Shown one piece after another: positions 1 to 64,000 of a stretch of DNA of 64,000 nucleotides. The stretch lies in the IMG/VR virus record IMGVR_UViG_3300037313_000650. One strand, written 5' to 3'. Positions within the stretch are counted from its first letter, which is position 1; every line of letters starts with the position of its first letter. Both the position numbers and the translations under genes were made by a program. Source of the DNA: a virus (lineage: Duplodnaviria; Heunggongvirae; Uroviricota; Caudoviricetes). The notes under the pieces are model-generated. The model was not told the origin of the DNA and did not search any database. It worked only from the letters and a program-made list of their open reading frames with translations.

Positions 1-426
1 TTAGCCTTAGTAGCATATTTTGATCAGAATATAGACCCTGAAGAGTTTATCAACAAACACAATGATATCTTTGATTTTTGTGCAAGGAGCAGTTCTGGTT
101 CTACTTACTATCATGAAGGATATGGTAAATCTGATGTATTTAAATTACCAAAGCTCATTAGATACTATGTAGCTAAACAGGGAATACATATCAAAAAGAT
201 TGTAAAACCTGACATAACTACAGGAGCTAATGATCAGAGTGTACAACCTTCTGAATTCTTAAAGAAAGTATGTAATAGGCTTGTTCCTGAAGAGTTTCAA
301 GATCACCTCAAGAATGTAAACAGACAATGGTATATTGACAAGGTTAAAGAAACTATAATAAATATAGAAAGAGGTAAAAAGATTAAAAGAAAACTTCCTC
401 CAAAAGAACAATTAAGTTTGTTTTAA
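1..426 (+). CDS. C-terminal fragment of a family B-type phage DNA polymerase (5' end outside window)
   Basis: Not in the ORF track. Frame 1 is open from base 1 to TAA at 424-426: LALVAYFDQNIDPEEFINKHNDIFDFC...IRYYVAK...WYIDKVKETII...KEQLSLF*. Resembles the C-terminus of crAss-like PolB and lies upstream of DnaB. Confidence 0.7.
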   Translation, partial: LALVAYFDQNIDPEEFINKHNDIFDFCARSSSGSTYYHEGYGKSDVFKLPKLIRYYVAKQGIHIKKIVKPDITTGANDQSVQPSEFLKKVCNRLVPEEFQDHLKNVNRQWYIDKVKETIINIERGKKIKRKLPPKEQLSLF

Positions 427-462
427 ATACAAAATATACTAACTTCACAAAAAATATAAAGT

Positions 463-648
463 ATGCAACAAGTCACATCCGTATTTTTAGTTAGCGATTT
501 CACCACCGGGGAAGTTTACAGAGAATTTATCGAAGGTACTGGTCAAGAAGCCATTTCTCATTTACGAACCTTATATCCACGATTCACCAAATTTGTATTA
601 GAAGGATTCGAAGTAGAAGGAAACATGCAGTACTTAAACTTAAAGTAG
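463..648 (+). CDS. hypothetical protein
   Basis: 61 aa ORF filling the gap between polymerase and next gene; A-rich leader (aaagtATG). Confidence 0.6.
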   Translation: MQQVTSVFLVSDFTTGEVYREFIEGTGQEAISHLRTLYPRFTKFVLEGFEVEGNMQYLNLK

Positions 649-655
649 TAGAATT

Positions 656-1288
656 ATGGTTAATATTGAATTGTATGAAAAGTTGCTAAATAACAGCCTA
701 TCACTTGACCATTTCTTTGTTCTTAAATCCCTGTACTATAATGAGGAATTGCCAAAGAATAAAAGAGTACAGGGGTTTTTGAACCTCTTAATTAAGAGGG
801 GATATATTGAAGATGGTATACTTACAGAGATAGCTATTGATCTGGTACAGGAGTTTACTCCAGAAGTAACTACCAGTATTGAGGTAGAAGAAAAAAAGGA
901 AAAACAGGTTACAGAATTTTCAGCTTGGGTAAGAGATGTTCGCCTGAAATGTCAGGATAGAATATTCAAACTCAAAGGAACTAAACAAGTAAGGGATAGA
1001 ATCAAAGGTAAGGCTTATTCATTCTTACCAAATGAAACAGATTTAGCTAAAAACTTATTAAAAGTTATAAAGCTATACAGAATCACAGATTATCAATTAG
1101 TTGAGAGAAAACTATTAGAATATATAGAGCAGTGTAATAGGGATAACAACTGGTTTCCTATTCTGTACTATTATATTTTTAAAGATGGTAAATCTCAATT
1201 AGTTACAGATATGGAAAATGATGATATTTCTGAAGTTTCAAATGAAGTAAATACATTAAAACCTACCGATTATGGAACTGAAGGTTAA
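656..1288 (+). CDS. hypothetical replication-associated protein (possible initiator/helicase loader)
   Basis: 210 aa ORF overlapping the DnaB start; function inferred from position only. Confidence 0.4.
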   Translation: MVNIELYEKLLNNSLSLDHFFVLKSLYYNEELPKNKRVQGFLNLLIKRGYIEDGILTEIAIDLVQEFTPEVTTSIEVEEKKEKQVTEFSAWVRDVRLKCQDRIFKLKGTKQVRDRIKGKAYSFLPNETDLAKNLLKVIKLYRITDYQLVERKLLEYIEQCNRDNNWFPILYYYIFKDGKSQLVTDMENDDISEVSNEVNTLKPTDYGTEG

Positions 1289-2363
1289 AGAATCCGAACT
1301 TCTCAGGCAGGAGATTGAACGTGGTATGTCAGGTGAAAATGAAGGTATCTCCTTTGGGGAATGGAGAATTGACCAACATTTTCAGATTAGAAAAGGTGGA
1401 TTATATTTACTTGGTGGTTATCCCGGTAGTGGTAAGACTTCACTTGCTGATGAATTATTTGTACTTCAACCATTTGATTTATTAAAGAAAATGAATCTTT
1501 TAAGTAAGTATAGAATAATTTATTGGTCAATGGAACGTCCAAAAGCTCATAAATTATCCAAATGGTTGAGTAGAAGAATCTTTAAGGAACATGGGGTACT
1601 GATAGATTTTAAAAGAATTCTTGGTTGGTATAACAAAGTAGCCCCTCTCACTACTAAGGAGTTGGATTATGTAATGCTGGAATTACCATATATAGATGAG
1701 CTATTTGAAACTCTTCTTGCTGGAACTTTCCATACAGGTAGAGTAAATCCTACAGGTATTAAGAAGTTTGTAGATGAATATGCAGCAGAGCATGGTAAAA
1801 CAGAAAAGATAGGTAAGTTCAGTAAAGTGTATATACCTCATGACCCAAGTATAGTTACATTTCAAATATTTGATCACATCGGTAAACTAAAAGGTGAAAG
1901 TGGAAAAACCAGAAAACAACTCTTGGATGACTTTTCAGATGATTGTTCTAATGACTATCGTGACTTGTATGGTATCTCTTCATTGTTTATTTCTCAGTTT
2001 AATAGGTCTATTGCAAATCCAATGCGTATTAAGAATGGTGATGTAGAACCTATGCCCGAAGACTTCAAAGAAACAGGTGATATCTATGAGGATGCAGATA
2101 TAGCACTTACTATATTTGATCCTTGGAGATATAAAGTTCCTGATCCTTCAGGATATGATCTAACTAAAATGAAGGATGATGATGGTAAGAAGTATTATAG
2201 AAACGTTAAGTTAATGAAGAACAACTACGGCGCAGAAGATATAAGATTTGGTTTTGGTTATCAACCTGAAACTGGTATCTTTAAACTTTTAAAGAAGCGC
2301 AGGGATATGACTGAAGGGGATTATACATCTCTTACAAATAATTCTATGTTCTTAAAAGATTAA
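1272..2363 (+). CDS. dnaB: DnaB-like (SF4) replicative helicase
   Basis: Walker A GGYPGSGKT; IFDHIG (Walker B-like); SQFNR and FKETGDIYEDADI motifs. Confidence 0.85.
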   Translation: MELKVKESELLRQEIERGMSGENEGISFGEWRIDQHFQIRKGGLYLLGGYPGSGKTSLADELFVLQPFDLLKKMNLLSKYRIIYWSMERPKAHKLSKWLSRRIFKEHGVLIDFKRILGWYNKVAPLTTKELDYVMLELPYIDELFETLLAGTFHTGRVNPTGIKKFVDEYAAEHGKTEKIGKFSKVYIPHDPSIVTFQIFDHIGKLKGESGKTRKQLLDDFSDDCSNDYRDLYGISSLFISQFNRSIANPMRIKNGDVEPMPEDFKETGDIYEDADIALTIFDPWRYKVPDPSGYDLTKMKDDDGKKYYRNVKLMKNNYGAEDIRFGFGYQPETGIFKLLKKRRDMTEGDYTSLTNNSMFLKD

Positions 2364-2365
2364 TA

Positions 2366-3745
2366 ATGTATAAATTACGTGATTATCAATTAGCTCCCGC
2401 AGATGTGGGAGTTAATTATTTTAATGGGAAAAGTAAAAATCCCTCCATTATTGTGTGTCCAACGGCGTTTGGCAAAAGCATTCTCATAGCTGATATAGCA
2501 AATAGATTGAGTGGTAAAACTTTAGTATTGCAACCTAGTAAAGAACTATTAGCTCAAAACTATGAGAAGTTAATAGGTATGGGTGGAGAAGCCTCTATCT
2601 ATTCTGCTTCCTTTAATACAAAGGAATTTGGGAAAATCACCTATGCTACTATTGGTTCTATTAAAAAGTTAGGAGAAACATTCAAGGAATTGGGTTATGA
2701 ACATGTAATTATTGATGAGGTGCATCTATTTCCAAGAGAAGCAGATAGTATGCTTGGGAAGTTCCTGAAAGATGCACAGATTACCAAGGTACTAGGATTC
2801 ACGGCTTCACCCTTTAAATTACAAACCAATCTGGATGTGTTTAGTGGAACCAGTTATTCCAAGCTTGTAATGTTAACCAATAAGAGCAAGAAGGGTAATT
2901 TCTTTAAGGAAATTCTTCATGTTACACAGATAAAGGAAATGTTGGATAGAGGGTATTGGTCTAAATTAAGGTATGAAATATATGATTTTGATACAGGATT
3001 ATTAGTATACAATAGCACAAAAGCTGAATTTACAGAAGAATCCATTCAGAAAGCCTATGAAGATCAGAATATTCATACCAAGATAATTAGGAAAATACAG
3101 GAAACAGACAGAAAATCTATACTTGTATTTGTTCCTTCAGTAAATGAAGCCATTATACTTAGTAGAGCAGTTCCTAATTCTGCTGCTGTATATGCAGATA
3201 TGGATAAGAAGGATAGAGATAAAATAATTACTGACTTCAAGGCTGGAAAGATTAGGGTTATCTTTAATGTAAACATCTTATCAGTAGGATTTGATCATCC
3301 TTTAGTAGATATGATTATTTGTGGAAGACCTACAGCTTCTCTTGCATGGTGGTATCAGGCAGCAGGTAGGGGAACCAGAATACACTCCTTAAAACAAGAC
3401 TGTTTAATTGTTGATTTTGTAGGAAATAGTGATAAATTTGGAAAGATTGAAGACTTATACTACAAGAATGAAAGAGGGTACTGGAAACTGTATGGTACAG
3501 GCGGTAAGTTATTGACAGGTGTTCCCATTCACGATATTGGTAATGTTGTTGACCCTGCTACCCTGAAAACAGGGGAATCTAAGCTGGACTTTGGTAAGCA
3601 CAAGGGTAAAATGATTAAAGAAGTACCTTTAGACTATCTACGTTGGATGTTAGGTCCAGATTATCAATTTAATAGAAGAAATGAACACTTAAGAGCAGAG
3701 ATTGAAGCTGTAATAGCCGCTACCTCTACCCCTGTAGCTAAGTAA
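2366..3745 (+). CDS. SF2 DExH helicase (RadD/UvsW-like) with C-terminal FGKHKG domain
   Basis: PTAFGKS, IIDEVH, GFTAS, GFDHP and QAAGRGTR helicase motifs; C-terminal LDFGKHKGKMIKEVPLDYLRW. Confidence 0.9.
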   Translation: MYKLRDYQLAPADVGVNYFNGKSKNPSIIVCPTAFGKSILIADIANRLSGKTLVLQPSKELLAQNYEKLIGMGGEASIYSASFNTKEFGKITYATIGSIKKLGETFKELGYEHVIIDEVHLFPREADSMLGKFLKDAQITKVLGFTASPFKLQTNLDVFSGTSYSKLVMLTNKSKKGNFFKEILHVTQIKEMLDRGYWSKLRYEIYDFDTGLLVYNSTKAEFTEESIQKAYEDQNIHTKIIRKIQETDRKSILVFVPSVNEAIILSRAVPNSAAVYADMDKKDRDKIITDFKAGKIRVIFNVNILSVGFDHPLVDMIICGRPTASLAWWYQAAGRGTRIHSLKQDCLIVDFVGNSDKFGKIEDLYYKNERGYWKLYGTGGKLLTGVPIHDIGNVVDPATLKTGESKLDFGKHKGKMIKEVPLDYLRWMLGPDYQFNRRNEHLRAEIEAVIAATSTPVAK

Positions 3746-3768
3746 ATTTTTAATGTTAACAAATTATA

Positions 3769-3800
3769 TTTGCTATTAGTTCTTATACTTAATATATTTG
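3769..3800 (+). promoter_or_regulatory. Bacteroidota sigma-A-type promoter (TTTG-N20-TATATTTG)
   Basis: TTTG at 3769-3772 and TATATTTG at 3793-3800 in an intergenic gap; a second TATATTTG at 3765-3772. Confidence 0.55.
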
Positions 3801-3801
3801 T

Positions 3802-4107
3802 ATGAATACAGAATTAAAACAAAAATGGGTTGAGGCTCTCCGTTCTGGAGAATACCGACAAATCAGAGGCAGACTAAATGATTATGATAATGGTTATTGC
3901 TGTTTAGGTGTTTTATGTAAGGTCGCAGGATATGAAGTAATTGGTACAAACATCCTTGAAAATGAAAAAATTGTAGTCGAAAATTATATAGCTATTGATA
4001 ACCTAATTAAAGATGATAGTTATGATGTATCATATTTTATACAATTAAATGATAATAACCGATATACATTTGATGAGATAGCAGAATATGTAGAGAAAAA
4101 CTTATAA
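3802..4107 (+). CDS. conserved phage hypothetical protein
   Basis: KWVEALRSGEY...YCCLGVLC signature recurrent in phage proteins of unknown function. Confidence 0.7.
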   Translation: MNTELKQKWVEALRSGEYRQIRGRLNDYDNGYCCLGVLCKVAGYEVIGTNILENEKIVVENYIAIDNLIKDDSYDVSYFIQLNDNNRYTFDEIAEYVEKNL

Positions 4108-4122
4108 ATAAAACAGATAATA

Positions 4123-5070
4123 ATGAGTGAAACAACAACAGAATTTAAAAGACTTCCATTAACTCCAGATGGTAAACTAATCAAAAATGCTTTTAAAATC
4201 TTATCTCCAAGAAATCTTGTTATTGTAAAGTATCCTAAGAGTGGCGGTACACTGGCAATGTGTAATGTACCTAAGATACTGATTGCAGATAGTGAAAGAG
4301 GTACAGATTATTTCTCCCCTGATAACGTAGCTAGATTAATTGATACTGAAGTAGCTGATCAATTTACAGAAACTACTAAATATGGCTGGATTCCCCAAAC
4401 TATCTTTGATTTGGTAGATGAACTTTCTACAGCTAACAAAATGGATGAGTATTCAGTATTGTACAATAAGTTTGAAAATGAAAGGGATTTGAAGGTTAAG
4501 GAGAAGATGTATAATGAGTTGATTGAAAAAATCAATAAAATGCCTTTTCCTATTGTAGCTATTGACACCATCACTTCTATTACTGATATATCCAATCAGG
4601 CAGCTTTACATGAATACAATCTGAATGTAAAGGATAGTTCTAAAAAAGCTGATATTAAAAGGGTAGATGAGTACGGTGGAGTTCAATACATCAGACGTAA
4701 GTTTTCAAATATCAAAAGATTTATTGAAGACAATGCTGCTCCATTTATTCAATATCATGGTCACGTAGGCTTTAAAAAGGAAACCTTAAAGAAGAGAGAA
4801 CAGGATATGAATGCTTTAGATATTGCCTTAGAAGGTTTACAAAGTTATAGCTTTACTGCTAAGGCTGATGCTGTATGTACCTTCTTCAGGGATAAGGATG
4901 GGTGTTGGATGGATTTTGCAAAGAAGGAAGAAACCGACTTAGGTAGCAGACCTACACATCTTTCCAATAAGAAGATTAAAATAGCTGAAATATTAAAGGA
5001 AGGTGAGTTATATCCTAAGACTTACTGGAATTTAGTCTATCCTGAAATAGAAGCATTTAAAACCAAATAA
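4123..5070 (+). CDS. AAA_24/Sak4-like P-loop protein with degenerate Walker A
   Basis: YPKSGGT at the Walker A position, IADSERG, IVAIDTIT (Walker B-like) and GHV motif; replication-module context. Confidence 0.65.
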   Translation: MSETTTEFKRLPLTPDGKLIKNAFKILSPRNLVIVKYPKSGGTLAMCNVPKILIADSERGTDYFSPDNVARLIDTEVADQFTETTKYGWIPQTIFDLVDELSTANKMDEYSVLYNKFENERDLKVKEKMYNELIEKINKMPFPIVAIDTITSITDISNQAALHEYNLNVKDSSKKADIKRVDEYGGVQYIRRKFSNIKRFIEDNAAPFIQYHGHVGFKKETLKKREQDMNALDIALEGLQSYSFTAKADAVCTFFRDKDGCWMDFAKKEETDLGSRPTHLSNKKIKIAEILKEGELYPKTYWNLVYPEIEAFKTK

Positions 5071-5079
5071 AGTACATAT

Positions 5080-6030
5080 ATGAAGAAAGTCTATCAAGAG
5101 TTATTGAAAGTATTCAAAAAAGCAGACAAAGCAAGAAGAGAACAAATTGCAAAGGAGTGGGGTAAGGCTAATGCTGAAGAAATGTTGAATTTCCTGAATA
5201 GTAAGTTAAATTTGGGAGAAACTAAAACTGAAGCTGGAGTTAGTGTAAAGAGTAAGAAGCAACCTAAAAAGGAAATCAATGTGATTATTGATACCCCCGT
5301 ATCAAAAGTGGAAGAAGAAAAAGTACAACCAGTAGATAAAGTGATTTGCTTTGACACTACAGGTAGTATGGGTGCATATATTGGAAGTGTAAAGAATCAT
5401 GTTAAGGAATTGATTCCCAATCTGTTCAGAGACATTCCAAACCTAAGATTGAAGATTGTTGCATTTGGTGATTATGAGGATATGAAATCTCCTACTAAAT
5501 TTGATAAAGCCTATCAAGTATTAGAGCTTACAGATAATCAGAATGAATTGATTAAATTTGTAGAGAATGCTAAAAATACTCATGGTGGTGATACTGATGA
5601 GTTTTATGAGTTGGTAATTAAGAAGGTAGTAGAAGAAACAGGATGGAGAGAAGGAGCTAACAAATCTGTATTGTTTATTGCAGATTATACACCTCATGAA
5701 GTAGGATACAGACATAGAAATCTTATAGGATCAAACCAGATTGATTGGAGAATAGAAGCTAAAAAGGCAGCAGATTTGGGTATCCAATTTGATACATTAA
5801 GTATTCATAACTATCCTTGGTATAAAGAACTATCTCAAATTACCAATGGTGTACATATGCAGTTTAGTTCTGCTAATAAGACCAGTGAGCTAGTTATAGC
5901 AAGTACACTGGTAAGAAGTTCATCTTCATCTGCTAGAACATCTTATATGGCAAGTATGGATGCAGCATTTACCTCTGGAGATGAAGAACTGATTGGAATG
6001 TATAAGTCTTTAAACAGTAAATTGGATTAA
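5080..6030 (+). CDS. von Willebrand factor A domain protein
   Basis: MIDAS-like FDTTGSM, VAFGDY and GGDTDE motifs. Confidence 0.8.
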   Translation: MKKVYQELLKVFKKADKARREQIAKEWGKANAEEMLNFLNSKLNLGETKTEAGVSVKSKKQPKKEINVIIDTPVSKVEEEKVQPVDKVICFDTTGSMGAYIGSVKNHVKELIPNLFRDIPNLRLKIVAFGDYEDMKSPTKFDKAYQVLELTDNQNELIKFVENAKNTHGGDTDEFYELVIKKVVEETGWREGANKSVLFIADYTPHEVGYRHRNLIGSNQIDWRIEAKKAADLGIQFDTLSIHNYPWYKELSQITNGVHMQFSSANKTSELVIASTLVRSSSSSARTSYMASMDAAFTSGDEELIGMYKSLNSKLD

Positions 6031-6032
6031 TA

Positions 6033-6599
6033 ATGGAAGCAACAGTTAAATCAACAAATAAGTTTGCAAATTTAAAAGAGGGTGAAATTCTTAGTGAAAC
6101 TCAATACTATACTGTAATTAAAGTATCAGGTAATAGAGTACAGCTACAGAATGATAAGGGTGAATTGATTGTAGTAGATAATGATTATGTAAATAGTTGT
6201 TTAAATTCAGCAGATCAGTATAAGGAAGAGAAAATAGTAAGTCGTACTGAACTTACTCAAATCTTCCTGAACCATCCTTATACAGCTATGACAGCTAATT
6301 TCAATAAGAAAGTGGACGAAAAGGATGTGCTGAAGGAAATTCTGGATACATATGCAAATGCTTCTCCTAAAGAGGTAGAGAAGAAGTTTAAATCTACCAT
6401 TAAGAAAGCCTTACAGGGTGAAGAAAGGACCATTAGTGGTTATCATTCTGCTTCTGTAGATGAATTTGGTAGAATTAATTTCATAGATATGAAGATTGAG
6501 AGAAGTTCTGCTAAAGATTATGATAATAGAATTAGGTTAGTTGATCCCAGAACTTTGAATTGGGTGATAACAAAAAACACAAAGTATAAGATTAAGTAA
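6033..6599 (+). CDS. hypothetical protein
   Basis: 188 aa ORF closely following the vWA gene. Confidence 0.7.
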   Translation: MEATVKSTNKFANLKEGEILSETQYYTVIKVSGNRVQLQNDKGELIVVDNDYVNSCLNSADQYKEEKIVSRTELTQIFLNHPYTAMTANFNKKVDEKDVLKEILDTYANASPKEVEKKFKSTIKKALQGEERTISGYHSASVDEFGRINFIDMKIERSSAKDYDNRIRLVDPRTLNWVITKNTKYKIK

Positions 6600-6666
6600 T
6601 TAGGAAATGCTGTAGATTTGTATTTAGTATAAAATAAAATAATTGTACAAATTTAAATTAAATATT

Positions 6667-7686
6667 ATGAATGGCGTAACAGGTAAAGTAAAAGAACAGA
6701 AACAGTTTGAAGATTTTAAAAAGTTTATTGGATTATTTAAGAGTGAAGTGGTAGCAGTAAACCCAACAAGAGAAGAGTTGAATGAAATATTAGGATTGGA
6801 ACCCAAAGATGGTGAAAAAGAGATTGAGTATCTTAAAGAGAAAGAAGGTGTTGATATGGTTACACTTACCTTCTGGTTGAAGGTAGATGGTCAGAAAGAT
6901 ACCTTCCTGCCTTTTAGAATCAACCTGAAGAATGAAATCAGGAGAGATAAAGAGGGTAAAAAGATTGAGCTTGTTAACTCTACAGGTGATACCCAGTGGT
7001 TAGAGGCTGATGAAGATAACAATTATGATGAAGGTTTGTTGTGGGACAGTTTTACCCATTTCACTAATACAACCATGTATGAACTGAAATCTGGTGACAG
7101 GTCTGAAAAATGGCAAGCTGGAGCTAAACCAGTAGAGTTTGAAAAGCTTGCTCCTAAGAGATATCGCCCTGCACTGGTAGGTGAATCTGAACTGTATGAA
7201 TTTATGAAGTCTTGGTTGAGCAACATCGATCTTAAGTTTCCCGGTAATGAGGAATATCCACCAGCCAACCTTCTTTTGGATATGGAAGAACTGCTTGCAG
7301 GTAGGTATGAACAACTTCAATCTTTGATTGATAGTCCATTGGCTACAAATACCTATAAGGATCAAACTTACAGGATTGGATTTGTTGGATTGGCCTATGT
7401 GCGTACTGATAGAGATGATCCCAATAAGCAATATCAGCAAGTGTTTAAGAAGTTTCTTCCTTCAACCTTCATGAAACACATCAACAATAATCTAAGCTTC
7501 CCCAAAGGATTTGCTTTAGATAAGTGGAACAAATTTATCAAGGAGGTAGAGGGTGAATATGGTGTGGATGGTGACTACATCTTGGAACCATTAAAGGAAT
7601 ATGATCCTAATATGGATATTGCAGCTTCCAATAAGACAAGACCTGATGTAGAAGACCCCAATTACAAGAAGAGTAATAAGTATTAA
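6667..7686 (+). CDS. putative ssDNA-binding protein (crAss-like)
   Basis: VVAVNPT N-terminal motif and acidic C-terminal region; ATG at 6667 preferred over the TTG at 6643. Confidence 0.5.
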   Translation: MNGVTGKVKEQKQFEDFKKFIGLFKSEVVAVNPTREELNEILGLEPKDGEKEIEYLKEKEGVDMVTLTFWLKVDGQKDTFLPFRINLKNEIRRDKEGKKIELVNSTGDTQWLEADEDNNYDEGLLWDSFTHFTNTTMYELKSGDRSEKWQAGAKPVEFEKLAPKRYRPALVGESELYEFMKSWLSNIDLKFPGNEEYPPANLLLDMEELLAGRYEQLQSLIDSPLATNTYKDQTYRIGFVGLAYVRTDRDDPNKQYQQVFKKFLPSTFMKHINNNLSFPKGFALDKWNKFIKEVEGEYGVDGDYILEPLKEYDPNMDIAASNKTRPDVEDPNYKKSNKY

Positions 7687-7714
7687 TTCCTTTTTGCTTT
7701 CATAGGCTCTAATC

Positions 7715-7746
7715 AAAAGGTGGTAGGTTATCCTATCACCTTTTTT
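7715..7746 (+). terminator. intrinsic terminator
   Basis: AAAAGGTGGTAGG-TTAT-CCTATCACCTTTT hairpin ending in a T-run. Confidence 0.85.
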
Positions 7747-7756
7747 AAACCTTTTT

Positions 7757-7939
7757 ATGTTAGAAAAACTATTACAAGAGATAAAAGATAACGGTTTTGA
7801 TGTGCAATTCCCAACTGCTACCAGAAGAATCATTCTTGTAGACTTGGTTGAAGAGATTATTAAAAAACATATTACTAAAGAAAACGCAGAGAAATGGTTA
7901 CAGGAAGAGTTAAGCCACAACCAAACTTTATTACAGTAG
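7757..7939 (+). CDS. hypothetical protein
   Basis: 60 aa ORF following the terminator. Confidence 0.5.
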   Translation: MLEKLLQEIKDNGFDVQFPTATRRIILVDLVEEIIKKHITKENAEKWLQEELSHNQTLLQ

Positions 7940-8913
7940 ATGATATCCTTCAGCATACCAATCAGGGTTATGACATTTATCGTTATTATCTAGGAGAGAT
8001 AAGACGAATAATGAATAGACCTTGGCCGGGAGAAAAGAGGGAAAACAAGCTCTCTTGGGGAGTATACTACTACAACGGTATTTGGATATGGAATGACAGT
8101 GCAAGGGAAGAATCAGGTAATGCTATATCTTTTGTACAGCGTTATTTTGGATTGTCTTTTACGGATGCCATAAATAAAATAGCTTGGGATTTTGGTATAG
8201 GTGGAAAACAGGTAGATAAATCTTCTATTGTTCATTGGACTGCTCCTACTGTTCAGGAGAAGAAGGAATATGCTCATATTGCCTTCACTCACAAACCTTG
8301 GGGAGATGAACATTTTAAATTTTGGGAGAATACAGAAGTAACTGAATCTCATTGTCTTAAGTATGAAACATATGCCGTAAAGGATTGTGCTATCAATCAT
8401 AGAAAGGTTAAACTAAAACTCAATGAGGTTGTATGGGCATACTATTGCCCTGAAGAAGATGCAGTAAAGCTCTATTTTCCTGAAAGAGAAGGTATGGAAC
8501 GCTTTAGAACAAATGTTTCTGGTACTCATTTATGGAATTATCGTAACTTAGTAGAGAGTGGTAGAAAGTGTAATAGGCTGTTTATACAAAAATCAAACAA
8601 GGATAAATTAGTAACTTTATTATTAACACCTGATGTTATAGCAACCCAGAGTGAAAAGTCTAAAATATTTGATAAAGAGTTTCATCCTGAAATAGTAGAG
8701 AATATCAATAATCTATCTCCTAATCCCTGTATATTTTATGGTAGTGATCCAGATGGTAAAAAGAAAAGTAATAAGATAGTAGAACTAACAGGTTGGAATT
8801 CAATCTGCACTCCTGAAATATACCTGCCAGAGATTAATGATATATATGGATTTGTTAAAAAGTTTGGATTAAAAAGAGCAGAAGAATTTTTAAAGTATAA
8901 TAATTATCTATGA
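7894..8913 (+). CDS. DNA primase (crAss-like, DnaG-type)
   Basis: N-terminal region resembling the primase Zn-binding domain but lacking Cys (GNAISFVQRYFGLSFTDAINKI); TOPRIM-like FIQKSNKD and YGSDPDG. Confidence 0.7.
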   Translation: MVTGRVKPQPNFITVDDILQHTNQGYDIYRYYLGEIRRIMNRPWPGEKRENKLSWGVYYYNGIWIWNDSAREESGNAISFVQRYFGLSFTDAINKIAWDFGIGGKQVDKSSIVHWTAPTVQEKKEYAHIAFTHKPWGDEHFKFWENTEVTESHCLKYETYAVKDCAINHRKVKLKLNEVVWAYYCPEEDAVKLYFPEREGMERFRTNVSGTHLWNYRNLVESGRKCNRLFIQKSNKDKLVTLLLTPDVIATQSEKSKIFDKEFHPEIVENINNLSPNPCIFYGSDPDGKKKSNKIVELTGWNSICTPEIYLPEINDIYGFVKKFGLKRAEEFLKYNNYL

Positions 8914-9134
8914 AAGAAGAATTCAAAGTGGAATTAATAGTTGGACATGAACTTACTGAAAGACAATTAGAAAGAGTGACGTATAATATAGCAGAAACAT
9001 TAAGAAGACGGTGTAGAGAGGAAGGTTTATTACCTAGTGATGCAGATAGTTATATAACAGAAATAATAGTGGGCAAAGAGGTAAAAACTATGACCGACAC
9101 ACAAATGAAATATAGAGTAATGATAGGAAAATAA
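8910..9134 (+). CDS. hypothetical protein
   Basis: ATGA overlap with primase stop. Confidence 0.6.
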   Translation: MKEEFKVELIVGHELTERQLERVTYNIAETLRRRCREEGLLPSDADSYITEIIVGKEVKTMTDTQMKYRVMIGK

Positions 9135-9144
9135 TTATAAATGA

Positions 9145-9435
9145 ATGAAAAGAGTAAATGATACCCTACACCAAACATGGCATGATAGGGCAAAATTTCT
9201 CTTTGGTCGTTCTGGTACTGCTGTAATAGGAAAAAAGAATCTACAAGAATGTTTATATTTGGATGGAGCTACTGATTTTCAAGGATTAGTACTGGAGTTA
9301 CTAGAGGAAAATTATAAGGAAGCACTTGATTTAATAAAGGAAGATATAGATTACCGTACATCTGAAAGATGTAAGGCTATAGCTGAGACATTAAAAGATT
9401 TAATGAGAATAATTAAACAATTAGAATCACCATGA
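9145..9435 (+). CDS. hypothetical protein
   Basis: 96 aa ORF in a coupled gene run. Confidence 0.6.
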   Translation: MKRVNDTLHQTWHDRAKFLFGRSGTAVIGKKNLQECLYLDGATDFQGLVLELLEENYKEALDLIKEDIDYRTSERCKAIAETLKDLMRIIKQLESP

Positions 9436-9671
9436 AAGGAAAATTATTTCAATTACGTGGAAACGACATAGAGGAATTATACTATACTGAAGATAAGAAT
9501 TTAACTAATGACATGATTAAACAGTTCTATGACGAGTTTCAGGATAGTTCAGGGTATTATGATGAACTATGTGGAGAAATGGTAAATTATGATAGCTTTG
9601 ATGAGTATATGGAAGAGAAACATCCTGAAGTAGATATAACGAGAGTATTTGTAGAAAATGTATTCATATAG
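9432..9671 (+). CDS. hypothetical acidic protein
   Basis: ATGA overlap with the previous ORF. Confidence 0.6.
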   Translation: MKGKLFQLRGNDIEELYYTEDKNLTNDMIKQFYDEFQDSSGYYDELCGEMVNYDSFDEYMEEKHPEVDITRVFVENVFI

Positions 9672-9797
9672 GGGAAAATTTTCCACACTTTATGAAAAAC
9701 TATAGCTAGTATTGGAATATTAATGCTGATAGAAGATTGGTATATATGTTGCAGAGATTGATTAATAACATTTATTAACAACTAAAAATCAACAAAT

Positions 9798-10097
9798 ATG
9801 ACAACTTCAACAACCGCTACAGCTACGACACCTGTAATTAAGATTGAAAAAGGAATCCCTCTCCCTAAGTACACTAAACTTCCAGCCCAAGCTAAAGATA
9901 GCCTATCTGAAGATTTACAGAAGATGAAACCTTTGGAAAGTAGAATGATTGATATAGACTATGACAAGAAAAAACTGAATGCAGTTAGAACAAGGATACA
10001 TCACATCGTTAAGAAGTATAACCTAAAGGATAGAGTCTATACAGTAAATGTAGACCCTGTAACTCAGAAGAAGCTTAGGGTATGGAGAGTTAGCTAA
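9798..10097 (+). CDS. small basic hypothetical protein, possibly DNA-binding
   Basis: IKIEKGIPLP motif seen in small phage proteins; followed by a terminator. Confidence 0.55.
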   Translation: MTTSTTATATTPVIKIEKGIPLPKYTKLPAQAKDSLSEDLQKMKPLESRMIDIDYDKKKLNAVRTRIHHIVKKYNLKDRVYTVNVDPVTQKKLRVWRVS

Positions 10098-10117
10098 AAT
10101 TTTGCTACACCAACAAG

Positions 10118-10147
10118 AAGCCTCTGTTATAAAACAGGGGCTTTTTT
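10118..10147 (+). terminator. intrinsic terminator
   Basis: AAGCCTCTGTT-ATAA-AACAGGGGCTT hairpin ending in a T-run. Confidence 0.85.
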
Positions 10148-10161
10148 ATTAACTTTACAAC

Positions 10162-10905
10162 ATGGAAAATAAACTAGATTTTGAATCATTTAAACCGTTA
10201 TTTGGGGATTGGGCTGATATGTTCCGTCCCTTTATTGAATCTAAAGAAATGTGGGAGATTTATGAGAAAATTCGTAAAGATGCCAGAACAGATGTTATAG
10301 TTCCTGATAGTGATGTTACCTTTAGAGCATTTGCTACAACAAATCCAGATGATATAAAAAGCATATGGTATCTTATGGACCCTTTTCCTAGACAGTATAA
10401 GAAAGATTTATTTCAGGCTACAGGAATTGCACTTGATTGTTCGAACTCTCCTGAAGGAAAACTACAACCTTCATTAATAAAGTTCTATGATGCCATAGAA
10501 GAAGAGTATGGTGAAAAGGTAGAACGTTCTGCTAATCTGGAATACCTGCATAAACAAGGGGTAATGTTACTAAATACAGACCTTACCTGTAAATTGAACA
10601 AAACAGGTTCACATATAAGGCTTTGGGAACCATTTCAAAAGTTCTTTCTGGAAGAGATTATGGGTAGTTATTCAGGAATTATATATGTACTTGCTGGAGA
10701 TGAATCAAAACGTATGGAAAGGTACATCTACCCAATGAATAACTATATATTTAAAATCTCTCACCCTGCTTCTGCTGAACATAATAGAACTAAGTGGGAT
10801 AGTCAGGGTATATTCAGAACTACCAATAAGTTGATAGCTGAAAATAATGGAGAAGGTTACATGATTTACTGGAACAAGTTTGAATACGAAAATCCCCCAT
10901 TTTAA
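10162..10905 (+). CDS. ung: family 1 uracil-DNA glycosylase (divergent)
   Basis: LMDPFP (canonical GQDPY), QATGIA, QGVMLLNTDLT and SHPAS motifs in the expected order. Confidence 0.8.
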   Translation: MENKLDFESFKPLFGDWADMFRPFIESKEMWEIYEKIRKDARTDVIVPDSDVTFRAFATTNPDDIKSIWYLMDPFPRQYKKDLFQATGIALDCSNSPEGKLQPSLIKFYDAIEEEYGEKVERSANLEYLHKQGVMLLNTDLTCKLNKTGSHIRLWEPFQKFFLEEIMGSYSGIIYVLAGDESKRMERYIYPMNNYIFKISHPASAEHNRTKWDSQGIFRTTNKLIAENNGEGYMIYWNKFEYENPPF

Positions 10906-10907
10906 TT

Positions 10908-11183
10908 ATGAAATTAAATATTTTTTACGAAGACTATCCTGAATATAGAGAGATGGATATACTCACACTTCAATCAGATGGACTTAGTGAAGTGAAGCAA
11001 TTTTTAAAATCAGCAGGAATTGATTGGTATGCTATAATTTATGGCCCTAATACTTGGGGATGGAGTAGGGAATTTGATTTTCATGTATTTCAAAAAGAAC
11101 CTGATGATAAAGCCAAAAGTATTATAATGAATTTATTTCCTTCCAAGGAAAACGGTGGAAAAACTAATATAATTACAAAATGA
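10908..11183 (+). CDS. hypothetical protein
   Basis: 91 aa ORF in a coupled gene run. Confidence 0.6.
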   Translation: MKLNIFYEDYPEYREMDILTLQSDGLSEVKQFLKSAGIDWYAIIYGPNTWGWSREFDFHVFQKEPDDKAKSIIMNLFPSKENGGKTNIITK

Positions 11184-11920
11184 AAATTATAGCATTAGGT
11201 GATACACACGGTAGGTCATTCTGGAAATATGTAGTGAATACCCAAACCTTTGATAAGTTAGTATTTATAGGAGATTATTTTGATTCTTTTGACATTTCAG
11301 GAGAAGTACAATTGAATAATTTTTTGGATATTGTAGAGTATAAAAAGAACAACCCTGAAAAGGTGATACTGTTAATAGGAAATCACGATCATCATTACTT
11401 TCCAGAGGTAGGAGATGCAGGTACAAGTGGTTATCAACATAAGATGGCTCCTTCATTTGGCTATGTATTAAGTGAAAATAAATATTTACTACAAATGGCT
11501 TATAAAGAAGGAGAATACCTATTTAGCCATGCTGGATTTGCACCTACTTGGTTAGAATCTTTAAAGAAGTATAGCAATAGCTATATAGGTGATTGGAGTA
11601 TAGAAGATATTGATTATACCATCAATATGATATGGCAATATCAACCTCATTCTTTTTCATTTAAAAATTATAATGGAAGAAGTAATCCATACGGTGACAA
11701 TGTTTGGCAATCCCCTATCTGGATTCGTCCTAAAAGCTTAATGCAAGATGGTCAGGAGATAAAGAAAGATGTTATTCAGGTGGTTGGGCATACTCAACAG
11801 AACCAGATTGATATTAAAGGTAAATCTACCGGGGGTAGGTACTACTTTATTGATACCTTAGGAAGCAGCAGAGAATATTTAGTAATTGAAGATGATAAAA
11901 TTTATACAGAAAAAGTGTAA
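11180..11920 (+). CDS. calcineurin-like metallophosphoesterase
   Basis: GDTHG, GDYFD, GNHD, SHAG and GHT motifs. Confidence 0.9.
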   Translation: MKIIALGDTHGRSFWKYVVNTQTFDKLVFIGDYFDSFDISGEVQLNNFLDIVEYKKNNPEKVILLIGNHDHHYFPEVGDAGTSGYQHKMAPSFGYVLSENKYLLQMAYKEGEYLFSHAGFAPTWLESLKKYSNSYIGDWSIEDIDYTINMIWQYQPHSFSFKNYNGRSNPYGDNVWQSPIWIRPKSLMQDGQEIKKDVIQVVGHTQQNQIDIKGKSTGGRYYFIDTLGSSREYLVIEDDKIYTEKV

Positions 11921-11925
11921 ACTTA

Positions 11926-12111
11926 TTGAAAATGGATAAGAAACCTAAATATAATGTCGGAGATGAAGTATATTGGAATGATCCTGATGATGGTGCTTGT
12001 TCTGGTATTTACAAAGTAATAGATATTAATGATGATTTTAGTAGATATGTTTATCTCTTAAGAGATTCAAAAGGGAATGAAACCCAAGCATTTGAATTTG
12101 AACTAAGTTAA
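11926..12111 (+). CDS. hypothetical protein (SH3/KOW-like)
   Basis: KYNVGDEVY start typical of small beta-barrel phage proteins. Confidence 0.5.
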   Translation: MKMDKKPKYNVGDEVYWNDPDDGACSGIYKVIDINDDFSRYVYLLRDSKGNETQAFEFELS

Positions 12112-12115
12112 ATTA

Positions 12116-12580
12116 TTGAAAATGAATAAATTGCATTTAACAGATGAACAACTATATCTTGTATCCAGAGCATTAGACCTCTACAGTAGAATGGGATTGG
12201 GGCAGTTTTGGTATTTGACAGATAATATCACTATACAAAAGAATATTTGGAAGAGAGAAAAGAATATTTGGAAGGGAGAAAAACTGGAAGGTGGTGTTCA
12301 TGAGAAATTTAAAACAAAAGCACAAGAATTATCTAATATCTATACAGGATTTGTTGGGAATGGAAGCTATGGGATATTTTCTCCTGAAGTAGGAGATGAT
12401 TGTAAATTAGCTGCTCACATTCACCAAACAATAAGGCATGAATTCTGGAAACGTAGAAGAGATGAAGACCCCGATGCTTCTTATATTAACATGACTGTAG
12501 ATTCACACCCTGCGGATATATGGAATATGGCAAAGGGTGAAAAATTAGAAATTAAAATTGAAAAAGATGAAAATCAATAG
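12116..12580 (+). CDS. hypothetical protein
   Basis: 154 aa ORF; contains a 21-nt tandem duplication at 12237-12278. Confidence 0.6.
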   Translation: MKMNKLHLTDEQLYLVSRALDLYSRMGLGQFWYLTDNITIQKNIWKREKNIWKGEKLEGGVHEKFKTKAQELSNIYTGFVGNGSYGIFSPEVGDDCKLAAHIHQTIRHEFWKRRRDEDPDASYINMTVDSHPADIWNMAKGEKLEIKIEKDENQ

Positions 12581-12583
12581 AGT

Positions 12584-12808
12584 ATGAGTCTTACAAATGA
12601 AATAAAACGATTACGGAAAAAATTAGAGATTTTTGATATAGAAAAGAGTGCAGAGGTGATGAAAGACTTAATTCAACTCAGTACTGAATATAGTGATGGT
12701 GCAGATTGTCATATGATTATCAGAGAGTTAAAACTGAAATATCAAGGGGAATTACGAGAGTTATTATCTAAGCAAAACAATTACAAACAAGGAAAATTAA
12801 AGTTATGA
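12584..12808 (+). CDS. hypothetical protein
   Basis: 74 aa ORF in a coupled gene run. Confidence 0.55.
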   Translation: MSLTNEIKRLRKKLEIFDIEKSAEVMKDLIQLSTEYSDGADCHMIIRELKLKYQGELRELLSKQNNYKQGKLKL

Positions 12809-13101
12809 CAGTAGCCGAACTTATTGAGAAATTGAAACAATTCAGACCAGATGCTGATATAGTTATTGGAACAGTGATAGAAGCTGATCCAAATAATACA
12901 TTTCTCTTACCATTTAAATCTATTGAAAAAGGTTTTTATTGCCCAGAGCATCTTACTGATCAAGCAAATTATGATGCATGGCTTTATAAAGAGGATCATT
13001 ATGATAATATTGAACAGTTTATGGATGAGTTTAAAGATGATAAAAACTGTGTGGTAATTACTTTTGAGAATATCAAATCAATTCATGGAAATTTTATTTA
13101 A
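12805..13101 (+). CDS. hypothetical protein
   Basis: MTVAELIEKLKQF start common in phage proteins; ATGA overlap. Confidence 0.6.
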   Translation: MTVAELIEKLKQFRPDADIVIGTVIEADPNNTFLLPFKSIEKGFYCPEHLTDQANYDAWLYKEDHYDNIEQFMDEFKDDKNCVVITFENIKSIHGNFI

Positions 13102-13106
13102 AAGTT

Positions 13107-13325
13107 ATGAAAAAGGAAAGTAATGAATTTAAGTTTAAAGAACGTAGAACTAGATCATTAGGAAGAAATGGGGCTTCATTTACCGAAGGTATCCATATCA
13201 GTAGTAGTGGGTTAGATTTAGATATTTACCCCATTAATTCCAAAGGGGATGTGACAAAGTGCAGAATTACGATACCAAGAGAAGATATACCTACATTTAT
13301 TGAAAAATTAAAAGAAATACTATGA
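13107..13325 (+). CDS. hypothetical protein
   Basis: 72 aa ORF overlapping the rIIA start. Confidence 0.55.
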   Translation: MKKESNEFKFKERRTRSLGRNGASFTEGIHISSSGLDLDIYPINSKGDVTKCRITIPREDIPTFIEKLKEIL

Positions 13326-15835
13326 TTTTGAACGGAGCTACTACAAGTAACGTAATTATTGTTTCAGATGATAATGAGCCGAAGAAACAGATGAACATCT
13401 CTCAATCATCTGAGGTTCAAGCGCATATCATTAAGGTATTAACAGATTATTCCTACAAGAAGAAGATTGAGAGTGCAATTCGTGAGACTGTAAGTAATAG
13501 TATTGATTCACATATAGAAGCTGGAAAGAGAGATGAGCCAGTGTTAGTACGTTTGAAATATAATTCAGATAAAAAACAATGGTGGTTTGAATCTGAAGAT
13601 AAGGGGTTAGGATTGGATGAAGAAGGATTTGATAAATATATCATGGGTATTGGAGAAAGTACCAAACGTAATAATCCTGATACATTAGGTATGTACGGTG
13701 CAGGTGCAAAGAGTCCGTTGAGTAAGGTGAATTCTTTCTATTTCATCTGTAGAAAGGATGGTGTAGAACGTAAGTTTACACTCTATAAAACAGCTACAGT
13801 TCCTGAAAAGAGAAAAGATTATGAAGTGGCTACCGATCAACCCAATGGTGTAATTGTCCATATTGACATTCCTACATCTGATTCTATCTATTCTTGGAAA
13901 AGTGCCATGAAGGAGCAACTTTCCTACTTCCCTAATATTGTATATGATGTTTCTGGTGATCGTCCTGAAGAATGGAACAATTATAAAATCTTCAGGCATG
14001 ATGATTTTGAGTGGTCTGAGCTTTGTAATAAGAACGTAATGCACATTTCTTTAGGTGGTGTTTACTATCCTATTGATTGGGGAGCTATGGGTAAGGATAG
14101 CTGGTATAATATCGATGTACCGATTGCTGTAAAGCTAAGTCTTACAGATGGTGTACAACCTACCTTTTCCAGAGAGGAGTTACAGTATGATGAAAAGACC
14201 ATCAGGATAATTGAAGATAAGCTGTTATTAATAGCTATGTGGTTTGCAGATCGGTATAATCAAACCTGTATAGAACGTGAAAACTTACTACAGGCTTATG
14301 ATGAGATTGGTAAAGAAGAAAAGTACATCACACTAGAAGGTAGACTAATAGAGTTTTCTTCACTTCTGGAACATACAAAGGTAAAGGTGGATGAAATTAA
14401 GGTTAAGGGTATTTCCTTAAAAGAACCTAAATTCTATAAGGATCATTTTAGTGATTTATTGTATGAATATACACCTGTAGCTTATCTGGATGAAAATGAT
14501 AACTGGAAGAAGAAGGAAAACAAATTTGCTTCTATCACCAAACAGATTTTTGATAAAAGAGAGGTAGTAGTATTGAATGAAACTCCTGTAGGTAGATTTA
14601 AAACCTATCTTAGAGAGAGTTATCCATGTAGAACCCTGTTTGTAGTAAGAAATAGGAAGAGAAAGTTAGGAACTAGTAATAATCACCATTCTTATAGTTC
14701 TTACAGATATATATTAGGTTTAACCATTAAGAACAAATCGGAATGGAGAGAGTACATTAAAGAATGGCAATATGTCAGAGATACTATTACTGCTGGATTC
14801 AAAGACGGTACAGGATTGGAAAGAGGAGAAGATTTTCAGCAATGGTTGGAAGAGGAAAAGAAACGTCAGAAGGAAGCAAGACAAAGGGGAGAATGTAGTT
14901 CCAACTATAAGGCTCTGAACAAGCAAAAGGGTGAAATTACGGTCAATACAGCAAGGAAACATACCTATCAGGACTATGCAGTATTTGATAAGGGTACTGA
15001 AATGATTGAATCCTTATACCGCACACCTAAATTGACAGTCTACTTTAAAAAGGACCAGCTTTCAGAAAATGCTGATTTTATCTATAAAGCAATGACTTGC
15101 CTACCTAATGTTCGTTTTGTATGGCTTAATGACAGGGAAATAAAACACGTAGAAAACCTCAAAAACTTTAAAACTAAATCTCAATTTATGTTTAGCAAAC
15201 CTCTTAAAAGATATATTACTGCCAGTTTAATTAAGGATTATTTAAATCTGGTTCCTGATAACGAAGAAATGATCTATGAAGCATTTCCTAAATATGGTGA
15301 AATGAAACAAAAACTTCGTAATTATATGAATCAGCATAATGAAAGTGGTAGTACAGCCTTGTATACAGAATTGAAAAGGGTGGCTATTGAAAATAATCTT
15401 TTAGATGAGGAAATCTACCCATTGTTGAAAGAGTTTAGGAAGATTATGGACGACTTTGGTTTCTTATCCTATCTGAAAGATACTACTAGCTGGAGAACTT
15501 CTGAAGCTGAAAAGAAGATAGTAAAGAATATCATTTACACTATGCTTAAAGCTAAGAAGGTATCCTGTAAACTAGTTGAGGATTATGAATTGGTAGAAAA
15601 GCCTAAATTTGAAGTAGCTTCAGATGCAGAAGAAATCAGTTATGACTTCTATCAGCCTGAAATGGATGATGATGGTGAAATAAGAGGCCACAGACATGAA
15701 TGGGTTAATGATAATGAAGTGTGGAAGAGTAAAGAACAACTTCTGTCACGTTATCCTAATTGTACACCTGTAGGTTTTAATGAAGGGGATATTGAAGACC
15801 CTGTATTTATGGATACAGAGGAAGAAGTAGCGTAA
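13322..15835 (+). CDS. rIIA: RIIA-like protein with N-terminal GHKL ATPase
   Basis: IRETVSNSID, EDKGLG, STK and GMYGAGAKS GHKL motifs; GGVYYP and SREELQYDEKT as in RIIA proteins. Confidence 0.85.
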   Translation: MILNGATTSNVIIVSDDNEPKKQMNISQSSEVQAHIIKVLTDYSYKKKIESAIRETVSNSIDSHIEAGKRDEPVLVRLKYNSDKKQWWFESEDKGLGLDEEGFDKYIMGIGESTKRNNPDTLGMYGAGAKSPLSKVNSFYFICRKDGVERKFTLYKTATVPEKRKDYEVATDQPNGVIVHIDIPTSDSIYSWKSAMKEQLSYFPNIVYDVSGDRPEEWNNYKIFRHDDFEWSELCNKNVMHISLGGVYYPIDWGAMGKDSWYNIDVPIAVKLSLTDGVQPTFSREELQYDEKTIRIIEDKLLLIAMWFADRYNQTCIERENLLQAYDEIGKEEKYITLEGRLIEFSSLLEHTKVKVDEIKVKGISLKEPKFYKDHFSDLLYEYTPVAYLDENDNWKKKENKFASITKQIFDKREVVVLNETPVGRFKTYLRESYPCRTLFVVRNRKRKLGTSNNHHSYSSYRYILGLTIKNKSEWREYIKEWQYVRDTITAGFKDGTGLERGEDFQQWLEEEKKRQKEARQRGECSSNYKALNKQKGEITVNTARKHTYQDYAVFDKGTEMIESLYRTPKLTVYFKKDQLSENADFIYKAMTCLPNVRFVWLNDREIKHVENLKNFKTKSQFMFSKPLKRYITASLIKDYLNLVPDNEEMIYEAFPKYGEMKQKLRNYMNQHNESGSTALYTELKRVAIENNLLDEEIYPLLKEFRKIMDDFGFLSYLKDTTSWRTSEAEKKIVKNIIYTMLKAKKVSCKLVEDYELVEKPKFEVASDAEEISYDFYQPEMDDDGEIRGHRHEWVNDNEVWKSKEQLLSRYPNCTPVGFNEGDIEDPVFMDTEEEVA

Positions 15836-15843
15836 GTAAGAAT

Positions 15844-15867
15844 GAGGGGAGGTAACACTCCCCTTTT
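15844..15867 (+). terminator. intrinsic terminator after rIIA
   Basis: GGGGAG-GTAACA-CTCCCC-TTTT. Confidence 0.8.
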
Positions 15868-15878
15868 AAATTTATTTT

Positions 15879-16103
15879 ATGGAATGGTTATTTAAACTAC
15901 AAAAAGAAGTATACGGTAAGTTAGATAGCCTATACAAAGAACGCACCTGTATGTGGCAATGCATTACAGACAAAAGAGTAGTAGAATCATGGACATGTTA
16001 TGATGAAAAAGGAAATCCTACAAGTGTAATGATAACTATGAGTAAGAGTGGAGTTAAAGATTATGCATTTATTTTTAAAACAGAATTACTTGGTACAGTT
16101 TAA
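15879..16103 (+). CDS. hypothetical protein
   Basis: 74 aa ORF. Confidence 0.55.
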   Translation: MEWLFKLQKEVYGKLDSLYKERTCMWQCITDKRVVESWTCYDEKGNPTSVMITMSKSGVKDYAFIFKTELLGTV

Positions 16104-16115
16104 AAAAATTAAATT

Positions 16116-17114
16116 ATGAGTCCTTCAGAATTAACAACGTATTTAGAGTTTGCAATTAAAAATCGTTTTAATGTTTTAGTAACAGGAAAGCCGGGAATTG
16201 GTAAGAGTGATATTGGGCATCAGGCAAGTGCAAATGCTGGAAGAGAAGTAATATTATCTCATCCTGTAGTGAGTGACCCAACAGATTATAAAGGATTACC
16301 ATTTGCAGCAAATGGAGTGGCTGAATTTTTACCGTTTGGAGATTTAAGAAAGTTGTTGGAAGCTGAAAAACCTACTACATGGTTTATTGATGATTTAGGA
16401 CAAGCATCCTCTGCTGTACAAGCTTCACTTATGCAAATATTGTTAGCCAGAGAAATTAACGGTCATAAAATTTCAGATAACGTAAGTATTATTGCTGCTA
16501 CCAACAGGAAAGAAGATAAAGCTGCTGTATCTGGATTATTAGAACCTGTAAAGTCAAGATTTGGAGGTGGTATTATTGAACTACAGGTGAATCATGAGGA
16601 TTGGGTAAGGTGGGCGTTGCAAAATAGTATGCCTGTGGAGTTGATTTCATTTGTACGTTTCAGACCCGATCTGCTGGATAAAGCAGTACCTACTAAGGAG
16701 ATTAAGAATTCAGCATCTCCAAGAACTGTAGCTGCTGTAGGTAAGGTACAGAATGCAGGAGTTTCTGAATCTTTGATGAATGAAGCGTTTAAAGGTATCG
16801 TAGGTGAATCATTTGCTACAGAATATATGGCATTCTTAAAACTGTATAAAGATTTACCAAGTATAGATGACATATTCTTAAATCCTAAAACTGCTGATAT
16901 TCCTAAAACTCCCGGTGGTAAGTATGCTATTTCAGGTGCTATTGCAGCTAAGGCAAAACCAGATAGAATGGGTGCTATCACACAATACATTGATAGACTT
17001 CCTGCTGAAAATGCTGTAGCTTGCATGAAGGATATTAATATTCGTAGTAAAGAATGCACTAGAACACAAGAGTTTATTCAATGGGCATCAGATAAAGGAG
17101 ACTTTTTAATATGA
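16116..17114 (+). CDS. MoxR-like AAA+ ATPase
   Basis: GKPGIGKS Walker A, WFIDDLGQA Walker B, AATNR sensor, SPRT motif. Confidence 0.85.
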   Translation: MSPSELTTYLEFAIKNRFNVLVTGKPGIGKSDIGHQASANAGREVILSHPVVSDPTDYKGLPFAANGVAEFLPFGDLRKLLEAEKPTTWFIDDLGQASSAVQASLMQILLAREINGHKISDNVSIIAATNRKEDKAAVSGLLEPVKSRFGGGIIELQVNHEDWVRWALQNSMPVELISFVRFRPDLLDKAVPTKEIKNSASPRTVAAVGKVQNAGVSESLMNEAFKGIVGESFATEYMAFLKLYKDLPSIDDIFLNPKTADIPKTPGGKYAISGAIAAKAKPDRMGAITQYIDRLPAENAVACMKDINIRSKECTRTQEFIQWASDKGDFLI

Positions 17115-17557
17115 AAAATGGACAAATTATAGAAAATAATAAGTTGATAGCTACTTTTATGGGATATACTTATTTTCCTTATAATCATCCTGATATTAAG
17201 AGTCCGAGAGATGCAGGGTGGAAAATAGATGCTAAAGTATCCAGTATTTCTAAATGGAATATTGGTTATACTAAAAAAGCATTTCTATGCAGAAGTCATA
17301 ATCAGTTAAATTATGATGGTAGCTGGCAATGGATAATGCCTGTAGTAGAAAAGATAGCTAGGATGAGAATAAAATATCTAAATGAGGATGAATACTTCAG
17401 CCCTTATCCTGTAACCTTTGGAATGATTGATGATGAAGGTAATTTTATGGTAAGGTTTCACTCTCATCAATTATTTCAGTCTTCAAGTTTTATTGAAGCG
17501 GTGTGGATGGCAGTAATTGACTTTATTAAATCTTATAATGAAGATGAAAGCAAATGA
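17111..17557 (+). CDS. conserved phage hypothetical protein
   Basis: YDGSWQWIMPVVEKI motif recurrent in Bacteroidota phage proteins. Confidence 0.6.
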   Translation: MKNGQIIENNKLIATFMGYTYFPYNHPDIKSPRDAGWKIDAKVSSISKWNIGYTKKAFLCRSHNQLNYDGSWQWIMPVVEKIARMRIKYLNEDEYFSPYPVTFGMIDDEGNFMVRFHSHQLFQSSSFIEAVWMAVIDFIKSYNEDESK

Positions 17558-18650
17558 TCTAATAACTAAAGCAAAGGCTCAGTTGATAATAACTGAACCT
17601 TTCTTCGCTACCCTTGCGTTAAAAATGGCTTACATAGAAGATGAAACAAAGCCAACAGCATGTACGAATGGTGATTATATTAAATACAATCCCAAATACG
17701 TAGAGGGGTTAAGCTTGGATGAAATTAAGGGATTATTGGCACATGAAGTTATGCACCCTGCAATGATGCACCACACCAGAAGAGGAAATAGAAATCCTAA
17801 GAAATGGAATAGGGCTTGTGACTATGCTATTAATCCTATACTTATAGATGCTGGCTTTACACTTCCCCCAAATGGACTAGTAAACTCTGCTTTTAAAGAT
17901 ATGTCAGCAGAACAGATTTACAATATTATTCCAGATGAGCCGGATGACGATAAGTCGGGAACAGGAGATGGTATGGGAGATGTGGAAGATGCAGATGGTA
18001 AAGATGAGTCCAGTAAGACAGCAAAGGAAGATGAGATGAAAGTATCTCTTTCTCAAGCACTTATAGCAGCAAAGGATCAGGGAAACCTACCGGGAAGTTT
18101 AAGACGATTAATTCAGGAAGTATTGCAACCTAAGGTAGATTGGCAGGAAGTACTTGCAAGATTCCTTACTGAAGTGGAGAGGAACGATTATACATTTAAG
18201 AAACCAAATCCAAGATATATACAATCTGGGTTTTACCTTCCTTATCTGGAAAATCAAACCATTGGTGAGATTGTATTAATAGTAGATACTTCTGGTAGTA
18301 TTACTGAGGAAATTATCAATAAGTTTGGAACAGAGATGCAGCAAATAACAAATACCTTTAATAAAGGATTTAAAGTGTTGTATGTTGATGCAAAGTTTCA
18401 AGGAGAGCAGGATATAGAACCAGACGGAGATGTGAAATTAGAACCCTTGGGTGGTGGAGGAACAGACTTTAAACCGGGATTTAAGTATATTGAAGAGCAA
18501 GGAATTTCCCCCAAAGCTGTAGTGTATTTTACAGATATGGTATGCACTTCTTTTCCTGAAGAACCAGAATATCCTGTATTATGGGTAGAATATGGCACAG
18601 GTGGCTTTGAAGCTCCATTTGGTGAAGTATTAAAAATTGATGAACTATAA
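17538..18650 (+). CDS. DUF2201-type HExxH metallopeptidase-like plus vWA domain protein
   Basis: AHEVMH, WNRACDYAIN, VDTSGS (MIDAS) and GGGGTDF motifs; ATG at 17538 or 17544 preferred over the track start at 17517. Confidence 0.85.
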   Translation: MKMKANDLITKAKAQLIITEPFFATLALKMAYIEDETKPTACTNGDYIKYNPKYVEGLSLDEIKGLLAHEVMHPAMMHHTRRGNRNPKKWNRACDYAINPILIDAGFTLPPNGLVNSAFKDMSAEQIYNIIPDEPDDDKSGTGDGMGDVEDADGKDESSKTAKEDEMKVSLSQALIAAKDQGNLPGSLRRLIQEVLQPKVDWQEVLARFLTEVERNDYTFKKPNPRYIQSGFYLPYLENQTIGEIVLIVDTSGSITEEIINKFGTEMQQITNTFNKGFKVLYVDAKFQGEQDIEPDGDVKLEPLGGGGTDFKPGFKYIEEQGISPKAVVYFTDMVCTSFPEEPEYPVLWVEYGTGGFEAPFGEVLKIDEL

Positions 18651-18831
18651 AAAAACAACTTATATGATACCAGCAATTCCTCCTGAAGACTATAAAGGGA
18701 GTGTAGCAGATTGGATGATTAAACTACAAGAAAAAGGGTATTGGGATGGTGAAAATCCTGATTGGTATGGAGATGTTATGTTAACAGATGAAGAATGGTG
18801 GAAATTATTAGAAGAATGTGAAAATGAATAA
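18637..18831 (+). CDS. hypothetical acidic Trp-rich protein
   Basis: 64 aa ORF overlapping the previous gene. Confidence 0.55.
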   Translation: MMNYKKTTYMIPAIPPEDYKGSVADWMIKLQEKGYWDGENPDWYGDVMLTDEEWWKLLEECENE

Positions 18832-18834
18832 TTT

Positions 18835-19050
18835 ATGTTAAACAGATTTGTATTAGTAAAAGTATGCTATACAACAGAAATGGAGAAAGAAAAATGGTTT
18901 TACGTTAAGTATATATACCAAAATTCAGCATCATTAACTGAAAATGTTAATGAAGCTCACCGTTTCTCATCTGATGTGGATATAGCACAAAAATTAGAAG
19001 GTAAATTTAATGGTTACATTTTAAAACTAGAAGAATATTATTCATTATGA
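18835..19050 (+). CDS. hypothetical protein
   Basis: 71 aa ORF in a coupled run. Confidence 0.5.
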   Translation: MLNRFVLVKVCYTTEMEKEKWFYVKYIYQNSASLTENVNEAHRFSSDVDIAQKLEGKFNGYILKLEEYYSL

Positions 19051-19373
19051 TAACAGAAAAACAATATTGCGATATAACAAATTGTACACCTTGGTTTAAT
19101 CTTGAGAGCTTTAAACTTGATGAAGTACAGGCTTTTTTAACTAAATTAGGTTATAAAATAGTAATACATGAGGCTCCTTGGATAAAAGAAGTTGTGGAAT
19201 GGGATGCAATGGAACCAGTTAAAAAAGGTAAGGAGCAATTCTTTGATCCCAGAATATTAGCTGTTAAAGAAGGTGAATCTCTTCCTGAAAGGAACGATTC
19301 AGAGAAGGCAATGAAGATGGACTTTAGACATGTATTTCAAACAGAATTAAAGAAAAGAATATTAGGATTATGA
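19047..19373 (+). CDS. hypothetical protein
   Basis: ATGA overlaps at both ends. Confidence 0.6.
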   Translation: MITEKQYCDITNCTPWFNLESFKLDEVQAFLTKLGYKIVIHEAPWIKEVVEWDAMEPVKKGKEQFFDPRILAVKEGESLPERNDSEKAMKMDFRHVFQTELKKRILGL

Positions 19374-19675
19374 GTAGAGAATATTTGCACATTAAAAATT
19401 ACTTACATAATGAATTAGGTGTAAGTGAAGAATATATTGAAAAGATTGTTGATAAGTATGTCTCTGACCAATTAACTAAAATCCTAACTGATAAATTAGA
19501 AAGTAATTGGATGAGTCGTATAATTGAATCAAAGATTGGTCAAATATTAAGCGGTAAACCTAAAGTTTCTATGTTTCAGGATACTTTAGCAGATTATATT
19601 AAAGAAGAGATTAGAAAACAAGTAAAAGAAGAAGTAGTAAAAAGAATTGAATTTAAATCTATTAATGTACAATAA
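19370..19675 (+). CDS. hypothetical protein
   Basis: 101 aa ORF, ATGA overlap. Confidence 0.6.
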   Translation: MSREYLHIKNYLHNELGVSEEYIEKIVDKYVSDQLTKILTDKLESNWMSRIIESKIGQILSGKPKVSMFQDTLADYIKEEIRKQVKEEVVKRIEFKSINVQ

Positions 19676-19686
19676 AATTTAATAAT

Positions 19687-20559
19687 ATGTTAAACGAAAA
19701 AGCATTAACTGTTAATCTTAAAATAAGCTGTTGGACAGCACGTAAATATGATCAGGCAGTATCTAAAGAAGTAGAGCAACAACATGAAGCTCAGGGAGAT
19801 GCAGGAAGGTATAATAAATTATTAGTGGATAAAGGTAGTATTAGGGAGATTCAGCAGGTAGTGAATAAGATGAGGACTTTCCACCATACGAATACACTTC
19901 CTTGGGGGGATAATGGAGATAGATTATTGCCTTCAGAAAACTATTTTGCTTATATAGCTGAAGTAAATAAGCTAAAGGGTGAGTTTGATAAAGCTGTACA
20001 GAAGTTTGTGATGAATTATCCAGACTTAGTAAATAGAGCAGCTTCACGTTTAGGTACTATGTTTCGTGAATCAGATTATCCTTCTGCAAGAGAAATAGGT
20101 GATAAATTCGGTGTAAAACCTACAATTCTACCTGTAGCTGAAATGGATTTTAGAGTAAATCTAAGTGATAATGAAATAGAGCAATTGAAAAGTGCTGCAC
20201 AAATAGAGATTCAGGAAAGGTTGAATACGGCTGTAAAGGATTCATGGAGAAGGATTAAAGAACAATTGGTTCATATGAAGGAAAGGCTTACTGAACAAAT
20301 AGAAAGAACAGATAAAGAAGGTAATAAATATATTACAGATGGTATTTTAAGAGATAGTTTATTCAAGAATCTGGAAAGTTTGGTTGATCTACTTCCTAGA
20401 CTGAATATTACCAATGATCCAAACATTACAGCTATTTGTGATGAAATGAGAGAATTGGTAGCTATTGATCCTGAAGATGTAAGAAATAGTCAAACTGTAA
20501 GAGCTAATACGGCTCAACAGGTAGATGATATTATGAGTAAATTTTCTTCATTCTTCTAA
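19687..20559 (+). CDS. DUF3150-like helical protein that often accompanies phage MoxR/vWA pairs
   Basis: WTARKYD, TLPWGDNGDRLLP and FRESDYPS motifs; family assignment from recall. Confidence 0.55.
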   Translation: MLNEKALTVNLKISCWTARKYDQAVSKEVEQQHEAQGDAGRYNKLLVDKGSIREIQQVVNKMRTFHHTNTLPWGDNGDRLLPSENYFAYIAEVNKLKGEFDKAVQKFVMNYPDLVNRAASRLGTMFRESDYPSAREIGDKFGVKPTILPVAEMDFRVNLSDNEIEQLKSAAQIEIQERLNTAVKDSWRRIKEQLVHMKERLTEQIERTDKEGNKYITDGILRDSLFKNLESLVDLLPRLNITNDPNITAICDEMRELVAIDPEDVRNSQTVRANTAQQVDDIMSKFSSFF

Positions 20560-20568
20560 GAAATATAA

Positions 20569-20598
20569 TAAACCTTCTCTGAAATATGGGAAGGTTTA
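20569..20598 (+). terminator. probable intrinsic terminator
   Basis: TAAACCTTCTC-N8-GGGAAGGTTTA hairpin followed by T-rich sequence. Confidence 0.65.
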
Positions 20599-20636
20599 TT
20601 AATTTTATATATGAAATAACAATTAAAATTTAAATC

Positions 20637-22007
20637 ATGTTTTGGAAAAACAAATTACTGCAAAATACATTAGAGCAATTAGTTAAGAGTTTTAAAGATT
20701 TTAAAGAAGAGTTGAAGAGCAGCAGGGAAGATCAACAAAAGAAACATCAGGAGTTGCTGGATAAGATAGAAAAAAGAGAGGAAAAGAAAATTTCTATATT
20801 CTATTACCCTGATAACGAATTGTTTGTAGAGATTGGAGATGATAAAGTTGTAAGCAAAGATACTTCTAGAGAAAGGTTTGATAAACTAGTAGAACTTAGA
20901 AAGAATAAGGATGTTGAGGGAATTAAGAATTTACTTTTAGGTGAAAAACCAACTCAACAAGAGATTAATTTTATGGAAGAGGAAGATAATAAGATTGAAA
21001 ATCTGGTAGATGAATTAAGCGTCTTGGTATCTACTGGAGACTTCGAAGTGAAAGGTGATAGCCTGTATGCTACCGGATTAGATAGGAGTATTCCTAAAGC
21101 TTTAGCTGATAAGTTCTTAGAAACTTACATGAATGATAATAAGGATGAATATAATGCTTTAAAGAATTTTTGGTACTGGTGTTGCTTGAATCCAATTGCT
21201 CCTGTAGCAGATAGTTTATTTGATTATCTAAACAGGCATTACCTGAAGCTTAATAAGAATGGTTTCTTCTATGCTCTAAGGAATGTAGATAAGGTGAGAG
21301 GTAGTGTAGATCATGAATTTGTAGAGTTTATTAGTCAATCTTATGCTAAGGTAAAAGCTGTATGGAAGAAGAGTCCTTCCAGTGTATATATTATGAAGCA
21401 TGAAGGTGAATATCGTTTAGTAGAAGTAAAACATGCAGAAAAAGATACATATCTGGATTGGTCAGTATTGGGTACAGTAAAGGAACTTTATGATAAACTT
21501 CCTGAAATGGAAGAAAATAGGTATACTGATAACTATACTAAAACAATGGATATCAGAGTGGGTAAGAAAGTAAGAATGAATCCTGAGGATTGTCACTGGC
21601 AAACAGTTAATTGCGGCGATGGTGGTTTACACTGGACCTTAGAATTGGATTCTTATCAATGCGGTGATGCTGAAATGTTAATCTTAATTAATCCAGCTAC
21701 TGTAGTAGGATTAGGATCAAGTAAAGGTAGGTGCTATGAATATCTTCCATTGTGTGCTATTGAAAGAGGAAGTGCCTTAGAACTTTTAAAGAGTGGAGAA
21801 TTTGACACTACAGCTATTGAAGATGCTGATTATGCAGAAGAAATGGAGAATCTGGAAGAGAAAGTAAGACGTTCCTTTACAGCAGAAGCTAAAAGGTATG
21901 AGTTAATTACAAGACCTTATACTCCTACTACTGTAACTCAAAAGCAAGTGGAAGAAACAGTACAGAAGTTAATTGATGTTTCCCAAAGGGTGCAACAAAT
22001 TCAATAA
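20637..22007 (+). CDS. rIIB: RIIB-like protein
   Basis: LKNFWYWCCLNP, GFFYALRNV, YTDNYT, CGDGGLH, INPATVV and KGRCYEY motifs match the RIIB pattern. Confidence 0.8.
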   Translation: MFWKNKLLQNTLEQLVKSFKDFKEELKSSREDQQKKHQELLDKIEKREEKKISIFYYPDNELFVEIGDDKVVSKDTSRERFDKLVELRKNKDVEGIKNLLLGEKPTQQEINFMEEEDNKIENLVDELSVLVSTGDFEVKGDSLYATGLDRSIPKALADKFLETYMNDNKDEYNALKNFWYWCCLNPIAPVADSLFDYLNRHYLKLNKNGFFYALRNVDKVRGSVDHEFVEFISQSYAKVKAVWKKSPSSVYIMKHEGEYRLVEVKHAEKDTYLDWSVLGTVKELYDKLPEMEENRYTDNYTKTMDIRVGKKVRMNPEDCHWQTVNCGDGGLHWTLELDSYQCGDAEMLILINPATVVGLGSSKGRCYEYLPLCAIERGSALELLKSGEFDTTAIEDADYAEEMENLEEKVRRSFTAEAKRYELITRPYTPTTVTQKQVEETVQKLIDVSQRVQQIQ

Positions 22008-22014
22008 CTAAAAC

Positions 22015-22038
22015 AAGGGGAGCTAATCACTCCCCTTT
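22015..22038 (+). terminator. intrinsic terminator after rIIB
   Basis: AAGGGGAG-CTAATCA-CTCCCCTT; same core stem as the post-rIIA terminator. Confidence 0.8.
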
Positions 22039-22047
22039 CTTATTATT

Positions 22048-22320
22048 ATGAATAGAAATAGTAAACGAAATCAAATACTCATTTTCCAAAACAATCAGAC
22101 TGTAATTTTTAAGATGGAATGTGTGGGTTGTGGAATTGTATTTGAGCATGAGAGTGATAGTTTTGATGATGAAACTTTAGGGTATATATCAGAAGAAGCA
22201 GCACAAGAAGCTTATAAGGAGGGTTGGAGAAATTCTACATCAAAAGTATTTGACCACATAGGTATCCATTGTCCTGAATGTCATAAAAATCGCAATAATC
22301 CAAAATATTTCGAATACTAA
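22048..22320 (+). CDS. Zn-ribbon hypothetical protein
   Basis: CVGC and CPEC pairs. Confidence 0.6.
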   Translation: MNRNSKRNQILIFQNNQTVIFKMECVGCGIVFEHESDSFDDETLGYISEEAAQEAYKEGWRNSTSKVFDHIGIHCPECHKNRNNPKYFEY

Positions 22321-22931
22321 TGAAAATACAATATAAGCCACAATTGATAAAAGCTAACATGGAAGAAGTACTAATTCAATCCACCAGCTATCTATATAAT
22401 GAAGCAAAGAATTGGTATCCAAAAGCACACAAATTTGCAGCAGATTTTGCAGTTGAATATGATATAAGCATCGTAATTACGTCAGGGTTGATTGCCTGTT
22501 TATCACCACAGAAAAATTGGTTCCATAATTTAGAACTAACTGAAGAGTTTTTGCAGAGTGAGGGTACATATTGCCGACATACAGGTAGTCAAGTAGATAA
22601 AGCTAGAAGAATTTATGCACAAAAAGATGATAAACAAAGAAATATATTAACAATTTTAGGAGGATTAAAGACGCAAAACTTCTTCCTGAATATCTATAAT
22701 CCAAAAGATGATTGGGCTGTAACAATTGATAATCATATGATTGGTGCAATGACAGGAGATTTTAATAATAAAGTAGTTACTAATAAACAGTATAATTTTT
22801 TAAAAGATTGTTTAATTGACTATGCTAAAGAGTTAAATATGTTACCTAATGTATTACAGTCATATATATGGTTAACTGTAAAAGAAATAAAAAAAGATAT
22901 TAAAAAACATAGAAGTAATTTGTTGGTTTAA
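22320..22931 (+). CDS. putative HhH-GPD-like DNA glycosylase (DUF7178-like)
   Basis: WYPKAH, IACLSPQKNW, GGLKTQNF and VTIDNHM motifs; the last resembles the VD-H catalytic segment of the HhH-GPD superfamily. Confidence 0.45.
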   Translation: MKIQYKPQLIKANMEEVLIQSTSYLYNEAKNWYPKAHKFAADFAVEYDISIVITSGLIACLSPQKNWFHNLELTEEFLQSEGTYCRHTGSQVDKARRIYAQKDDKQRNILTILGGLKTQNFFLNIYNPKDDWAVTIDNHMIGAMTGDFNNKVVTNKQYNFLKDCLIDYAKELNMLPNVLQSYIWLTVKEIKKDIKKHRSNLLV

Positions 22932-22939
22932 ATTGAATC

Positions 22940-23788
22940 ATGTATATTGCTATGGTAATAAATACAATTATGGCAAAAATACAAATTTCAGAAATTATAG
23001 TAGAAGAGTATAAATTAGGTAAGAGTATTAATTATTTATCTAAAAAATATAATTATTCAAATCCAACATTAATGAGAAGATTAAAGGAAATAGGTCTTTA
23101 CCAAGGAGATGATAGTAAAAAAGAAAGATATATAATAAATGAATCTTATTTTGAAATTATAAATACTCCAGATAAAGCTTATTTTCTTGGTCTTCTTTAT
23201 GCTGATGGTTATTCTATAAATAATACAGTAGGAATTGATTTGCAAGAATCAGATAAAGAATTACTTGAAAAATTTAATAAATATTTAGAAAGTAATAAAC
23301 CTTTAAAAACTTATCCTAGAAAATGCATTAATAGTCAAAATAGAGTAAGATTAATAATAACAAGAAAAAAGATAGCAAAAGACTTAGAAAAGTTAGGATT
23401 ATTAAGTAATAAAACTCATAGTATTTGTTTTCCTACAGAAGAACAAGTGCCTTTAAAACTACAAAGCCATTTTATTAGAGGAGTATTTGATGGAGACGGA
23501 TGTATAAGTAAAGGAAAGAGATTTTATAACGCTTCTATTACAGGTAATAAATGTTTATTAGAAGGTATTGAAAAAGTATTAGTTAACAACACTAAAATTA
23601 AAAAAGGGTATTATACAAAAAGACATAAAAATAAAAATGATAATATTTACACTTTAAATTTAAGTAGCAATTCATATGCCTTAAAATTCTTTGATTTTAT
23701 TTATGAAGATGCTACCATTTTTCTTAAAAGAAAATTTGATAAATTTCAAAAATTAAAAGAAATTAAACCTAAAAGAATAGTAGCATGA
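22940..23788 (+). mobile_element. free-standing double-motif LAGLIDADG homing endonuclease with N-terminal HTH
   Basis: LGLLYADG and FIRGVFDGDG motifs; own start and stop; visibly more AT-rich than neighbours. Confidence 0.85.
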
Positions 23789-24744
23789 ACGAATTACAAT
23801 ATATTAGAGAGAAGTTTAAAAACAAAGACTTTATTGAGATAACTCATAAAACACATTTAAAAATATTTGATTGGTTAGTAGGAGATGTAAAAGATGGTCA
23901 GACTGATGTAAGAAAAATAGTTGAAAAAATAAGTGAAAAAGGATTTATTAAGTTTCTTAATGAAGGAGTTATACTAATAAAACCTACTTCAATTGATGAA
24001 AATATAAGGTTTTATTATTTTGTTTTTAGAGATGATGGAATGTTGCAGCTTTCTATTTACATTAATAATCCTGAGTCTACAAATGTAAGTAGTATAGAAT
24101 TATTATGTAAGATTGAATGTGGACTTGATACCAGATACACAGTAATGGATGGAACCTATAATGAAGATTTAGCAAAAAAACATATTAGTGCAGAGTTTGA
24201 GGCTCAAAGAATAGGTGTATCTACATTAATGCCAATCATTAAGATAATTAATGAAGAGTTCCCCAAATTAAAACCTGATAGTCCTGAATGGAGATTAGAA
24301 GTATCAAAGGAATATTTTAGAAGTATTATTAAAAGTCAAATTATTTCTATATTGGGTATTAATGCTTACTTAAGCTTACTTCAAAAGGAAATACTTATCT
24401 CCAGAATAGAGCAGGTTAGAGAACTTAAAGCTTCTGATAAGGGTGGTAAACGGTCAAAACGTAATCCATTTTATCGTTATGTAGTAGAACTTCCACCAAA
24501 TTACAGACCAAGGAAGTTCGATCTTAACTATGTAGCTTCTTATTGGGAACGTTCTGGTCATAGAGCTACCAGATGGGTACTTCCTGAAAATGCAGAACTA
24601 TTGGCTAAAAGAAAAGGTGGGACAGTAACAAACAGAACAAAAGGTAAATTTGTAGCTATTGAAATTCCTATTGCTCCACAAACTTGTCATAGGAAAGTAG
24701 TTACGCTACCTGAACAAATTGGTAATAAAACTTATTTAGAATGA
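23785..24744 (+). CDS. hypothetical protein
   Basis: 319 aa ORF; C-terminal WERSGH-R motif resembles the W-x-VRGHWR tail of phage proteins of unknown function. Confidence 0.65.
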   Translation: MNELQYIREKFKNKDFIEITHKTHLKIFDWLVGDVKDGQTDVRKIVEKISEKGFIKFLNEGVILIKPTSIDENIRFYYFVFRDDGMLQLSIYINNPESTNVSSIELLCKIECGLDTRYTVMDGTYNEDLAKKHISAEFEAQRIGVSTLMPIIKIINEEFPKLKPDSPEWRLEVSKEYFRSIIKSQIISILGINAYLSLLQKEILISRIEQVRELKASDKGGKRSKRNPFYRYVVELPPNYRPRKFDLNYVASYWERSGHRATRWVLPENAELLAKRKGGTVTNRTKGKFVAIEIPIAPQTCHRKVVTLPEQIGNKTYLE

Positions 24745-24974
24745 AAAAAGAAGAATTAATACGTATATCTAAATACTTTGATTTAATTGTAGACTTAGAT
24801 AGATGGGATGAGAAGGGTTGGATTAGGTTTAAGTTGAATAAGAACCTTTCTTTTAATGATCTAATAATTTTCAAAGACTATTACGAAAATGATGTAATTG
24901 AAGCATTCCAGAATTATCTTCAGGCATATGGAGAATGGACATTTAAATTAAAAATAAAAACTTTATTTGCATGA
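24741..24974 (+). CDS. hypothetical protein
   Basis: ATGA overlap. Confidence 0.55.
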   Translation: MKKEELIRISKYFDLIVDLDRWDEKGWIRFKLNKNLSFNDLIIFKDYYENDVIEAFQNYLQAYGEWTFKLKIKTLFA

Positions 24975-25186
24975 GAACATATAAAATTAAATACAAAGCA
25001 ACGTTTGAAGGTATAATAGAAGTGAGGGCAGAAGATAAGGAAAGAGCTAAATATATTGTAAATCAAGCCTTTGGAGTTAGCATAGATACTCCCTCTAAAA
25101 CTGGTTGGGATAGTAATGATGAAGAAGATGAAGGTATTGTAGATTGGATTTTTGATTCACATGCAGAAAAAATAACAATAAAATGA
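24971..25186 (+). CDS. hypothetical protein
   Basis: ATGA overlap. Confidence 0.55.
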   Translation: MRTYKIKYKATFEGIIEVRAEDKERAKYIVNQAFGVSIDTPSKTGWDSNDEEDEGIVDWIFDSHAEKITIK

Positions 25187-25338
25187 ATACAGTAAAGTGT
25201 AATTATTGTGGTTGGGAAGGTGAAGAAGATGATCTTCAATGGGTTTCAGCAGTAATAGGACAACCTGAAACTGATTATAAAGCCTGTCCCAATTGTTTAA
25301 CAGATCAATATTTAATGGATATAAATAAGGAAGAATAA
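25183..25338 (+). CDS. 51 aa Zn-ribbon protein (below ORF-track cutoff)
   Basis: MNTVKCNYCGWEGEEDDL...ACPNCLTDQYLMDINKEE*; ATGA overlap with the previous gene. Confidence 0.75.
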   Translation: MNTVKCNYCGWEGEEDDLQWVSAVIGQPETDYKACPNCLTDQYLMDINKEE

Positions 25339-25369
25339 TTTGTTTCGTATTTAAAATATAGTAAGTTTG
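25339..25369 (+). promoter_or_regulatory. Bacteroidota sigma-A promoter (TTTG-N19-TAAGTTTG)
   Basis: Matches the -33/-7 consensus with 19-nt spacing in an intergenic gap. Confidence 0.75.
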
Positions 25370-25388
25370 TAAAAATACACTTACTATA

Positions 25389-25676
25389 ATGAGTTATAAA
25401 CGTAGACCTAAAAACAAGCAGGAATTACCCCCTAAAAGAGTAAAGAAGAAAGAACTTCCTAAAAAAACTATTGTGGAATTTGGATTTACAACACAAGACG
25501 GTATTAATTATAACAATGGTACAGGAAGGATAAAGATTAATGAAAAAGGAGAAATTACCTGTTTGATTCGTGATGAAGAAGAGAAATGGAAGAATGTTAA
25601 AGGGAAGTTAGATTATGTACGAATGAAGAGCATTGTCATAAAAAAGGTAGATACTATTAGAAAAAAGAAAGTATAG
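25389..25676 (+). CDS. hypothetical basic protein
   Basis: 95 aa ORF downstream of the promoter. Confidence 0.6.
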   Translation: MSYKRRPKNKQELPPKRVKKKELPKKTIVEFGFTTQDGINYNNGTGRIKINEKGEITCLIRDEEEKWKNVKGKLDYVRMKSIVIKKVDTIRKKKV

Positions 25677-25680
25677 CAAG

Positions 25681-25688
25681 TATATTTG
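25681..25688 (+). promoter_or_regulatory. possible -7 promoter element TATATTTG
   Basis: Intergenic; no clear -33 element. Confidence 0.4.
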
Positions 25689-25699
25689 CTATAAAAAGT

Positions 25700-26125
25700 A
25701 TGGAAAGTTGCTGGATTTATCAAGGAAAATGTTTAGAAACTCCCCCGGATGGTTACTATGGATTTATCTACATGATTGAAGATGACCAAAATAGAGAATA
25801 TTATGGTAAGAAAGCCTTTATTCACAAAAAAAAGACTAAACTTAGCAAGAAAGCTAGGGCAGGTACAAGAAAAAGAATAAAAGTAGAGACTGTAGATAGT
25901 AAATGGTTGCAATATTGGGGGAGTTCTAAACCTCTTCTGGAGTATATAAAAGTAAGGGGTGGAACAGAAGGATTTAAAAGATACATTTTGAAATTATGCG
26001 AAAATAAACAATCTTTGACCTATTGGGAAACTCATATTTTGTTTGAAAATGCAGTTCTATTTAAAGAGGATTGCTGGAACGGACACATATTAAGTAGATT
26101 TTATAAAGGTAAAATACACAAATAA
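25700..26125 (+). CDS. GIY-YIG-like nuclease-fold protein
   Basis: GFIYMI...YYGKK and YWGSS motifs. Confidence 0.6.
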   Translation: MESCWIYQGKCLETPPDGYYGFIYMIEDDQNREYYGKKAFIHKKKTKLSKKARAGTRKRIKVETVDSKWLQYWGSSKPLLEYIKVRGGTEGFKRYILKLCENKQSLTYWETHILFENAVLFKEDCWNGHILSRFYKGKIHK

Positions 26126-26319
26126 TGGAAGATTATAAAATAAATTGGACAGAAGAAAAGAAAGAGAAAGTTATCAACGAGGTAGAAAAATACCTTGCAA
26201 AATATGGTATATCAGAAAGTATTTCACAAGGTGATGATGCTCAAATAGAAGCTATATCATTAGCCTGTAAGTTATCTGATATTGTTGAACCTGAATATAA
26301 CGAAGAATATGAATCCTGA
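26125..26319 (+). CDS. hypothetical protein
   Basis: TAATG-coupled 64 aa ORF. Confidence 0.55.
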   Translation: MEDYKINWTEEKKEKVINEVEKYLAKYGISESISQGDDAQIEAISLACKLSDIVEPEYNEEYES

Positions 26320-26770
26320 GAAATATATATCCATAGAATATAGTGTTTGGAATACCAAATATAAACCTATGGAAGAAAAGGTTAAGCAGTTACAGGAGGA
26401 GTTAGAAGAAGAAAGAAATAATAAAATGCTTACCTTAAACATTAATTTCAGTAGATATATGATTCATATGGGTGGTCCTTATTTTCACCCTAATATAAGA
26501 TGTATAGGTAGTGTGGATTTTGATCTGGAAGGTGTTCCTAAACTCAATCTAAAGGATAGAGAAAGTATATCAAGCATTATTTCTAAAGAGTACTTTGCAG
26601 GTATGCGTTCTTATAATGATAAGTTCAGATTTGCATCTGAAGAAATGGTGACAAATGCGCTATCTAAAATTGGTCAGGATAAGCAAGAGGTAGCTATATT
26701 AATATCTCAGAATGAGGAAAGAATAAAGAATATTCCTAAAATCATTAAATGGTTATTTAAAATAAAATAA
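26309..26770 (+). CDS. hypothetical protein
   Basis: ATG at 26309 preferred over the TTG start in the track. Confidence 0.55.
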   Translation: MNPEKYISIEYSVWNTKYKPMEEKVKQLQEELEEERNNKMLTLNINFSRYMIHMGGPYFHPNIRCIGSVDFDLEGVPKLNLKDRESISSIISKEYFAGMRSYNDKFRFASEEMVTNALSKIGQDKQEVAILISQNEERIKNIPKIIKWLFKIK

Positions 26771-27180
26771 TGGAACAGCCTAAAAACTTAGATGAAATAG
26801 TAGATTTACTTATTACACAAATCAAAGCTCAAGAAGGTGCAGAAGATTATGTAAAAAAGAATGGTATTGATCATCATGGAGCAGGGACAGCTATTAGAAA
26901 TGGATTTAATCTATGGTGGAGTGAGAAATTAAGAGATGATGTTTTAGAAAGAGACCCTGATAGTGATTATCCAAAAGAAAGACCTGAATTAGTAGCTTGG
27001 TTTAATAGTTTAAATATTTACCATGCAGATGATATGTCAGGTACAATATCTGAAGCTGTAAAGGCTAAGTTAAATGACGAACCTTTTGATATTGACAAAC
27101 ATATCAAAAGATATTTCAGTCATTGGAAAAAACATGGATTTAAAGATGGTATTTTTAAAGAAGAAAATAAAATAAAATAA
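26770..27180 (+). CDS. DUF6794-like protein
   Basis: HHGAGTAIRNGFNLW and HADDMSGTI motifs. Confidence 0.55.
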   Translation: MEQPKNLDEIVDLLITQIKAQEGAEDYVKKNGIDHHGAGTAIRNGFNLWWSEKLRDDVLERDPDSDYPKERPELVAWFNSLNIYHADDMSGTISEAVKAKLNDEPFDIDKHIKRYFSHWKKHGFKDGIFKEENKIK

Positions 27181-28320
27181 ATGCAGCAATACTTAGACTT
27201 ACTTAGAACTATTAAAGAAAAAGGTACATATAAACCAGCAGCAAGAGAAGGTATGCCGGGAACTCTTTCTTTATTTGGTCATCAGATGAGATTTGATCTA
27301 CAGAAAGGATTTCCAGCTATTACAACCAAGAAGTTATACTGGAAAGGTGTTGTGACAGAGCTTCTATGGTTCTTAAGAGGGGATACAAACATCAAGTATT
27401 TGGTAGATAAAAATTGTAATATTTGGAATGAAGATGCGTATAATTATTATTGCAAAGTAGTTAAAAATCCTGTCTCATATGAACAATTTGAAGAGAATGT
27501 TAAAGGTAAATCAATAGAAGAATTAAGAGTAAATGATACTTATATAATGGGTGATTGCGGTTTTCAATATGGAAAGCTCTGGAGAGATTGGAAATATACA
27601 GCTTGGAATCCAGAAGATAGACAGGTTCCAGATTCAGTTCATAATAAAGTAGATCAAATTAAAGATTTGATTGAAGGATTGAAGAAAAACCCAATGGGTA
27701 GGAGACATATCATTACATCTTGGAATCCTGCTACTCTGGATAAGATGGCTTTAAATGCCTGTCATGCTTTAGTCCAGTTCAATTGTAGACCTCTTACTAA
27801 TAAACAAAGATTAGACTGGGTAAATAAACATTCTGATTTTATAACTGTTATTCCCGAAGGAGTTAATATAGAAACTCAGAAATGGGATGATTTTTCAGAT
27901 ATTACATTTCTTAGAGATGGAAAAGAATTCAAAGTAGAGTTTTCTAAGGCTCCTAAATACTATCTAGATTGTCAAATGTACCAGCGCAGTGCTGATGTTT
28001 TCTTAGGTGTTCCATTTAATATAGCTTCCTATGCTTTGTTAACTCATATTATAGCCAAGTTTTGTAATATGCAGGTAGGGGATTTTGTACATACTTTTGG
28101 AGATGTACACATATATGATAATCATATGGATGCTGTTAATGAACAGTTAACAAGAGAACCACTACCACTTCCTAAACTAGAGATAAATCCTCAATTTATT
28201 TGGGATATAGATGCTGACCCGAACCTGTTTCATGCTCTATTGCCCTCTGATTTCACACTAAAAGGTTATCAATCACATTCTGCAATTAAGGCAGAGTTAA
28301 GTACAGGTTTAAAGAAATAA
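27181..28320 (+). CDS. thyA: thymidylate synthase
   Basis: TTKKL, ELLWFLRG, IWNE, ACHALVQF (catalytic Cys), YQRSADVFLGVPFNIASY and GDVHIYDNH motifs. Confidence 0.95.
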   Translation: MQQYLDLLRTIKEKGTYKPAAREGMPGTLSLFGHQMRFDLQKGFPAITTKKLYWKGVVTELLWFLRGDTNIKYLVDKNCNIWNEDAYNYYCKVVKNPVSYEQFEENVKGKSIEELRVNDTYIMGDCGFQYGKLWRDWKYTAWNPEDRQVPDSVHNKVDQIKDLIEGLKKNPMGRRHIITSWNPATLDKMALNACHALVQFNCRPLTNKQRLDWVNKHSDFITVIPEGVNIETQKWDDFSDITFLRDGKEFKVEFSKAPKYYLDCQMYQRSADVFLGVPFNIASYALLTHIIAKFCNMQVGDFVHTFGDVHIYDNHMDAVNEQLTREPLPLPKLEINPQFIWDIDADPNLFHALLPSDFTLKGYQSHSAIKAELSTGLKK

Positions 28321-28322
28321 CT

Positions 28323-28553
28323 ATGACTTATAAAGAAAAAATTTTAGAACAACTAACACTCTCTAAAAGAGGTCATACATGTGCAGAATTAGTTACATGG
28401 ATTCAACTAAGTTATCCTGAAGATAAAGATAGGGGGAAAAGACAATTGATGGGAACCATTTCTGGTATACTTTGTAAACTTCATATACAGGGAGAAGTAC
28501 ATGTTTCACATGTATTTAAAGGTATTAGAGGTGGTAAAATTTATTATATTTAA
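28323..28553 (+). CDS. small winged-helix-like hypothetical protein
   Basis: 76 aa; helical start ending in a GGKIYY beta-wing-like segment. Confidence 0.45.
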   Translation: MTYKEKILEQLTLSKRGHTCAELVTWIQLSYPEDKDRGKRQLMGTISGILCKLHIQGEVHVSHVFKGIRGGKIYYI

Positions 28554-29021
28554 ATGAATAATATGAAAAAAGAAATCTTACAAGTAGATATGGATGGTGT
28601 TATTTGCTGTTTTGAAACAGGAGTAAAAGCCATAGAACCTGATATGCCTTGGGATAGAGAGAATGTAGATAGAGTATGTGAAGCTAACCCTAGAGTATTT
28701 CTTACACTTCCAGAAATAGAAGGAGCTAAGGAAGCACTAGATGAACTAAATGAGTTATATGATGTATATTTTGCTTCTACTCCTATGTGGAATGTTCCAG
28801 AAAGTTACATGGATAAGAGAATTTATATAGAGAGTAAATTCCCTTGGGCTGAAAAGAAATTAATTCTCACCCATAATAAAGGATTACTGAGAGGCAAGTT
28901 TATTATTGATGACAGAACAGTTAATGGAGTAGATCAATTTGAAGGTGAACACATTCATTTTGGTACAGAAAAATTTCCTGATTGGAAAACAATTCTTGAA
29001 TATTTAAAATCAAAAGTATAA
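28554..29021 (+). CDS. 5'(3')-deoxyribonucleotidase (HAD, NT5C-like)
   Basis: VDMDGV, STP and IIDD HAD motifs; HFGTEKFPDW C-terminus. Confidence 0.9.
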   Translation: MNNMKKEILQVDMDGVICCFETGVKAIEPDMPWDRENVDRVCEANPRVFLTLPEIEGAKEALDELNELYDVYFASTPMWNVPESYMDKRIYIESKFPWAEKKLILTHNKGLLRGKFIIDDRTVNGVDQFEGEHIHFGTEKFPDWKTILEYLKSKV

Positions 29022-29039
29022 TTAAGTAAAGGAACTACT

Positions 29040-29387
29040 ATGACTAATCCAGAATCCGTAAAAGAAACTTTAGATATTAGATTAAAAAAGGTAGAACTTA
29101 TTAAAAAAATTGATGATACTAAAATATCTAAAGCAGAAGGTTATTTAAATATAGAGAAGAAGAAGTTGGAAAATGTTAAGATTAATCAAGATATCGAACA
29201 AGCAAAGAAGAAGATGGGGCATAGTTTATTCGGTGGACCTGTAACTGAATTATTAAGTGTTGCTTGTGCAATCTATGTAGATAACGATAAGACTATAGGT
29301 TCTGAACCAGCTATAAGATCATTATGGAATGATGATGAACTTAAACAGATTAAAGAATTAATATTAGAAAAAATCAAAACAATTTAA
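29040..29387 (+). CDS. hypothetical protein
   Basis: 115 aa ORF. Confidence 0.55.
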   Translation: MTNPESVKETLDIRLKKVELIKKIDDTKISKAEGYLNIEKKKLENVKINQDIEQAKKKMGHSLFGGPVTELLSVACAIYVDNDKTIGSEPAIRSLWNDDELKQIKELILEKIKTI

Positions 29388-29389
29388 CA

Positions 29390-29698
29390 ATGATAATTGG
29401 CATAAATGGGTATATCGGATCGGGTAAAGATGAAACAGGAAAAATCATACAATATTTTGATTGTAAAAAAAGATATAATCTTGATTATGATTTTAAAGAT
29501 TTCATTGCTTTTAACCATTCTGATTGGGAAATCAAAAAGTTTGCGGGTAAGTTAAAGCAAATAGCTTCTCTACTTACAGGGATTCCTATAGAGAAATTTG
29601 AAGATCAGGAATTTAAAAAGAAAACCTTTAAACAATTAGTAGATGAGGGTTATTTAGATAAAGATTTTATAAAATTATTAAGTAATGTTAATTTATAA
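29390..29698 (+). CDS. deoxynucleoside monophosphate kinase, N-terminal half of a split gene
   Basis: IIGINGYIGSGKD P-loop and KKFAGKLKQIA motif; lacks the REFLQ and DTRF motifs. Confidence 0.85.
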   Translation: MIIGINGYIGSGKDETGKIIQYFDCKKRYNLDYDFKDFIAFNHSDWEIKKFAGKLKQIASLLTGIPIEKFEDQEFKKKTFKQLVDEGYLDKDFIKLLSNVNL

Positions 29699-30359
29699 AA
29701 TTACTAATAAGATTAATGGAAAAATTTATATAGGTCAGACCACAAAATCTAATCTATCATCATATCTAGGAAGTGGTAAAATAATCAAACAAGCAGTTGA
29801 AAAATACGGAAAAGAAAATTTTAGTATAGAAAAGTTGGAGGAATGTTGTTCAAAAAAACACATGAATGAAAGGGAAATTTATTGGATTCGGTTTTTTAGA
29901 TCATCTGAAAAGGGAATTGGTTATAATATATCTAAAGGAGGAAATGGGGGAAATCTTGGACAAGCTGTCAATGAATTAATAAGCAAGGCTGTAAGTGGGG
30001 AAAAGCACAGACTATTTGGAAAATCAAATTTAGCTAGGAAAGGGAAAGGTAGTTGGAACAAAGGTTTAAAGGGAGTTTATTCTTTAAATACAATAGAAAA
30101 AATGAAAGCTCCGAAATCAAATGAACACAGAAAAAAACTTTCAGAAGCAAAAAAAGGTAAGCGTCCTTCTAAAATAGCTTTTCATAATTCATTAATAAAA
30201 AGACAAAAATCTATTATATGTTTAAATACAGGTGAAGTATTTAATTCCATTAAAGAAGCAGAATTAAAAATGCAAGTTAAGGCTTCAAATATTATAGGTG
30301 TTTTAAAAGGACGACTGAATTATATTAAAGGATTAAAATTTATATATAATGATAACTGA
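29685..30359 (+). mobile_element. GIY-YIG homing endonuclease (NUMOD3 and NUMOD1/IENR1-type domains) inserted in the dNMP kinase gene
   Basis: LIYKITNKINGKIYIGQT, YLGSG, REIYWI, GYNI; EHRKKLSEAKKG; ICLNTGEVFNSIKEA. Confidence 0.9.
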
Positions 30360-30801
30360 AAATACAACTATAAGAGAATTTTTACAGTTACTAGGTACTG
30401 AGTGTCTTAGAAATAATTTGCATCCTGACATACATGTTATTTCAACATTCTCGGACTATAAAACTGTTTACACTACAGTTTCAGATAAAGGAAGATTTGA
30501 GAGGGAAGACCTAGACATTAAACCTAACTGGATAATTACTGATACACGTTTTCCTAATGAAGCTGAAGCTATTAAAAGTAGAGGCGGTATAGTAATTAGA
30601 GTAGATAGGAAAGAAGCAGCAGGAGAAGGAGCTATACAGAAAACTGTGAATGGTAAAACCTTTTGGGTTAAAAGTCATGGTCATGCTTCAGAAACATCCC
30701 TTGATGAATACCCCTTTGATTATGTTATAAATAATAATGGTACAATAGAAGAATTAGTAGATAAAGTACAAGAAATGTTAAACCAATTTAATATTAAATA
30801 G
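30349..30801 (+). CDS. deoxynucleoside monophosphate kinase, C-terminal half of a split gene
   Basis: TIREFLQLLGTE, ITDTRFPNEA and HASE motifs; no P-loop. Confidence 0.85.
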   Translation: MITENTTIREFLQLLGTECLRNNLHPDIHVISTFSDYKTVYTTVSDKGRFEREDLDIKPNWIITDTRFPNEAEAIKSRGGIVIRVDRKEAAGEGAIQKTVNGKTFWVKSHGHASETSLDEYPFDYVINNNGTIEELVDKVQEMLNQFNIK

Positions 30802-30802
30802 T

Positions 30803-31150
30803 ATGATAGTTTTAGCCTCCATCCTTAAAATGTTAGGACTCACCTTCCTACAAAATGCATCATTCACTTGGGTAAGTAGAGCAAGAAATGGTGCTTCCAT
30901 CAAGAAACATGTAATTGCAGCAATAGGTAGTAATGGAATTTATTTACTTGTTTTGAGAAACGTATTAATGAATATAGATACTTGGTATCTTATGGTAACT
31001 TATGTTATAGGTACAGTACTTGGTTCTATATCTATGCACTATTTAGCCATGAATTATTTTGAGAAAGATAATTTTAAATTCTCTGAATTATGGAATGATA
31101 TTAAAACATATTATATTAATCTAACTAATAAGATTAATTTTGTTAAATAG
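30803..31150 (+). CDS. small multi-pass membrane protein
   Basis: Three hydrophobic segments in 115 aa. Confidence 0.6.
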   Translation: MIVLASILKMLGLTFLQNASFTWVSRARNGASIKKHVIAAIGSNGIYLLVLRNVLMNIDTWYLMVTYVIGTVLGSISMHYLAMNYFEKDNFKFSELWNDIKTYYINLTNKINFVK

Positions 31151-31176
31151 ATAAAATTTCTTACTTTATTAAACCG

Positions 31177-31207
31177 AAGAGGGGCTATATTTGCAGCCTC
31201 TCTTTTT
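31177..31207 (+). terminator. terminator hairpin whose loop overlaps a TATATTTG promoter element
   Basis: AAGAGGGGCT-ATATTTGC-AGCCTCTCTT then TTT; TATATTTG at 31186-31193. Confidence 0.7.
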
Positions 31208-31226
31208 ATTTAAACTATATTAAAGT

Positions 31227-33797
31227 ATGAACAAACTATTAGAGTATTACAATGGTGATGAATTTGCAGCTAATGTATGGAAAAACAAGTATGCAGCAAA
31301 AGGAGAAGAAACCCCAGATGATATGCATCGAAGATTAGCAAGAGAATTTGCCAAGATTAGGGCTAAAAAAGACCCATCTTTAGGAGAAGCAGATTGGGCA
31401 GAACATTTTTATGAACTATTTAAAGATTTTCAAAGTGTAATTCCTCAAGGTAGGATTATGGCTGGATTAGGTGTAGATGAAAGTTATCGTAGTTTAAGTA
31501 ACTGTTTGAGACTCCCACCACCAAAAGATAGTTATTCTTCTATCATGTATGTAGATACTATGATGGTATCTGCTGCAAAGAGAGGTTGTGGATATGGTGT
31601 AGGTTTATCTAATCTTAGGCCATATTCAGCATCTACAACAAATGCGGCAAATACATCTACAGGTGTAACTACGTTTGGTAATAGGTATTCTAATTCAACA
31701 CATGAAGTAGGACAACAAGGTAGAAGAGGAGCTTGTTTAGAGGATTTAGATATTCGTCATCCTGAATCCGATAATTGGGCAGTAGTTAAGCTAGATAAAA
31801 CTAAATTAACTGGAGCCAATATATCCTTTAAGATGTGGAATGATTTTATGAAAGCTGTTGTTGATGATGAAGATTACATCTTAAGATGGCCTGTAGATAA
31901 AGAGTTGAATATAGCTTATCCTGATCCAAAGCAACTGCCTTACAATAAGTTACTTACTGTAAATAGTGATAAAGAAGATGGTGTAAGGTATATTAAGAAA
32001 GTTAAGGCTAGAGAGTTATGGAATAAATCAATTCATGGTGTATGGGCTGATGGTTGCCCCGGCTTACAGTTTTGGGAGAGAATTGTTAACTATGATCCTG
32101 CAAGTGTATATAAAAAATATGAGATTGATGGCACAAATGCTTGTGGTGAACAACCAAAAGCTATATTTGATACCTGTAGATTACTTGCAGAAAATCTATT
32201 TGGTGTTGTAGATTCTCCCTTTACAGACAAGGCAGTTATTAATTATGAAAGGTTATATAAACAATCATATGAACAACTTGTATTAGGAGATGATTTGGTT
32301 GATCTGGAATGTATTTATGTTCAAAGAATTATAGATAAAGTATTATCTGATCCTGAGCCATTAGAAGAAAAACAAATTGAACTTACTCTTTGGAGAAATG
32401 TTCTGGACATGGCTAAATCTGGTAGAAGGGTTGGTTGTGGTATTACAGGATTAGGTGATATGTTAGCAGCAGTAGGTTTGAAGTATGATAGTGATGAAGC
32501 TTTAAAACTTGTAGATAAAGTGATGTTTATAAAAATGCAAGCAGAACTTACTGCAAGTATTGATTTAGCAGAAAAATACGGTCCATTCAAAGGTTGGGAT
32601 GCTAGTTTAGAATATGAACTTACTGAAGATGGTTATCCTATTTCTGGTAAGAATGAATTTTATGATTTCTTATTAGAGACTTATCCAGAATTAGTAGAAA
32701 GAATGTGTAAAGTTGGTAGAAGAAATGTCAACTGGTCTACTATTGCACCTACAGGAACATTATCTATTGTAGCTAAAGCTGTTAAATATGCTAATATTTC
32801 TTCAGGTTGTGAACCTCAATTTGGTTTATACTTCTTCCGTAATAAGAAAGCTCAAGATAGTGAACCTTATGATTTTATTGATGAAGTAGGAATCAAATGG
32901 AAAACCTACCCTGTTGTAATGGGAGCATTCAAGGATTGGTTTGAAATATATAAAGTAAATAGTAAAAATCTAAAGGATAAACAAATAGAAGATTTATCTA
33001 AAGATGAAATAGATGCTTTATATGAACTATCCCCTTGGTATGGGTCTACAGCAAATGATATAGATTGGGGTAAGAGAGTTGAAATGCAAGCTATACTTCA
33101 GAAATACACTACTTCCGCTATTTCATCTACTATCAATTTACCAAATGATGTAAAAGAAGAAGTAATTTCTGATCTGTATATGCAAGCATGGAAAGCTGGA
33201 TTAAAAGGTATTACTTGTTATAGAGATGGTTCTAAAGGTGGTGTTTTAGTTAAAGAAAAGAAAACAGACTCTTTTGATTATCAGGATGCTGCAAAGAGAC
33301 CTAAGAAACTGGAAGCTGATTTACACATCACTACAGCAAAAGGTAAGAAGTATGCAGTTATAGTTGGTCTTTTCAATCAAAAACCATATGAAATATTTGC
33401 ATTTGAGGCTTCTTCTGAGATATCAAAGGTTGGTAAACTTAAAGGTGAAGTAGTAAAAGCCAAGAAGGGTCATTATAACTTTACTAATGGACAATCAGAC
33501 CATGCTATAAAAGATATACATGTTATAGCAGAAAAAGGACAAGAACAAATGCTTACTAGGTTAATTAGTGGTATGTTAAGACATGGTGCTAAACCTCAAT
33601 TTGTTATGGAACAGATTGATAAATGTGAGTTAGATGTAATTGAATTTGGTTCTGCTATAAAGCGTGTATTGAAGAAGTATGTTAATGAAGATGAATTAGT
33701 TGCAAGAGCTACTTGTGCTGATTGTGGTTCTACTGATCTTAAAATGCAAGAAGGTTGCCTTACATGCAATTCATGTGGCAGTTCAAAATGTGGCTAA
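31227..33797 (+). CDS. nrdJ: class II (B12-dependent) ribonucleotide reductase
   Basis: PQGR, SNC, TNACGEQ, TIAPTG, SSGCEP, SSTIN and KGITCYRDGS motifs; C-terminal CxxC...CxxC...KCG; no class I beta-subunit gene nearby. Confidence 0.9.
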   Translation: MNKLLEYYNGDEFAANVWKNKYAAKGEETPDDMHRRLAREFAKIRAKKDPSLGEADWAEHFYELFKDFQSVIPQGRIMAGLGVDESYRSLSNCLRLPPPKDSYSSIMYVDTMMVSAAKRGCGYGVGLSNLRPYSASTTNAANTSTGVTTFGNRYSNSTHEVGQQGRRGACLEDLDIRHPESDNWAVVKLDKTKLTGANISFKMWNDFMKAVVDDEDYILRWPVDKELNIAYPDPKQLPYNKLLTVNSDKEDGVRYIKKVKARELWNKSIHGVWADGCPGLQFWERIVNYDPASVYKKYEIDGTNACGEQPKAIFDTCRLLAENLFGVVDSPFTDKAVINYERLYKQSYEQLVLGDDLVDLECIYVQRIIDKVLSDPEPLEEKQIELTLWRNVLDMAKSGRRVGCGITGLGDMLAAVGLKYDSDEALKLVDKVMFIKMQAELTASIDLAEKYGPFKGWDASLEYELTEDGYPISGKNEFYDFLLETYPELVERMCKVGRRNVNWSTIAPTGTLSIVAKAVKYANISSGCEPQFGLYFFRNKKAQDSEPYDFIDEVGIKWKTYPVVMGAFKDWFEIYKVNSKNLKDKQIEDLSKDEIDALYELSPWYGSTANDIDWGKRVEMQAILQKYTTSAISSTINLPNDVKEEVISDLYMQAWKAGLKGITCYRDGSKGGVLVKEKKTDSFDYQDAAKRPKKLEADLHITTAKGKKYAVIVGLFNQKPYEIFAFEASSEISKVGKLKGEVVKAKKGHYNFTNGQSDHAIKDIHVIAEKGQEQMLTRLISGMLRHGAKPQFVMEQIDKCELDVIEFGSAIKRVLKKYVNEDELVARATCADCGSTDLKMQEGCLTCNSCGSSKCG

Positions 33798-33814
33798 ATT
33801 ATAGTAAATATGTT

Positions 33815-33841
33815 AAAAGCCTCCTTTAATGGGGGCTTTTT
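33815..33841 (+). terminator. intrinsic terminator
   Basis: AAAAGCCTCC-TTTAAT-GGGGGCTTTT. Confidence 0.8.
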
Positions 33842-33854
33842 CTACTATAATTAT

Positions 33855-33862
33855 TATATTTG
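33855..33862 (+). promoter_or_regulatory. possible -7 promoter element TATATTTG
   Basis: Directly after the terminator and 18 nt before ATG 33881. Confidence 0.5.
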
Positions 33863-33880
33863 TATACTAACATATTAAAT

Positions 33881-34642
33881 ATGGTAACAGGAATAGTTAA
33901 AAAACCATCATTCGAAACAATCAAGTATGACCCTAATCCTAAGGTGCTATTGATTGATGCTGATAGTATTATGTATATAGCAAATCATGGAAATGAGGAT
34001 GATATAGAAATGGGTAAATTCAGGGTAAGGGAATTAATTCAAGATATTATAATTTCTGTACAGGAAAACTTTAAAATAACCCATATACTTATTTTTATTA
34101 AAGGAGAAGATAATTTTAGATATAAGGTAGATAGTACTTATAAATCAAATAGGATAGAGAAGCATCCTAATATTAAACTGCTTTATGAATTTGTATCTAA
34201 AGAATTTCGTACAGTTGCATCAAATGGCGGGGAAGCAGATGATTATATCTTCACGGCATGGAAGTTAGCCAATGGTCAAGCTGTTATTGCTACACAAGAT
34301 AAGGATTTAAAATCAGCCTGTTATGGTGATTTCTATAACTATAGAACTAAACAATTCTCTTATGTATCTGAACAGGAATCTATATATAACTTCAGAATAC
34401 AGTTATTGATTGGAGATGCAGGTGATGGGGTTAATAAGTCAAAGGGCTTCGGTATAGCAAAAGCAAAGAAAGTGTTAAAGGTTGGTATGTCTGAAATAGC
34501 TTTTAAGAAGGAACTTATTAAAGTATATAAAAAATATCATCCAGAAGAGTATAAGAATGTGATAAAAGACGTATATAATTTGTTATGTTTGCACCATGTA
34601 AATGACTTAAATACATTAAATATAGAATATGGCAGAAACTAA
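33881..34642 (+). CDS. 5'-3' exonuclease / flap endonuclease (T7 gp6/T5 FEN-like)
   Basis: LIDADS, YKSNR, EADD, QDKDL and GDAGDGV motifs. Confidence 0.9.
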   Translation: MVTGIVKKPSFETIKYDPNPKVLLIDADSIMYIANHGNEDDIEMGKFRVRELIQDIIISVQENFKITHILIFIKGEDNFRYKVDSTYKSNRIEKHPNIKLLYEFVSKEFRTVASNGGEADDYIFTAWKLANGQAVIATQDKDLKSACYGDFYNYRTKQFSYVSEQESIYNFRIQLLIGDAGDGVNKSKGFGIAKAKKVLKVGMSEIAFKKELIKVYKKYHPEEYKNVIKDVYNLLCLHHVNDLNTLNIEYGRN

Positions 34643-35663
34643 AGAAAAAAAAGAGAAACCAAAAATTCTCAACCTAGATGACTTTACCAAACAATGTAAA
34701 AGTTTATTTGGTAAGAACGTAATTATTGATGCAAATGAAAAAGAGTCCTATGGAGATGTGATTCCTACAACACCTTTTAGCTTATCTAACGCTTTGGGTA
34801 TTGGTGGATTTGCTAAACGTAAGATTTACACTATTGATGGTGATCTTTCCTCTGGAAAGTCAACAACAGCTTATGATGCTATTGGGCAGTGTCAAAAGAA
34901 GTATGGACAGCAATGCCTTTTGATTGACAAGGAAGATTCCTATACAAAGGAATATGGTGCTCTATTGGGTATTGACAACTCCAAACTTACTGTTTTAAAT
35001 CCTCACACTTTAGAAGACATGTACGAGGCTGTAATCATGGCCTTAGAAGCTAACCTGTTTGGTGTAATTGTAGTAGATAGTGTTACTGCATTTGCTCCTG
35101 AAGCAAGATTTGAAGGTAGTGGAATCATGGGTATTGAGGCTAGAGTAAATAGTGATAAGATGCGCTTAGTATCTGATGCTATACAAAACTCCAATACCTG
35201 TCTTATTCTTATTCAGCAAATTAGGGAAAAGATTGGTGGTATGGGTGATCCAACTACTGTATCTGGTGGTAAAGCTATCCCCTTCTATGCTCACGTAAGA
35301 ATTCGTGTAACACGTTCTGAAATTGATAGAGAAAACTGTCAGAACGTAATGAAGTTCACCATTATTAAGAACAAAATGGCTCCTCCATTCAAAGTAGGTA
35401 CAGTGGTGTATAAATGGGGAGTTGGTTTTGATTTCTTCTCTGAAATTGCAGAACTAGCTGTAGAATTTGGTATTATTCGTTGTGAAGGCAAGTCATATTT
35501 TCCACCTGAGACCGATATTAAACTGGTAGGTAAAAAGAAAACCATCCAGTATTTACAGGATAATCCAGATTATACAAAGCAAGTTATTCAACCATTAGTA
35601 GAAGAATATTTAAAGAGTAGTTCTTTAAGAACTGGTGAAGTAGATGAATCAGAACTCCAATAA
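34629..35663 (+). CDS. recA: RecA/UvsX-like recombinase
   Basis: GDLSSGKST Walker A, VVDSV Walker B, IQQIREKIG, GGKAIPFYAHVRI and KNKMAPPFK motifs. Confidence 0.92.
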   Translation: MAETKEKKEKPKILNLDDFTKQCKSLFGKNVIIDANEKESYGDVIPTTPFSLSNALGIGGFAKRKIYTIDGDLSSGKSTTAYDAIGQCQKKYGQQCLLIDKEDSYTKEYGALLGIDNSKLTVLNPHTLEDMYEAVIMALEANLFGVIVVDSVTAFAPEARFEGSGIMGIEARVNSDKMRLVSDAIQNSNTCLILIQQIREKIGGMGDPTTVSGGKAIPFYAHVRIRVTRSEIDRENCQNVMKFTIIKNKMAPPFKVGTVVYKWGVGFDFFSEIAELAVEFGIIRCEGKSYFPPETDIKLVGKKKTIQYLQDNPDYTKQVIQPLVEEYLKSSSLRTGEVDESELQ

Positions 35664-35949
35664 CATAATGCATCTATGGTTCCAGTACCTTTTCGACCAA
35701 AGGAAAGACAGTAATGGGTATGTTAAGTGTTTTGAATGTGGAAAAAGAATGCATGAAGACACATATAAAACCTTGACAACCTGTTACTCTCACTTACTGG
35801 AAAAGAAGAAATATCCAGAATATGCAGGAAATGAGGAGAATGTAGTGATTGTACATCCAGATTGTCATCATCTGTATAGTATGAAACCTAAAAAAGCAGT
35901 AAACCAATATAATTTAAAATTAAAACTAATAGAAAAGTATGGAATTTAA
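35644..35949 (+). CDS. NinG/HNH-like recombination endonuclease
   Basis: CFECG, SHLL, ENV and CH motifs; adjacent to recA. Confidence 0.55.
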   Translation: MNQNSNNIMHLWFQYLFDQRKDSNGYVKCFECGKRMHEDTYKTLTTCYSHLLEKKKYPEYAGNEENVVIVHPDCHHLYSMKPKKAVNQYNLKLKLIEKYGI

Positions 35950-36415
35950 GACTTATCAAAACCTAGCAAAAACTACAGCAGTATATCCAGAACAAGTTAA
36001 ATATTTATACCCTTTGCTTGGTTTGTTTGGAGAAACAGGGGAAATAATTGAGAAGGCTAGAAAGAATATCCACTTCGTTGGACTTAGAGATGCAGTAATT
36101 CCTAAAGAAGCTGCTGATAGGCTAAATAGAATTGATGAAATTCTTTCTACTGTAGTAGAACTTGCTAAAGAAGCAGAAGGTATCAAGAAACATATCAGAA
36201 AGTACGGTCTTGGTGCTGATATTAGTACAATTCTTAGTGGGAGTTCAGAAGATTTACACGAATTGAAAAAGGAGTTGGGAGATCAAATGTGGTATCAAGC
36301 AGCTACCTGTTCTGATTTTGGGCTTGATATGGCAGATGTTGCTTTAACAAACTATAACAAGTTGAAAGATAGAATGGAAAGGAATGTTATCAATGGAAGT
36401 GGGGACTCAAGATAA
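35939..36415 (+). CDS. mazG: MazG-like nucleotide pyrophosphohydrolase
   Basis: LFGETGEIIEK and KELGDQMWY motifs; GSGD-R C-terminus. Confidence 0.85.
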   Translation: MEFKTYQNLAKTTAVYPEQVKYLYPLLGLFGETGEIIEKARKNIHFVGLRDAVIPKEAADRLNRIDEILSTVVELAKEAEGIKKHIRKYGLGADISTILSGSSEDLHELKKELGDQMWYQAATCSDFGLDMADVALTNYNKLKDRMERNVINGSGDSR

Positions 36416-36430
36416 TTAAAATTTAAATCT

Positions 36431-36805
36431 ATGCGTTACTTCAGAAATAAATTGTTTAAACTAGGGTATATGCAGGAGAACCAACTCATTAAGCTTGTTT
36501 ATAGCAAACATGCTGAAGATAGGTTGTATGAAAGAAGTGCGGGTTCTTTGTTTATACTTCCTGAAAGAATACAAATATTAAGAAAGAATGTAACACAAGG
36601 TTGGATTGAAAATGGTAAACTAAAGAAGTTTGAATTTAGAATTCCCTACAATAGTAGGGAGTTCTTATTTCTGATAGTGGTAGATGGATATTTTGTAAAA
36701 ACCTTGTGGTGGGATAAAATAAAATCTGATAGAAATGGAAACAAAATGGATATTCCTACTAATAGTTATAATAGCATTAATAGTTACAGTGATATTAATG
36801 CTTGA
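36431..36805 (+). CDS. hypothetical protein, possible BECR/RelE-fold RNase
   Basis: YSKHAEDRLYER motif; C-terminal VKTLWW strand. Confidence 0.4.
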   Translation: MRYFRNKLFKLGYMQENQLIKLVYSKHAEDRLYERSAGSLFILPERIQILRKNVTQGWIENGKLKKFEFRIPYNSREFLFLIVVDGYFVKTLWWDKIKSDRNGNKMDIPTNSYNSINSYSDINA

Positions 36806-36917
36806 ACCAATACTCGATTTTGATCGAAAGAATGGTCAGTTATTTTTGTGGTTTAATGGTTATGACGGTGAAAGGAAATTTATACTTTTGTGTAATATCG
36901 TAAAGGAAGAACAATGA
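36735..36917 (+). CDS. small membrane-anchored protein
   Basis: N-terminal hydrophobic helix IFLLIVIIALIVTVILML. Confidence 0.5.
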   Translation: METKWIFLLIVIIALIVTVILMLEPILDFDRKNGQLFLWFNGYDGERKFILLCNIVKEEQ

Positions 36918-37066
36918 CAAAATCTAAAAAAGAGGAAGAAAAAGAACTAAAGAAAGAACAAAAGGAGTTGAACGAAGCTAATAAAGCTATAGATGATTTG
37001 GTAAAGAGGGCTAAAGAAAAAGATGCTCTTATTTCTGATACTAAAAGTAATAAAAATGCAAAGTAA
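36914..37066 (+). CDS. 50 aa charged coiled-coil protein (below track cutoff)
   Basis: MTKSKKEEEKELKKEQKELNEANKAIDDLVKRAKE...; ATGA overlap. Confidence 0.55.
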   Translation: MTKSKKEEEKELKKEQKELNEANKAIDDLVKRAKEKDALISDTKSNKNAK

Positions 37067-37493
37067 TTTCTTTTCAAGAAAGGATTTAGGTGGTGTAAAT
37101 CCAGATATTTTTATGGAATCATTACGAAATGCTAATGGTTATTATACACCAGATATTTCAGATATTAGAATCGGATATGAATGTGAAACTAGAGTTGAGC
37201 CATATCCAAATTGGGTAGTCTCTAAAATAGAAAATGTAGAAGATATAGATTTTATATATAATAAAGAATGGGAGGTTAGAACTCCGTTCCTTACAAAGGA
37301 ACAAATAGAAGCAGAGGGGTGGATTTCTAAGATGGAAAATTTCTATGAAAAAGAGGGTTGGAAAATGGAGGTTTATAGCAACTACATTGAAATTCGTAAA
37401 GGAAGTTGGTATCCAGATAATACATATTTTAAGGGTAAATGTCCTTCAATAAATGAATTTAGGTATATTTGTAAATTACTAAGCATTAAATAG
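37056..37493 (+). CDS. hypothetical protein
   Basis: ATG at 37056 preferred over the track start; DIRIGYECE and FLTKEQIEAEGW motifs. Confidence 0.6.
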   Translation: MQSNFFSRKDLGGVNPDIFMESLRNANGYYTPDISDIRIGYECETRVEPYPNWVVSKIENVEDIDFIYNKEWEVRTPFLTKEQIEAEGWISKMENFYEKEGWKMEVYSNYIEIRKGSWYPDNTYFKGKCPSINEFRYICKLLSIK

Positions 37494-38123
37494 GTGTGTA
37501 TGACAGATAAATTAGGTGTATTAAAGAATGAGTATTGGAGTAAGAGTAGAGCATTCTTACTACCACTTACAGGAATGGTAAAGAGTAATGATTATGAGAT
37601 GGATGTTACAGCTTATTTATACTGGAGAGATTATTCTATTGAAAACTATAATCTTATAGTAAAAGTGGAATATGGACATAGATATCCAGAATATTTAGCT
37701 TTTTTATCCAGTAATGTCCTTACAGGAAATAAAGGTTTCATTACAGAAACTTATGACTTTGAAGGATTTAGTGTTCTCATATATGATATTTCTGAATGGG
37801 CATTTGACATAGAGCAATTTATGAAAGGTAAATATTCTAAAATGTCTAAAGAAGCTAAAGAAGTCATAGAAGATTTTCATATATATTATGAGAATAATGA
37901 GCCTAGAGTACGCATTTCTATCTATGGTTGTTTATATCCAAACAGTAAACAGAAAATACTTAATGGTAAAACTTCTTTAGAATATGTATGTGAAGAATAT
38001 GGTTTTGATAAAGATGCTGTCAAAATTATCATGGAAAGAGGAGAAATCTGCTCAATTGTCAATCCAAATCGTGAAACTCTGGTAACTGAAGGACAAATTG
38101 ACAGTAATTTAGTAGTGGATTAA
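37494..38123 (+). CDS. conserved hypothetical protein
   Basis: 209 aa ORF; SKSRAFLLPL and FMKGKYSKMS motifs. Confidence 0.65.
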   Translation: MCMTDKLGVLKNEYWSKSRAFLLPLTGMVKSNDYEMDVTAYLYWRDYSIENYNLIVKVEYGHRYPEYLAFLSSNVLTGNKGFITETYDFEGFSVLIYDISEWAFDIEQFMKGKYSKMSKEAKEVIEDFHIYYENNEPRVRISIYGCLYPNSKQKILNGKTSLEYVCEEYGFDKDAVKIIMERGEICSIVNPNRETLVTEGQIDSNLVVD

Positions 38124-38165
38124 TTTTTGCACTATTAATGTATACTAAACCAAATATTTTAAAGT

Positions 38166-38480
38166 ATGAGAAAATCAAGATTAGAATTATTGTTAGAAAG
38201 TCTTATTAGCGGAGGATATAATTCTCTGGAAAACCACGATCTAAAACAAGAGAAGGTGGAATTTAAAAAAGGTAATTACAAAACAAATTTGTATATGACA
38301 TTTGATAAAACTGGTATTCCTGTGGGATGCTATTATGAAACAGAATATATTCCTTCTGAAACAGAAGTTAAATTAAATGATTTAAATTTGCAGTTGAAAA
38401 AGGCTGTAGAAAAAGAAGATTATTTAAAAGCTGCTGATCTGAAGAAGCAGATTGATGCGCTGGAAAAAACCAACAATTAA
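38166..38480 (+). CDS. protein with C-terminal UVR (UvrB/C) coiled-coil motif
   Basis: LQLKKAVEKEDYLKAADLKKQI. Confidence 0.7.
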   Translation: MRKSRLELLLESLISGGYNSLENHDLKQEKVEFKKGNYKTNLYMTFDKTGIPVGCYYETEYIPSETEVKLNDLNLQLKKAVEKEDYLKAADLKKQIDALEKTNN

Positions 38481-38490
38481 AACCAACTAT

Positions 38491-38519
38491 AGCCCTGTAT
38501 AAATCAGGGCTTTATTTTT
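38491..38519 (+). terminator. intrinsic terminator
   Basis: AGCCCTG-TATAAAT-CAGGGCT followed by a T-rich tail. Confidence 0.75.
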
Positions 38520-38522
38520 ATT

Positions 38523-38840
38523 ATGAGATTTCTAATGCGTGACACTGACTTGTTACATGAGTTAGTAAATAAACAGTTTGAAATAATAGGTGTAGATACT
38601 ACACTAGAAGAGTTAGAAAAGAATGGAAATATGGTAGTTATACAGGAAGGGAAGAAAGAAAAGAAGATAGAATGGTGGCATTATTACCATTTTGATAGCT
38701 GGATGGAATATGATAAATGGATAGATTGGTGTACTAAACAGCTTGCAGAAGTTTATGAACCAGAAGTTTTGAAATTAGAACTAAATTTCTTAGATTTGGC
38801 ATACGGTTTAAAAGTAAGGATAAAAAAAGAGGTGGCTTAA
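38523..38840 (+). CDS. hypothetical protein, last gene of the + strand block
   Basis: 105 aa ORF whose stop lies in the convergent terminator loop. Confidence 0.6.
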   Translation: MRFLMRDTDLLHELVNKQFEIIGVDTTLEELEKNGNMVVIQEGKKEKKIEWWHYYHFDSWMEYDKWIDWCTKQLAEVYEPEVLKLELNFLDLAYGLKVRIKKEVA

Positions 38841-38854
38841 TGCTACCTCTTTTT
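38822..38854. terminator. bidirectional terminator between convergent gene blocks
   Basis: A-run, AAAGAGGTGGC-TTAAT-GCTACCTCTTT, T-run. Confidence 0.85.
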
Positions 38855-38872
38855 CTTTTACTCATTCAGCTA

Positions 38873-39169
38873 CTATGGAGTAGTAGTTGTAGTGGTTGTA
38901 CTAGTTGTTGTAGTAGTACTTTCATTGATACTATAGATATCAGTCCAAGTATCAGTAGCACTATCATAGTACTCCAATCTACCTAATGCTTTGTTGTACT
39001 TTACAGGTACGCTATCAGCCATTGCATCACAACAAGGGTCTGCAAATGGTACATTAAGACTGTTCAAGATTTCTCCAAGCATTTTTTGGAAATTATAATG
39101 ACCGGGAAGGTCTTTTCTGGTTTTCTTGAAGAAACCAATTGGTACTAAATAACGTAATTTAAGTGCCAT
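38873..39169 (-). CDS. small protein with C-terminal poly-Thr tract
   Basis: DPCCD motif; ends STTTTTSTTTTTTTP. Confidence 0.75.
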   Translation of the reverse strand: MALKLRYLVPIGFFKKTRKDLPGHYNFQKMLGEILNSLNVPFADPCCDAMADSVPVKYNKALGRLEYYDSATDTWTDIYSINESTTTTTSTTTTTTTP

Positions 39170-39213
39170 AATATAAAAATCTAGTTTATAGATAACTAGT
39201 AACTTTTACTTAT

Positions 39214-39345
39214 TTACTTTCCCTGTCCTCTATATTTACTTTGAGGAGCAGCTTTTTTCTTTTTAGACTTTCTTGCTTTACCTTTTTTCCTCTTTCCGAA
39301 GGTCACTTTGTAGGATGAAGCAGTAGATGATTTAGATTTTGCCAT
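39214..39345 (-). CDS. 43 aa highly basic peptide ending YRGQGK (below track cutoff)
   Basis: MAKSKSSTASSYKVTFGKRKKGKARKSKKKKAAPQSKYRGQGK*; TAATG-coupled to the GT6 gene. Confidence 0.8.
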   Translation of the reverse strand: MAKSKSSTASSYKVTFGKRKKGKARKSKKKKAAPQSKYRGQGK

Positions 39346-40097
39346 TATATAAAGTGGATTTGTCCGTTTTGTATATCAAATAATTTATATCTATTTTCCA
39401 GAATAGATAATTTTAAATCTGTTATATCCAGAGAAGTTTGTCTTGTTTCTCCTAATCCACCCTTATCACTAACCAAGAATACAAAGTCTTCACATGGAAT
39501 AACTTTAGATGGTGGATGGAAATGAAATTCTCTGTTTATGTACGATTCATCATTTACAGAGGGTTCATAATTAATCTTTTTATCCATATCCTGATAATAA
39601 ACCATAGTTTTACAGAATTCCATTAGTTTATTATAACTGCCCCCGAAGAAAGCACCATAATAATAAGTTTGTGGAAGTCTTGTATTTTCAGGAACGAAAG
39701 CTTTTGATCTTGGATTTCTATCATATGCCTTCTTATCTTTCATCCAACCTCTGTTACCATAATGTTCGCCACCTACCATATCTGCTACAAACCATTCTTC
39801 TGTAAAGTCTTTATCTACATTAGTATCTGCATCAAAGTAGAATAAATAATCATCCATTTCCAGTATAGATAATATATTCCTGAATTTGGAATTAGTTCCA
39901 TCTACCCAATTATCATGCTTTGTAGGGTAAAAAGTTACTGGAAAATGTTGTGGTAGATAATCTTCAGGGTCTGTATCTGAAAAAAAGTGGAACTGTATAT
40001 CAGCTTTACCTTTATAATGATGCATGAATTTTCTCATGAATCTTATACCTAAAACAAAATAACTGTTAGTAGCTATAATAACTATTCCAATTCTCAT
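39345..40097 (-). CDS. GT6-family (ABO-like) glycosyltransferase
   Basis: IVIIAT, FYFDAD (DxD), YYYGAFFGG and DESYIN motifs. Confidence 0.8.
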   Translation of the reverse strand: MRIGIVIIATNSYFVLGIRFMRKFMHHYKGKADIQFHFFSDTDPEDYLPQHFPVTFYPTKHDNWVDGTNSKFRNILSILEMDDYLFYFDADTNVDKDFTEEWFVADMVGGEHYGNRGWMKDKKAYDRNPRSKAFVPENTRLPQTYYYGAFFGGSYNKLMEFCKTMVYYQDMDKKINYEPSVNDESYINREFHFHPPSKVIPCEDFVFLVSDKGGLGETRQTSLDITDLKLSILENRYKLFDIQNGQIHFI

Positions 40098-40639
40098 GCT
40101 TCATTGTTTGATACAAAACCTATAGGATTTAATTTAACAACTCTTACATTAGCTGGTTGTTGATTATAAATAGGTCTTCTTGCTTGAAATAATCTAGATT
40201 TAGCAATTCTTGTAATATTTACACAATCAGATTGATTCCCACCTAAACAGTGATAGTAATTATCATCTTCACCTATATATAGAGTTACGTGACCACCTAT
40301 TAACTTTCCATTAGCATCAAATCTTTTAAAAGTTAATATATCTCCTAACATTGGAGTGGTAGCTTTTACACCAAAGTTTGCCCAATTTAAAGCCCATAAT
40401 GGATCTTTTACTACTTCTTTTCCTGCTCTTTTAGCTACTACAGCCATGAACAATCCACACCAACTAGTTTCATCATGTTTATATACACTACTTACACCTA
40501 CATCTTTAGCCCAAGATAGAATTTGTGGATTATCACCAGCACCCCTATATTCTTCTATTCCATATAATCTTAAGGCTTCAACTAACATTTTAGGTCCACC
40601 TTCCTGAAATAACCATTTATATTGTGTAGGGAATATCAT
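40094..40639 (-). CDS. TIGR02594-type NlpC/P60-like peptidoglycan hydrolase (endolysin)
   Basis: DETSWCGLF (Cys), GHV (His) and LGGNQSD motifs. Confidence 0.85.
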   Translation of the reverse strand: MIFPTQYKWLFQEGGPKMLVEALRLYGIEEYRGAGDNPQILSWAKDVGVSSVYKHDETSWCGLFMAVVAKRAGKEVVKDPLWALNWANFGVKATTPMLGDILTFKRFDANGKLIGGHVTLYIGEDDNYYHCLGGNQSDCVNITRIAKSRLFQARRPIYNQQPANVRVVKLNPIGFVSNNEA

Positions 40640-40641
40640 AT

Positions 40642-40926
40642 TTATTCAGTATTATCATCTTTTATTTGATTAGGGGATACATTCTGTTCAGGAGAACTCA
40701 CTTGAACATTTACATTTCCACCAAACCTGTCAATAGCTTGAGCTACCTTCTTTTCAATAGTCTTGGGTGCAAGCAAAAGGATAGCACCCATAGTAAGTCC
40801 ACCAACTCCTTCCCATATGAAATCAATACTTCCTTTCCAGAGAAGGGCTAGTGTAATAATCATAGTTGCCACACCAATTAATGATGTGACAACTCCTTTT
40901 ATGATATTTTGTTTTAGTTTCTTCAT
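40642..40926 (-). CDS. putative holin
   Basis: Two hydrophobic helices in 94 aa, immediately upstream of the endolysin. Confidence 0.6.
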   Translation of the reverse strand: MKKLKQNIIKGVVTSLIGVATMIITLALLWKGSIDFIWEGVGGLTMGAILLLAPKTIEKKVAQAIDRFGGNVNVQVSSPEQNVSPNQIKDDNTE

Positions 40927-41627
40927 TTTACAACTTTGTATGTTATAAAGCTTGCAGCTATTCCTACTAAAAGCGGTTTAAATATTCTATTCCAGCTATT
41001 AGTTGTATGCTTTAGAGTAATAGCTTGTATACCATTTGTAGTGTATAAGGGATTTGTATGTATAGCTTGAATTACTGTTTCTCTTGGTTTGAAGAACGAT
41101 GTTTTCTTTTCAGCAAGTCTGAAAGAAGCAGTATCAGGAAGAGAAATTGAATTAATGCGTATTCCTTTAAGTAAAACAGTACCTGAAATATTAACACTAT
41201 CTGTATTATAATTAAAATCTTTTGGTGGTACTACTACTGAATCTCTTCTTACAAGTCCTGTATCTACTACAGGTGTATCAGAACTATCATAAGGAATAAA
41301 TACAGTATCTAACTTTGCAGTTTGAATAATTCTTATAAGTGCATTTACTTGTTTAATTTGCTGTTCATCCTTTTTCTTCAGGTTGAATACTTCTTCTGAT
41401 AACTTTTTGATAGCATCCTTATTATATACTTCAGCTACTTCCTTTTCAGCTACAGTTTGATTGAACTTATTCTTAATGCTATCAATCTGAGTATCTTTGT
41501 ATTTAACCAGTTCTTTTAAATCGTTATTTTCATTCTTAAGTCTATTTACTGTACAAGTTTCAAGACTAGATAATAAAACAATTATAGCTACTATCAGTAC
41601 TAAGGGGTTATTCTTTATAAAATTCAT
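40923..41627 (-). CDS. putative spanin
   Basis: N-terminal TM/signal ending in Cys, coiled coil and C-terminal hydrophobic helix; lysis cassette context. Confidence 0.5.
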   Translation of the reverse strand: MNFIKNNPLVLIVAIIVLLSSLETCTVNRLKNENNDLKELVKYKDTQIDSIKNKFNQTVAEKEVAEVYNKDAIKKLSEEVFNLKKKDEQQIKQVNALIRIIQTAKLDTVFIPYDSSDTPVVDTGLVRRDSVVVPPKDFNYNTDSVNISGTVLLKGIRINSISLPDTASFRLAEKKTSFFKPRETVIQAIHTNPLYTTNGIQAITLKHTTNSWNRIFKPLLVGIAASFITYKVVK

Positions 41628-41706
41628 AATTTAATTTTTAATATAAAAATACTAAAAATTATATAAAGTATAGATAATATAAGAAAAATAAACTCTTTTT
41701 AACAGC

Positions 41707-42246
41707 TTATTTTATATTTTGTTTGATTGTTGATATAGCTACATCTAGTGTAGAATTTTCAGCTTGAGTAGGGTTCCATTCAGTAGAAGTAGAACAACTA
41801 CAGAAATAAACTGCCTTTTTGTCTTGTCCTAAATAATAGATTTTTGATTCTACTACTCCGTCATTTTCGTATAAACCTTTAAGCATAGAATCTTTTAAAT
41901 CACTAGTTTTACATTGCAATACTTTATCTTGTATAAGGTTTAACAACATCTTAACATATTCCTTATCTACTTCTAACTTCTGATATTTCCATTTTACAGC
42001 ATAAAATGGTTCAGTAAATTCTTCGTACAGGGTACTTACATATAATTCACCTGTAGGTTTTATAATTCCACCACCATTATGAGCTTTAAATATAAGAAAC
42101 CTCTCTACTGAGGTCTCTCTTAATACCATATTCATAGTATCGTATATACTAACTACTTTCTGGATTTGTTTCTCTGGAGAAACTCTTAGTTTAAGTAGGG
42201 TGTTAAAGAACTTAAGTAGTTCAGTTAGGGTAGCAGTCCAAGACAT
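41707..42246 (-). CDS. lysis-cassette protein, possibly T4-holin-like GAF-fold domain
   Basis: RFLIFKAHNGG motif; position upstream of the spanin. Confidence 0.35.
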   Translation of the reverse strand: MSWTATLTELLKFFNTLLKLRVSPEKQIQKVVSIYDTMNMVLRETSVERFLIFKAHNGGGIIKPTGELYVSTLYEEFTEPFYAVKWKYQKLEVDKEYVKMLLNLIQDKVLQCKTSDLKDSMLKGLYENDGVVESKIYYLGQDKKAVYFCSCSTSTEWNPTQAENSTLDVAISTIKQNIK

Positions 42247-42320
42247 TTACATAGTTTTAGTTTATACTTTATAATATAACCTTTTTTAATGTATTATACA
42301 AATTAATATTGTATATTAAA

Positions 42321-43190
42321 CTATAAAGATTTGTCTACTCTTACCAATTCCCAACAGGTTCCTTGATAGCTATTACCTTGTATCATAATAATACTTTTAT
42401 TATCTGCTGAAGCAAAACTAGTTGGAGCATGGGTTGGTTCATGACCATAAGTAAGTTGGGTCCACGTTACTCCATTTTCGGAAATATAACTACCATACTG
42501 ATTCTGACTTCCGGTAGTACCTTTAGTGTACATCATTACATTGTCACAGGCTGAAAGGTTGCACCACAGGTAATTGAACATGGCATTGTCTGCTGCAACC
42601 GTCCATGTCAACCCGCCGTCCGTAGACTTATACAGCTTCGTGCTGCTCATGTTGCCGCCACATAGATAGATTGCACCTTTAAAATAACAGGCTGTAGCCA
42701 TACTTACGCCAGATATAGCAGCCGGTAACGACCCTCTTGATTCCCATGTAATCAAATCAGCACTTCTAATGGTAACTGATAAACCTCCTCCAATAGTATA
42801 GAAATAACCATCACCATAGCAAAAAGCAAAGATGGAAGCTCCACCAAAGCCAGTCATAGCAGAAGAGATCTGCTGCCATCCACCTGCGTTGGTATATTTC
42901 CAAGAATCGTTAAATACGCTACCTGCCTTACCTCCCCACATATAAATCGTGTCGCCAACCGAAGCGTATCCACATTCATTTCTTGCAGCCCACGGAGCAT
43001 TGGTAAGGGCGGTAAAGCTCTTACCTCCATCTGTAGACTTAAAATGTGAATTGAATACAGAACTGTTATCTGTTCCTGCAAAGACATGAATGTCTGTACC
43101 GATCACTCCTCCAGAGCATGAATCCTTACCACCTCCCTGAGTACCTCCAGTGAATAGGTTTTTTCCTTTTCGTCTAAGTTTGTAAATCAT
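42321..43190 (-). CDS. Kelch/Asp-box beta-propeller protein, putative virion appendage
   Basis: Asp-box-like STDGGKSF, SADLITW, STDGGLTW, SENGVTW; Kelch-like IYMWGG, FYTIGG, IYLCGG. Confidence 0.75.
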   Translation of the reverse strand: MIYKLRRKGKNLFTGGTQGGGKDSCSGGVIGTDIHVFAGTDNSSVFNSHFKSTDGGKSFTALTNAPWAARNECGYASVGDTIYMWGGKAGSVFNDSWKYTNAGGWQQISSAMTGFGGASIFAFCYGDGYFYTIGGGLSVTIRSADLITWESRGSLPAAISGVSMATACYFKGAIYLCGGNMSSTKLYKSTDGGLTWTVAADNAMFNYLWCNLSACDNVMMYTKGTTGSQNQYGSYISENGVTWTQLTYGHEPTHAPTSFASADNKSIIMIQGNSYQGTCWELVRVDKSL

Positions 43191-43195
43191 AATGG

Positions 43196-43960
43196 TTATA
43201 CGTTGCGACCAAGTGCGGTCATTAATGTATTCATTCTGTTTTTAAAGGCTGTACGTTTAGTTGCATCCCATACAGTATTAAGTACAAAAAAACTACTAGC
43301 TACATATGTTCCTGATGCTGATACATATAAATTACAAGAAGGAACATTATTAATGGCTACAGTTTCAGAAGTTAGTTCTGTATCTCCTTGATAACTTTTT
43401 ACGGTAGTACCATTTACCCTAACACCGTATAATAAACCGCTTACTGGTGCATGGGTAACACCATTACTTTGCCCAAAGATATTTACCCATACTTTTCCTA
43501 TATCACCAAATCCAATAGTATAAATATATCCTGCGACATCACTACCAAAAAAATACTGGTGGTTGGTATCCTGTACATATGCTCCTGCCCCGGATGTTAA
43601 TGCTCCACTCATCAGAGAAGGATCAATACTAGTTAAAATACCACTACCACCCTGCATTTGAATACCCTTAGCGTGGTTAAGTGGGATTACCGAACCCCAA
43701 GTTAAACGAAAAGATGAAGGATCATCTGCGGGGTCTATTAAATTGAACCTTTTGTTATCAATAGAATTACCTACTAAAGGCCAGAATGCAATAAAATCAT
43801 TATATATACCATCAGCAACTAATCCATCTGTAAAATCCATTAAAGCGGTTTCTTCGGATATAGTAGCCTCCGATATAGTAGAATAATTCTTAGTAATTTG
43901 TTGTTCAGCAGTCAGTTTCTTACGACTACTAGATATAATACCTGTTCTTAATAATATCAT
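43196..43960 (-). CDS. putative virion beta-sandwich/lectin-like protein
   Basis: AFWPLVG...FNLIDP motif of Bacteroidota phage tail-region proteins. Confidence 0.5.
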   Translation of the reverse strand: MILLRTGIISSSRKKLTAEQQITKNYSTISEATISEETALMDFTDGLVADGIYNDFIAFWPLVGNSIDNKRFNLIDPADDPSSFRLTWGSVIPLNHAKGIQMQGGSGILTSIDPSLMSGALTSGAGAYVQDTNHQYFFGSDVAGYIYTIGFGDIGKVWVNIFGQSNGVTHAPVSGLLYGVRVNGTTVKSYQGDTELTSETVAINNVPSCNLYVSASGTYVASSFFVLNTVWDATKRTAFKNRMNTLMTALGRNV

Positions 43961-43962
43961 AG

Positions 43963-44388
43963 TTAAGCTGTTATATCACCAAATAAATACCATTCATTAG
44001 TGCCAATCTTTATAAGTGTAGCTCCTGAATATTGTGTTGAGAGCTTTAGTGCTCCCCCAGAACTACGAATTGTTACACCTGAACCAGCTACAACTGTAGT
44101 TTGACCAGTACCATATTGAGCAATAGTGATAGATGTTCCTATAGAAAAAGCAACAGTTGAGTTAGAAGGCACAGTAAGATTATTTGCTGTAGCTACATTC
44201 ATCTCAACTAATTTTGATGCATCATCTAGTACAAGGATATAACTAGCTGTTTGTCTATTGGTAGTTATTAATTTATCTACCTTTGAACTTACAGAAGATG
44301 ATATGATAGAGGAAACATACTTTCTAATATCATTATCTTTAAAAAATTCCTTTACAGATGAGGATAAAAAATCACGTAATATTTTCAT
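43963..44388 (-). CDS. tail-fibre-associated small beta domain protein
   Basis: AFSIGTSITIAQYGTGQTTVVAGSGVTI...QYSGATLIKIGTNEWYLFGD, a common fibre-tip module. Confidence 0.7.
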   Translation of the reverse strand: MKILRDFLSSSVKEFFKDNDIRKYVSSIISSSVSSKVDKLITTNRQTASYILVLDDASKLVEMNVATANNLTVPSNSTVAFSIGTSITIAQYGTGQTTVVAGSGVTIRSSGGALKLSTQYSGATLIKIGTNEWYLFGDITA

Positions 44389-45347
44389 ATTTTAACTTCT
44401 TTTATTGCATTTACATAAGCTAATGAAGCTGAATTTATACTAGCAGAAATATCTTGCCCTATCGGAGACCTATTTATCCAAGCACCTTTGTAGAATACTC
44501 CGGGTGTTGTATTAGAAGCACCAGCATTATGATAGATTGGCTTTTTATTATATGTTTCCATACTATCTGTAGCCCAACTAAAGTCCAATTCAGGAGTAAT
44601 TCCTGTTTGTATTCCTCTTTTCCAGAGGGAGAAATTCACTGCCCACATATCAGCACACCAGCTTTGAAAACCGAGAGCTTCTGTTTTGAAATATCTGTTG
44701 TTTATAGAACCAGTTATATTATGGAAGAATGACCTTCTTATATCTATGCACATTCCTTCTACATCTTCCCAAAAGTTATAATCTATATTTTTTAAGAGAT
44801 ACTGAGCACCACCAGTTTTAGCATCATAGGATTTTATTGTATCTACAGTAATCCCACCTATTCTTGCAAGTTCTTTTACAGCTTCATTGTTTTCTATATT
44901 TCCTTGAAGTTCCTTTCTATGTAAGTAAGAATAATCTAAATAACCAGTGGTGTTTGATTCCCAAACTATATCATCCTGTATTAGTTTTTCAAAATCTGGT
45001 AGTTCTCTAAAGATTATATCAGCATCGTGATAGAAAAATACTTTATCCTTTAACTCTTCCTGATACTTCTTAAAGTGTTTCTTAAATGAATGTGGTCTTA
45101 ATTGCGGGATATATAATCCTAGATTAACTCCTGAATCTTCATAGAAGTATATATTTACTTCAGAGTATTTCCTTTTAAGAGCCATCCATCTTGGCAAATG
45201 AGTACTTCCTTTATGATACCAAACAATTATTTGCATCCTATCAGAAATACCAAATTTTCTAAAGTTTACTATTTGGACCTCAGTTTGCCACACAAAATAA
45301 GGTTCATGTGATACAGCTTGAAGAAAAACTAAATTTTCAGGAATCAT
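44385..45347 (-). CDS. GT-A glycosyltransferase resembling HPAT/SERGT (GT95/GT96) protein O-glycosyltransferases
   Basis: FYHDADIIF (DxD), GGAQY and WCADMWA motifs, compared from memory with DPDxxF / W-x-x-EMY. Confidence 0.6.
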   Translation of the reverse strand: MIPENLVFLQAVSHEPYFVWQTEVQIVNFRKFGISDRMQIIVWYHKGSTHLPRWMALKRKYSEVNIYFYEDSGVNLGLYIPQLRPHSFKKHFKKYQEELKDKVFFYHDADIIFRELPDFEKLIQDDIVWESNTTGYLDYSYLHRKELQGNIENNEAVKELARIGGITVDTIKSYDAKTGGAQYLLKNIDYNFWEDVEGMCIDIRRSFFHNITGSINNRYFKTEALGFQSWCADMWAVNFSLWKRGIQTGITPELDFSWATDSMETYNKKPIYHNAGASNTTPGVFYKGAWINRSPIGQDISASINSASLAYVNAIKEVKI

Positions 45348-45356
45348 ATTGGTTTA

Positions 45357-46373
45357 TTATACATTATGTACAGTAGTATAAGTGTATTGATTTCCAGTAG
45401 ATGACATACTGAAATTAGCTATATATCCTGCATTATTCACCTTAACATATAAATCTTTTATCTTCCAAGAACAATGATTACATACCCATCTTCCCCAACC
45501 GTTTGTAGGGTCAAAACCATCTTGCCCTACTGGAATTGGAGCAGTATAGTTTAGTGTATTTGCAGGGATAACTACTTTGAATGGTGTTTGGCTACCCATT
45601 GCATTAGGATTATCATAATACGGATGACGATAATAACCTTGTCCTGTAGGTTCAGAATAAAGATTGTATCCCATATATGGATATCTTAAATCAGGATTAA
45701 TTGGAGGTCCACCATAATCTAATATTTGACCTATTAATAATGTGATTGGGAAACTGAATGTTCTACTTAAACTTACAGTAAATACAGTATCTCCTTGATG
45801 ACTACAGTTATCATCTGTACAATTTATTCTTATCTGTCCAGTTATAGGAATTAAAGGAGCTATAGTAGTAGTGGTTGTAGTACTTGTAGTACAAGGAGTA
45901 GCGGAAGTTAGGGTGAATCCCGGTGGAATATTTATAATTCCACTACCTTGAAATGTTTTTGTCTCTCCAGCAACTACGGTAAGTGTAACAAGATTATATG
46001 CAGCATCTATATATAACACATCTTCAGGTTGTGTAGTGTTATTAGTTGTACTCCATGAGCAACAAGCAAGGCCACAAGAAAGGTCTAATTCTGGAGGAGT
46101 TCTAAAATTTACATAAAATGTATCTCCACCACAAGCAGGAACTACTTTTACTATATAATCTGTACCATCACTTAAAGAAGGTATTATTAATGGAGTAGGT
46201 GTATCAGAACCATCAATTAAAACTCCATCAGGTCTTACAAGTTGACTACTTGTTACTAAAGTATAACTTCCAGATACATCGGCAGATGTAGCTAACCTAT
46301 AATAAATAGCTACAGTCTGATTACCAGCAGGAATAGATGAAAAGGTTATATTTGTTATTGTTATAGAAGCCAT
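45357..46373 (-). CDS. putative virion protein with FN3/Ig-like N-terminus and poly-Thr linker
   Basis: N-terminus similar to 46376..47629; CTTSTTTTTT tract; several Cys. Confidence 0.6.
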   Translation of the reverse strand: MASITITNITFSSIPAGNQTVAIYYRLATSADVSGSYTLVTSSQLVRPDGVLIDGSDTPTPLIIPSLSDGTDYIVKVVPACGGDTFYVNFRTPPELDLSCGLACCSWSTTNNTTQPEDVLYIDAAYNLVTLTVVAGETKTFQGSGIINIPPGFTLTSATPCTTSTTTTTTIAPLIPITGQIRINCTDDNCSHQGDTVFTVSLSRTFSFPITLLIGQILDYGGPPINPDLRYPYMGYNLYSEPTGQGYYRHPYYDNPNAMGSQTPFKVVIPANTLNYTAPIPVGQDGFDPTNGWGRWVCNHCSWKIKDLYVKVNNAGYIANFSMSSTGNQYTYTTVHNV

Positions 46374-46375
46374 AA

Positions 46376-47629
46376 TTACGGTGAAGTTGTAGTTGTTGTA
46401 GTGCTTGTGGTTGTTGGTGCTAATTCACCACAATTCAATGTTAATACTCTCTTACATGTATAACTACCTGCACCACCAGATGTATCTAAGAACCAACCAG
46501 AGCTACAAGTTGCAATATCTAGTGAAGTACCTACTAAATCTGCTGTATCAAATAAGATATTCAGTTGTGAATCATCTGTAGCAGCAGATAATTCTGCGGA
46601 TGTATTATCGTAAATTGCAGCAGCAAAAGCATCATTTGTTGAACCATCACCTACAGCAGAGAAGTTTAAGTAGTTAGTTCCTGCTAGTAAATTTACAGGA
46701 AATAAGTGCCAGTAACGGAAGTTTTCAGTTGGTGGATTGGTATTTCCACCAGCAGGACTAGTACTTGTAACACTAACTATGGTCGTTGAACCAACTTCAT
46801 TGTTTAGTACAACTTTAAATGTGTTATCTCCCCCTATTCCTATATATACTGTTTTAGGTTCAGATATAATGATTGGAATTGTAATTTCAATATGTGAGCC
46901 AGCAGTAAGAGGGTCTTTTACCCCATCACAATCTGTATCTACCCAAATACCTCTTCTGTTGAACGGACCTGTAAGAGTACCAGAAGTATTCAACCATTCA
47001 GGAACAGTGCTTAAAAGTGTATATGCACCAACCAATTGTGTAGTATAACCTGCATTATACAATTTAGTACCGTATATTGCATAATTATTTGAAAGAACAG
47101 AAGGAGCAAAACAATATCCAGAATGGATAGTTGTCAAACATCCAGAACAAGTTTCTTCTTTTACGCAACCTGAACCATCAGGTTTAGCAGTGTAGCCAGT
47201 ATCACAAGCACAAGTAGTAGTGGTAGTAGTGGAACTGGTTGTTGTAGTTGTAGTCGTAGTGGGTGCTGTCCCTTGTACAGTACCATTAACTCCAATAATA
47301 ACAGCACAATCTGGAGGCAAGGAAGGAATTGTAGTAGTTGTTGTAGTACTAGTAGTTGTAGTAGTTGTAGTTGTTATATTTATATCTTCAGGGTAGAAAG
47401 CTACTCCACATGAGGGGGCAGCTTCTATGGTAATACCTTCTGTACATTCAGCACTACTATAATCTACAGTTACTGGAGTTATTAAAGTTCCATCAGGATT
47501 TACCTGAACATTATCAGAAATCAAGTTCCAATCTCCTGTACTGTTTTTGCATCTCCAGTATAGAACGAATGTTCCACCTATTGCAGGACTATGAACAATC
47601 TTTGATATGGTGATTCTTCTATCTAGCAT
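46376..47629 (-). CDS. putative virion protein with three poly-Thr tracts, an EGF-like Cys motif and a jelly-roll-like domain
   Basis: Three T/S runs; CACDTGYTAKPDGSGC; IGIGGDNTFKVVLN. Confidence 0.6.
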   Translation of the reverse strand: MLDRRITISKIVHSPAIGGTFVLYWRCKNSTGDWNLISDNVQVNPDGTLITPVTVDYSSAECTEGITIEAAPSCGVAFYPEDINITTTTTTTTSTTTTTTIPSLPPDCAVIIGVNGTVQGTAPTTTTTTTTSSTTTTTTCACDTGYTAKPDGSGCVKEETCSGCLTTIHSGYCFAPSVLSNNYAIYGTKLYNAGYTTQLVGAYTLLSTVPEWLNTSGTLTGPFNRRGIWVDTDCDGVKDPLTAGSHIEITIPIIISEPKTVYIGIGGDNTFKVVLNNEVGSTTIVSVTSTSPAGGNTNPPTENFRYWHLFPVNLLAGTNYLNFSAVGDGSTNDAFAAAIYDNTSAELSAATDDSQLNILFDTADLVGTSLDIATCSSGWFLDTSGGAGSYTCKRVLTLNCGELAPTTTSTTTTTTSP

Positions 47630-47635
47630 TTTATT

Positions 47636-48112
47636 TTAAATTACTTCCCCTGTCATTTCTATATCAGTAACAACTGGACAAGGAGGAGCAGTTGTTGTAG
47701 TAGTTGTACTTGTGGTAGTTGTTGTAGTTGTAGTTGTAGTAGGAGGGCAGCAAGTACAATGATTGTCTATAATAAATTGTACTTTATCTTTAAAAGATAA
47801 ACTTGTCCAATCTTCAGGTAAACAAGTAAGACTTACATCTGCAAGTAAATTATCTAATGTAATAGATATATCTACTGTAGATTTAGTTGAAACACCATTT
47901 TCATCAATATAAGTAATGATTAATTTACCGTCTTTGTATTCAAAACCAGAAATAAAAGTGACAGTTTGACACTTCTTTATATCTATACAAATATCATCTA
48001 ATGGGCAATTTATTATTGCATCAATAGCATCAACTATACCCTTTCTCCATTCATACGGAATAGAGCATAATAATTTGTCCAGTTCCTCTTTTGAATTACA
48101 AAATATACTCAT
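47636..48112 (-). CDS. Cys-rich protein with poly-Thr tract (paralogue of 48112..48525)
   Basis: 10 Cys; CTCCPPTTTTTTTTTTSTTTTTT. Confidence 0.7.
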   Translation of the reverse strand: MSIFCNSKEELDKLLCSIPYEWRKGIVDAIDAIINCPLDDICIDIKKCQTVTFISGFEYKDGKLIITYIDENGVSTKSTVDISITLDNLLADVSLTCLPEDWTSLSFKDKVQFIIDNHCTCCPPTTTTTTTTTTSTTTTTTAPPCPVVTDIEMTGEVI

Positions 48113-48525
48113 TATGGGGTAGTTGTTGTAGTTGTAGTGCTGCTAGTAGTAGTTGTAGTTGAATTACAATTACATTGAGCAGTAAGAATTGCTGAAATTC
48201 TCTCAGAGAAAGTCATGTTGTCCCAATCAGATTGACTTGCTACACATTTAGGGTCAATATCATTTAAGCTATTATTTATAACCTGTGCAAAGTCAAAAGT
48301 TCTGGTGTATTGTACTTCACTTTCATCTTTATATGTAATATTTATAGATGTACCGTCTATCTCAAAAGGTGAAAGAGATGTTAAAGTTTCACAATCTTTA
48401 ACCTTTTGACAGTCAATAGTATTCCTATCTTCCTGTATTTTAAGAAGTACTTTGATTATTTCATCTCTCCATTTTGAAGGAAGAGATTCTAAATATCCAG
48501 ATAGATTATCTACACAATTAGACAT
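48112..48525 (-). CDS. Cys-rich protein with C-terminal poly-Thr tract
   Basis: Aligns by eye with 47636..48112 (SLPSKWR vs SIPYEWR; KDCETLT vs KKCQTVT; DWDNMTF vs DWTSLSF). Confidence 0.7.
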   Translation of the reverse strand: MSNCVDNLSGYLESLPSKWRDEIIKVLLKIQEDRNTIDCQKVKDCETLTSLSPFEIDGTSINITYKDESEVQYTRTFDFAQVINNSLNDIDPKCVASQSDWDNMTFSERISAILTAQCNCNSTTTTTSSTTTTTTTP

Positions 48526-48592
48526 AAATTAATAGTTTAAAGACCTATAAAGTCCTTATCTTAATATAAGAAAAATATAGGAAATAAACAAA

Positions 48593-49738
48593 TTAATTTA
48601 ACAGGGGTTGTATAGCATCTATTACATCTGTAGGGGTGATGTTTTTAGTACATTCAAATTGTTTTTCAGTTCCTTCAAACTTAGGACACCAATTCCATGA
48701 CCCGTTATCTTGAAGTTTAATCCAGTTAAAACAACCTGTACACTTATTTTCAGGAGCAGATATTCTTATACAATCTTTCATTTCTGTATATGGTAGTGAA
48801 AATCCAGAGATTAGAACTGTTGGTACATCTAGTGCCCAAGAAAGCCAAGACAGCCCACTCCCTATTCCTATGAAGAATTTAGAGCGTTTCAGAAGAAACA
48901 TTATAGTTTCTATCCTATGGTCTGGGGGATAAATTACACCTATTGGATTCCTATTTCCATTATGACCATCTTTCTCTTTGGAAAGAAGAATTACTTCATA
49001 TCCTCTATCCTTCAAATAATCTACTACTACTTGCCAACCTTCAGGGTTATTCCAATATTTTGCTTGAGAAGTTGAATGATTTGCTATACAAACATATTTA
49101 GTTGCCGGAGCTATAGAAGCTATTTCTTTTAGTTTAGGTTTAAGTTCTGTATATGGTAGACCTAGAATATCAGAAGCATTCTTCTGCATAGGGAAAGCTC
49201 TAGGGTCCAAGGGATGCCTGTTGTGATTTACTCTATTATTTTCATCATAATCCCAACCTATTCTATACCAAGCAAATATATTAGGTAATACAGTTCCCGG
49301 TTCTATGAAAGTTATATTTGGATATTGATCTTTAAATAAATGATTGTGAAACGTTATGACGAATAACTGACAATTGTGTTTCTTCTGAAATCTGTCTGTA
49401 TATGGAAACCAAGCTAGAGTATCTCCAAGAGCAGAACTACCTAGTTCCACTACTACCCTTTGGTTTTCAAGATTCAGGTGATAATCATATACTTTTTTAC
49501 CGGTTCTTGTATTATGTATAACGATATGATATGGTTGATAATATTCAATGAATGGGTGAGTAAATCCACTCCTTCCTGTAATTACAGAAGAATGTATTGT
49601 TTTATTTCCCACTTTAAATTCTACAAAGTAATCATCGTCACTATCTCTTACTTCTACATAAGCTTTTCTTACAAAGTGATTTATTATAGTTTCTGTAGAT
49701 GTTAAGTCTGCTATTTTCAAGTTATTGTAAATACTCAT
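48593..49738 (-). CDS. TibC/Aah-like (autotransporter O-heptosyltransferase family) protein glycosyltransferase
   Basis: ALGDTLAWFPY..RFQKKHNC, YVCIANHSTSQAKYWNNPEGW, FIGIGSGLSWLSWA, CTGC...WCP...QFECTK motifs. Confidence 0.85.
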   Translation of the reverse strand: MSIYNNLKIADLTSTETIINHFVRKAYVEVRDSDDDYFVEFKVGNKTIHSSVITGRSGFTHPFIEYYQPYHIVIHNTRTGKKVYDYHLNLENQRVVVELGSSALGDTLAWFPYTDRFQKKHNCQLFVITFHNHLFKDQYPNITFIEPGTVLPNIFAWYRIGWDYDENNRVNHNRHPLDPRAFPMQKNASDILGLPYTELKPKLKEIASIAPATKYVCIANHSTSQAKYWNNPEGWQVVVDYLKDRGYEVILLSKEKDGHNGNRNPIGVIYPPDHRIETIMFLLKRSKFFIGIGSGLSWLSWALDVPTVLISGFSLPYTEMKDCIRISAPENKCTGCFNWIKLQDNGSWNWCPKFEGTEKQFECTKNITPTDVIDAIQPLLN

Positions 49739-49745
49739 GATTGAT

Positions 49746-50663
49746 TTATAAATAAGTTACTAAAGGGTTATTGTCATAATCCGAACCGTATGTATGGAGT
49801 TTATACATCTTTACAGGAAGCCCGTAAGACAAAGCTTCCTTGACACACAACGGATTAAGTTCAAATTTTGATGTAAATATCATTTCATCACAAGCCTGAT
49901 AAAATAAGTCAACATCATCTCTTTCTCCCCAAACATAGCAGTTATCAGGTCTATTTTGCATTAATGGTTCCCAATAGTCTTTAAAATTAAGTGCTTGATT
50001 ACCAACAAAATGATAATGATTGTTAGGGTCTTTTCTTGCAATTTCAAAAAGCTCTCCTTGATTTTTACCGGGAGTAAACAGTCCTACATTTAAATAATGT
50101 GTACCTGATTTATTAAATGAAAAATGTCCGATTTTCCAACGAGCAGCTTGTCTTTGATGAAATTTCTCCTTTTCATCATACCAAGCCCATTTATCTTCTA
50201 TAGGATATTCCCATACATAACAAGGAACTTCAGGAAATTGCTGTTCAAACCTTTGTTGAGACCATTTATTTACCAGTACAAATTCATCTGGTATGAATTT
50301 AAGTTGGGAAGGTTCAGTGAGAGAGCTATGAGTGGTGGTTACTATATAATAATCTCTTGGGTGTTTAAATATTTGTATAGAAACTTCAGGTAATAAAAAA
50401 CTTTCAGGGATTTCCTGAAAGTGAATACAATAAGGATTTAACTCCAATATAGTAGGGTATAACTTATTTTTGTCACCATTTAAGCAAATATGGTGACATA
50501 AGTTCTTTATTTTATTTCTCTGTACTACATATTCATCTGAATAGTTGTTTACTTCTATTACAGTTATGTTAAATTGGTTTTTATATGTTTCTATCTGTTT
50601 TAAAGTATATTGAGGCATCCCACCTGTAGATAGATGCGGTACTATATAGATTAAATTTTGCAT
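49746..50663 (-). CDS. GT4-like (GT-B) glycosyltransferase
   Basis: PHLSTGGMPQ, VGLFTPGKNQ and ELNPLCVKE (E-x7-E) motifs; ATG at 50663 preferred over the TTG at 50678. Confidence 0.85.
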   Translation of the reverse strand: MQNLIYIVPHLSTGGMPQYTLKQIETYKNQFNITVIEVNNYSDEYVVQRNKIKNLCHHICLNGDKNKLYPTILELNPYCIHFQEIPESFLLPEVSIQIFKHPRDYYIVTTTHSSLTEPSQLKFIPDEFVLVNKWSQQRFEQQFPEVPCYVWEYPIEDKWAWYDEKEKFHQRQAARWKIGHFSFNKSGTHYLNVGLFTPGKNQGELFEIARKDPNNHYHFVGNQALNFKDYWEPLMQNRPDNCYVWGERDDVDLFYQACDEMIFTSKFELNPLCVKEALSYGLPVKMYKLHTYGSDYDNNPLVTYL

Positions 50664-50667
50664 ACGC

Positions 50668-50675
50668 CAAATATA
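50668..50675 (-). promoter_or_regulatory. possible -7 promoter element TATATTTG upstream of the GT genes
   Basis: CAAATATA on the + strand in the gap between fibre and GT4 genes; very close to the ATG, no -33 element. Confidence 0.35.
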
Positions 50676-50694
50676 CAAAATATATCATTAACTA

Positions 50695-53600
50695 TTAATT
50701 ATTTCCTATAATAAGCCAATTAGCTCCGTCACTTTGCATAGTTACATATTTCCATTGTGCGGATAATATATAAGAAGTTGCACCATCTATGGTTTGTGAT
50801 GAAGTTGTACTGACTGTTAAATTATTAGCCCCTGCATTTATGCGTTTAATAGTGTATATTTTACCAGAGTTTCCTACTGCGGTAGGTAGGGTAATTGCAA
50901 AAGCAGCAGTTGTAGTATCTCCTGTTATAGTGTTATCTGTTATTAAAGCTGTGTATGTACCACTTTTAGCTAACAAACTACTACCAGTAATTATAACGTT
51001 ACTAGCATCAGAAGTAACTACTATATTATTTCCACCTTTTATATTTTTTAATGTATTACCTCTTGTACCTGCTGCTGAAGAGTGAGTTGATGTTGCAATT
51101 ACTCCAGAACCACTACCAGCAGCATCTGTAAGTGTATATTGTTCACAACTTATAGCTCTTACCCATCTAGTACCATCAGATGCAATCCACCATGTTACTC
51201 CATTAGGAATAGTGGTTGCAGAACTACTAGCATTGTAATATGCACCTCTACTCAGTATAACATTTAATGTGCCTTGATTTACTACACAAATCACTCTACC
51301 CCTGCAAGTTGTGGGGTCTGGAATAGTACAAGTTACATTACCTGAGAATGGTTCAAATACAACATAGTTTTCACCAGTAGCTACTGTATAGTTAGTTGCA
51401 CCCGGAATCACAGGATTACCAAATGTTGTAGGTTTGGTAAGTACATTACCTGAAGCATCTACACCTAGATCAGCTACTACTGAAGTTCCATTAAAAGAAG
51501 TTTCAGAAATATAACTATCCAAAATTAATTGACCACTACCTGTAACAGTTAGTTTTCTGGCAACTGTACCTGAATTAGCTCCCCAGATTTCAAACTGTGA
51601 AGTTCTCGTTGCAAAAGTTACATCTGTCCATTTGGATATTATTTGATTAGCTGTATAACCAGATCCATCTGATGTTTTATGCGAAAAATCAATAGAACCA
51701 CCAATTCCATTAGCTGCTGTACCTGAAGTGCTCCTACTAATTTGAATCATTGAAGATACAGAGTTAGCAGTAGAGCTAAAATTAGAAACAAGTAATGGTA
51801 ATCCTGTATTTGATTGAATATTTGTTCCAGTTCCAGATGTACTCTTTAGATATGCACCTGTCCCAGAAGTAGATTGTCCATAAAATCCATAACCACTACT
51901 AGAACTACCATATATACCTATTACTACTCCGGTTCCTATACCTGCAATAGCTGCTGAAGAACTATTTGTTCCAGTAGCAGTTGCGCTAAATCCTACAGAT
52001 AGTGCTGAAGTGTTTAACGTGTTGTTTATTTGTAGTATACCATTAACACTGCCATCAGAGAATGAACCATTCAGAATCATTTTATTTGTTCCAAATGTAT
52101 GTGTCCTATTTGTAGATAAGGTTAAATCTGTATTTACAAAGTTGGTATCAGCACCTGAAGGTGAAACAGTAATGACATTACCTGAAGAGTCCACAGCAAG
52201 ATTAGCTACTGCGGTTCCAGTAAATGCAGATGAGGATGTATAAGAATCAAGAATTAATTGTCCACTACCTGCTATTGCTATTTTTCTGGCAACTGTACCT
52301 GAATTAGCTCCCCAAATCTCATATTGAGAAGTATATGTAGCAGATGTAACATCTGTTAGCTTACTTCTTAAATAAGTTGCATATTTAGTTGTACCATTAC
52401 TTGATTTTAACTTGAAGGCTATAGAAGCTCCAATTCCATTTGCTGCTGCATCTGAACTGTTTTTAGTAAGAAGAATCATATCATCAAATCCACTAGCATT
52501 ACCCGCAGACATAGAACCACCTAAAGATAATCCAGAGGTTGTTGAAGTTGATAATGCTGCACCTGTTGTTGAGGTCGCAAAAACGGCAACACCTATACCA
52601 TTGTTGCTTGCACCAAAAGCGTTATTACCACTATCTATACTTATACCTAATACGGAACTTCCACCACTAGTTGTATTTATAAAGTTAAAAGCATAACCAG
52701 AACCTGTATAACTATTATTGATAGTTACCTGATTATTACCTTGTGTATGTATTCTAGCTCCTGTAAAAGTTAGGTTGGTATTACCAAAGTTCGTATCTGT
52801 ACTACCAGTAATAGTTATATCTGTAGCTCCTGTTGTAGCATTATCTACAGCAGATACAGTAGCTCCTATAAAGTTAATCTTTGATCTTGGTGTAAGGTCT
52901 ACACCTTCATCCTGAACAGTTATAGTTGCACTTGTAGGAGATGTACCTGAAGTTCCAGAAACACCAGAAGTACCAGAGGTTCCAGCAGCACCATTTATAC
53001 CAGAAGTACCGCTTACTCCGCTAGTTCCAGATACACCGCTTGTACCATCTATTCCAGACGTACCGTTAATACCTGAAGTCCCATTTACTCCTGATGTTCC
53101 ACTAACACCCGATGTACCACTAACGCCGCTACTACCAGATGTTCCGCTTAAGCCACTACTTCCTGAAGTTCCATTAATTCCCGAAGTTCCACTAGTACCA
53201 GATAATCCTGAAGTACCAGAGACTCCGCTAGTACCACTTATACCGCTGGTTCCATTGGTTCCACTTATTCCTGAAGTACCGTTAATTCCACTTGTACCAG
53301 AAGTACCACTCAATCCATTTATACCACTAGTACCAGAAAATCCGCTTGTTCCTGATGTTCCGGCAGTTCCAGTAGTAGGGGGAGGAGGTACAGGCATTCC
53401 TTGTAGGCAGATATTATCTAAAAAGAATCCAAAATTTCCATTATTAGAAGATACAGTAATAAGTAATTGGTCTACGGTTGCACTTGCAGGAAGTGAGAAT
53501 GCAGAGAGAGGAATAGATATATTTTGACAAATTGTTGTGTTGCTACTGTCAAATCCATACAACCCATTAGAAAGATTTACAGCAGCACCTACATTTGTAC

Positions 53601-54645
53601 CAGATAGACGAAATCTAAATACAATCTTTCTTGGATTGTTAGGATTACCGCCCCAAGTACCTTTTGATTTTATATCAAATAATAATATAGTTAAGCTACT
53701 TAATGAAAATGCTCCTCCCGGTCTTGTTAATAAAATATTATCACCATTTTGTACACCACTACCTTCTATAGATTTAGCTCCACTACAAGGGCCATTTATA
53801 GAATCTGGATTTAATCTAACAGAATTAGAAGATATACTCGTCCATTCTGTATTTTCTTTATATATACATTCACCAGAAACAGTAGTGGGTTGTGTAGTTC
53901 CGGCTTCCACTACAGCAAAGGATAATTGTAATTGTGTAGCAGGGTCTATGGGTGCTTGTGCAGGGTTATCAGAAGGAGTACCCTGTAATACGTGAACTGA
54001 ATTTGTTACATCTACAATGAATGTGTCAATCCTGTTGTAAGTAACATCAGCAGGAGAAAGTGTTATAGTAGTAGCAGGAGAAGTATACTTAACACCATTT
54101 ATATAATATGTTGCAGCAGAAATATTATAAGTATATCCAGAAACCCACGTTACGATACCACCTGAAACTACATCATCCTTTATTATATTAGGGGCATAGA
54201 AACCATCTGGTAGTACTGTTATTGAATTATTTGGAAAAGAAGAAACAGGTACATTTCCTAAAAGTGGATTTTCAGGTGTACCATCTCCAGACAAGTCCAG
54301 AGTTGCGGTATCTTGAGTAACTATACCTTGAATACCAGCTTTTCCCTTCATTTGGAAATTTACACCATCGTATGAAACTAGAATTATCTCACCAGATAAG
54401 ATATCATTAGCTACTAATGGAGTGGATACATTTTTTACAATAGGTTTTTCACCTAAACCATTAACGTTTAGAGTGGCAGCACCAGTGTTTGCACTACTAG
54501 CTTTAAACCATACTTTTAAACCTTCTGTATAAGATTCTGGAGCAGGTCGCAAATCAACTGTATAATTATTACCACCTGTAGTATCTAATACATAGGATGA
54601 TACTTCATTCGTTGCATTAGTGTGTATGTTTCCAAATATTCTCAT
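50695..54645 (-). CDS. tail fibre with GTS collagen-like repeats and a 243-aa internal duplication
   Basis: 1316 aa, Gly/Ser/Thr-rich; N-terminal module shared with 56873..58246; C-terminal ITLPTAVG module shared with 59018..62335. Confidence 0.8.
52940..53372 (-). repeat. Gly-Thr-Ser coding repeat tract
   Basis: GTSGxS/GxNGTS triplet periodicity with degenerate codons. Confidence 0.9.
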
Positions 54646-56870
54646 AATATTTCTATAATTTTAGGAGTCATACCATAAACTACAGGGTAACTTGTACCTG
54701 TTACGGTAGCATCCTGAGAGTTCATCACTGTACTTCCTAATTGAAAAGTTTTTATTCTTATATTTGTACCTGTTGGTAGAGCCAAGTCATATATACCAGT
54801 TACTTCTGTAAATCCTACTGTTGCTACATTCTGTACAACAAATTGAAAATATTTTGTAGAAGTATTTGGGAAAGTGTCTTCTACTCTCCAGATTGCATAT
54901 ATTGTTTCACCTGTATCTTTCTTGAATCTTAGTACTTTTATATTCCCTATACTCAAGTCAGCATCAGGTTTATAGTCCCTATATTGTTTTAATTGAGATA
55001 GATAATCTCCTATGGGTCTTCTTTCATAAGTTGGGTTAGTATTAACACCGGGAGGATTTGGATATGTTAAACCACCACTTTCTGCATATTCATCATTCAA
55101 TAAGGACATGGTATCAAACTGTACATAGGTAGAAGAACCATCTCCTTGATAATTATTGTATATCTTAAACCAATACGATCTGTCTATTCCATTCATTGAG
55201 AATAGTAGAATACTTCTTATACCCCATATAGCTACTACTTCCTTTTTGCTTCTTCCGTTAATTTCAGGAACACCGAATACTGAATATTCATGATAATCAA
55301 ATCCCCACTCAGATAACCAAACTTCTTTTCCCTGAGCAAACTCATTGGAATAGGATATGAATTTCTTTAGAACATTTAAATCTCCCGAAAGTTCTAGTGG
55401 CATAGCTGTAGTAGCCTCACCGTATTGACTAGAACCACCATTTGTAGAATATTTGTGATAGTTTATTACATCAAATGGTACATCTACCACACCATCTATA
55501 TAACCACGATTCTCCTTACTCCAATCATAAATACCTTTCAGTACATCTACTATTGCTACACCAAATCCCGGTATTACTACTTTCATTGTAGGGTCAGCAG
55601 TTTTAATACCTACACCTACACCAGCACCAAACCCCGCATCTAAAGTTCCTTTATGTCCATCATATACAGCACTTAAATAAGGAGCCATTTGATAACCAGA
55701 CATGTAGTGATCTTTAGTAGCCCAATTCTTATCTTCTTCATTTCCTAGTTCTATATAGTTTAATGTATTTAAACCTTTCTTAATTACACCAGCAGGAATC
55801 CAGAATTCACTAAATTGATGTTGTGTTCCAAACAAACTATCTGGTATTGATGTATTTCTACCATATCTTCCTGCAAATACAAATCCTACTCTTGCTCTAT
55901 TTTTATATACAGTAACAGAAGTTTTGTTATTAGCATCTGCCTGAATAATAGGATTGGTGTGTTCCCAAAAATTAGGATCGGTAGAATTGTTAAACATGTG
56001 GGAAGGATTGTTCAGGATAGTAGGTAGAGGAACTATACCATTATCTTTACATATCTGAAATAAACTATCATAATAGAAATCTTGTGTTGAAGGTTCATAA
56101 GACCATTCATTTTCTGTAGGTTGCAAATACTTCTCTTCCATATAAAAACGCAGAGAAGTAAGACCCATTTCTAAGAGCCTATTAAATTTTGGTAAATATA
56201 CAGTCGTAGTATTATATGCTACATCATTCTTCATTACATCCCATACAAAACCATTTGAACCAAACTGTCTTCCTAGTTCTACTTTTGGTCTACTGTAAGT
56301 AGGTTCAGGAACATTATCATAATCTCCTATAATTCTTAATCCTGCCCCATAGAAATCTCCTCCACCTAAATGACCATTATTATCAGCAAAACCTTTTACT
56401 ATCAATCTATCTGTAGGAAAAGGTGAAGCAACATTCATTACTATATCCTGTCCAAACAAACTACCGTCATATTGACCTATTTCTACAAGAGAATTGTCAT
56501 TTTTATTTACTAGATAAAACTTTGTTGGGGTAAATCCAGCAGGACCATATTTATCACGTACAATTACTTTTTTAACCACAGGATTCCATCTTTCAGGAAA
56601 TTTACACACAATCATGTGTGGAGAGTTAAACATTGCATAGCCGGGAACAAAGTTGGTATCTTCATTATTATCCAACCATGCAGTTACAGGACCAGCATTA
56701 TTATCTTGCCAAAAGTAATCTTCTACTATAGGAAATTCAGCATTCAATAGTCTTTGTGGACTAGGATTAGACACAGTGAAATCATATAGCTTCAGTTTAT
56801 ATCCACCATTTATTGTGTATGCGGTTCCTTGATTATTTGATACCAAGCCGCTACTATTTACATAATGCAT
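54642..56870 (-). CDS. clan GH-A (GH5/GH39-like) glycoside hydrolase, putative virion depolymerase
   Basis: IELGNEED (acid/base), INYHKY and VWLSEWG (nucleophile) motifs; sits between fibre genes. Confidence 0.7.
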
Positions 56871-56872
56871 AA

Positions 56873-58246
56873 TTAAGCGGTTTTAACAAAGCTTGGTCCA
56901 TTAATAACTCTGGCTTCAGAAGTTGTATTAGTTTTAAATAATTCTTTTCTTACTTGACCTATAGAAATAGTAGTATCATCAGAAGTATAATTCACTCCAC
57001 CAGATGAAGAAGCTAAATAATATATTGTATTTGCAGTGAGTCCAAGCCCAGATGTATTGATTTTCTGCCCTGCTTGTACAATCCTAAATGTATTTGCATC
57101 TACTACTTGGGAAACAATACCATCTGCATAGGAAGCATTATTACTAGTAACGGCTTGGCATCTTTGCCATATACCAGTGCTATCTTTATATACAGCCCAA
57201 CCTACACCAAAACCATGACTTGTTTTAACATATTCTTCATAATTTCCACCAGAAATACCAGAAGTACCGCTTGTACCACTTGCTCCAGAAACACCTGATG
57301 TTCCTGAAGTTCCAGTAAGTCCATTAGTACCACTTATACCAGAAGTTCCTGAAGTTCCTGCAACACCTGATACACCATTTATATTTACAGCCCAAGAGCT
57401 AAATGTTCCAGTTCCTGTATTTGATACAGAATTTGCTTGCATTGCGCCAGTAGCAGGATTATAAGTAATAACTGTTGCTATAAAAGAACCTGTAGGATTA
57501 TTTACAACTGCTATTGTTTGACCTGTTGTATATGCTAGATTAGGCTCTACTGTAAATACTTTAGATGTAGGATGTGCAGTGGGTATACTCATTCCTGTAT
57601 TAGAAGTAGTAGCATATTTATCTCCATTCAATCCAGAAGTACCTGATGTTCCTGATACTCCTGATGTTCCACTAATTCCACTGGTTCCAGAAAGACCACT
57701 TGTACCACTACTACCAATTATACTTACTCCGCTTGTACCACTAGTTCCATTTGCACCATTTGCACCATTGATTCCTGAAGTTCCGTTAACTCCAGACGTT
57801 CCTGTTCTCCCTGAAGTACCAGATGTACCAGAGATTCCAGAAGTACCACTACTACCAGAAACACCACTAGTCCCAGATGTACCTGCAACTCCAGTTCCTA
57901 TAGCAGTTATTACATTCTTTAATTGGAAATTCACTCCATCATATGCAACATCTACTATTTGTCCAGCTAAAATATCTCCAGATGAAAGGTCAATATTTAC
58001 ATTCTTTTTGATAAGTTTTGGACCTAAACCGTTTACATTTATACTACATACACCTGTGTTTGAACTTGCTGCTTTAAAAGATATACGTAAACCATCTGTA
58101 TAAGAAGTTATAGCAGGTCTAGGGTTGACAATATAATTATTAAGTGTTCCTGTATCTTGTATATAGGAAGATTGTTCTACAGATGTTGCTACACTCGTAT
58201 TACCTTTAAATATTGACATAAATAAATTAATTAAATTTTTAATCAT
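56873..58246 (-). CDS. short tail fibre with GTS repeats
   Basis: N-terminal NTG..SINVNGLG..YDGVNFQ module and two GTS tracts. Confidence 0.8.
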   Translation of the reverse strand: MIKNLINLFMSIFKGNTSVATSVEQSSYIQDTGTLNNYIVNPRPAITSYTDGLRISFKAASSNTGVCSINVNGLGPKLIKKNVNIDLSSGDILAGQIVDVAYDGVNFQLKNVITAIGTGVAGTSGTSGVSGSSGTSGISGTSGTSGRTGTSGVNGTSGINGANGANGTSGTSGVSIIGSSGTSGLSGTSGISGTSGVSGTSGTSGLNGDKYATTSNTGMSIPTAHPTSKVFTVEPNLAYTTGQTIAVVNNPTGSFIATVITYNPATGAMQANSVSNTGTGTFSSWAVNINGVSGVAGTSGTSGISGTNGLTGTSGTSGVSGASGTSGTSGISGGNYEEYVKTSHGFGVGWAVYKDSTGIWQRCQAVTSNNASYADGIVSQVVDANTFRIVQAGQKINTSGLGLTANTIYYLASSSGGVNYTSDDTTISIGQVRKELFKTNTTSEARVINGPSFVKTA

Positions 58247-58614
58247 TTTCCTTCAATTGCTTCAACAGCATGATTCTTATCAAAGAAGTTAAGTATACTG
58301 TTAAGAATTCTTCCAGTTTTACTTAATGTTCCTGCTAACAAGTTATAACCAATTACTGCTGATATAGTTTCTTTAATGTCACCAAACTTGTGCTTAGAGT
58401 TTTCTTTTATTAAGGTATGATTAAATAGTTCTGCACAGGCTACATTACCATATTTATCTATAGCTTTAGCAAGTTCTAGAAATTTATTATCTGCTTTCTT
58501 CAGACCAGTTTTAAAATGTTGATCTATAAATGAATATATTATACCATATGTAATACCTAGAGGTAATAATAAAATACCTAATAATATAGATAGTATATAT
58601 AATATAATACCCAT
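58243..58614 (-). CDS. conserved phage membrane protein
   Basis: Hydrophobic N-terminus; IDKYGN, ETISAVIG and DKNHA motifs. Confidence 0.65.
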   Translation of the reverse strand: MGIILYILSILLGILLLPLGITYGIIYSFIDQHFKTGLKKADNKFLELAKAIDKYGNVACAELFNHTLIKENSKHKFGDIKETISAVIGYNLLAGTLSKTGRILNSILNFFDKNHAVEAIEGK

Positions 58615-58615
58615 A

Positions 58616-58999
58616 TTACACCCCTAAGAATGATTTACCTCTTCCTTTTTTAGCAGTTAATTCATTACTATAACTAGTATCTAAATCTTGTATATAGTTA
58701 TAAATCTTAATCCAATCTTCATCATTAGCTACTACTCCTGCTCCAACTTGGGGTTCTAAGTCGGCTCTCATTTCTTGATTAGTAGCATTCATCAAACCTT
58801 CTCTCATTACTGTTAAAATTGAATATACATTGATAATATCATCAGCAGTACATTCTACCGTTACAGTTACTTCTTCATCTGTATATCCAATTAAAGCTGA
58901 CTTTAAATTACTATACAAAGAACCAAATCTCTCAAGAGAGTAGGTACGAATTTCATCTGCAATTATAAGTGCGTGTTTTACTTTAAGTTGTACTTGCAT
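58616..58999 (-). CDS. hypothetical protein (possible fibre chaperone)
   Basis: 127 aa ORF directly downstream of the long fibre gene. Confidence 0.5.
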   Translation of the reverse strand: MQVQLKVKHALIIADEIRTYSLERFGSLYSNLKSALIGYTDEEVTVTVECTADDIINVYSILTVMREGLMNATNQEMRADLEPQVGAGVVANDEDWIKIYNYIQDLDTSYSNELTAKKGRGKSFLGV

Positions 59000-59017
59000 T
59001 TTGTTTAATTTTTAATA

Positions 59018-62000
59018 TTAACTATTAATTATATACCATTTTGTACCATTAGATTGTACCCATACCCATCCATAAGCTGATGCAATACTATAAGAAGTAC
59101 CAGCATCTATATTCTCACTAGCAGCAGCAGCTACAGTAAGTGTGTTACCCGATCCATCTATCTTCTTGATAATATATATCTGCCCTGCTCTACCAACAGC
59201 AGTGGGAAGAGTTACAGTAAAACCAGCAGTGGATACATCACACAATATAGTATGATCTGTAGCAACAACTGTATAAGCACCTACCTTAGCAGTAGTATTA
59301 ATAGCTTGTATATGACCCTGACCTGTGATTTGCGCTGTAGCTGTGAGGGTGCTGTTTATAGTTACCCCACTTTGGAAGATAGCTGCACCATTCTTGTCTA
59401 TGGTGAAGGCTGCTAACTTGTTAGCTACGTTAACACCAAATCCACCACCGGGAGCACCAGCCCACATAGCAGATACGAACACCATTCCATTCTGGTCTAC
59501 TGATAAACCTGCAAAGTCAGTGTTAGTAGTACCATACAGTATAATCTTCTGCCCTGCTACCGTTGCTGTATTAGCAGTAGTTTGAAGGGCAGTTGGCAGT
59601 ATTGTAACAGTACTAGTACCTGATGCGTATAAACCACCATTAGCAAGTACATTACCGTTAAACTGACCTATATAGTTTCCTTGACTTGCACTATATCCTG
59701 TTAGTAAAGTAGCTGATGCTGTACTAGATAAAATAAGAGAACCATCCAATCTACTAGTTCCATCATCTACCCATAATGCATAGTTATTTGTACCGCCAGA
59801 GGCTGAATTCTCGATATAGAGAGTAGCAGTGTTGGTAGTAGTAGCTCCACCATCTGTAATGGTCAGAGCTTTGATAGCTAATTGAGCAAACAATGGATGG
59901 GTTCCTGAAGCGGCTTCTGTTACACCTGTTGTACCTATAATTTGAGTAGCGTAAGCAAATCCTACTGAAATATTAAAGTTAGAAGAAGGTCTAATGTTTA
60001 CATAGTTGGAAATATTTGCTGCTCCCCCTATCAGGAGTTGTGATGCAGTATAAGTATTGCCCCCATTAGCAGTAAATGCAGTAAAACCGGGATTTCCTGA
60101 TGTAACAAAACCGCCAGAAGTGATTGTATTAATGACTGACAGGTTTCCATCAAACTGAACATTCCCATTATCTACCCATAGAGCATAATTATTGGTTGCA
60201 CCTGTAGCTGCACCTTCAATATATAAAGTAGCTGAGTTAGTAGTAGTACCAGCACCAGCAGTATTTATAGATAAAGGCTTAATAGCCAATTGAGTAAATA
60301 AAGGATGTGTACCTGATGATGCTTCTGCAACAGTTTGTGTACCTATAATATGAGAAGCATAAGAAGTATTAGCTGATGCTGAAGCACTAATACTATTCCT
60401 TTCCATTATTCTGTATTGTGTATTACCAGATAATAATTGAAGATATGCAGAAGATGAAGGTGAAGTTAAAGAGTTATTTGGAGAAACATTAAGTGAACTA
60501 TTCTCCCCAATAGAGTCTGATGAAAATCCTCCAACAAGATATGTATAACCGTTAAATGTCTTTTGCCCATTAAATCCTTGATTACCTGTGGTAAACAATC
60601 CTCGGGCTGTGATTGAGGCATCGGGGATGTTCAGTGTGGCCGTTCCCCCCAATGCTACAGGAGAACTTGACCAGTTAATATCAGTTCCACTAGTTCCTGT
60701 AGCTAAAGATATAGATGAATTAGCAAGTTTAGCATTGGTAACAACACCTGTATCTATAGTCATAACGGTGCTACCACCACTTATTACTATATCTCCATAG
60801 TCTCCATCAGCAGGAGATGTACCGCTTGTACCAGAAGTCCCACCTAAACCTGATGTTCCATTAATTCCAGATGTTCCATTTATACCACTAGTCCCATTAA
60901 CTCCACTGGTTCCACTTGTACCATCAATACCACTAGTACCTGAAACTCCCGAAGTACCACTTACACCGGAAGTTCCTGCTGCTCCTGTAGCACCGTCTAC
61001 ACCTGATGTACCACTAATACCAGAGGTTCCATTAAGTCCATTAACACCTGATGTTCCGTCTATACCACTAGTCCCATTAAGTCCATTGATTCCTGAACTA
61101 CCACTTGTTCCATCAATTCCACTGGTTCCACTTGCACCATTGATACCTGATGTACCAGAAACTCCTGAAGTTCCAGAAACACCAGAAGTACCTGATACCC
61201 CGCTAGTTCCATTGATACCTGATGTGCCTGAACTTCCAACTACTCCATCTGCACCATTAACTCCAGAAGTTCCAGAGGTTCCATTAACACCACTACCATT
61301 TAATACAATTCTACCAGCAAAACGATTATCTGGAGTCTGAGATACATAAAATGTTACTGAATTATTATCTGCACTTCCTATAACATCTTCTACAAATACA
61401 CCTTTTGGTAAACCAGTTTCATCCCAAAAGAAAGGAACAAGATTAGGTGTACTCATATTATGGGTAAATGTTATAGCATAACGACCACCTGAAGGTATTC
61501 CCCAATCAGTTGTAGCATTGAAAGTCATTTCCTTTGCAGCAGAAATGCCTGATGTACCGCTTGTACCAGAAGTACCAAAGAAAGTACCATCAACACCGGA
61601 TGTACCTGAAGTTCCTGTAGTTCCAGATGTACCAGTGAGACCTGAAGTTCCAGCAGTACCGCTAGTACCTGAACTACCTATTATACCATCTACACCTGAT
61701 GTACCGGATGTACCTGTAAATCCAGAGGTTCCAGATGTACCTGAAGTTCCATCAACAGCCTCATTACCACTATGTCCACCATTTATAACAAGTCTCCCTG
61801 AAAACCTACTATCTGGCACTTCAGGAACATAGATTGTCATATTATTTTCATCTGTTTCTTCTATTATTTCAGCAAATGCACCTCTTGGTTTAGGTGTAGT
61901 GCCTTCCCATATAAAAGGAACTAATTGGTAGCTGTCCAGATTGTGATCGAATGTTATATAATAATAGCTACCTCCATATGTATTAATTGGACCTTGCCAA

Positions 62001-62335
62001 TCTTCAATACTGAATGGTCTGGAAAATCCATCAGGGCTTGTACCAGAAGTACCATCTGTTCCACTAGTGCCTGAAGTTCCATTAATCCCTGAAGTACCCG
62101 AAGTTCCAGAAGTACCATGTCCACCATCTATACCACTTGTTCCAGATGTACCTGAAGTACCGCTTCTACCAGATGTACCTGAAGTACCCTGATAAGCACA
62201 TATCTTCTTAAGTATAGAAATTAAGCTTTCACCCTTATGTGTTTCTACACAAAGGTTTAACCCACAATCAGCTATAATCTCTGATAATTTAAGACCTGTG
62301 CCTTTAACCAGTAAATATTCTTTATTTTCAGACAT
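59018..62335 (-). CDS. long tail fibre with multiple GTS repeat tracts and duplicated modules
   Basis: 1105 aa; GTS tracts; duplicated ITFxHN...VPF-W domain; duplicated SGTHPLF...NNYALWVD domain. Confidence 0.8.
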   Translation of the reverse strand: MSENKEYLLVKGTGLKLSEIIADCGLNLCVETHKGESLISILKKICAYQGTSGTSGRSGTSGTSGTSGIDGGHGTSGTSGTSGINGTSGTSGTDGTSGTSPDGFSRPFSIEDWQGPINTYGGSYYYITFDHNLDSYQLVPFIWEGTTPKPRGAFAEIIEETDENNMTIYVPEVPDSRFSGRLVINGGHSGNEAVDGTSGTSGTSGFTGTSGTSGVDGIIGSSGTSGTAGTSGLTGTSGTTGTSGTSGVDGTFFGTSGTSGTSGISAAKEMTFNATTDWGIPSGGRYAITFTHNMSTPNLVPFFWDETGLPKGVFVEDVIGSADNNSVTFYVSQTPDNRFAGRIVLNGSGVNGTSGTSGVNGADGVVGSSGTSGINGTSGVSGTSGVSGTSGVSGTSGINGASGTSGIDGTSGSSGINGLNGTSGIDGTSGVNGLNGTSGISGTSGVDGATGAAGTSGVSGTSGVSGTSGIDGTSGTSGVNGTSGINGTSGINGTSGLGGTSGTSGTSPADGDYGDIVISGGSTVMTIDTGVVTNAKLANSSISLATGTSGTDINWSSSPVALGGTATLNIPDASITARGLFTTGNQGFNGQKTFNGYTYLVGGFSSDSIGENSSLNVSPNNSLTSPSSSAYLQLLSGNTQYRIMERNSISASASANTSYASHIIGTQTVAEASSGTHPLFTQLAIKPLSINTAGAGTTTNSATLYIEGAATGATNNYALWVDNGNVQFDGNLSVINTITSGGFVTSGNPGFTAFTANGGNTYTASQLLIGGAANISNYVNIRPSSNFNISVGFAYATQIIGTTGVTEAASGTHPLFAQLAIKALTITDGGATTTNTATLYIENSASGGTNNYALWVDDGTSRLDGSLILSSTASATLLTGYSASQGNYIGQFNGNVLANGGLYASGTSTVTILPTALQTTANTATVAGQKIILYGTTNTDFAGLSVDQNGMVFVSAMWAGAPGGGFGVNVANKLAAFTIDKNGAAIFQSGVTINSTLTATAQITGQGHIQAINTTAKVGAYTVVATDHTILCDVSTAGFTVTLPTAVGRAGQIYIIKKIDGSGNTLTVAAAASENIDAGTSYSIASAYGWVWVQSNGTKWYIINS
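60821..62190 (-). repeat. three Gly-Thr-Ser coding repeat tracts separated by globular modules
   Basis: Tracts at about 60821-61290, 61545-61750 and 62035-62190. Confidence 0.85.
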
Positions 62336-62350
62336 AGTTAAAATAAGATA

Positions 62351-62378
62351 AATATTTGGTAGTAGATTACCAAATATT
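62351..62378. repeat. perfect 11-bp inverted repeat
   Basis: AATATTTGGTA-GTAGAT-TACCAAATATT, just upstream of the fibre start codon. Confidence 0.85.
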
Positions 62379-62412
62379 ACCTATAAGTAGTGTATAAAGT
62401 AGACAGTATAAA

Positions 62413-62640
62413 CTAAATATCTTCTATATTATCTTGTTTAGAAATTTCTTCTGGAAGTTCATCATCAAATTCTAATCTTCCTGCAATAGCCTTACTGGAG
62501 AAAGCGTCTTCTATATAAACCCCTAGATCATCAGCTATGCAGGATTGATAGAATAGATCAATTTCATCTTCTTTGAGTACGAATAGATATTCATACACTG
62601 ATACTGAAATTGTTTTGCCTGTGGGTAGTTGGATATTCAT
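62413..62640 (-). CDS. small acidic hypothetical protein
   Basis: 75 aa ORF. Confidence 0.65.
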   Translation of the reverse strand: MNIQLPTGKTISVSVYEYLFVLKEDEIDLFYQSCIADDLGVYIEDAFSSKAIAGRLEFDDELPEEISKQDNIEDI

Positions 62641-62652
62641 TATTATTTTAAA

Positions 62653-64000
62653 TTAAAATCCTCTTCTGTCTGAAACTCTAACACCCCATTCTTTAGCAGT
62701 GTTATCATCCATAGCAGGTAGGTAGGTTAATATTTCTTTTAATACTGGTACTACTTTAAATAGTTTCTTTACAGGTTTTGCTGTTTCCTGTTGTTTTTCT
62801 CCCCATGCTTTAGCTCCTAGTTGTTCAGCAGTAAATCCAAAGAATTGTTGACCAACATTCATTATTAAACTATAGCTATCTTTAATAGAAGAAGTTATAG
62901 GAGCACCGTTACCAAGAATATCTATCCCTGACTTTGGTGAATAGAAGAATGAAATTTCGTCTGTAAGTTTATCTACTTGCTTCCTAATCAAAGCTTTATA
63001 AGCTTTTTCTTCAGAATCATCGTCATCATCTGGAGCAGCTAATCCAAATATCATTAAGAAAGTCATAATTGTAATAGTTCTTAGTTCAGCAGATGTAGCT
63101 TGAACACCTTGAATAAATCTATCTACAAATTCACCTTCTGAAATAAAGTCTTGATTATACGTTCCTAAATCTTCAGCTTCTTTTTTCTTTTCAGCATAAG
63201 CTTTTCTGGCTTCTGCAATTAAATTCTCTTTACCAAATACATTATCAGAAAATGGTACAGCATATCTACCTAACGTTTCAAGGAAATTACTAGCTAAAGC
63301 TCTATAAAACATACGGAATCTACCATATTCATGAGCATGGTGAGATTGACTATATCTAAATTCTCCAAAACGTACATCCACTTGACGAGGAATCCAGTTT
63401 TTAAATGTCATCATAAGTCTCCACCATAGGTTATACTTATAATTAGCTAAATCAAATTCATCTGCTTCACCTAAAGCATCCTTAGCCATAGTTCTAGATA
63501 GTTCTCTAAGTTGCTCTACATCTACAGAGTTTCTTGATATGCCGGGAATTTCTAATACAACTTTTTCCTTTCCTCCTTCGGTTATAGTTTTATATTGGAC
63601 AGCTTTTTTTATACCATATTGATCTTTATATTTTTTAACAAGGTCTTCGAATTTCTTTTCTACTCCTTTTCTTTCGGATGGAGAAAGTGAATATCTGTCA
63701 TAATACTTACTTTCCTGAGCAGCCTTATCTCTAAGATTAACAATTTTACCTTCTACAATTCCTGTATTTTCAATAAGGGCTAAAAAAATATTTGTTTGTA
63801 CTATCTCAGAAGTTTTTCTCATAGGAGACATTAACCAATCTTGTGAGAAAAATTTAGAAGCATCACTTACTGATAATTGAGCAGCTTTATGGGCTTCTCT
63901 ATTTTCAAGATGTGGTTGAAAATAATCTAATAGTGCAGCATTCTTTTTCATATCTTCTGAAGCATAAAAAGCACCAGAAGAAAGTTGAGTCCAAGCCATT
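62653..64000 (-). CDS. C-terminal part of a large helical virion (cargo/ejected) protein, probably truncated by the window edge
   Basis: Frame open to the window edge; mostly helical with a hydrophobic segment (ITIMTFLMIFGLAA); position fits the large ejected proteins of crAss-like phages. Confidence 0.5.
   Translation of the reverse strand, partial: MAWTQLSSGAFYASEDMKKNAALLDYFQPHLENREAHKAAQLSVSDASKFFSQDWLMSPMRKTSEIVQTNIFLALIENTGIVEGKIVNLRDKAAQESKYYDRYSLSPSERKGVEKKFEDLVKKYKDQYGIKKAVQYKTITEGGKEKVVLEIPGISRNSVDVEQLRELSRTMAKDALGEADEFDLANYKYNLWWRLMMTFKNWIPRQVDVRFGEFRYSQSHHAHEYGRFRMFYRALASNFLETLGRYAVPFSDNVFGKENLIAEARKAYAEKKKEAEDLGTYNQDFISEGEFVDRFIQGVQATSAELRTITIMTFLMIFGLAAPDDDDDSEEKAYKALIRKQVDKLTDEISFFYSPKSGIDILGNGAPITSSIKDSYSLIMNVGQQFFGFTAEQLGAKAWGEKQQETAKPVKKLFKVVPVLKEILTYLPAMDDNTAKEWGVRVSDRRGF

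Follow-up and report, generated by a model that had tools for sequence, protein, structure and literature searches.

Phage glycosylation of their own proteins has, to our knowledge, been demonstrated experimentally for mycobacteriophages only, with virion glycosylation reportedly found in Che8, Corndog and Myrna. SERGT1 (SGT1) is a peptidyl-serine alpha-galactosyltransferase of CAZy family GT96, and HPAT1-3/RDN/PLENTY are hydroxyproline O-arabinosyltransferases of GT95. GT6, a family of retaining alpha-1,3-Gal/GalNAc-transferases, includes the human ABO transferases, alpha-1,3-galactosyltransferase and BoGT6a of Bacteroides ovatus (PDB 4AYJ), and the acceptors of characterised GT6 and GT4 enzymes also include lipopolysaccharide and other glycans. 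In Bacillus anthracis spores, BclA carries O-glycans on collagen-like Gly-X-Thr repeats. The plant SERGT1/HPAT enzymes modify runs of hydroxy amino acids in extended repeats, namely Ser-Hyp4 (PMC8012813, PMC4908140), while TibC and Aah work in the cytoplasm and O-glycosylate serine in repetitive extended protein (eLife 2014, PMC4358343; PDB 4RAP/4RB4). Among viruses, chloroviruses encode their own capsid glycosylation and mimiviruses have glycosylated fibrils (PMC4691112, PMC12866637).

The DNA analysed here, a stretch of 64,000 nucleotides (the window), belongs to a large, uncultured, crAss-like phage with a genome of 164,315 bases, whose host is presumably a member of the Bacteroidota. Judging from gene content and from neighbourhoods conserved across hundreds of phages, this phage probably sugar-coats its own proteins. 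It is fairly probable that its late fibre operon encodes two soluble cytoplasmic O-glycosylation modules acting on these proteins, each an initiator with a partner enzyme. A literature search found no paper on the pairing of a SERGT-like enzyme with GT6 and poly-Thr proteins, or of a TibC-like enzyme with GT4 and collagen-like fibres. The block contains the following genes:

59018..62335, minus strand: tail-fibre protein, 1105 aa, 77 triplets (PHROG matches to tail-fibre and collagen-like families with E values as low as 1e-33)
56873..58246, minus strand: fibre protein, 457 aa, 44 Gly-Thr-Ser triplets in three arrays (PHROG match and triplet count)
54642..56870, minus strand: 742-aa fibre-block protein, so called from its position between two fibre genes
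50695..54645, minus strand: tail-fibre protein, 1316 aa, one array of 48 Gly-Thr-Ser triplets (PHROG match and triplet count)
49746..50678, minus strand: GT4-type glycosyltransferase (GT-B, Glycos_transf_1; PF00534, 28.6 bits against a cut-off of 26.4)
48593..49738, minus strand: TibC/Aah-type protein O-glycosyltransferase, BAHT family (TIGR04414, 263.6 bits against a cut-off of 200)
48112..48525, minus strand: pT137, Cys-containing N-domain of ~120 aa and C-terminal poly-Thr tail
47636..48112, minus strand: pT158, paralogue of pT137, with T10-S-T6 close to the C-terminus
46376..47629, minus strand: pT417, N-domain of ~80 aa, two internal poly-Thr linkers, globular domain of ~200 aa and C-terminal poly-Thr tail
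45357..46373, minus strand: pT338, one internal TTST6 run
44385..45347, minus strand: SERGT/HPAT-like GT-A glycosyltransferase, 320 aa (phrog_4417, E 6e-55, and fold match)
43963..44388, minus strand: 141-aa protein (phrog_18179, E 8e-30; phrog_8780, E 1e-22)
39345..40097, minus strand: GT6 glycosyltransferase (PF03414, 55.6 bits against a cut-off of 25)
38873..39169, minus strand: pT98, N-domain of ~80 aa and C-terminal S T5 S T7 P tail

Gene calls and coordinates were verified in the window. The four glycosyltransferases of the initial annotation are real, and their family assignments hold in Pfam, TIGR04414, PHROG, PDB and fold searches. The gene order is also as it described: the GT4 and TibC-like genes directly precede four poly-Thr genes, and the SERGT-like gene directly follows them. 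All genes of the block share the minus strand and are packed tightly; between 50695 and 43963, neighbours either overlap or are 2-67 bp apart. A distance of 4.3 kb, occupied by fibre-like and lysis genes, separates GT6 from the SERGT-like gene.

A search of all 164,315 bases for poly-Thr ORFs, defined as at least 50 aa with a run of at least 6 S/T including at least 5 T, gives exactly five, the same ones that the initial annotation named. Four follow one another between the TibC-like and SERGT-like genes, and the fifth comes after GT6. About 12 kb of the 164 kb thus holds 5/5 poly-Thr ORFs and every glycosyltransferase gene detected in the genome, a clustering far from chance. The tracts use mixed Thr codons in proportions typical of the genome, so poly-Thr is maintained at the protein level. 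No membrane segments were found in any of the four glycosyltransferases, no signal-like segments in the poly-Thr proteins, and no heptose or other nucleotide-sugar genes in the phage.

The SERGT-like enzyme is the least obvious of the four by sequence. Its PHROG family, phrog_4417, is of unknown function, and Pfam alone does not support the HPAT/SERGT-like call: the protein scores 15.7 bits against Pfam HPAT, under the cut-off of 23.9, and only 5 of 29 homologues match that model, all under threshold. The call is nevertheless right, since the AlphaFold2 model (pLDDT 94.1) ranks SERGT1 and HPAT1-3 as its top fold matches, with TM of 0.57-0.63 at 13-14% sequence identity. The motif Y106-D108-x-D110 (DxD) is invariant in the 29 homologues.

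Its neighbourhood points to poly-Thr as the acceptor, and it is proposed here as a poly-Thr O-glycosyltransferase. Poly-Thr ORFs occur in 75 of 80 viral loci with a SERGT-like gene, less than 500 bp away in 62 of them (median gap 32 bp), and all 206 of 206 lie on the same strand as that gene. The pairing persists after dereplication (29/33 clusters with a 90% identity threshold, 13/17 with 70%), a strict run being missing in about 4 of these 17; in ten loci, a Ser/Thr-rich IPT-like protein takes the place of strict poly-Thr. Among GT6-seeded loci, poly-Thr is present in 31/43 with a SERGT-like gene vs 5/37 without (p 1e-7). Cultured phages of three host groups show the same pairing; carriers include Chryseobacterium phage MA9V-3, Lactobacillus phage Semele and Clostridium phage phiCTP1. 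In phiCTP1, a poly-Thr tail ends gp18, a protein without a name in its record whose gene immediately precedes those for the tail chaperones and tape measure, and another is found on a small head-module protein. Some loci in the comparison may belong to giant viruses (GVMAG bins).

GT6 is proposed as the partner or extender of this enzyme. It aligns over its full length with BoGT6a 4AYJ (E 3e-12), and FDADTN (DxD) and NDES (catalytic Glu) are invariant. GT6 directly adjoins the SERGT-like gene in 37 of 80 GT6-seeded loci, and the two are fused in one protein (P0188).

The five poly-Thr proteins combine tails or linkers with conserved N-domains that look like attachment modules. The pT137 tail reads S T5 SS T7 P, then stop; the protein is paralogous to pT158 (E 2e-15) and has homologues on 5 related contigs (8 fetched loci). 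In relatives, the pT158 N-domain begins proteins of 470-750 aa with several poly-Thr runs, and that of pT98 begins variable proteins of 230-550 aa. The order GT6 then poly-Thr gene is preserved in the nearest relative, L025. pT417 and pT338 have a common N-domain (32% identity, E 5e-5), and a homologue search with pT338 gave no relatives. In five loci (L113, L120, L125, L127, L128), the gene directly upstream of the SERGT-like gene encodes a poly-Thr protein with a homologue of the central domain of pT417, a domain with weak beta-sandwich/PA14-like leads only. None of the five proteins has a recognisable structural-protein family match, and the AlphaFold2 model of the N-domain common to poly-Thr proteins is poor (pLDDT 66).

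The TibC-like enzyme shows a different set of neighbours. It matches PF01075 (35.5 bits) and PDB 4RAP (E 2.6e-54, residues 64-376, ~313 residues). Equivalents of D110, T226, K230, W305 and Cys339/342/358/370 are kept: the catalytic Asp, every one of the four iron-finger Cys, and three of the four residues that bind the sugar. The remaining sugar-binding residue, R286, is replaced by Ile; because of this substitution and the missing heptose and nucleotide-sugar genes, the donor may not be ADP-heptose.

Ser/Thr-rich collagen-like ORFs accompany TibC-like genes in 13/20 vs 6/60 loci (p 3.5e-6; 4/0/0/13 when dereplicated at 70%), although these loci are not independent samples, and without a filter for Ser/Thr-rich, proline-free arrays, collagen-like ORFs turn up in about half of each locus set. 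In five loci (L004, L005, L007, L008, L009), a Ser/Thr-rich collagen-like ORF begins 64-71 bp after the TibC-like gene; the fetched DNA of 11/23 TibC-seeded loci, many of them short, shows no collagen-like ORF. The enzyme is proposed as an initiator on Ser/Thr of collagen-like fibre repeats. Its neighbour in the window, the GT4-type protein, matches phrog_2170 'glycosyltransferase' (E 8e-11), keeps the EX7E motif and probably starts at an ATG five codons in (MQNLIY...). Fusions of GT4 with TibC-like recur in many phages: a domain homologous to the window's GT4-type protein is joined to TibC-like domains in L017, L018, L023 and L024, and GT4-type (Glycos_transf_1) domains are present also in L003, L009, L010 and L022. 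These arrangements suggest that the GT4-type protein acts with the TibC-like enzyme, as its partner or extender.

The 'GTS repeats' of the initial annotation are indeed present in three fibres, as proline-free collagen-like Gly-X-Y arrays with Ser+Thr at 55-83% of X/Y positions, and PHROG places all three proteins in tail-fibre and collagen-like minor-tail families. The array of the 1316-aa fibre spans residues 426-569, and its gene is directly upstream of the GT4 gene; the 1105-aa fibre is a candidate substrate of the TibC-like/GT4 module. The 742-aa protein has no PHROG or Pfam match. The 141-aa protein matches a C-terminal domain found in fibre, minor-tail and virion structural proteins of phages, so structural genes continue past the SERGT-like gene.

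The central idea of the initial annotation, phage O-glycosylation enzymes beside Ser/Thr-rich substrates, is well supported by these neighbourhoods; its wiring into a single pathway is not. That wiring would have four enzymes build one glycan on poly-Thr proteins, perhaps on fibres too: either the TibC-like or the SERGT-like enzyme would start it, and GT4 and GT6 would extend it. The bracketing of the poly-Thr genes in the window agrees with it, as do 10 other loci where genes of all four families again surround a Ser/Thr-rich repeat protein in a single cluster, and the 20 of 80 SERGT-like loci that also have TibC-like and GT4 genes. It is unlikely all the same. Poly-Thr accompanies the SERGT-like gene with or without TibC, and in TibC-seeded loci it is essentially absent (0/23 strict, one marginal run), Ser/Thr collagen-like fibres appearing instead; this argues against the TibC-like enzyme as a poly-Thr initiator. 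Fusions join GT4 to TibC-like and SERGT-like to GT6, none crossing the two pairs, and L025 has SERGT-like, GT6 and poly-Thr genes with no TibC or GT4 within 10 kb. Because poly-Thr tracks the SERGT-like gene only, TibC-like tracks collagen-like fibres and the fusions pair accordingly, two modules with different substrates appear the better reading. L025 also fits a quite unlikely alternative, in which only the SERGT-like enzyme, with or without GT6, glycosylates protein, and the TibC-like enzyme, GT4 and perhaps GT6 have auxiliary roles, altering the host's surface glycans or some other target outside the phage during infection. The GT4, GT9 and GT6 families act mostly on lipopolysaccharide or glycans, PHROGs classes the GT4 and GT6 families as 'moron, auxiliary metabolic gene and host takeover', and the R286 substitution suggests an altered specificity. 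However, the TibC-like protein passes the equivalog model of a family for which protein O-glycosylation is the only known activity. It also has intact catalytic and iron-finger residues and is statistically associated with Ser/Thr collagen-like fibre genes. The genes are soluble and lie within the late fibre operon, and GT6 is found fused to a SERGT-like enzyme.

It is very unlikely that the poly-Thr proteins are glycosylated yet non-virion, acting as abundant soluble or released mucin-like proteins late in infection (e.g. decoys, adhesive matrix or defence blockers). Their lack of structural family matches would suit this role, and many relatives encode proteins of 50-90 aa with little beyond a 50-aa domain and (T7-x-A-P)n, which is unusual for structural proteins; yet the genes lie between fibre genes of the late operon, the N-domains of pT98 and pT137/158 stand at the front of longer, variable proteins in relatives, in the manner of fibre adaptors, and phiCTP1 carries the tag on proteins at tail-tube and head-decoration positions. 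That the poly-Thr and Gly-Thr-Ser tracts are simply unmodified flexible or triple-helical spacers, the glycosyltransferases acting on DNA or small molecules, seems highly improbable. Many phages have collagen-like fibres and Thr-rich linkers without these enzymes, collagen-like ORFs are common in both locus sets before filtering, and DNA-glycosylating phage enzymes are known (bioRxiv 10.1101/2023.12.21.572611). Against this, the neighbourhood associations and fusions are very strong and specific, and the closest characterised relatives of the TibC-like enzyme (by sequence) and the SERGT-like enzyme (by fold) are protein O-glycosyltransferases.

Under the two-module reading, substrates, step order, sugars, virion location and any biological benefit are predictions from the genes, as are the 'virion' and 'glycan coat' of the initial annotation. 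Both modules would act in the cytoplasm on phage proteins before assembly, drawing donor sugars from host pools. The SERGT-like DxD GT-A enzyme would place the first sugar on poly-Thr hydroxyls in tails or linkers of five small or modular proteins, and GT6 would then add to it. The TibC/Aah-type enzyme would glycosylate Ser/Thr in the proline-free (Gly-Thr-Ser)n segments of three tail fibres, and its GT4-type partner would extend this glycan. The expected outcome would be mucin-like, bottle-brush fibre segments.

Compared with known systems, the locus resembles mycobacteriophages in that phage-encoded cytoplasmic glycosyltransferases are encoded with structural genes, and sugars would sit on extensions of virion proteins. 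Mycobacteriophages, however, have Actinomycetota hosts and other enzyme families, whereas the window phage is presumably of Bacteroidota and has pure poly-Thr tags and collagen-like repeats as putative acceptors. The plant and algal extensin enzymes share the GT-A fold with DxD, give the best full-length fold matches and act on Ser-Hyp4 runs analogous to poly-Thr. Unlike the soluble phage enzyme, with Thr as its putative acceptor, the plant enzymes are Golgi membrane proteins that use Ser or Hyp. The phage TibC-like protein passes the TIGR04414 model of bacterial autotransporter heptosyltransferases, yet the window has no autotransporter, and the likely acceptor is the Gly-Thr-Ser fibre repeat. 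The phage enzyme also differs in its GT4-type partner, elsewhere fused to it, in R286->Ile and in the lack of ADP-heptose genes. Phage GT6 resembles BoGT6a over its full length, with the invariant NDES Glu, but keeps a DxD where BoGT6a is deposited as metal-independent. Its gene shares an operon with that of a protein-directed glycosyltransferase or is fused to it, so the acceptor would be a peptide-linked sugar and not a blood-group-type glycan. Chloroviruses, mimiviruses and BclA represent eukaryotic viruses or a bacterial spore, with other enzymes and linkages; these viruses nevertheless likewise bring their own multi-domain glycosyltransferase and methyltransferase enzymes to decorate surface proteins, and BclA uses collagen-like repeats as O-glycan carriers, as is proposed here for the phage fibres.

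A two-module system by which the phage would glycosylate its own proteins is the reading that we regard as fairly probable. A TibC-like initiator with a GT4 partner would act on the repeats of collagen-like fibres, and a SERGT/HPAT-like initiator with a GT6 partner would act on poly-Thr tags, with each initiator tied to its own partner by gene fusions found elsewhere. The genes concerned are:

50695-54645, minus strand: collagen-like fibre of 1316 aa
49746-50678, minus strand: GT4-type glycosyltransferase
48593-49738, minus strand: TibC-like glycosyltransferase
48112-48525, minus strand: poly-Thr protein pT137
47636-48112, minus strand: poly-Thr protein pT158
46376-47629, minus strand: poly-Thr protein pT417
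45357-46373, minus strand: poly-Thr protein pT338
44385-45347, minus strand: SERGT/HPAT-like glycosyltransferase
40094-41627, minus strand: probable lysis cassette, between the SERGT-like gene and GT6
39345-40097, minus strand: GT6 glycosyltransferase
39214-39345, minus strand: basic, extremely Lys/Arg-rich 43-aa ORF between GT6 and pT98, its ATG overlapping the GT6 stop codon
38873-39169, minus strand: poly-Thr protein pT98

The viral record is complete, 164,315 bases long and bounded by direct terminal repeats; the window corresponds to its bases 96867-160866 on the reverse strand. The phage's ribonucleotide reductase shows about 42% identity to its closest matches, which come from crAss-like gut phages and one cyanophage. 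The GC skew switches direction at about 38.8 kb of the window, and every gene beyond that point, up to the window end, is encoded on the minus strand; this compact block contains the fibre genes, the flagged genes and the lysis cassette. The cassette has three members. One, of 181 aa, matches a tail-lysozyme family (phrog_1259, E 4e-27); by eye, hydrophobic stretches also seem present in the 94-aa protein, and one at the N-terminus of the 234-aa protein. In most relatives the SERGT-like and GT6 genes are adjacent; here the cassette intervenes. Neither the seven proteins encoded between the SERGT-like and GT6 genes nor three upstream fibre-block proteins gave a Pfam match above threshold, and the sole match of bases 44000-51000 to cultured phage DNA was a 167-bp patch in a Microcystis phage, inside a multidomain gene labelled 'FkbM methyltransferase'.

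Three of the four enzymes score above curated thresholds, which upholds their initial labels of GT4-like, TibC/Aah-like and GT6. The TibC-like protein reaches 263.6 bits against the TIGR04414 equivalog cut-off of 200 and aligns with TibC (PDB 4RAP) over 313 residues (E 2.6e-54; query 64-376, TibC 68-383), a score and full-length alignment that place it in the BAHT/Aah-TibC family. Its Pfam GT9 match (35.5 bits versus 22) is thus, judged by sequence, specifically that of an Aah/TibC-type enzyme. Reading the alignment against the catalytic, sugar-binding and iron-finger residues of TibC (PMC4358343) shows that catalytic Asp110, whose position is marked by the D110A crystal variant 4RB4, is kept (LGDTLAWFPY aligned to LGDLLGWFPY), and that all four iron-finger cysteines (339, 342, 358 and 370) are aligned (C-x2-C ... 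WCP ... FEC). Among the ADP-heptose binding residues, Thr226, Lys230 and Trp305 are kept and Arg286 is replaced by Ile in the single pairwise alignment used, so heptose is not a safe assumption as the donor.

The GT4-type protein exceeds the PF00534 gathering score marginally (28.6 bits versus 26.4; 29.5 bits in the genome scan) and carries an EX7E motif (ELNPLCVKE), consistent with a CAZy GT4-type (Glycos_transf_1) enzyme. Its gene follows the 1316-aa fibre gene by 17 bp. The true start is probably not the listed TTG; read from the ATG five codons further on (MQNLIYIVPHLSTGG), the protein has an apparently typical GT-B N-terminus. In other phages, TibC-like homologues mostly form the final domain of enzymes of 670-1330 aa, which also contain a GT4-type domain homologous to window 49746-50678, and often GT2 and FkbM/Methyltransf_24 domains. 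The GT6 protein scores 55.6 bits for PF03414 (gathering score 25), and its FDADTN motif and NDES motif, with the catalytic Glu, are invariant in six homologues, so that profile, DxD motif and catalytic residue all agree with CAZy GT6 membership. The bacterial NCBIfam subfamily Gltr_6 was ruled out (74 bits versus 250).

The fourth enzyme belongs to phrog_4417, a large uncharacterised phage family, and has no Pfam match above threshold; the HPAT profile PF23452 gives 15.7 bits against 23.9, below the gathering score and short of sequence membership in CAZy GT95 (HPAT) or GT96 (SERGT1). HPAT matches occur in five of 29 homologues, all under the cut-off (best E 5.7e-4). A Y-x-D-x-D motif, which includes D108-x-D110, is invariant across the 29-homologue alignment. 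The AlphaFold model (pLDDT 94.1, pTM 0.91) has as its top eight AFDB-SwissProt matches the Arabidopsis peptidyl-serine alpha-galactosyltransferase SERGT1 and seven hydroxyproline O-arabinosyltransferases, with query TM-scores of 0.57-0.63 over residues 1-318 versus 0.41-0.51 for other GT-A folds; PDB matches were generic GT-A only. Among GT-A folds, those of GT95/GT96 are thus the closest to this DxD-bearing protein. The model shows a resemblance in fold and does not imply membership, and the HPAT/SERGT-like label of the initial annotation is right in the first sense and not in the second. A profile search covered 1.84 billion proteins, with the best 150 matches listed; the family numbers 932 clusters at 50% identity. 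Fused forms include P0220, which itself contains a T-A-P repeat and a stretch of poly-Thr, and P0124, P0149, P0193 and P0209, with methyltransferase-like or GT2-like N-terminal halves.

The link between the SERGT-like enzyme and GT6 is direct in the database protein P0188, a natural fusion whose residues 1-300 share 33% identity with the window SERGT-like protein (E 1e-49) and whose residues 310-558 share 50% identity with the window GT6 (E 2e-84). A SERGT-like gene is also present in 43 of 80 GT6-seeded loci (those fetched around GT6 homologues); in 35 of them its end is at most 150 bp ahead of GT6, with both genes on one strand, and in two it starts just downstream.

Comparative analysis of related loci shows which enzyme goes with which candidate substrate, and the co-occurrence of glycosyltransferases with Thr/Ser-repeat genes that the initial annotation had proposed as a check was borne out. 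For the SERGT-like seed, 80 of the 284 viral loci found were fetched, at 35-66% identity and chosen blind to the TibC-like gene and the collagen-like fibre ORF. Poly-Thr ORFs are present in 75 of the 80 and lie no more than 500 bp from the enzyme in 62 (median gap 32 bp), and all 206 share its strand. The pairing persists after enzyme clustering (29/33 clusters at 90% identity, 13/17 at 70%) and appears in cultured phages of unrelated hosts. Two poly-Thr proteins directly precede the SERGT-like gene in Chryseobacterium phage MA9V-3, as do two proteins with (T5-S-T3-V-K-P)n-type tails in Lactobacillus phage Semele. In Clostridium phage phiCTP1 the gene follows gp18, which precedes the tail chaperones and tape measure and, like a small head-module protein, ends in poly-Thr. 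Among GT6-seeded loci, poly-Thr occurs in 31 of 43 with the SERGT-like gene versus five of 37 without (p 1e-7). The 23 TibC-seeded loci contain no poly-Thr ORF save one marginal TTSTTT run, which assigns poly-Thr to the SERGT-like enzyme and not to TibC.

The TibC-like gene has a different companion, a proline-free Ser/Thr collagen-like fibre ORF found in 13 of 20 SERGT-seeded loci with the gene versus six of 60 without (Fisher p 3.5e-6). Dereplicated counts are 6/4/1/22 at 90% identity (p 0.001) and 4/0/0/13 at 70% (p 0.0004). The same kind of ORF occurs in 12 of 23 TibC-seeded loci, and in L004, L005, L007, L008 and L009 its start is 64-71 bp downstream of the TibC-like gene. In the window, the GTS repeats initially noted in three fibres are indeed there, and can now be described more exactly as proline-free collagen-like Gly-X-Y arrays of 48, 44 and 77 triplets in proteins of 1316, 457 and 1105 aa.

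The O-glycosylation reading first placed on this region is thus well supported in that the enzymes sit beside Ser/Thr-rich candidate substrates; its single wiring is not borne out, as poly-Thr follows the SERGT-like enzyme and strict runs occur in 0 of 23 TibC-seeded loci. Less probably, one merged pathway using all four glycosyltransferases may nevertheless operate, because the two modules often adjoin: TibC-like and GT4 genes occur in 20 of the 80 SERGT-seeded loci, and in ten GT6-seeded loci all four families bracket a Ser/Thr-rich repeat protein of about 680 aa. The order there (L115-L118 and L131-L136, about 4400-10750) is a GT4::TibC fusion, the 676-679-aa repeat protein, SERGT-like and GT6, on 92-330-kb contigs with no strict poly-Thr run. 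Against such a merger, L025, a 165-kb contig and the nearest relative, has retained the SERGT-like, GT6 and poly-Thr genes with no TibC or GT4 gene nearby. By eye, L115 also has a gene resembling family-B DNA polymerase. Some other GT6 matches belong to giant-virus bins (GVMAG), and viruses of eukaryotes may therefore have the system too.

As for the tagged proteins themselves, a genome-wide scan for strict poly-Thr runs returned exactly the five ORFs originally flagged. With runs masked, pT137 and pT158 are paralogues with a common 120-aa domain containing five conserved cysteines, and pT417 and pT338 have an 80-aa N-domain in common. In relatives, the pT137/pT158 domain either carries just a poly-Thr tail or forms the front of proteins of 470-750 aa that have several poly-Thr linkers, and the pT98 N-domain heads variable 230-550-aa proteins, with four paralogues in one contig. 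Such conserved heads and variable distal parts look, by analogy, like those of fibre and decoration proteins. N-domain profile matches were limited to five related contigs, no relatives of pT338 were found in viral contigs, and no poly-Thr protein matched a structural-protein family. The AF2 model of the pT137/pT158 N-domain is poor (pLDDT 65.9, pTM 0.34), and ESM Atlas gave weak leads for pT417 and pT137 (beta-sandwich/PA14/rhamnosidase-N-like, TM about 0.4). The Clostridium phage case and the fibre-gene context lead us to infer a virion location. A role of the runs as DNA-level repeats or recombination sites was rejected, their codons being mixed and genome-typical.

Across the poly-Thr ORFs of L025-L104 and window 48112-48525, 47636-48112 and 45357-46373, 100 of 162 distinct proteins have a Cys among the six residues that precede the first run, compared with the roughly 16% that a Cys content of 2.9% would predict. 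Such sequences include ECCNY-T7, CNCN-S-T5 and CTCCPP-T10, and Pro, Ala or Val comes after the run. This Cys could be part of a tag recognition signal, or of a metal or disulfide knot. Tiny 50-90-aa proteins lie directly after the SERGT-like gene in L036, L042, L044, L054, L063, L087 and L099 (about 11000-11800); they consist of a conserved head of about 48 aa (MGSINSRPLKAFVRFDGSGRIV...ECCN) and, after it, nothing but (T7-V/A-A-P) repeats, and they frequently occur as paralogues paired in tandem.

Membrane or signal-like segments are absent from all nine proteins (four glycosyltransferases, five poly-Thr), so the chemistry would be cytoplasmic in the infected cell, as for TibC; membrane-bound seroconversion-type glycosyltransferases were rejected on the same absence of hydrophobic segments. 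The genome scan detected no gene for a SIS, epimerase or nucleotidyltransferase protein; judging by this gene content, the sugar donors must come from the host. It found no further glycosyltransferase above threshold. Outside the window, a 355-aa ORF (G000:C1:56541-56723) has a sub-threshold Glycos_transf_2 match (13.8 bits, E 0.004).

More tentatively, and with slightly less than even confidence, we propose that phages of several host phyla use modular glyco-tagging, in which an extensin-type GT-A enzyme, in many cases accompanied by GT6, recognises a short poly-Thr tag and a TibC-type enzyme, partnered by GT4, recognises collagen repeats of Gly-Ser/Thr type that lack proline; both would run in this phage, giving different glycans to different fibre proteins. 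If true, many phages, cultured or not, use enzymes of their own to cover fibres and small surface proteins with sugars, on acceptors that are simple, portable sequence tags. Such coats would affect sticking to hosts, mucus or particles, protease resistance and immune recognition, and the compact enzyme and tag pairs could serve glyco-engineering. Sequence-encoded, virus-autonomous O-glycosylation would then be a common feature of phage particles that has yet to be described. The proposal is directly testable because the cultured phages MA9V-3, Semele and phiCTP1 carry the SERGT-like/poly-Thr module.

A literature search across about 8.4 million papers returned nothing linking GT95/GT96-like or TibC-like enzymes, or poly-threonine tags, to phage protein glycosylation, and no report of protein glycosylation in crAss-like phages. 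BAHT/Aah-TibC enzymes form a dodecameric ring and modify autotransporter passengers with heptose on Ser; the phage genome, in contrast, has neither autotransporter nor heptose-pathway genes. Virion glycosylation was reportedly established for mycobacteriophages by Freeman and colleagues in 2023 (cited in PMC12582341), and the present phage is a candidate for a comparable system. What this case contributes is one complete phage genome with both modules side by side and all candidate substrates, the separation of the two modules by co-occurrence tests, and the SERGT-like::GT6 fusion.
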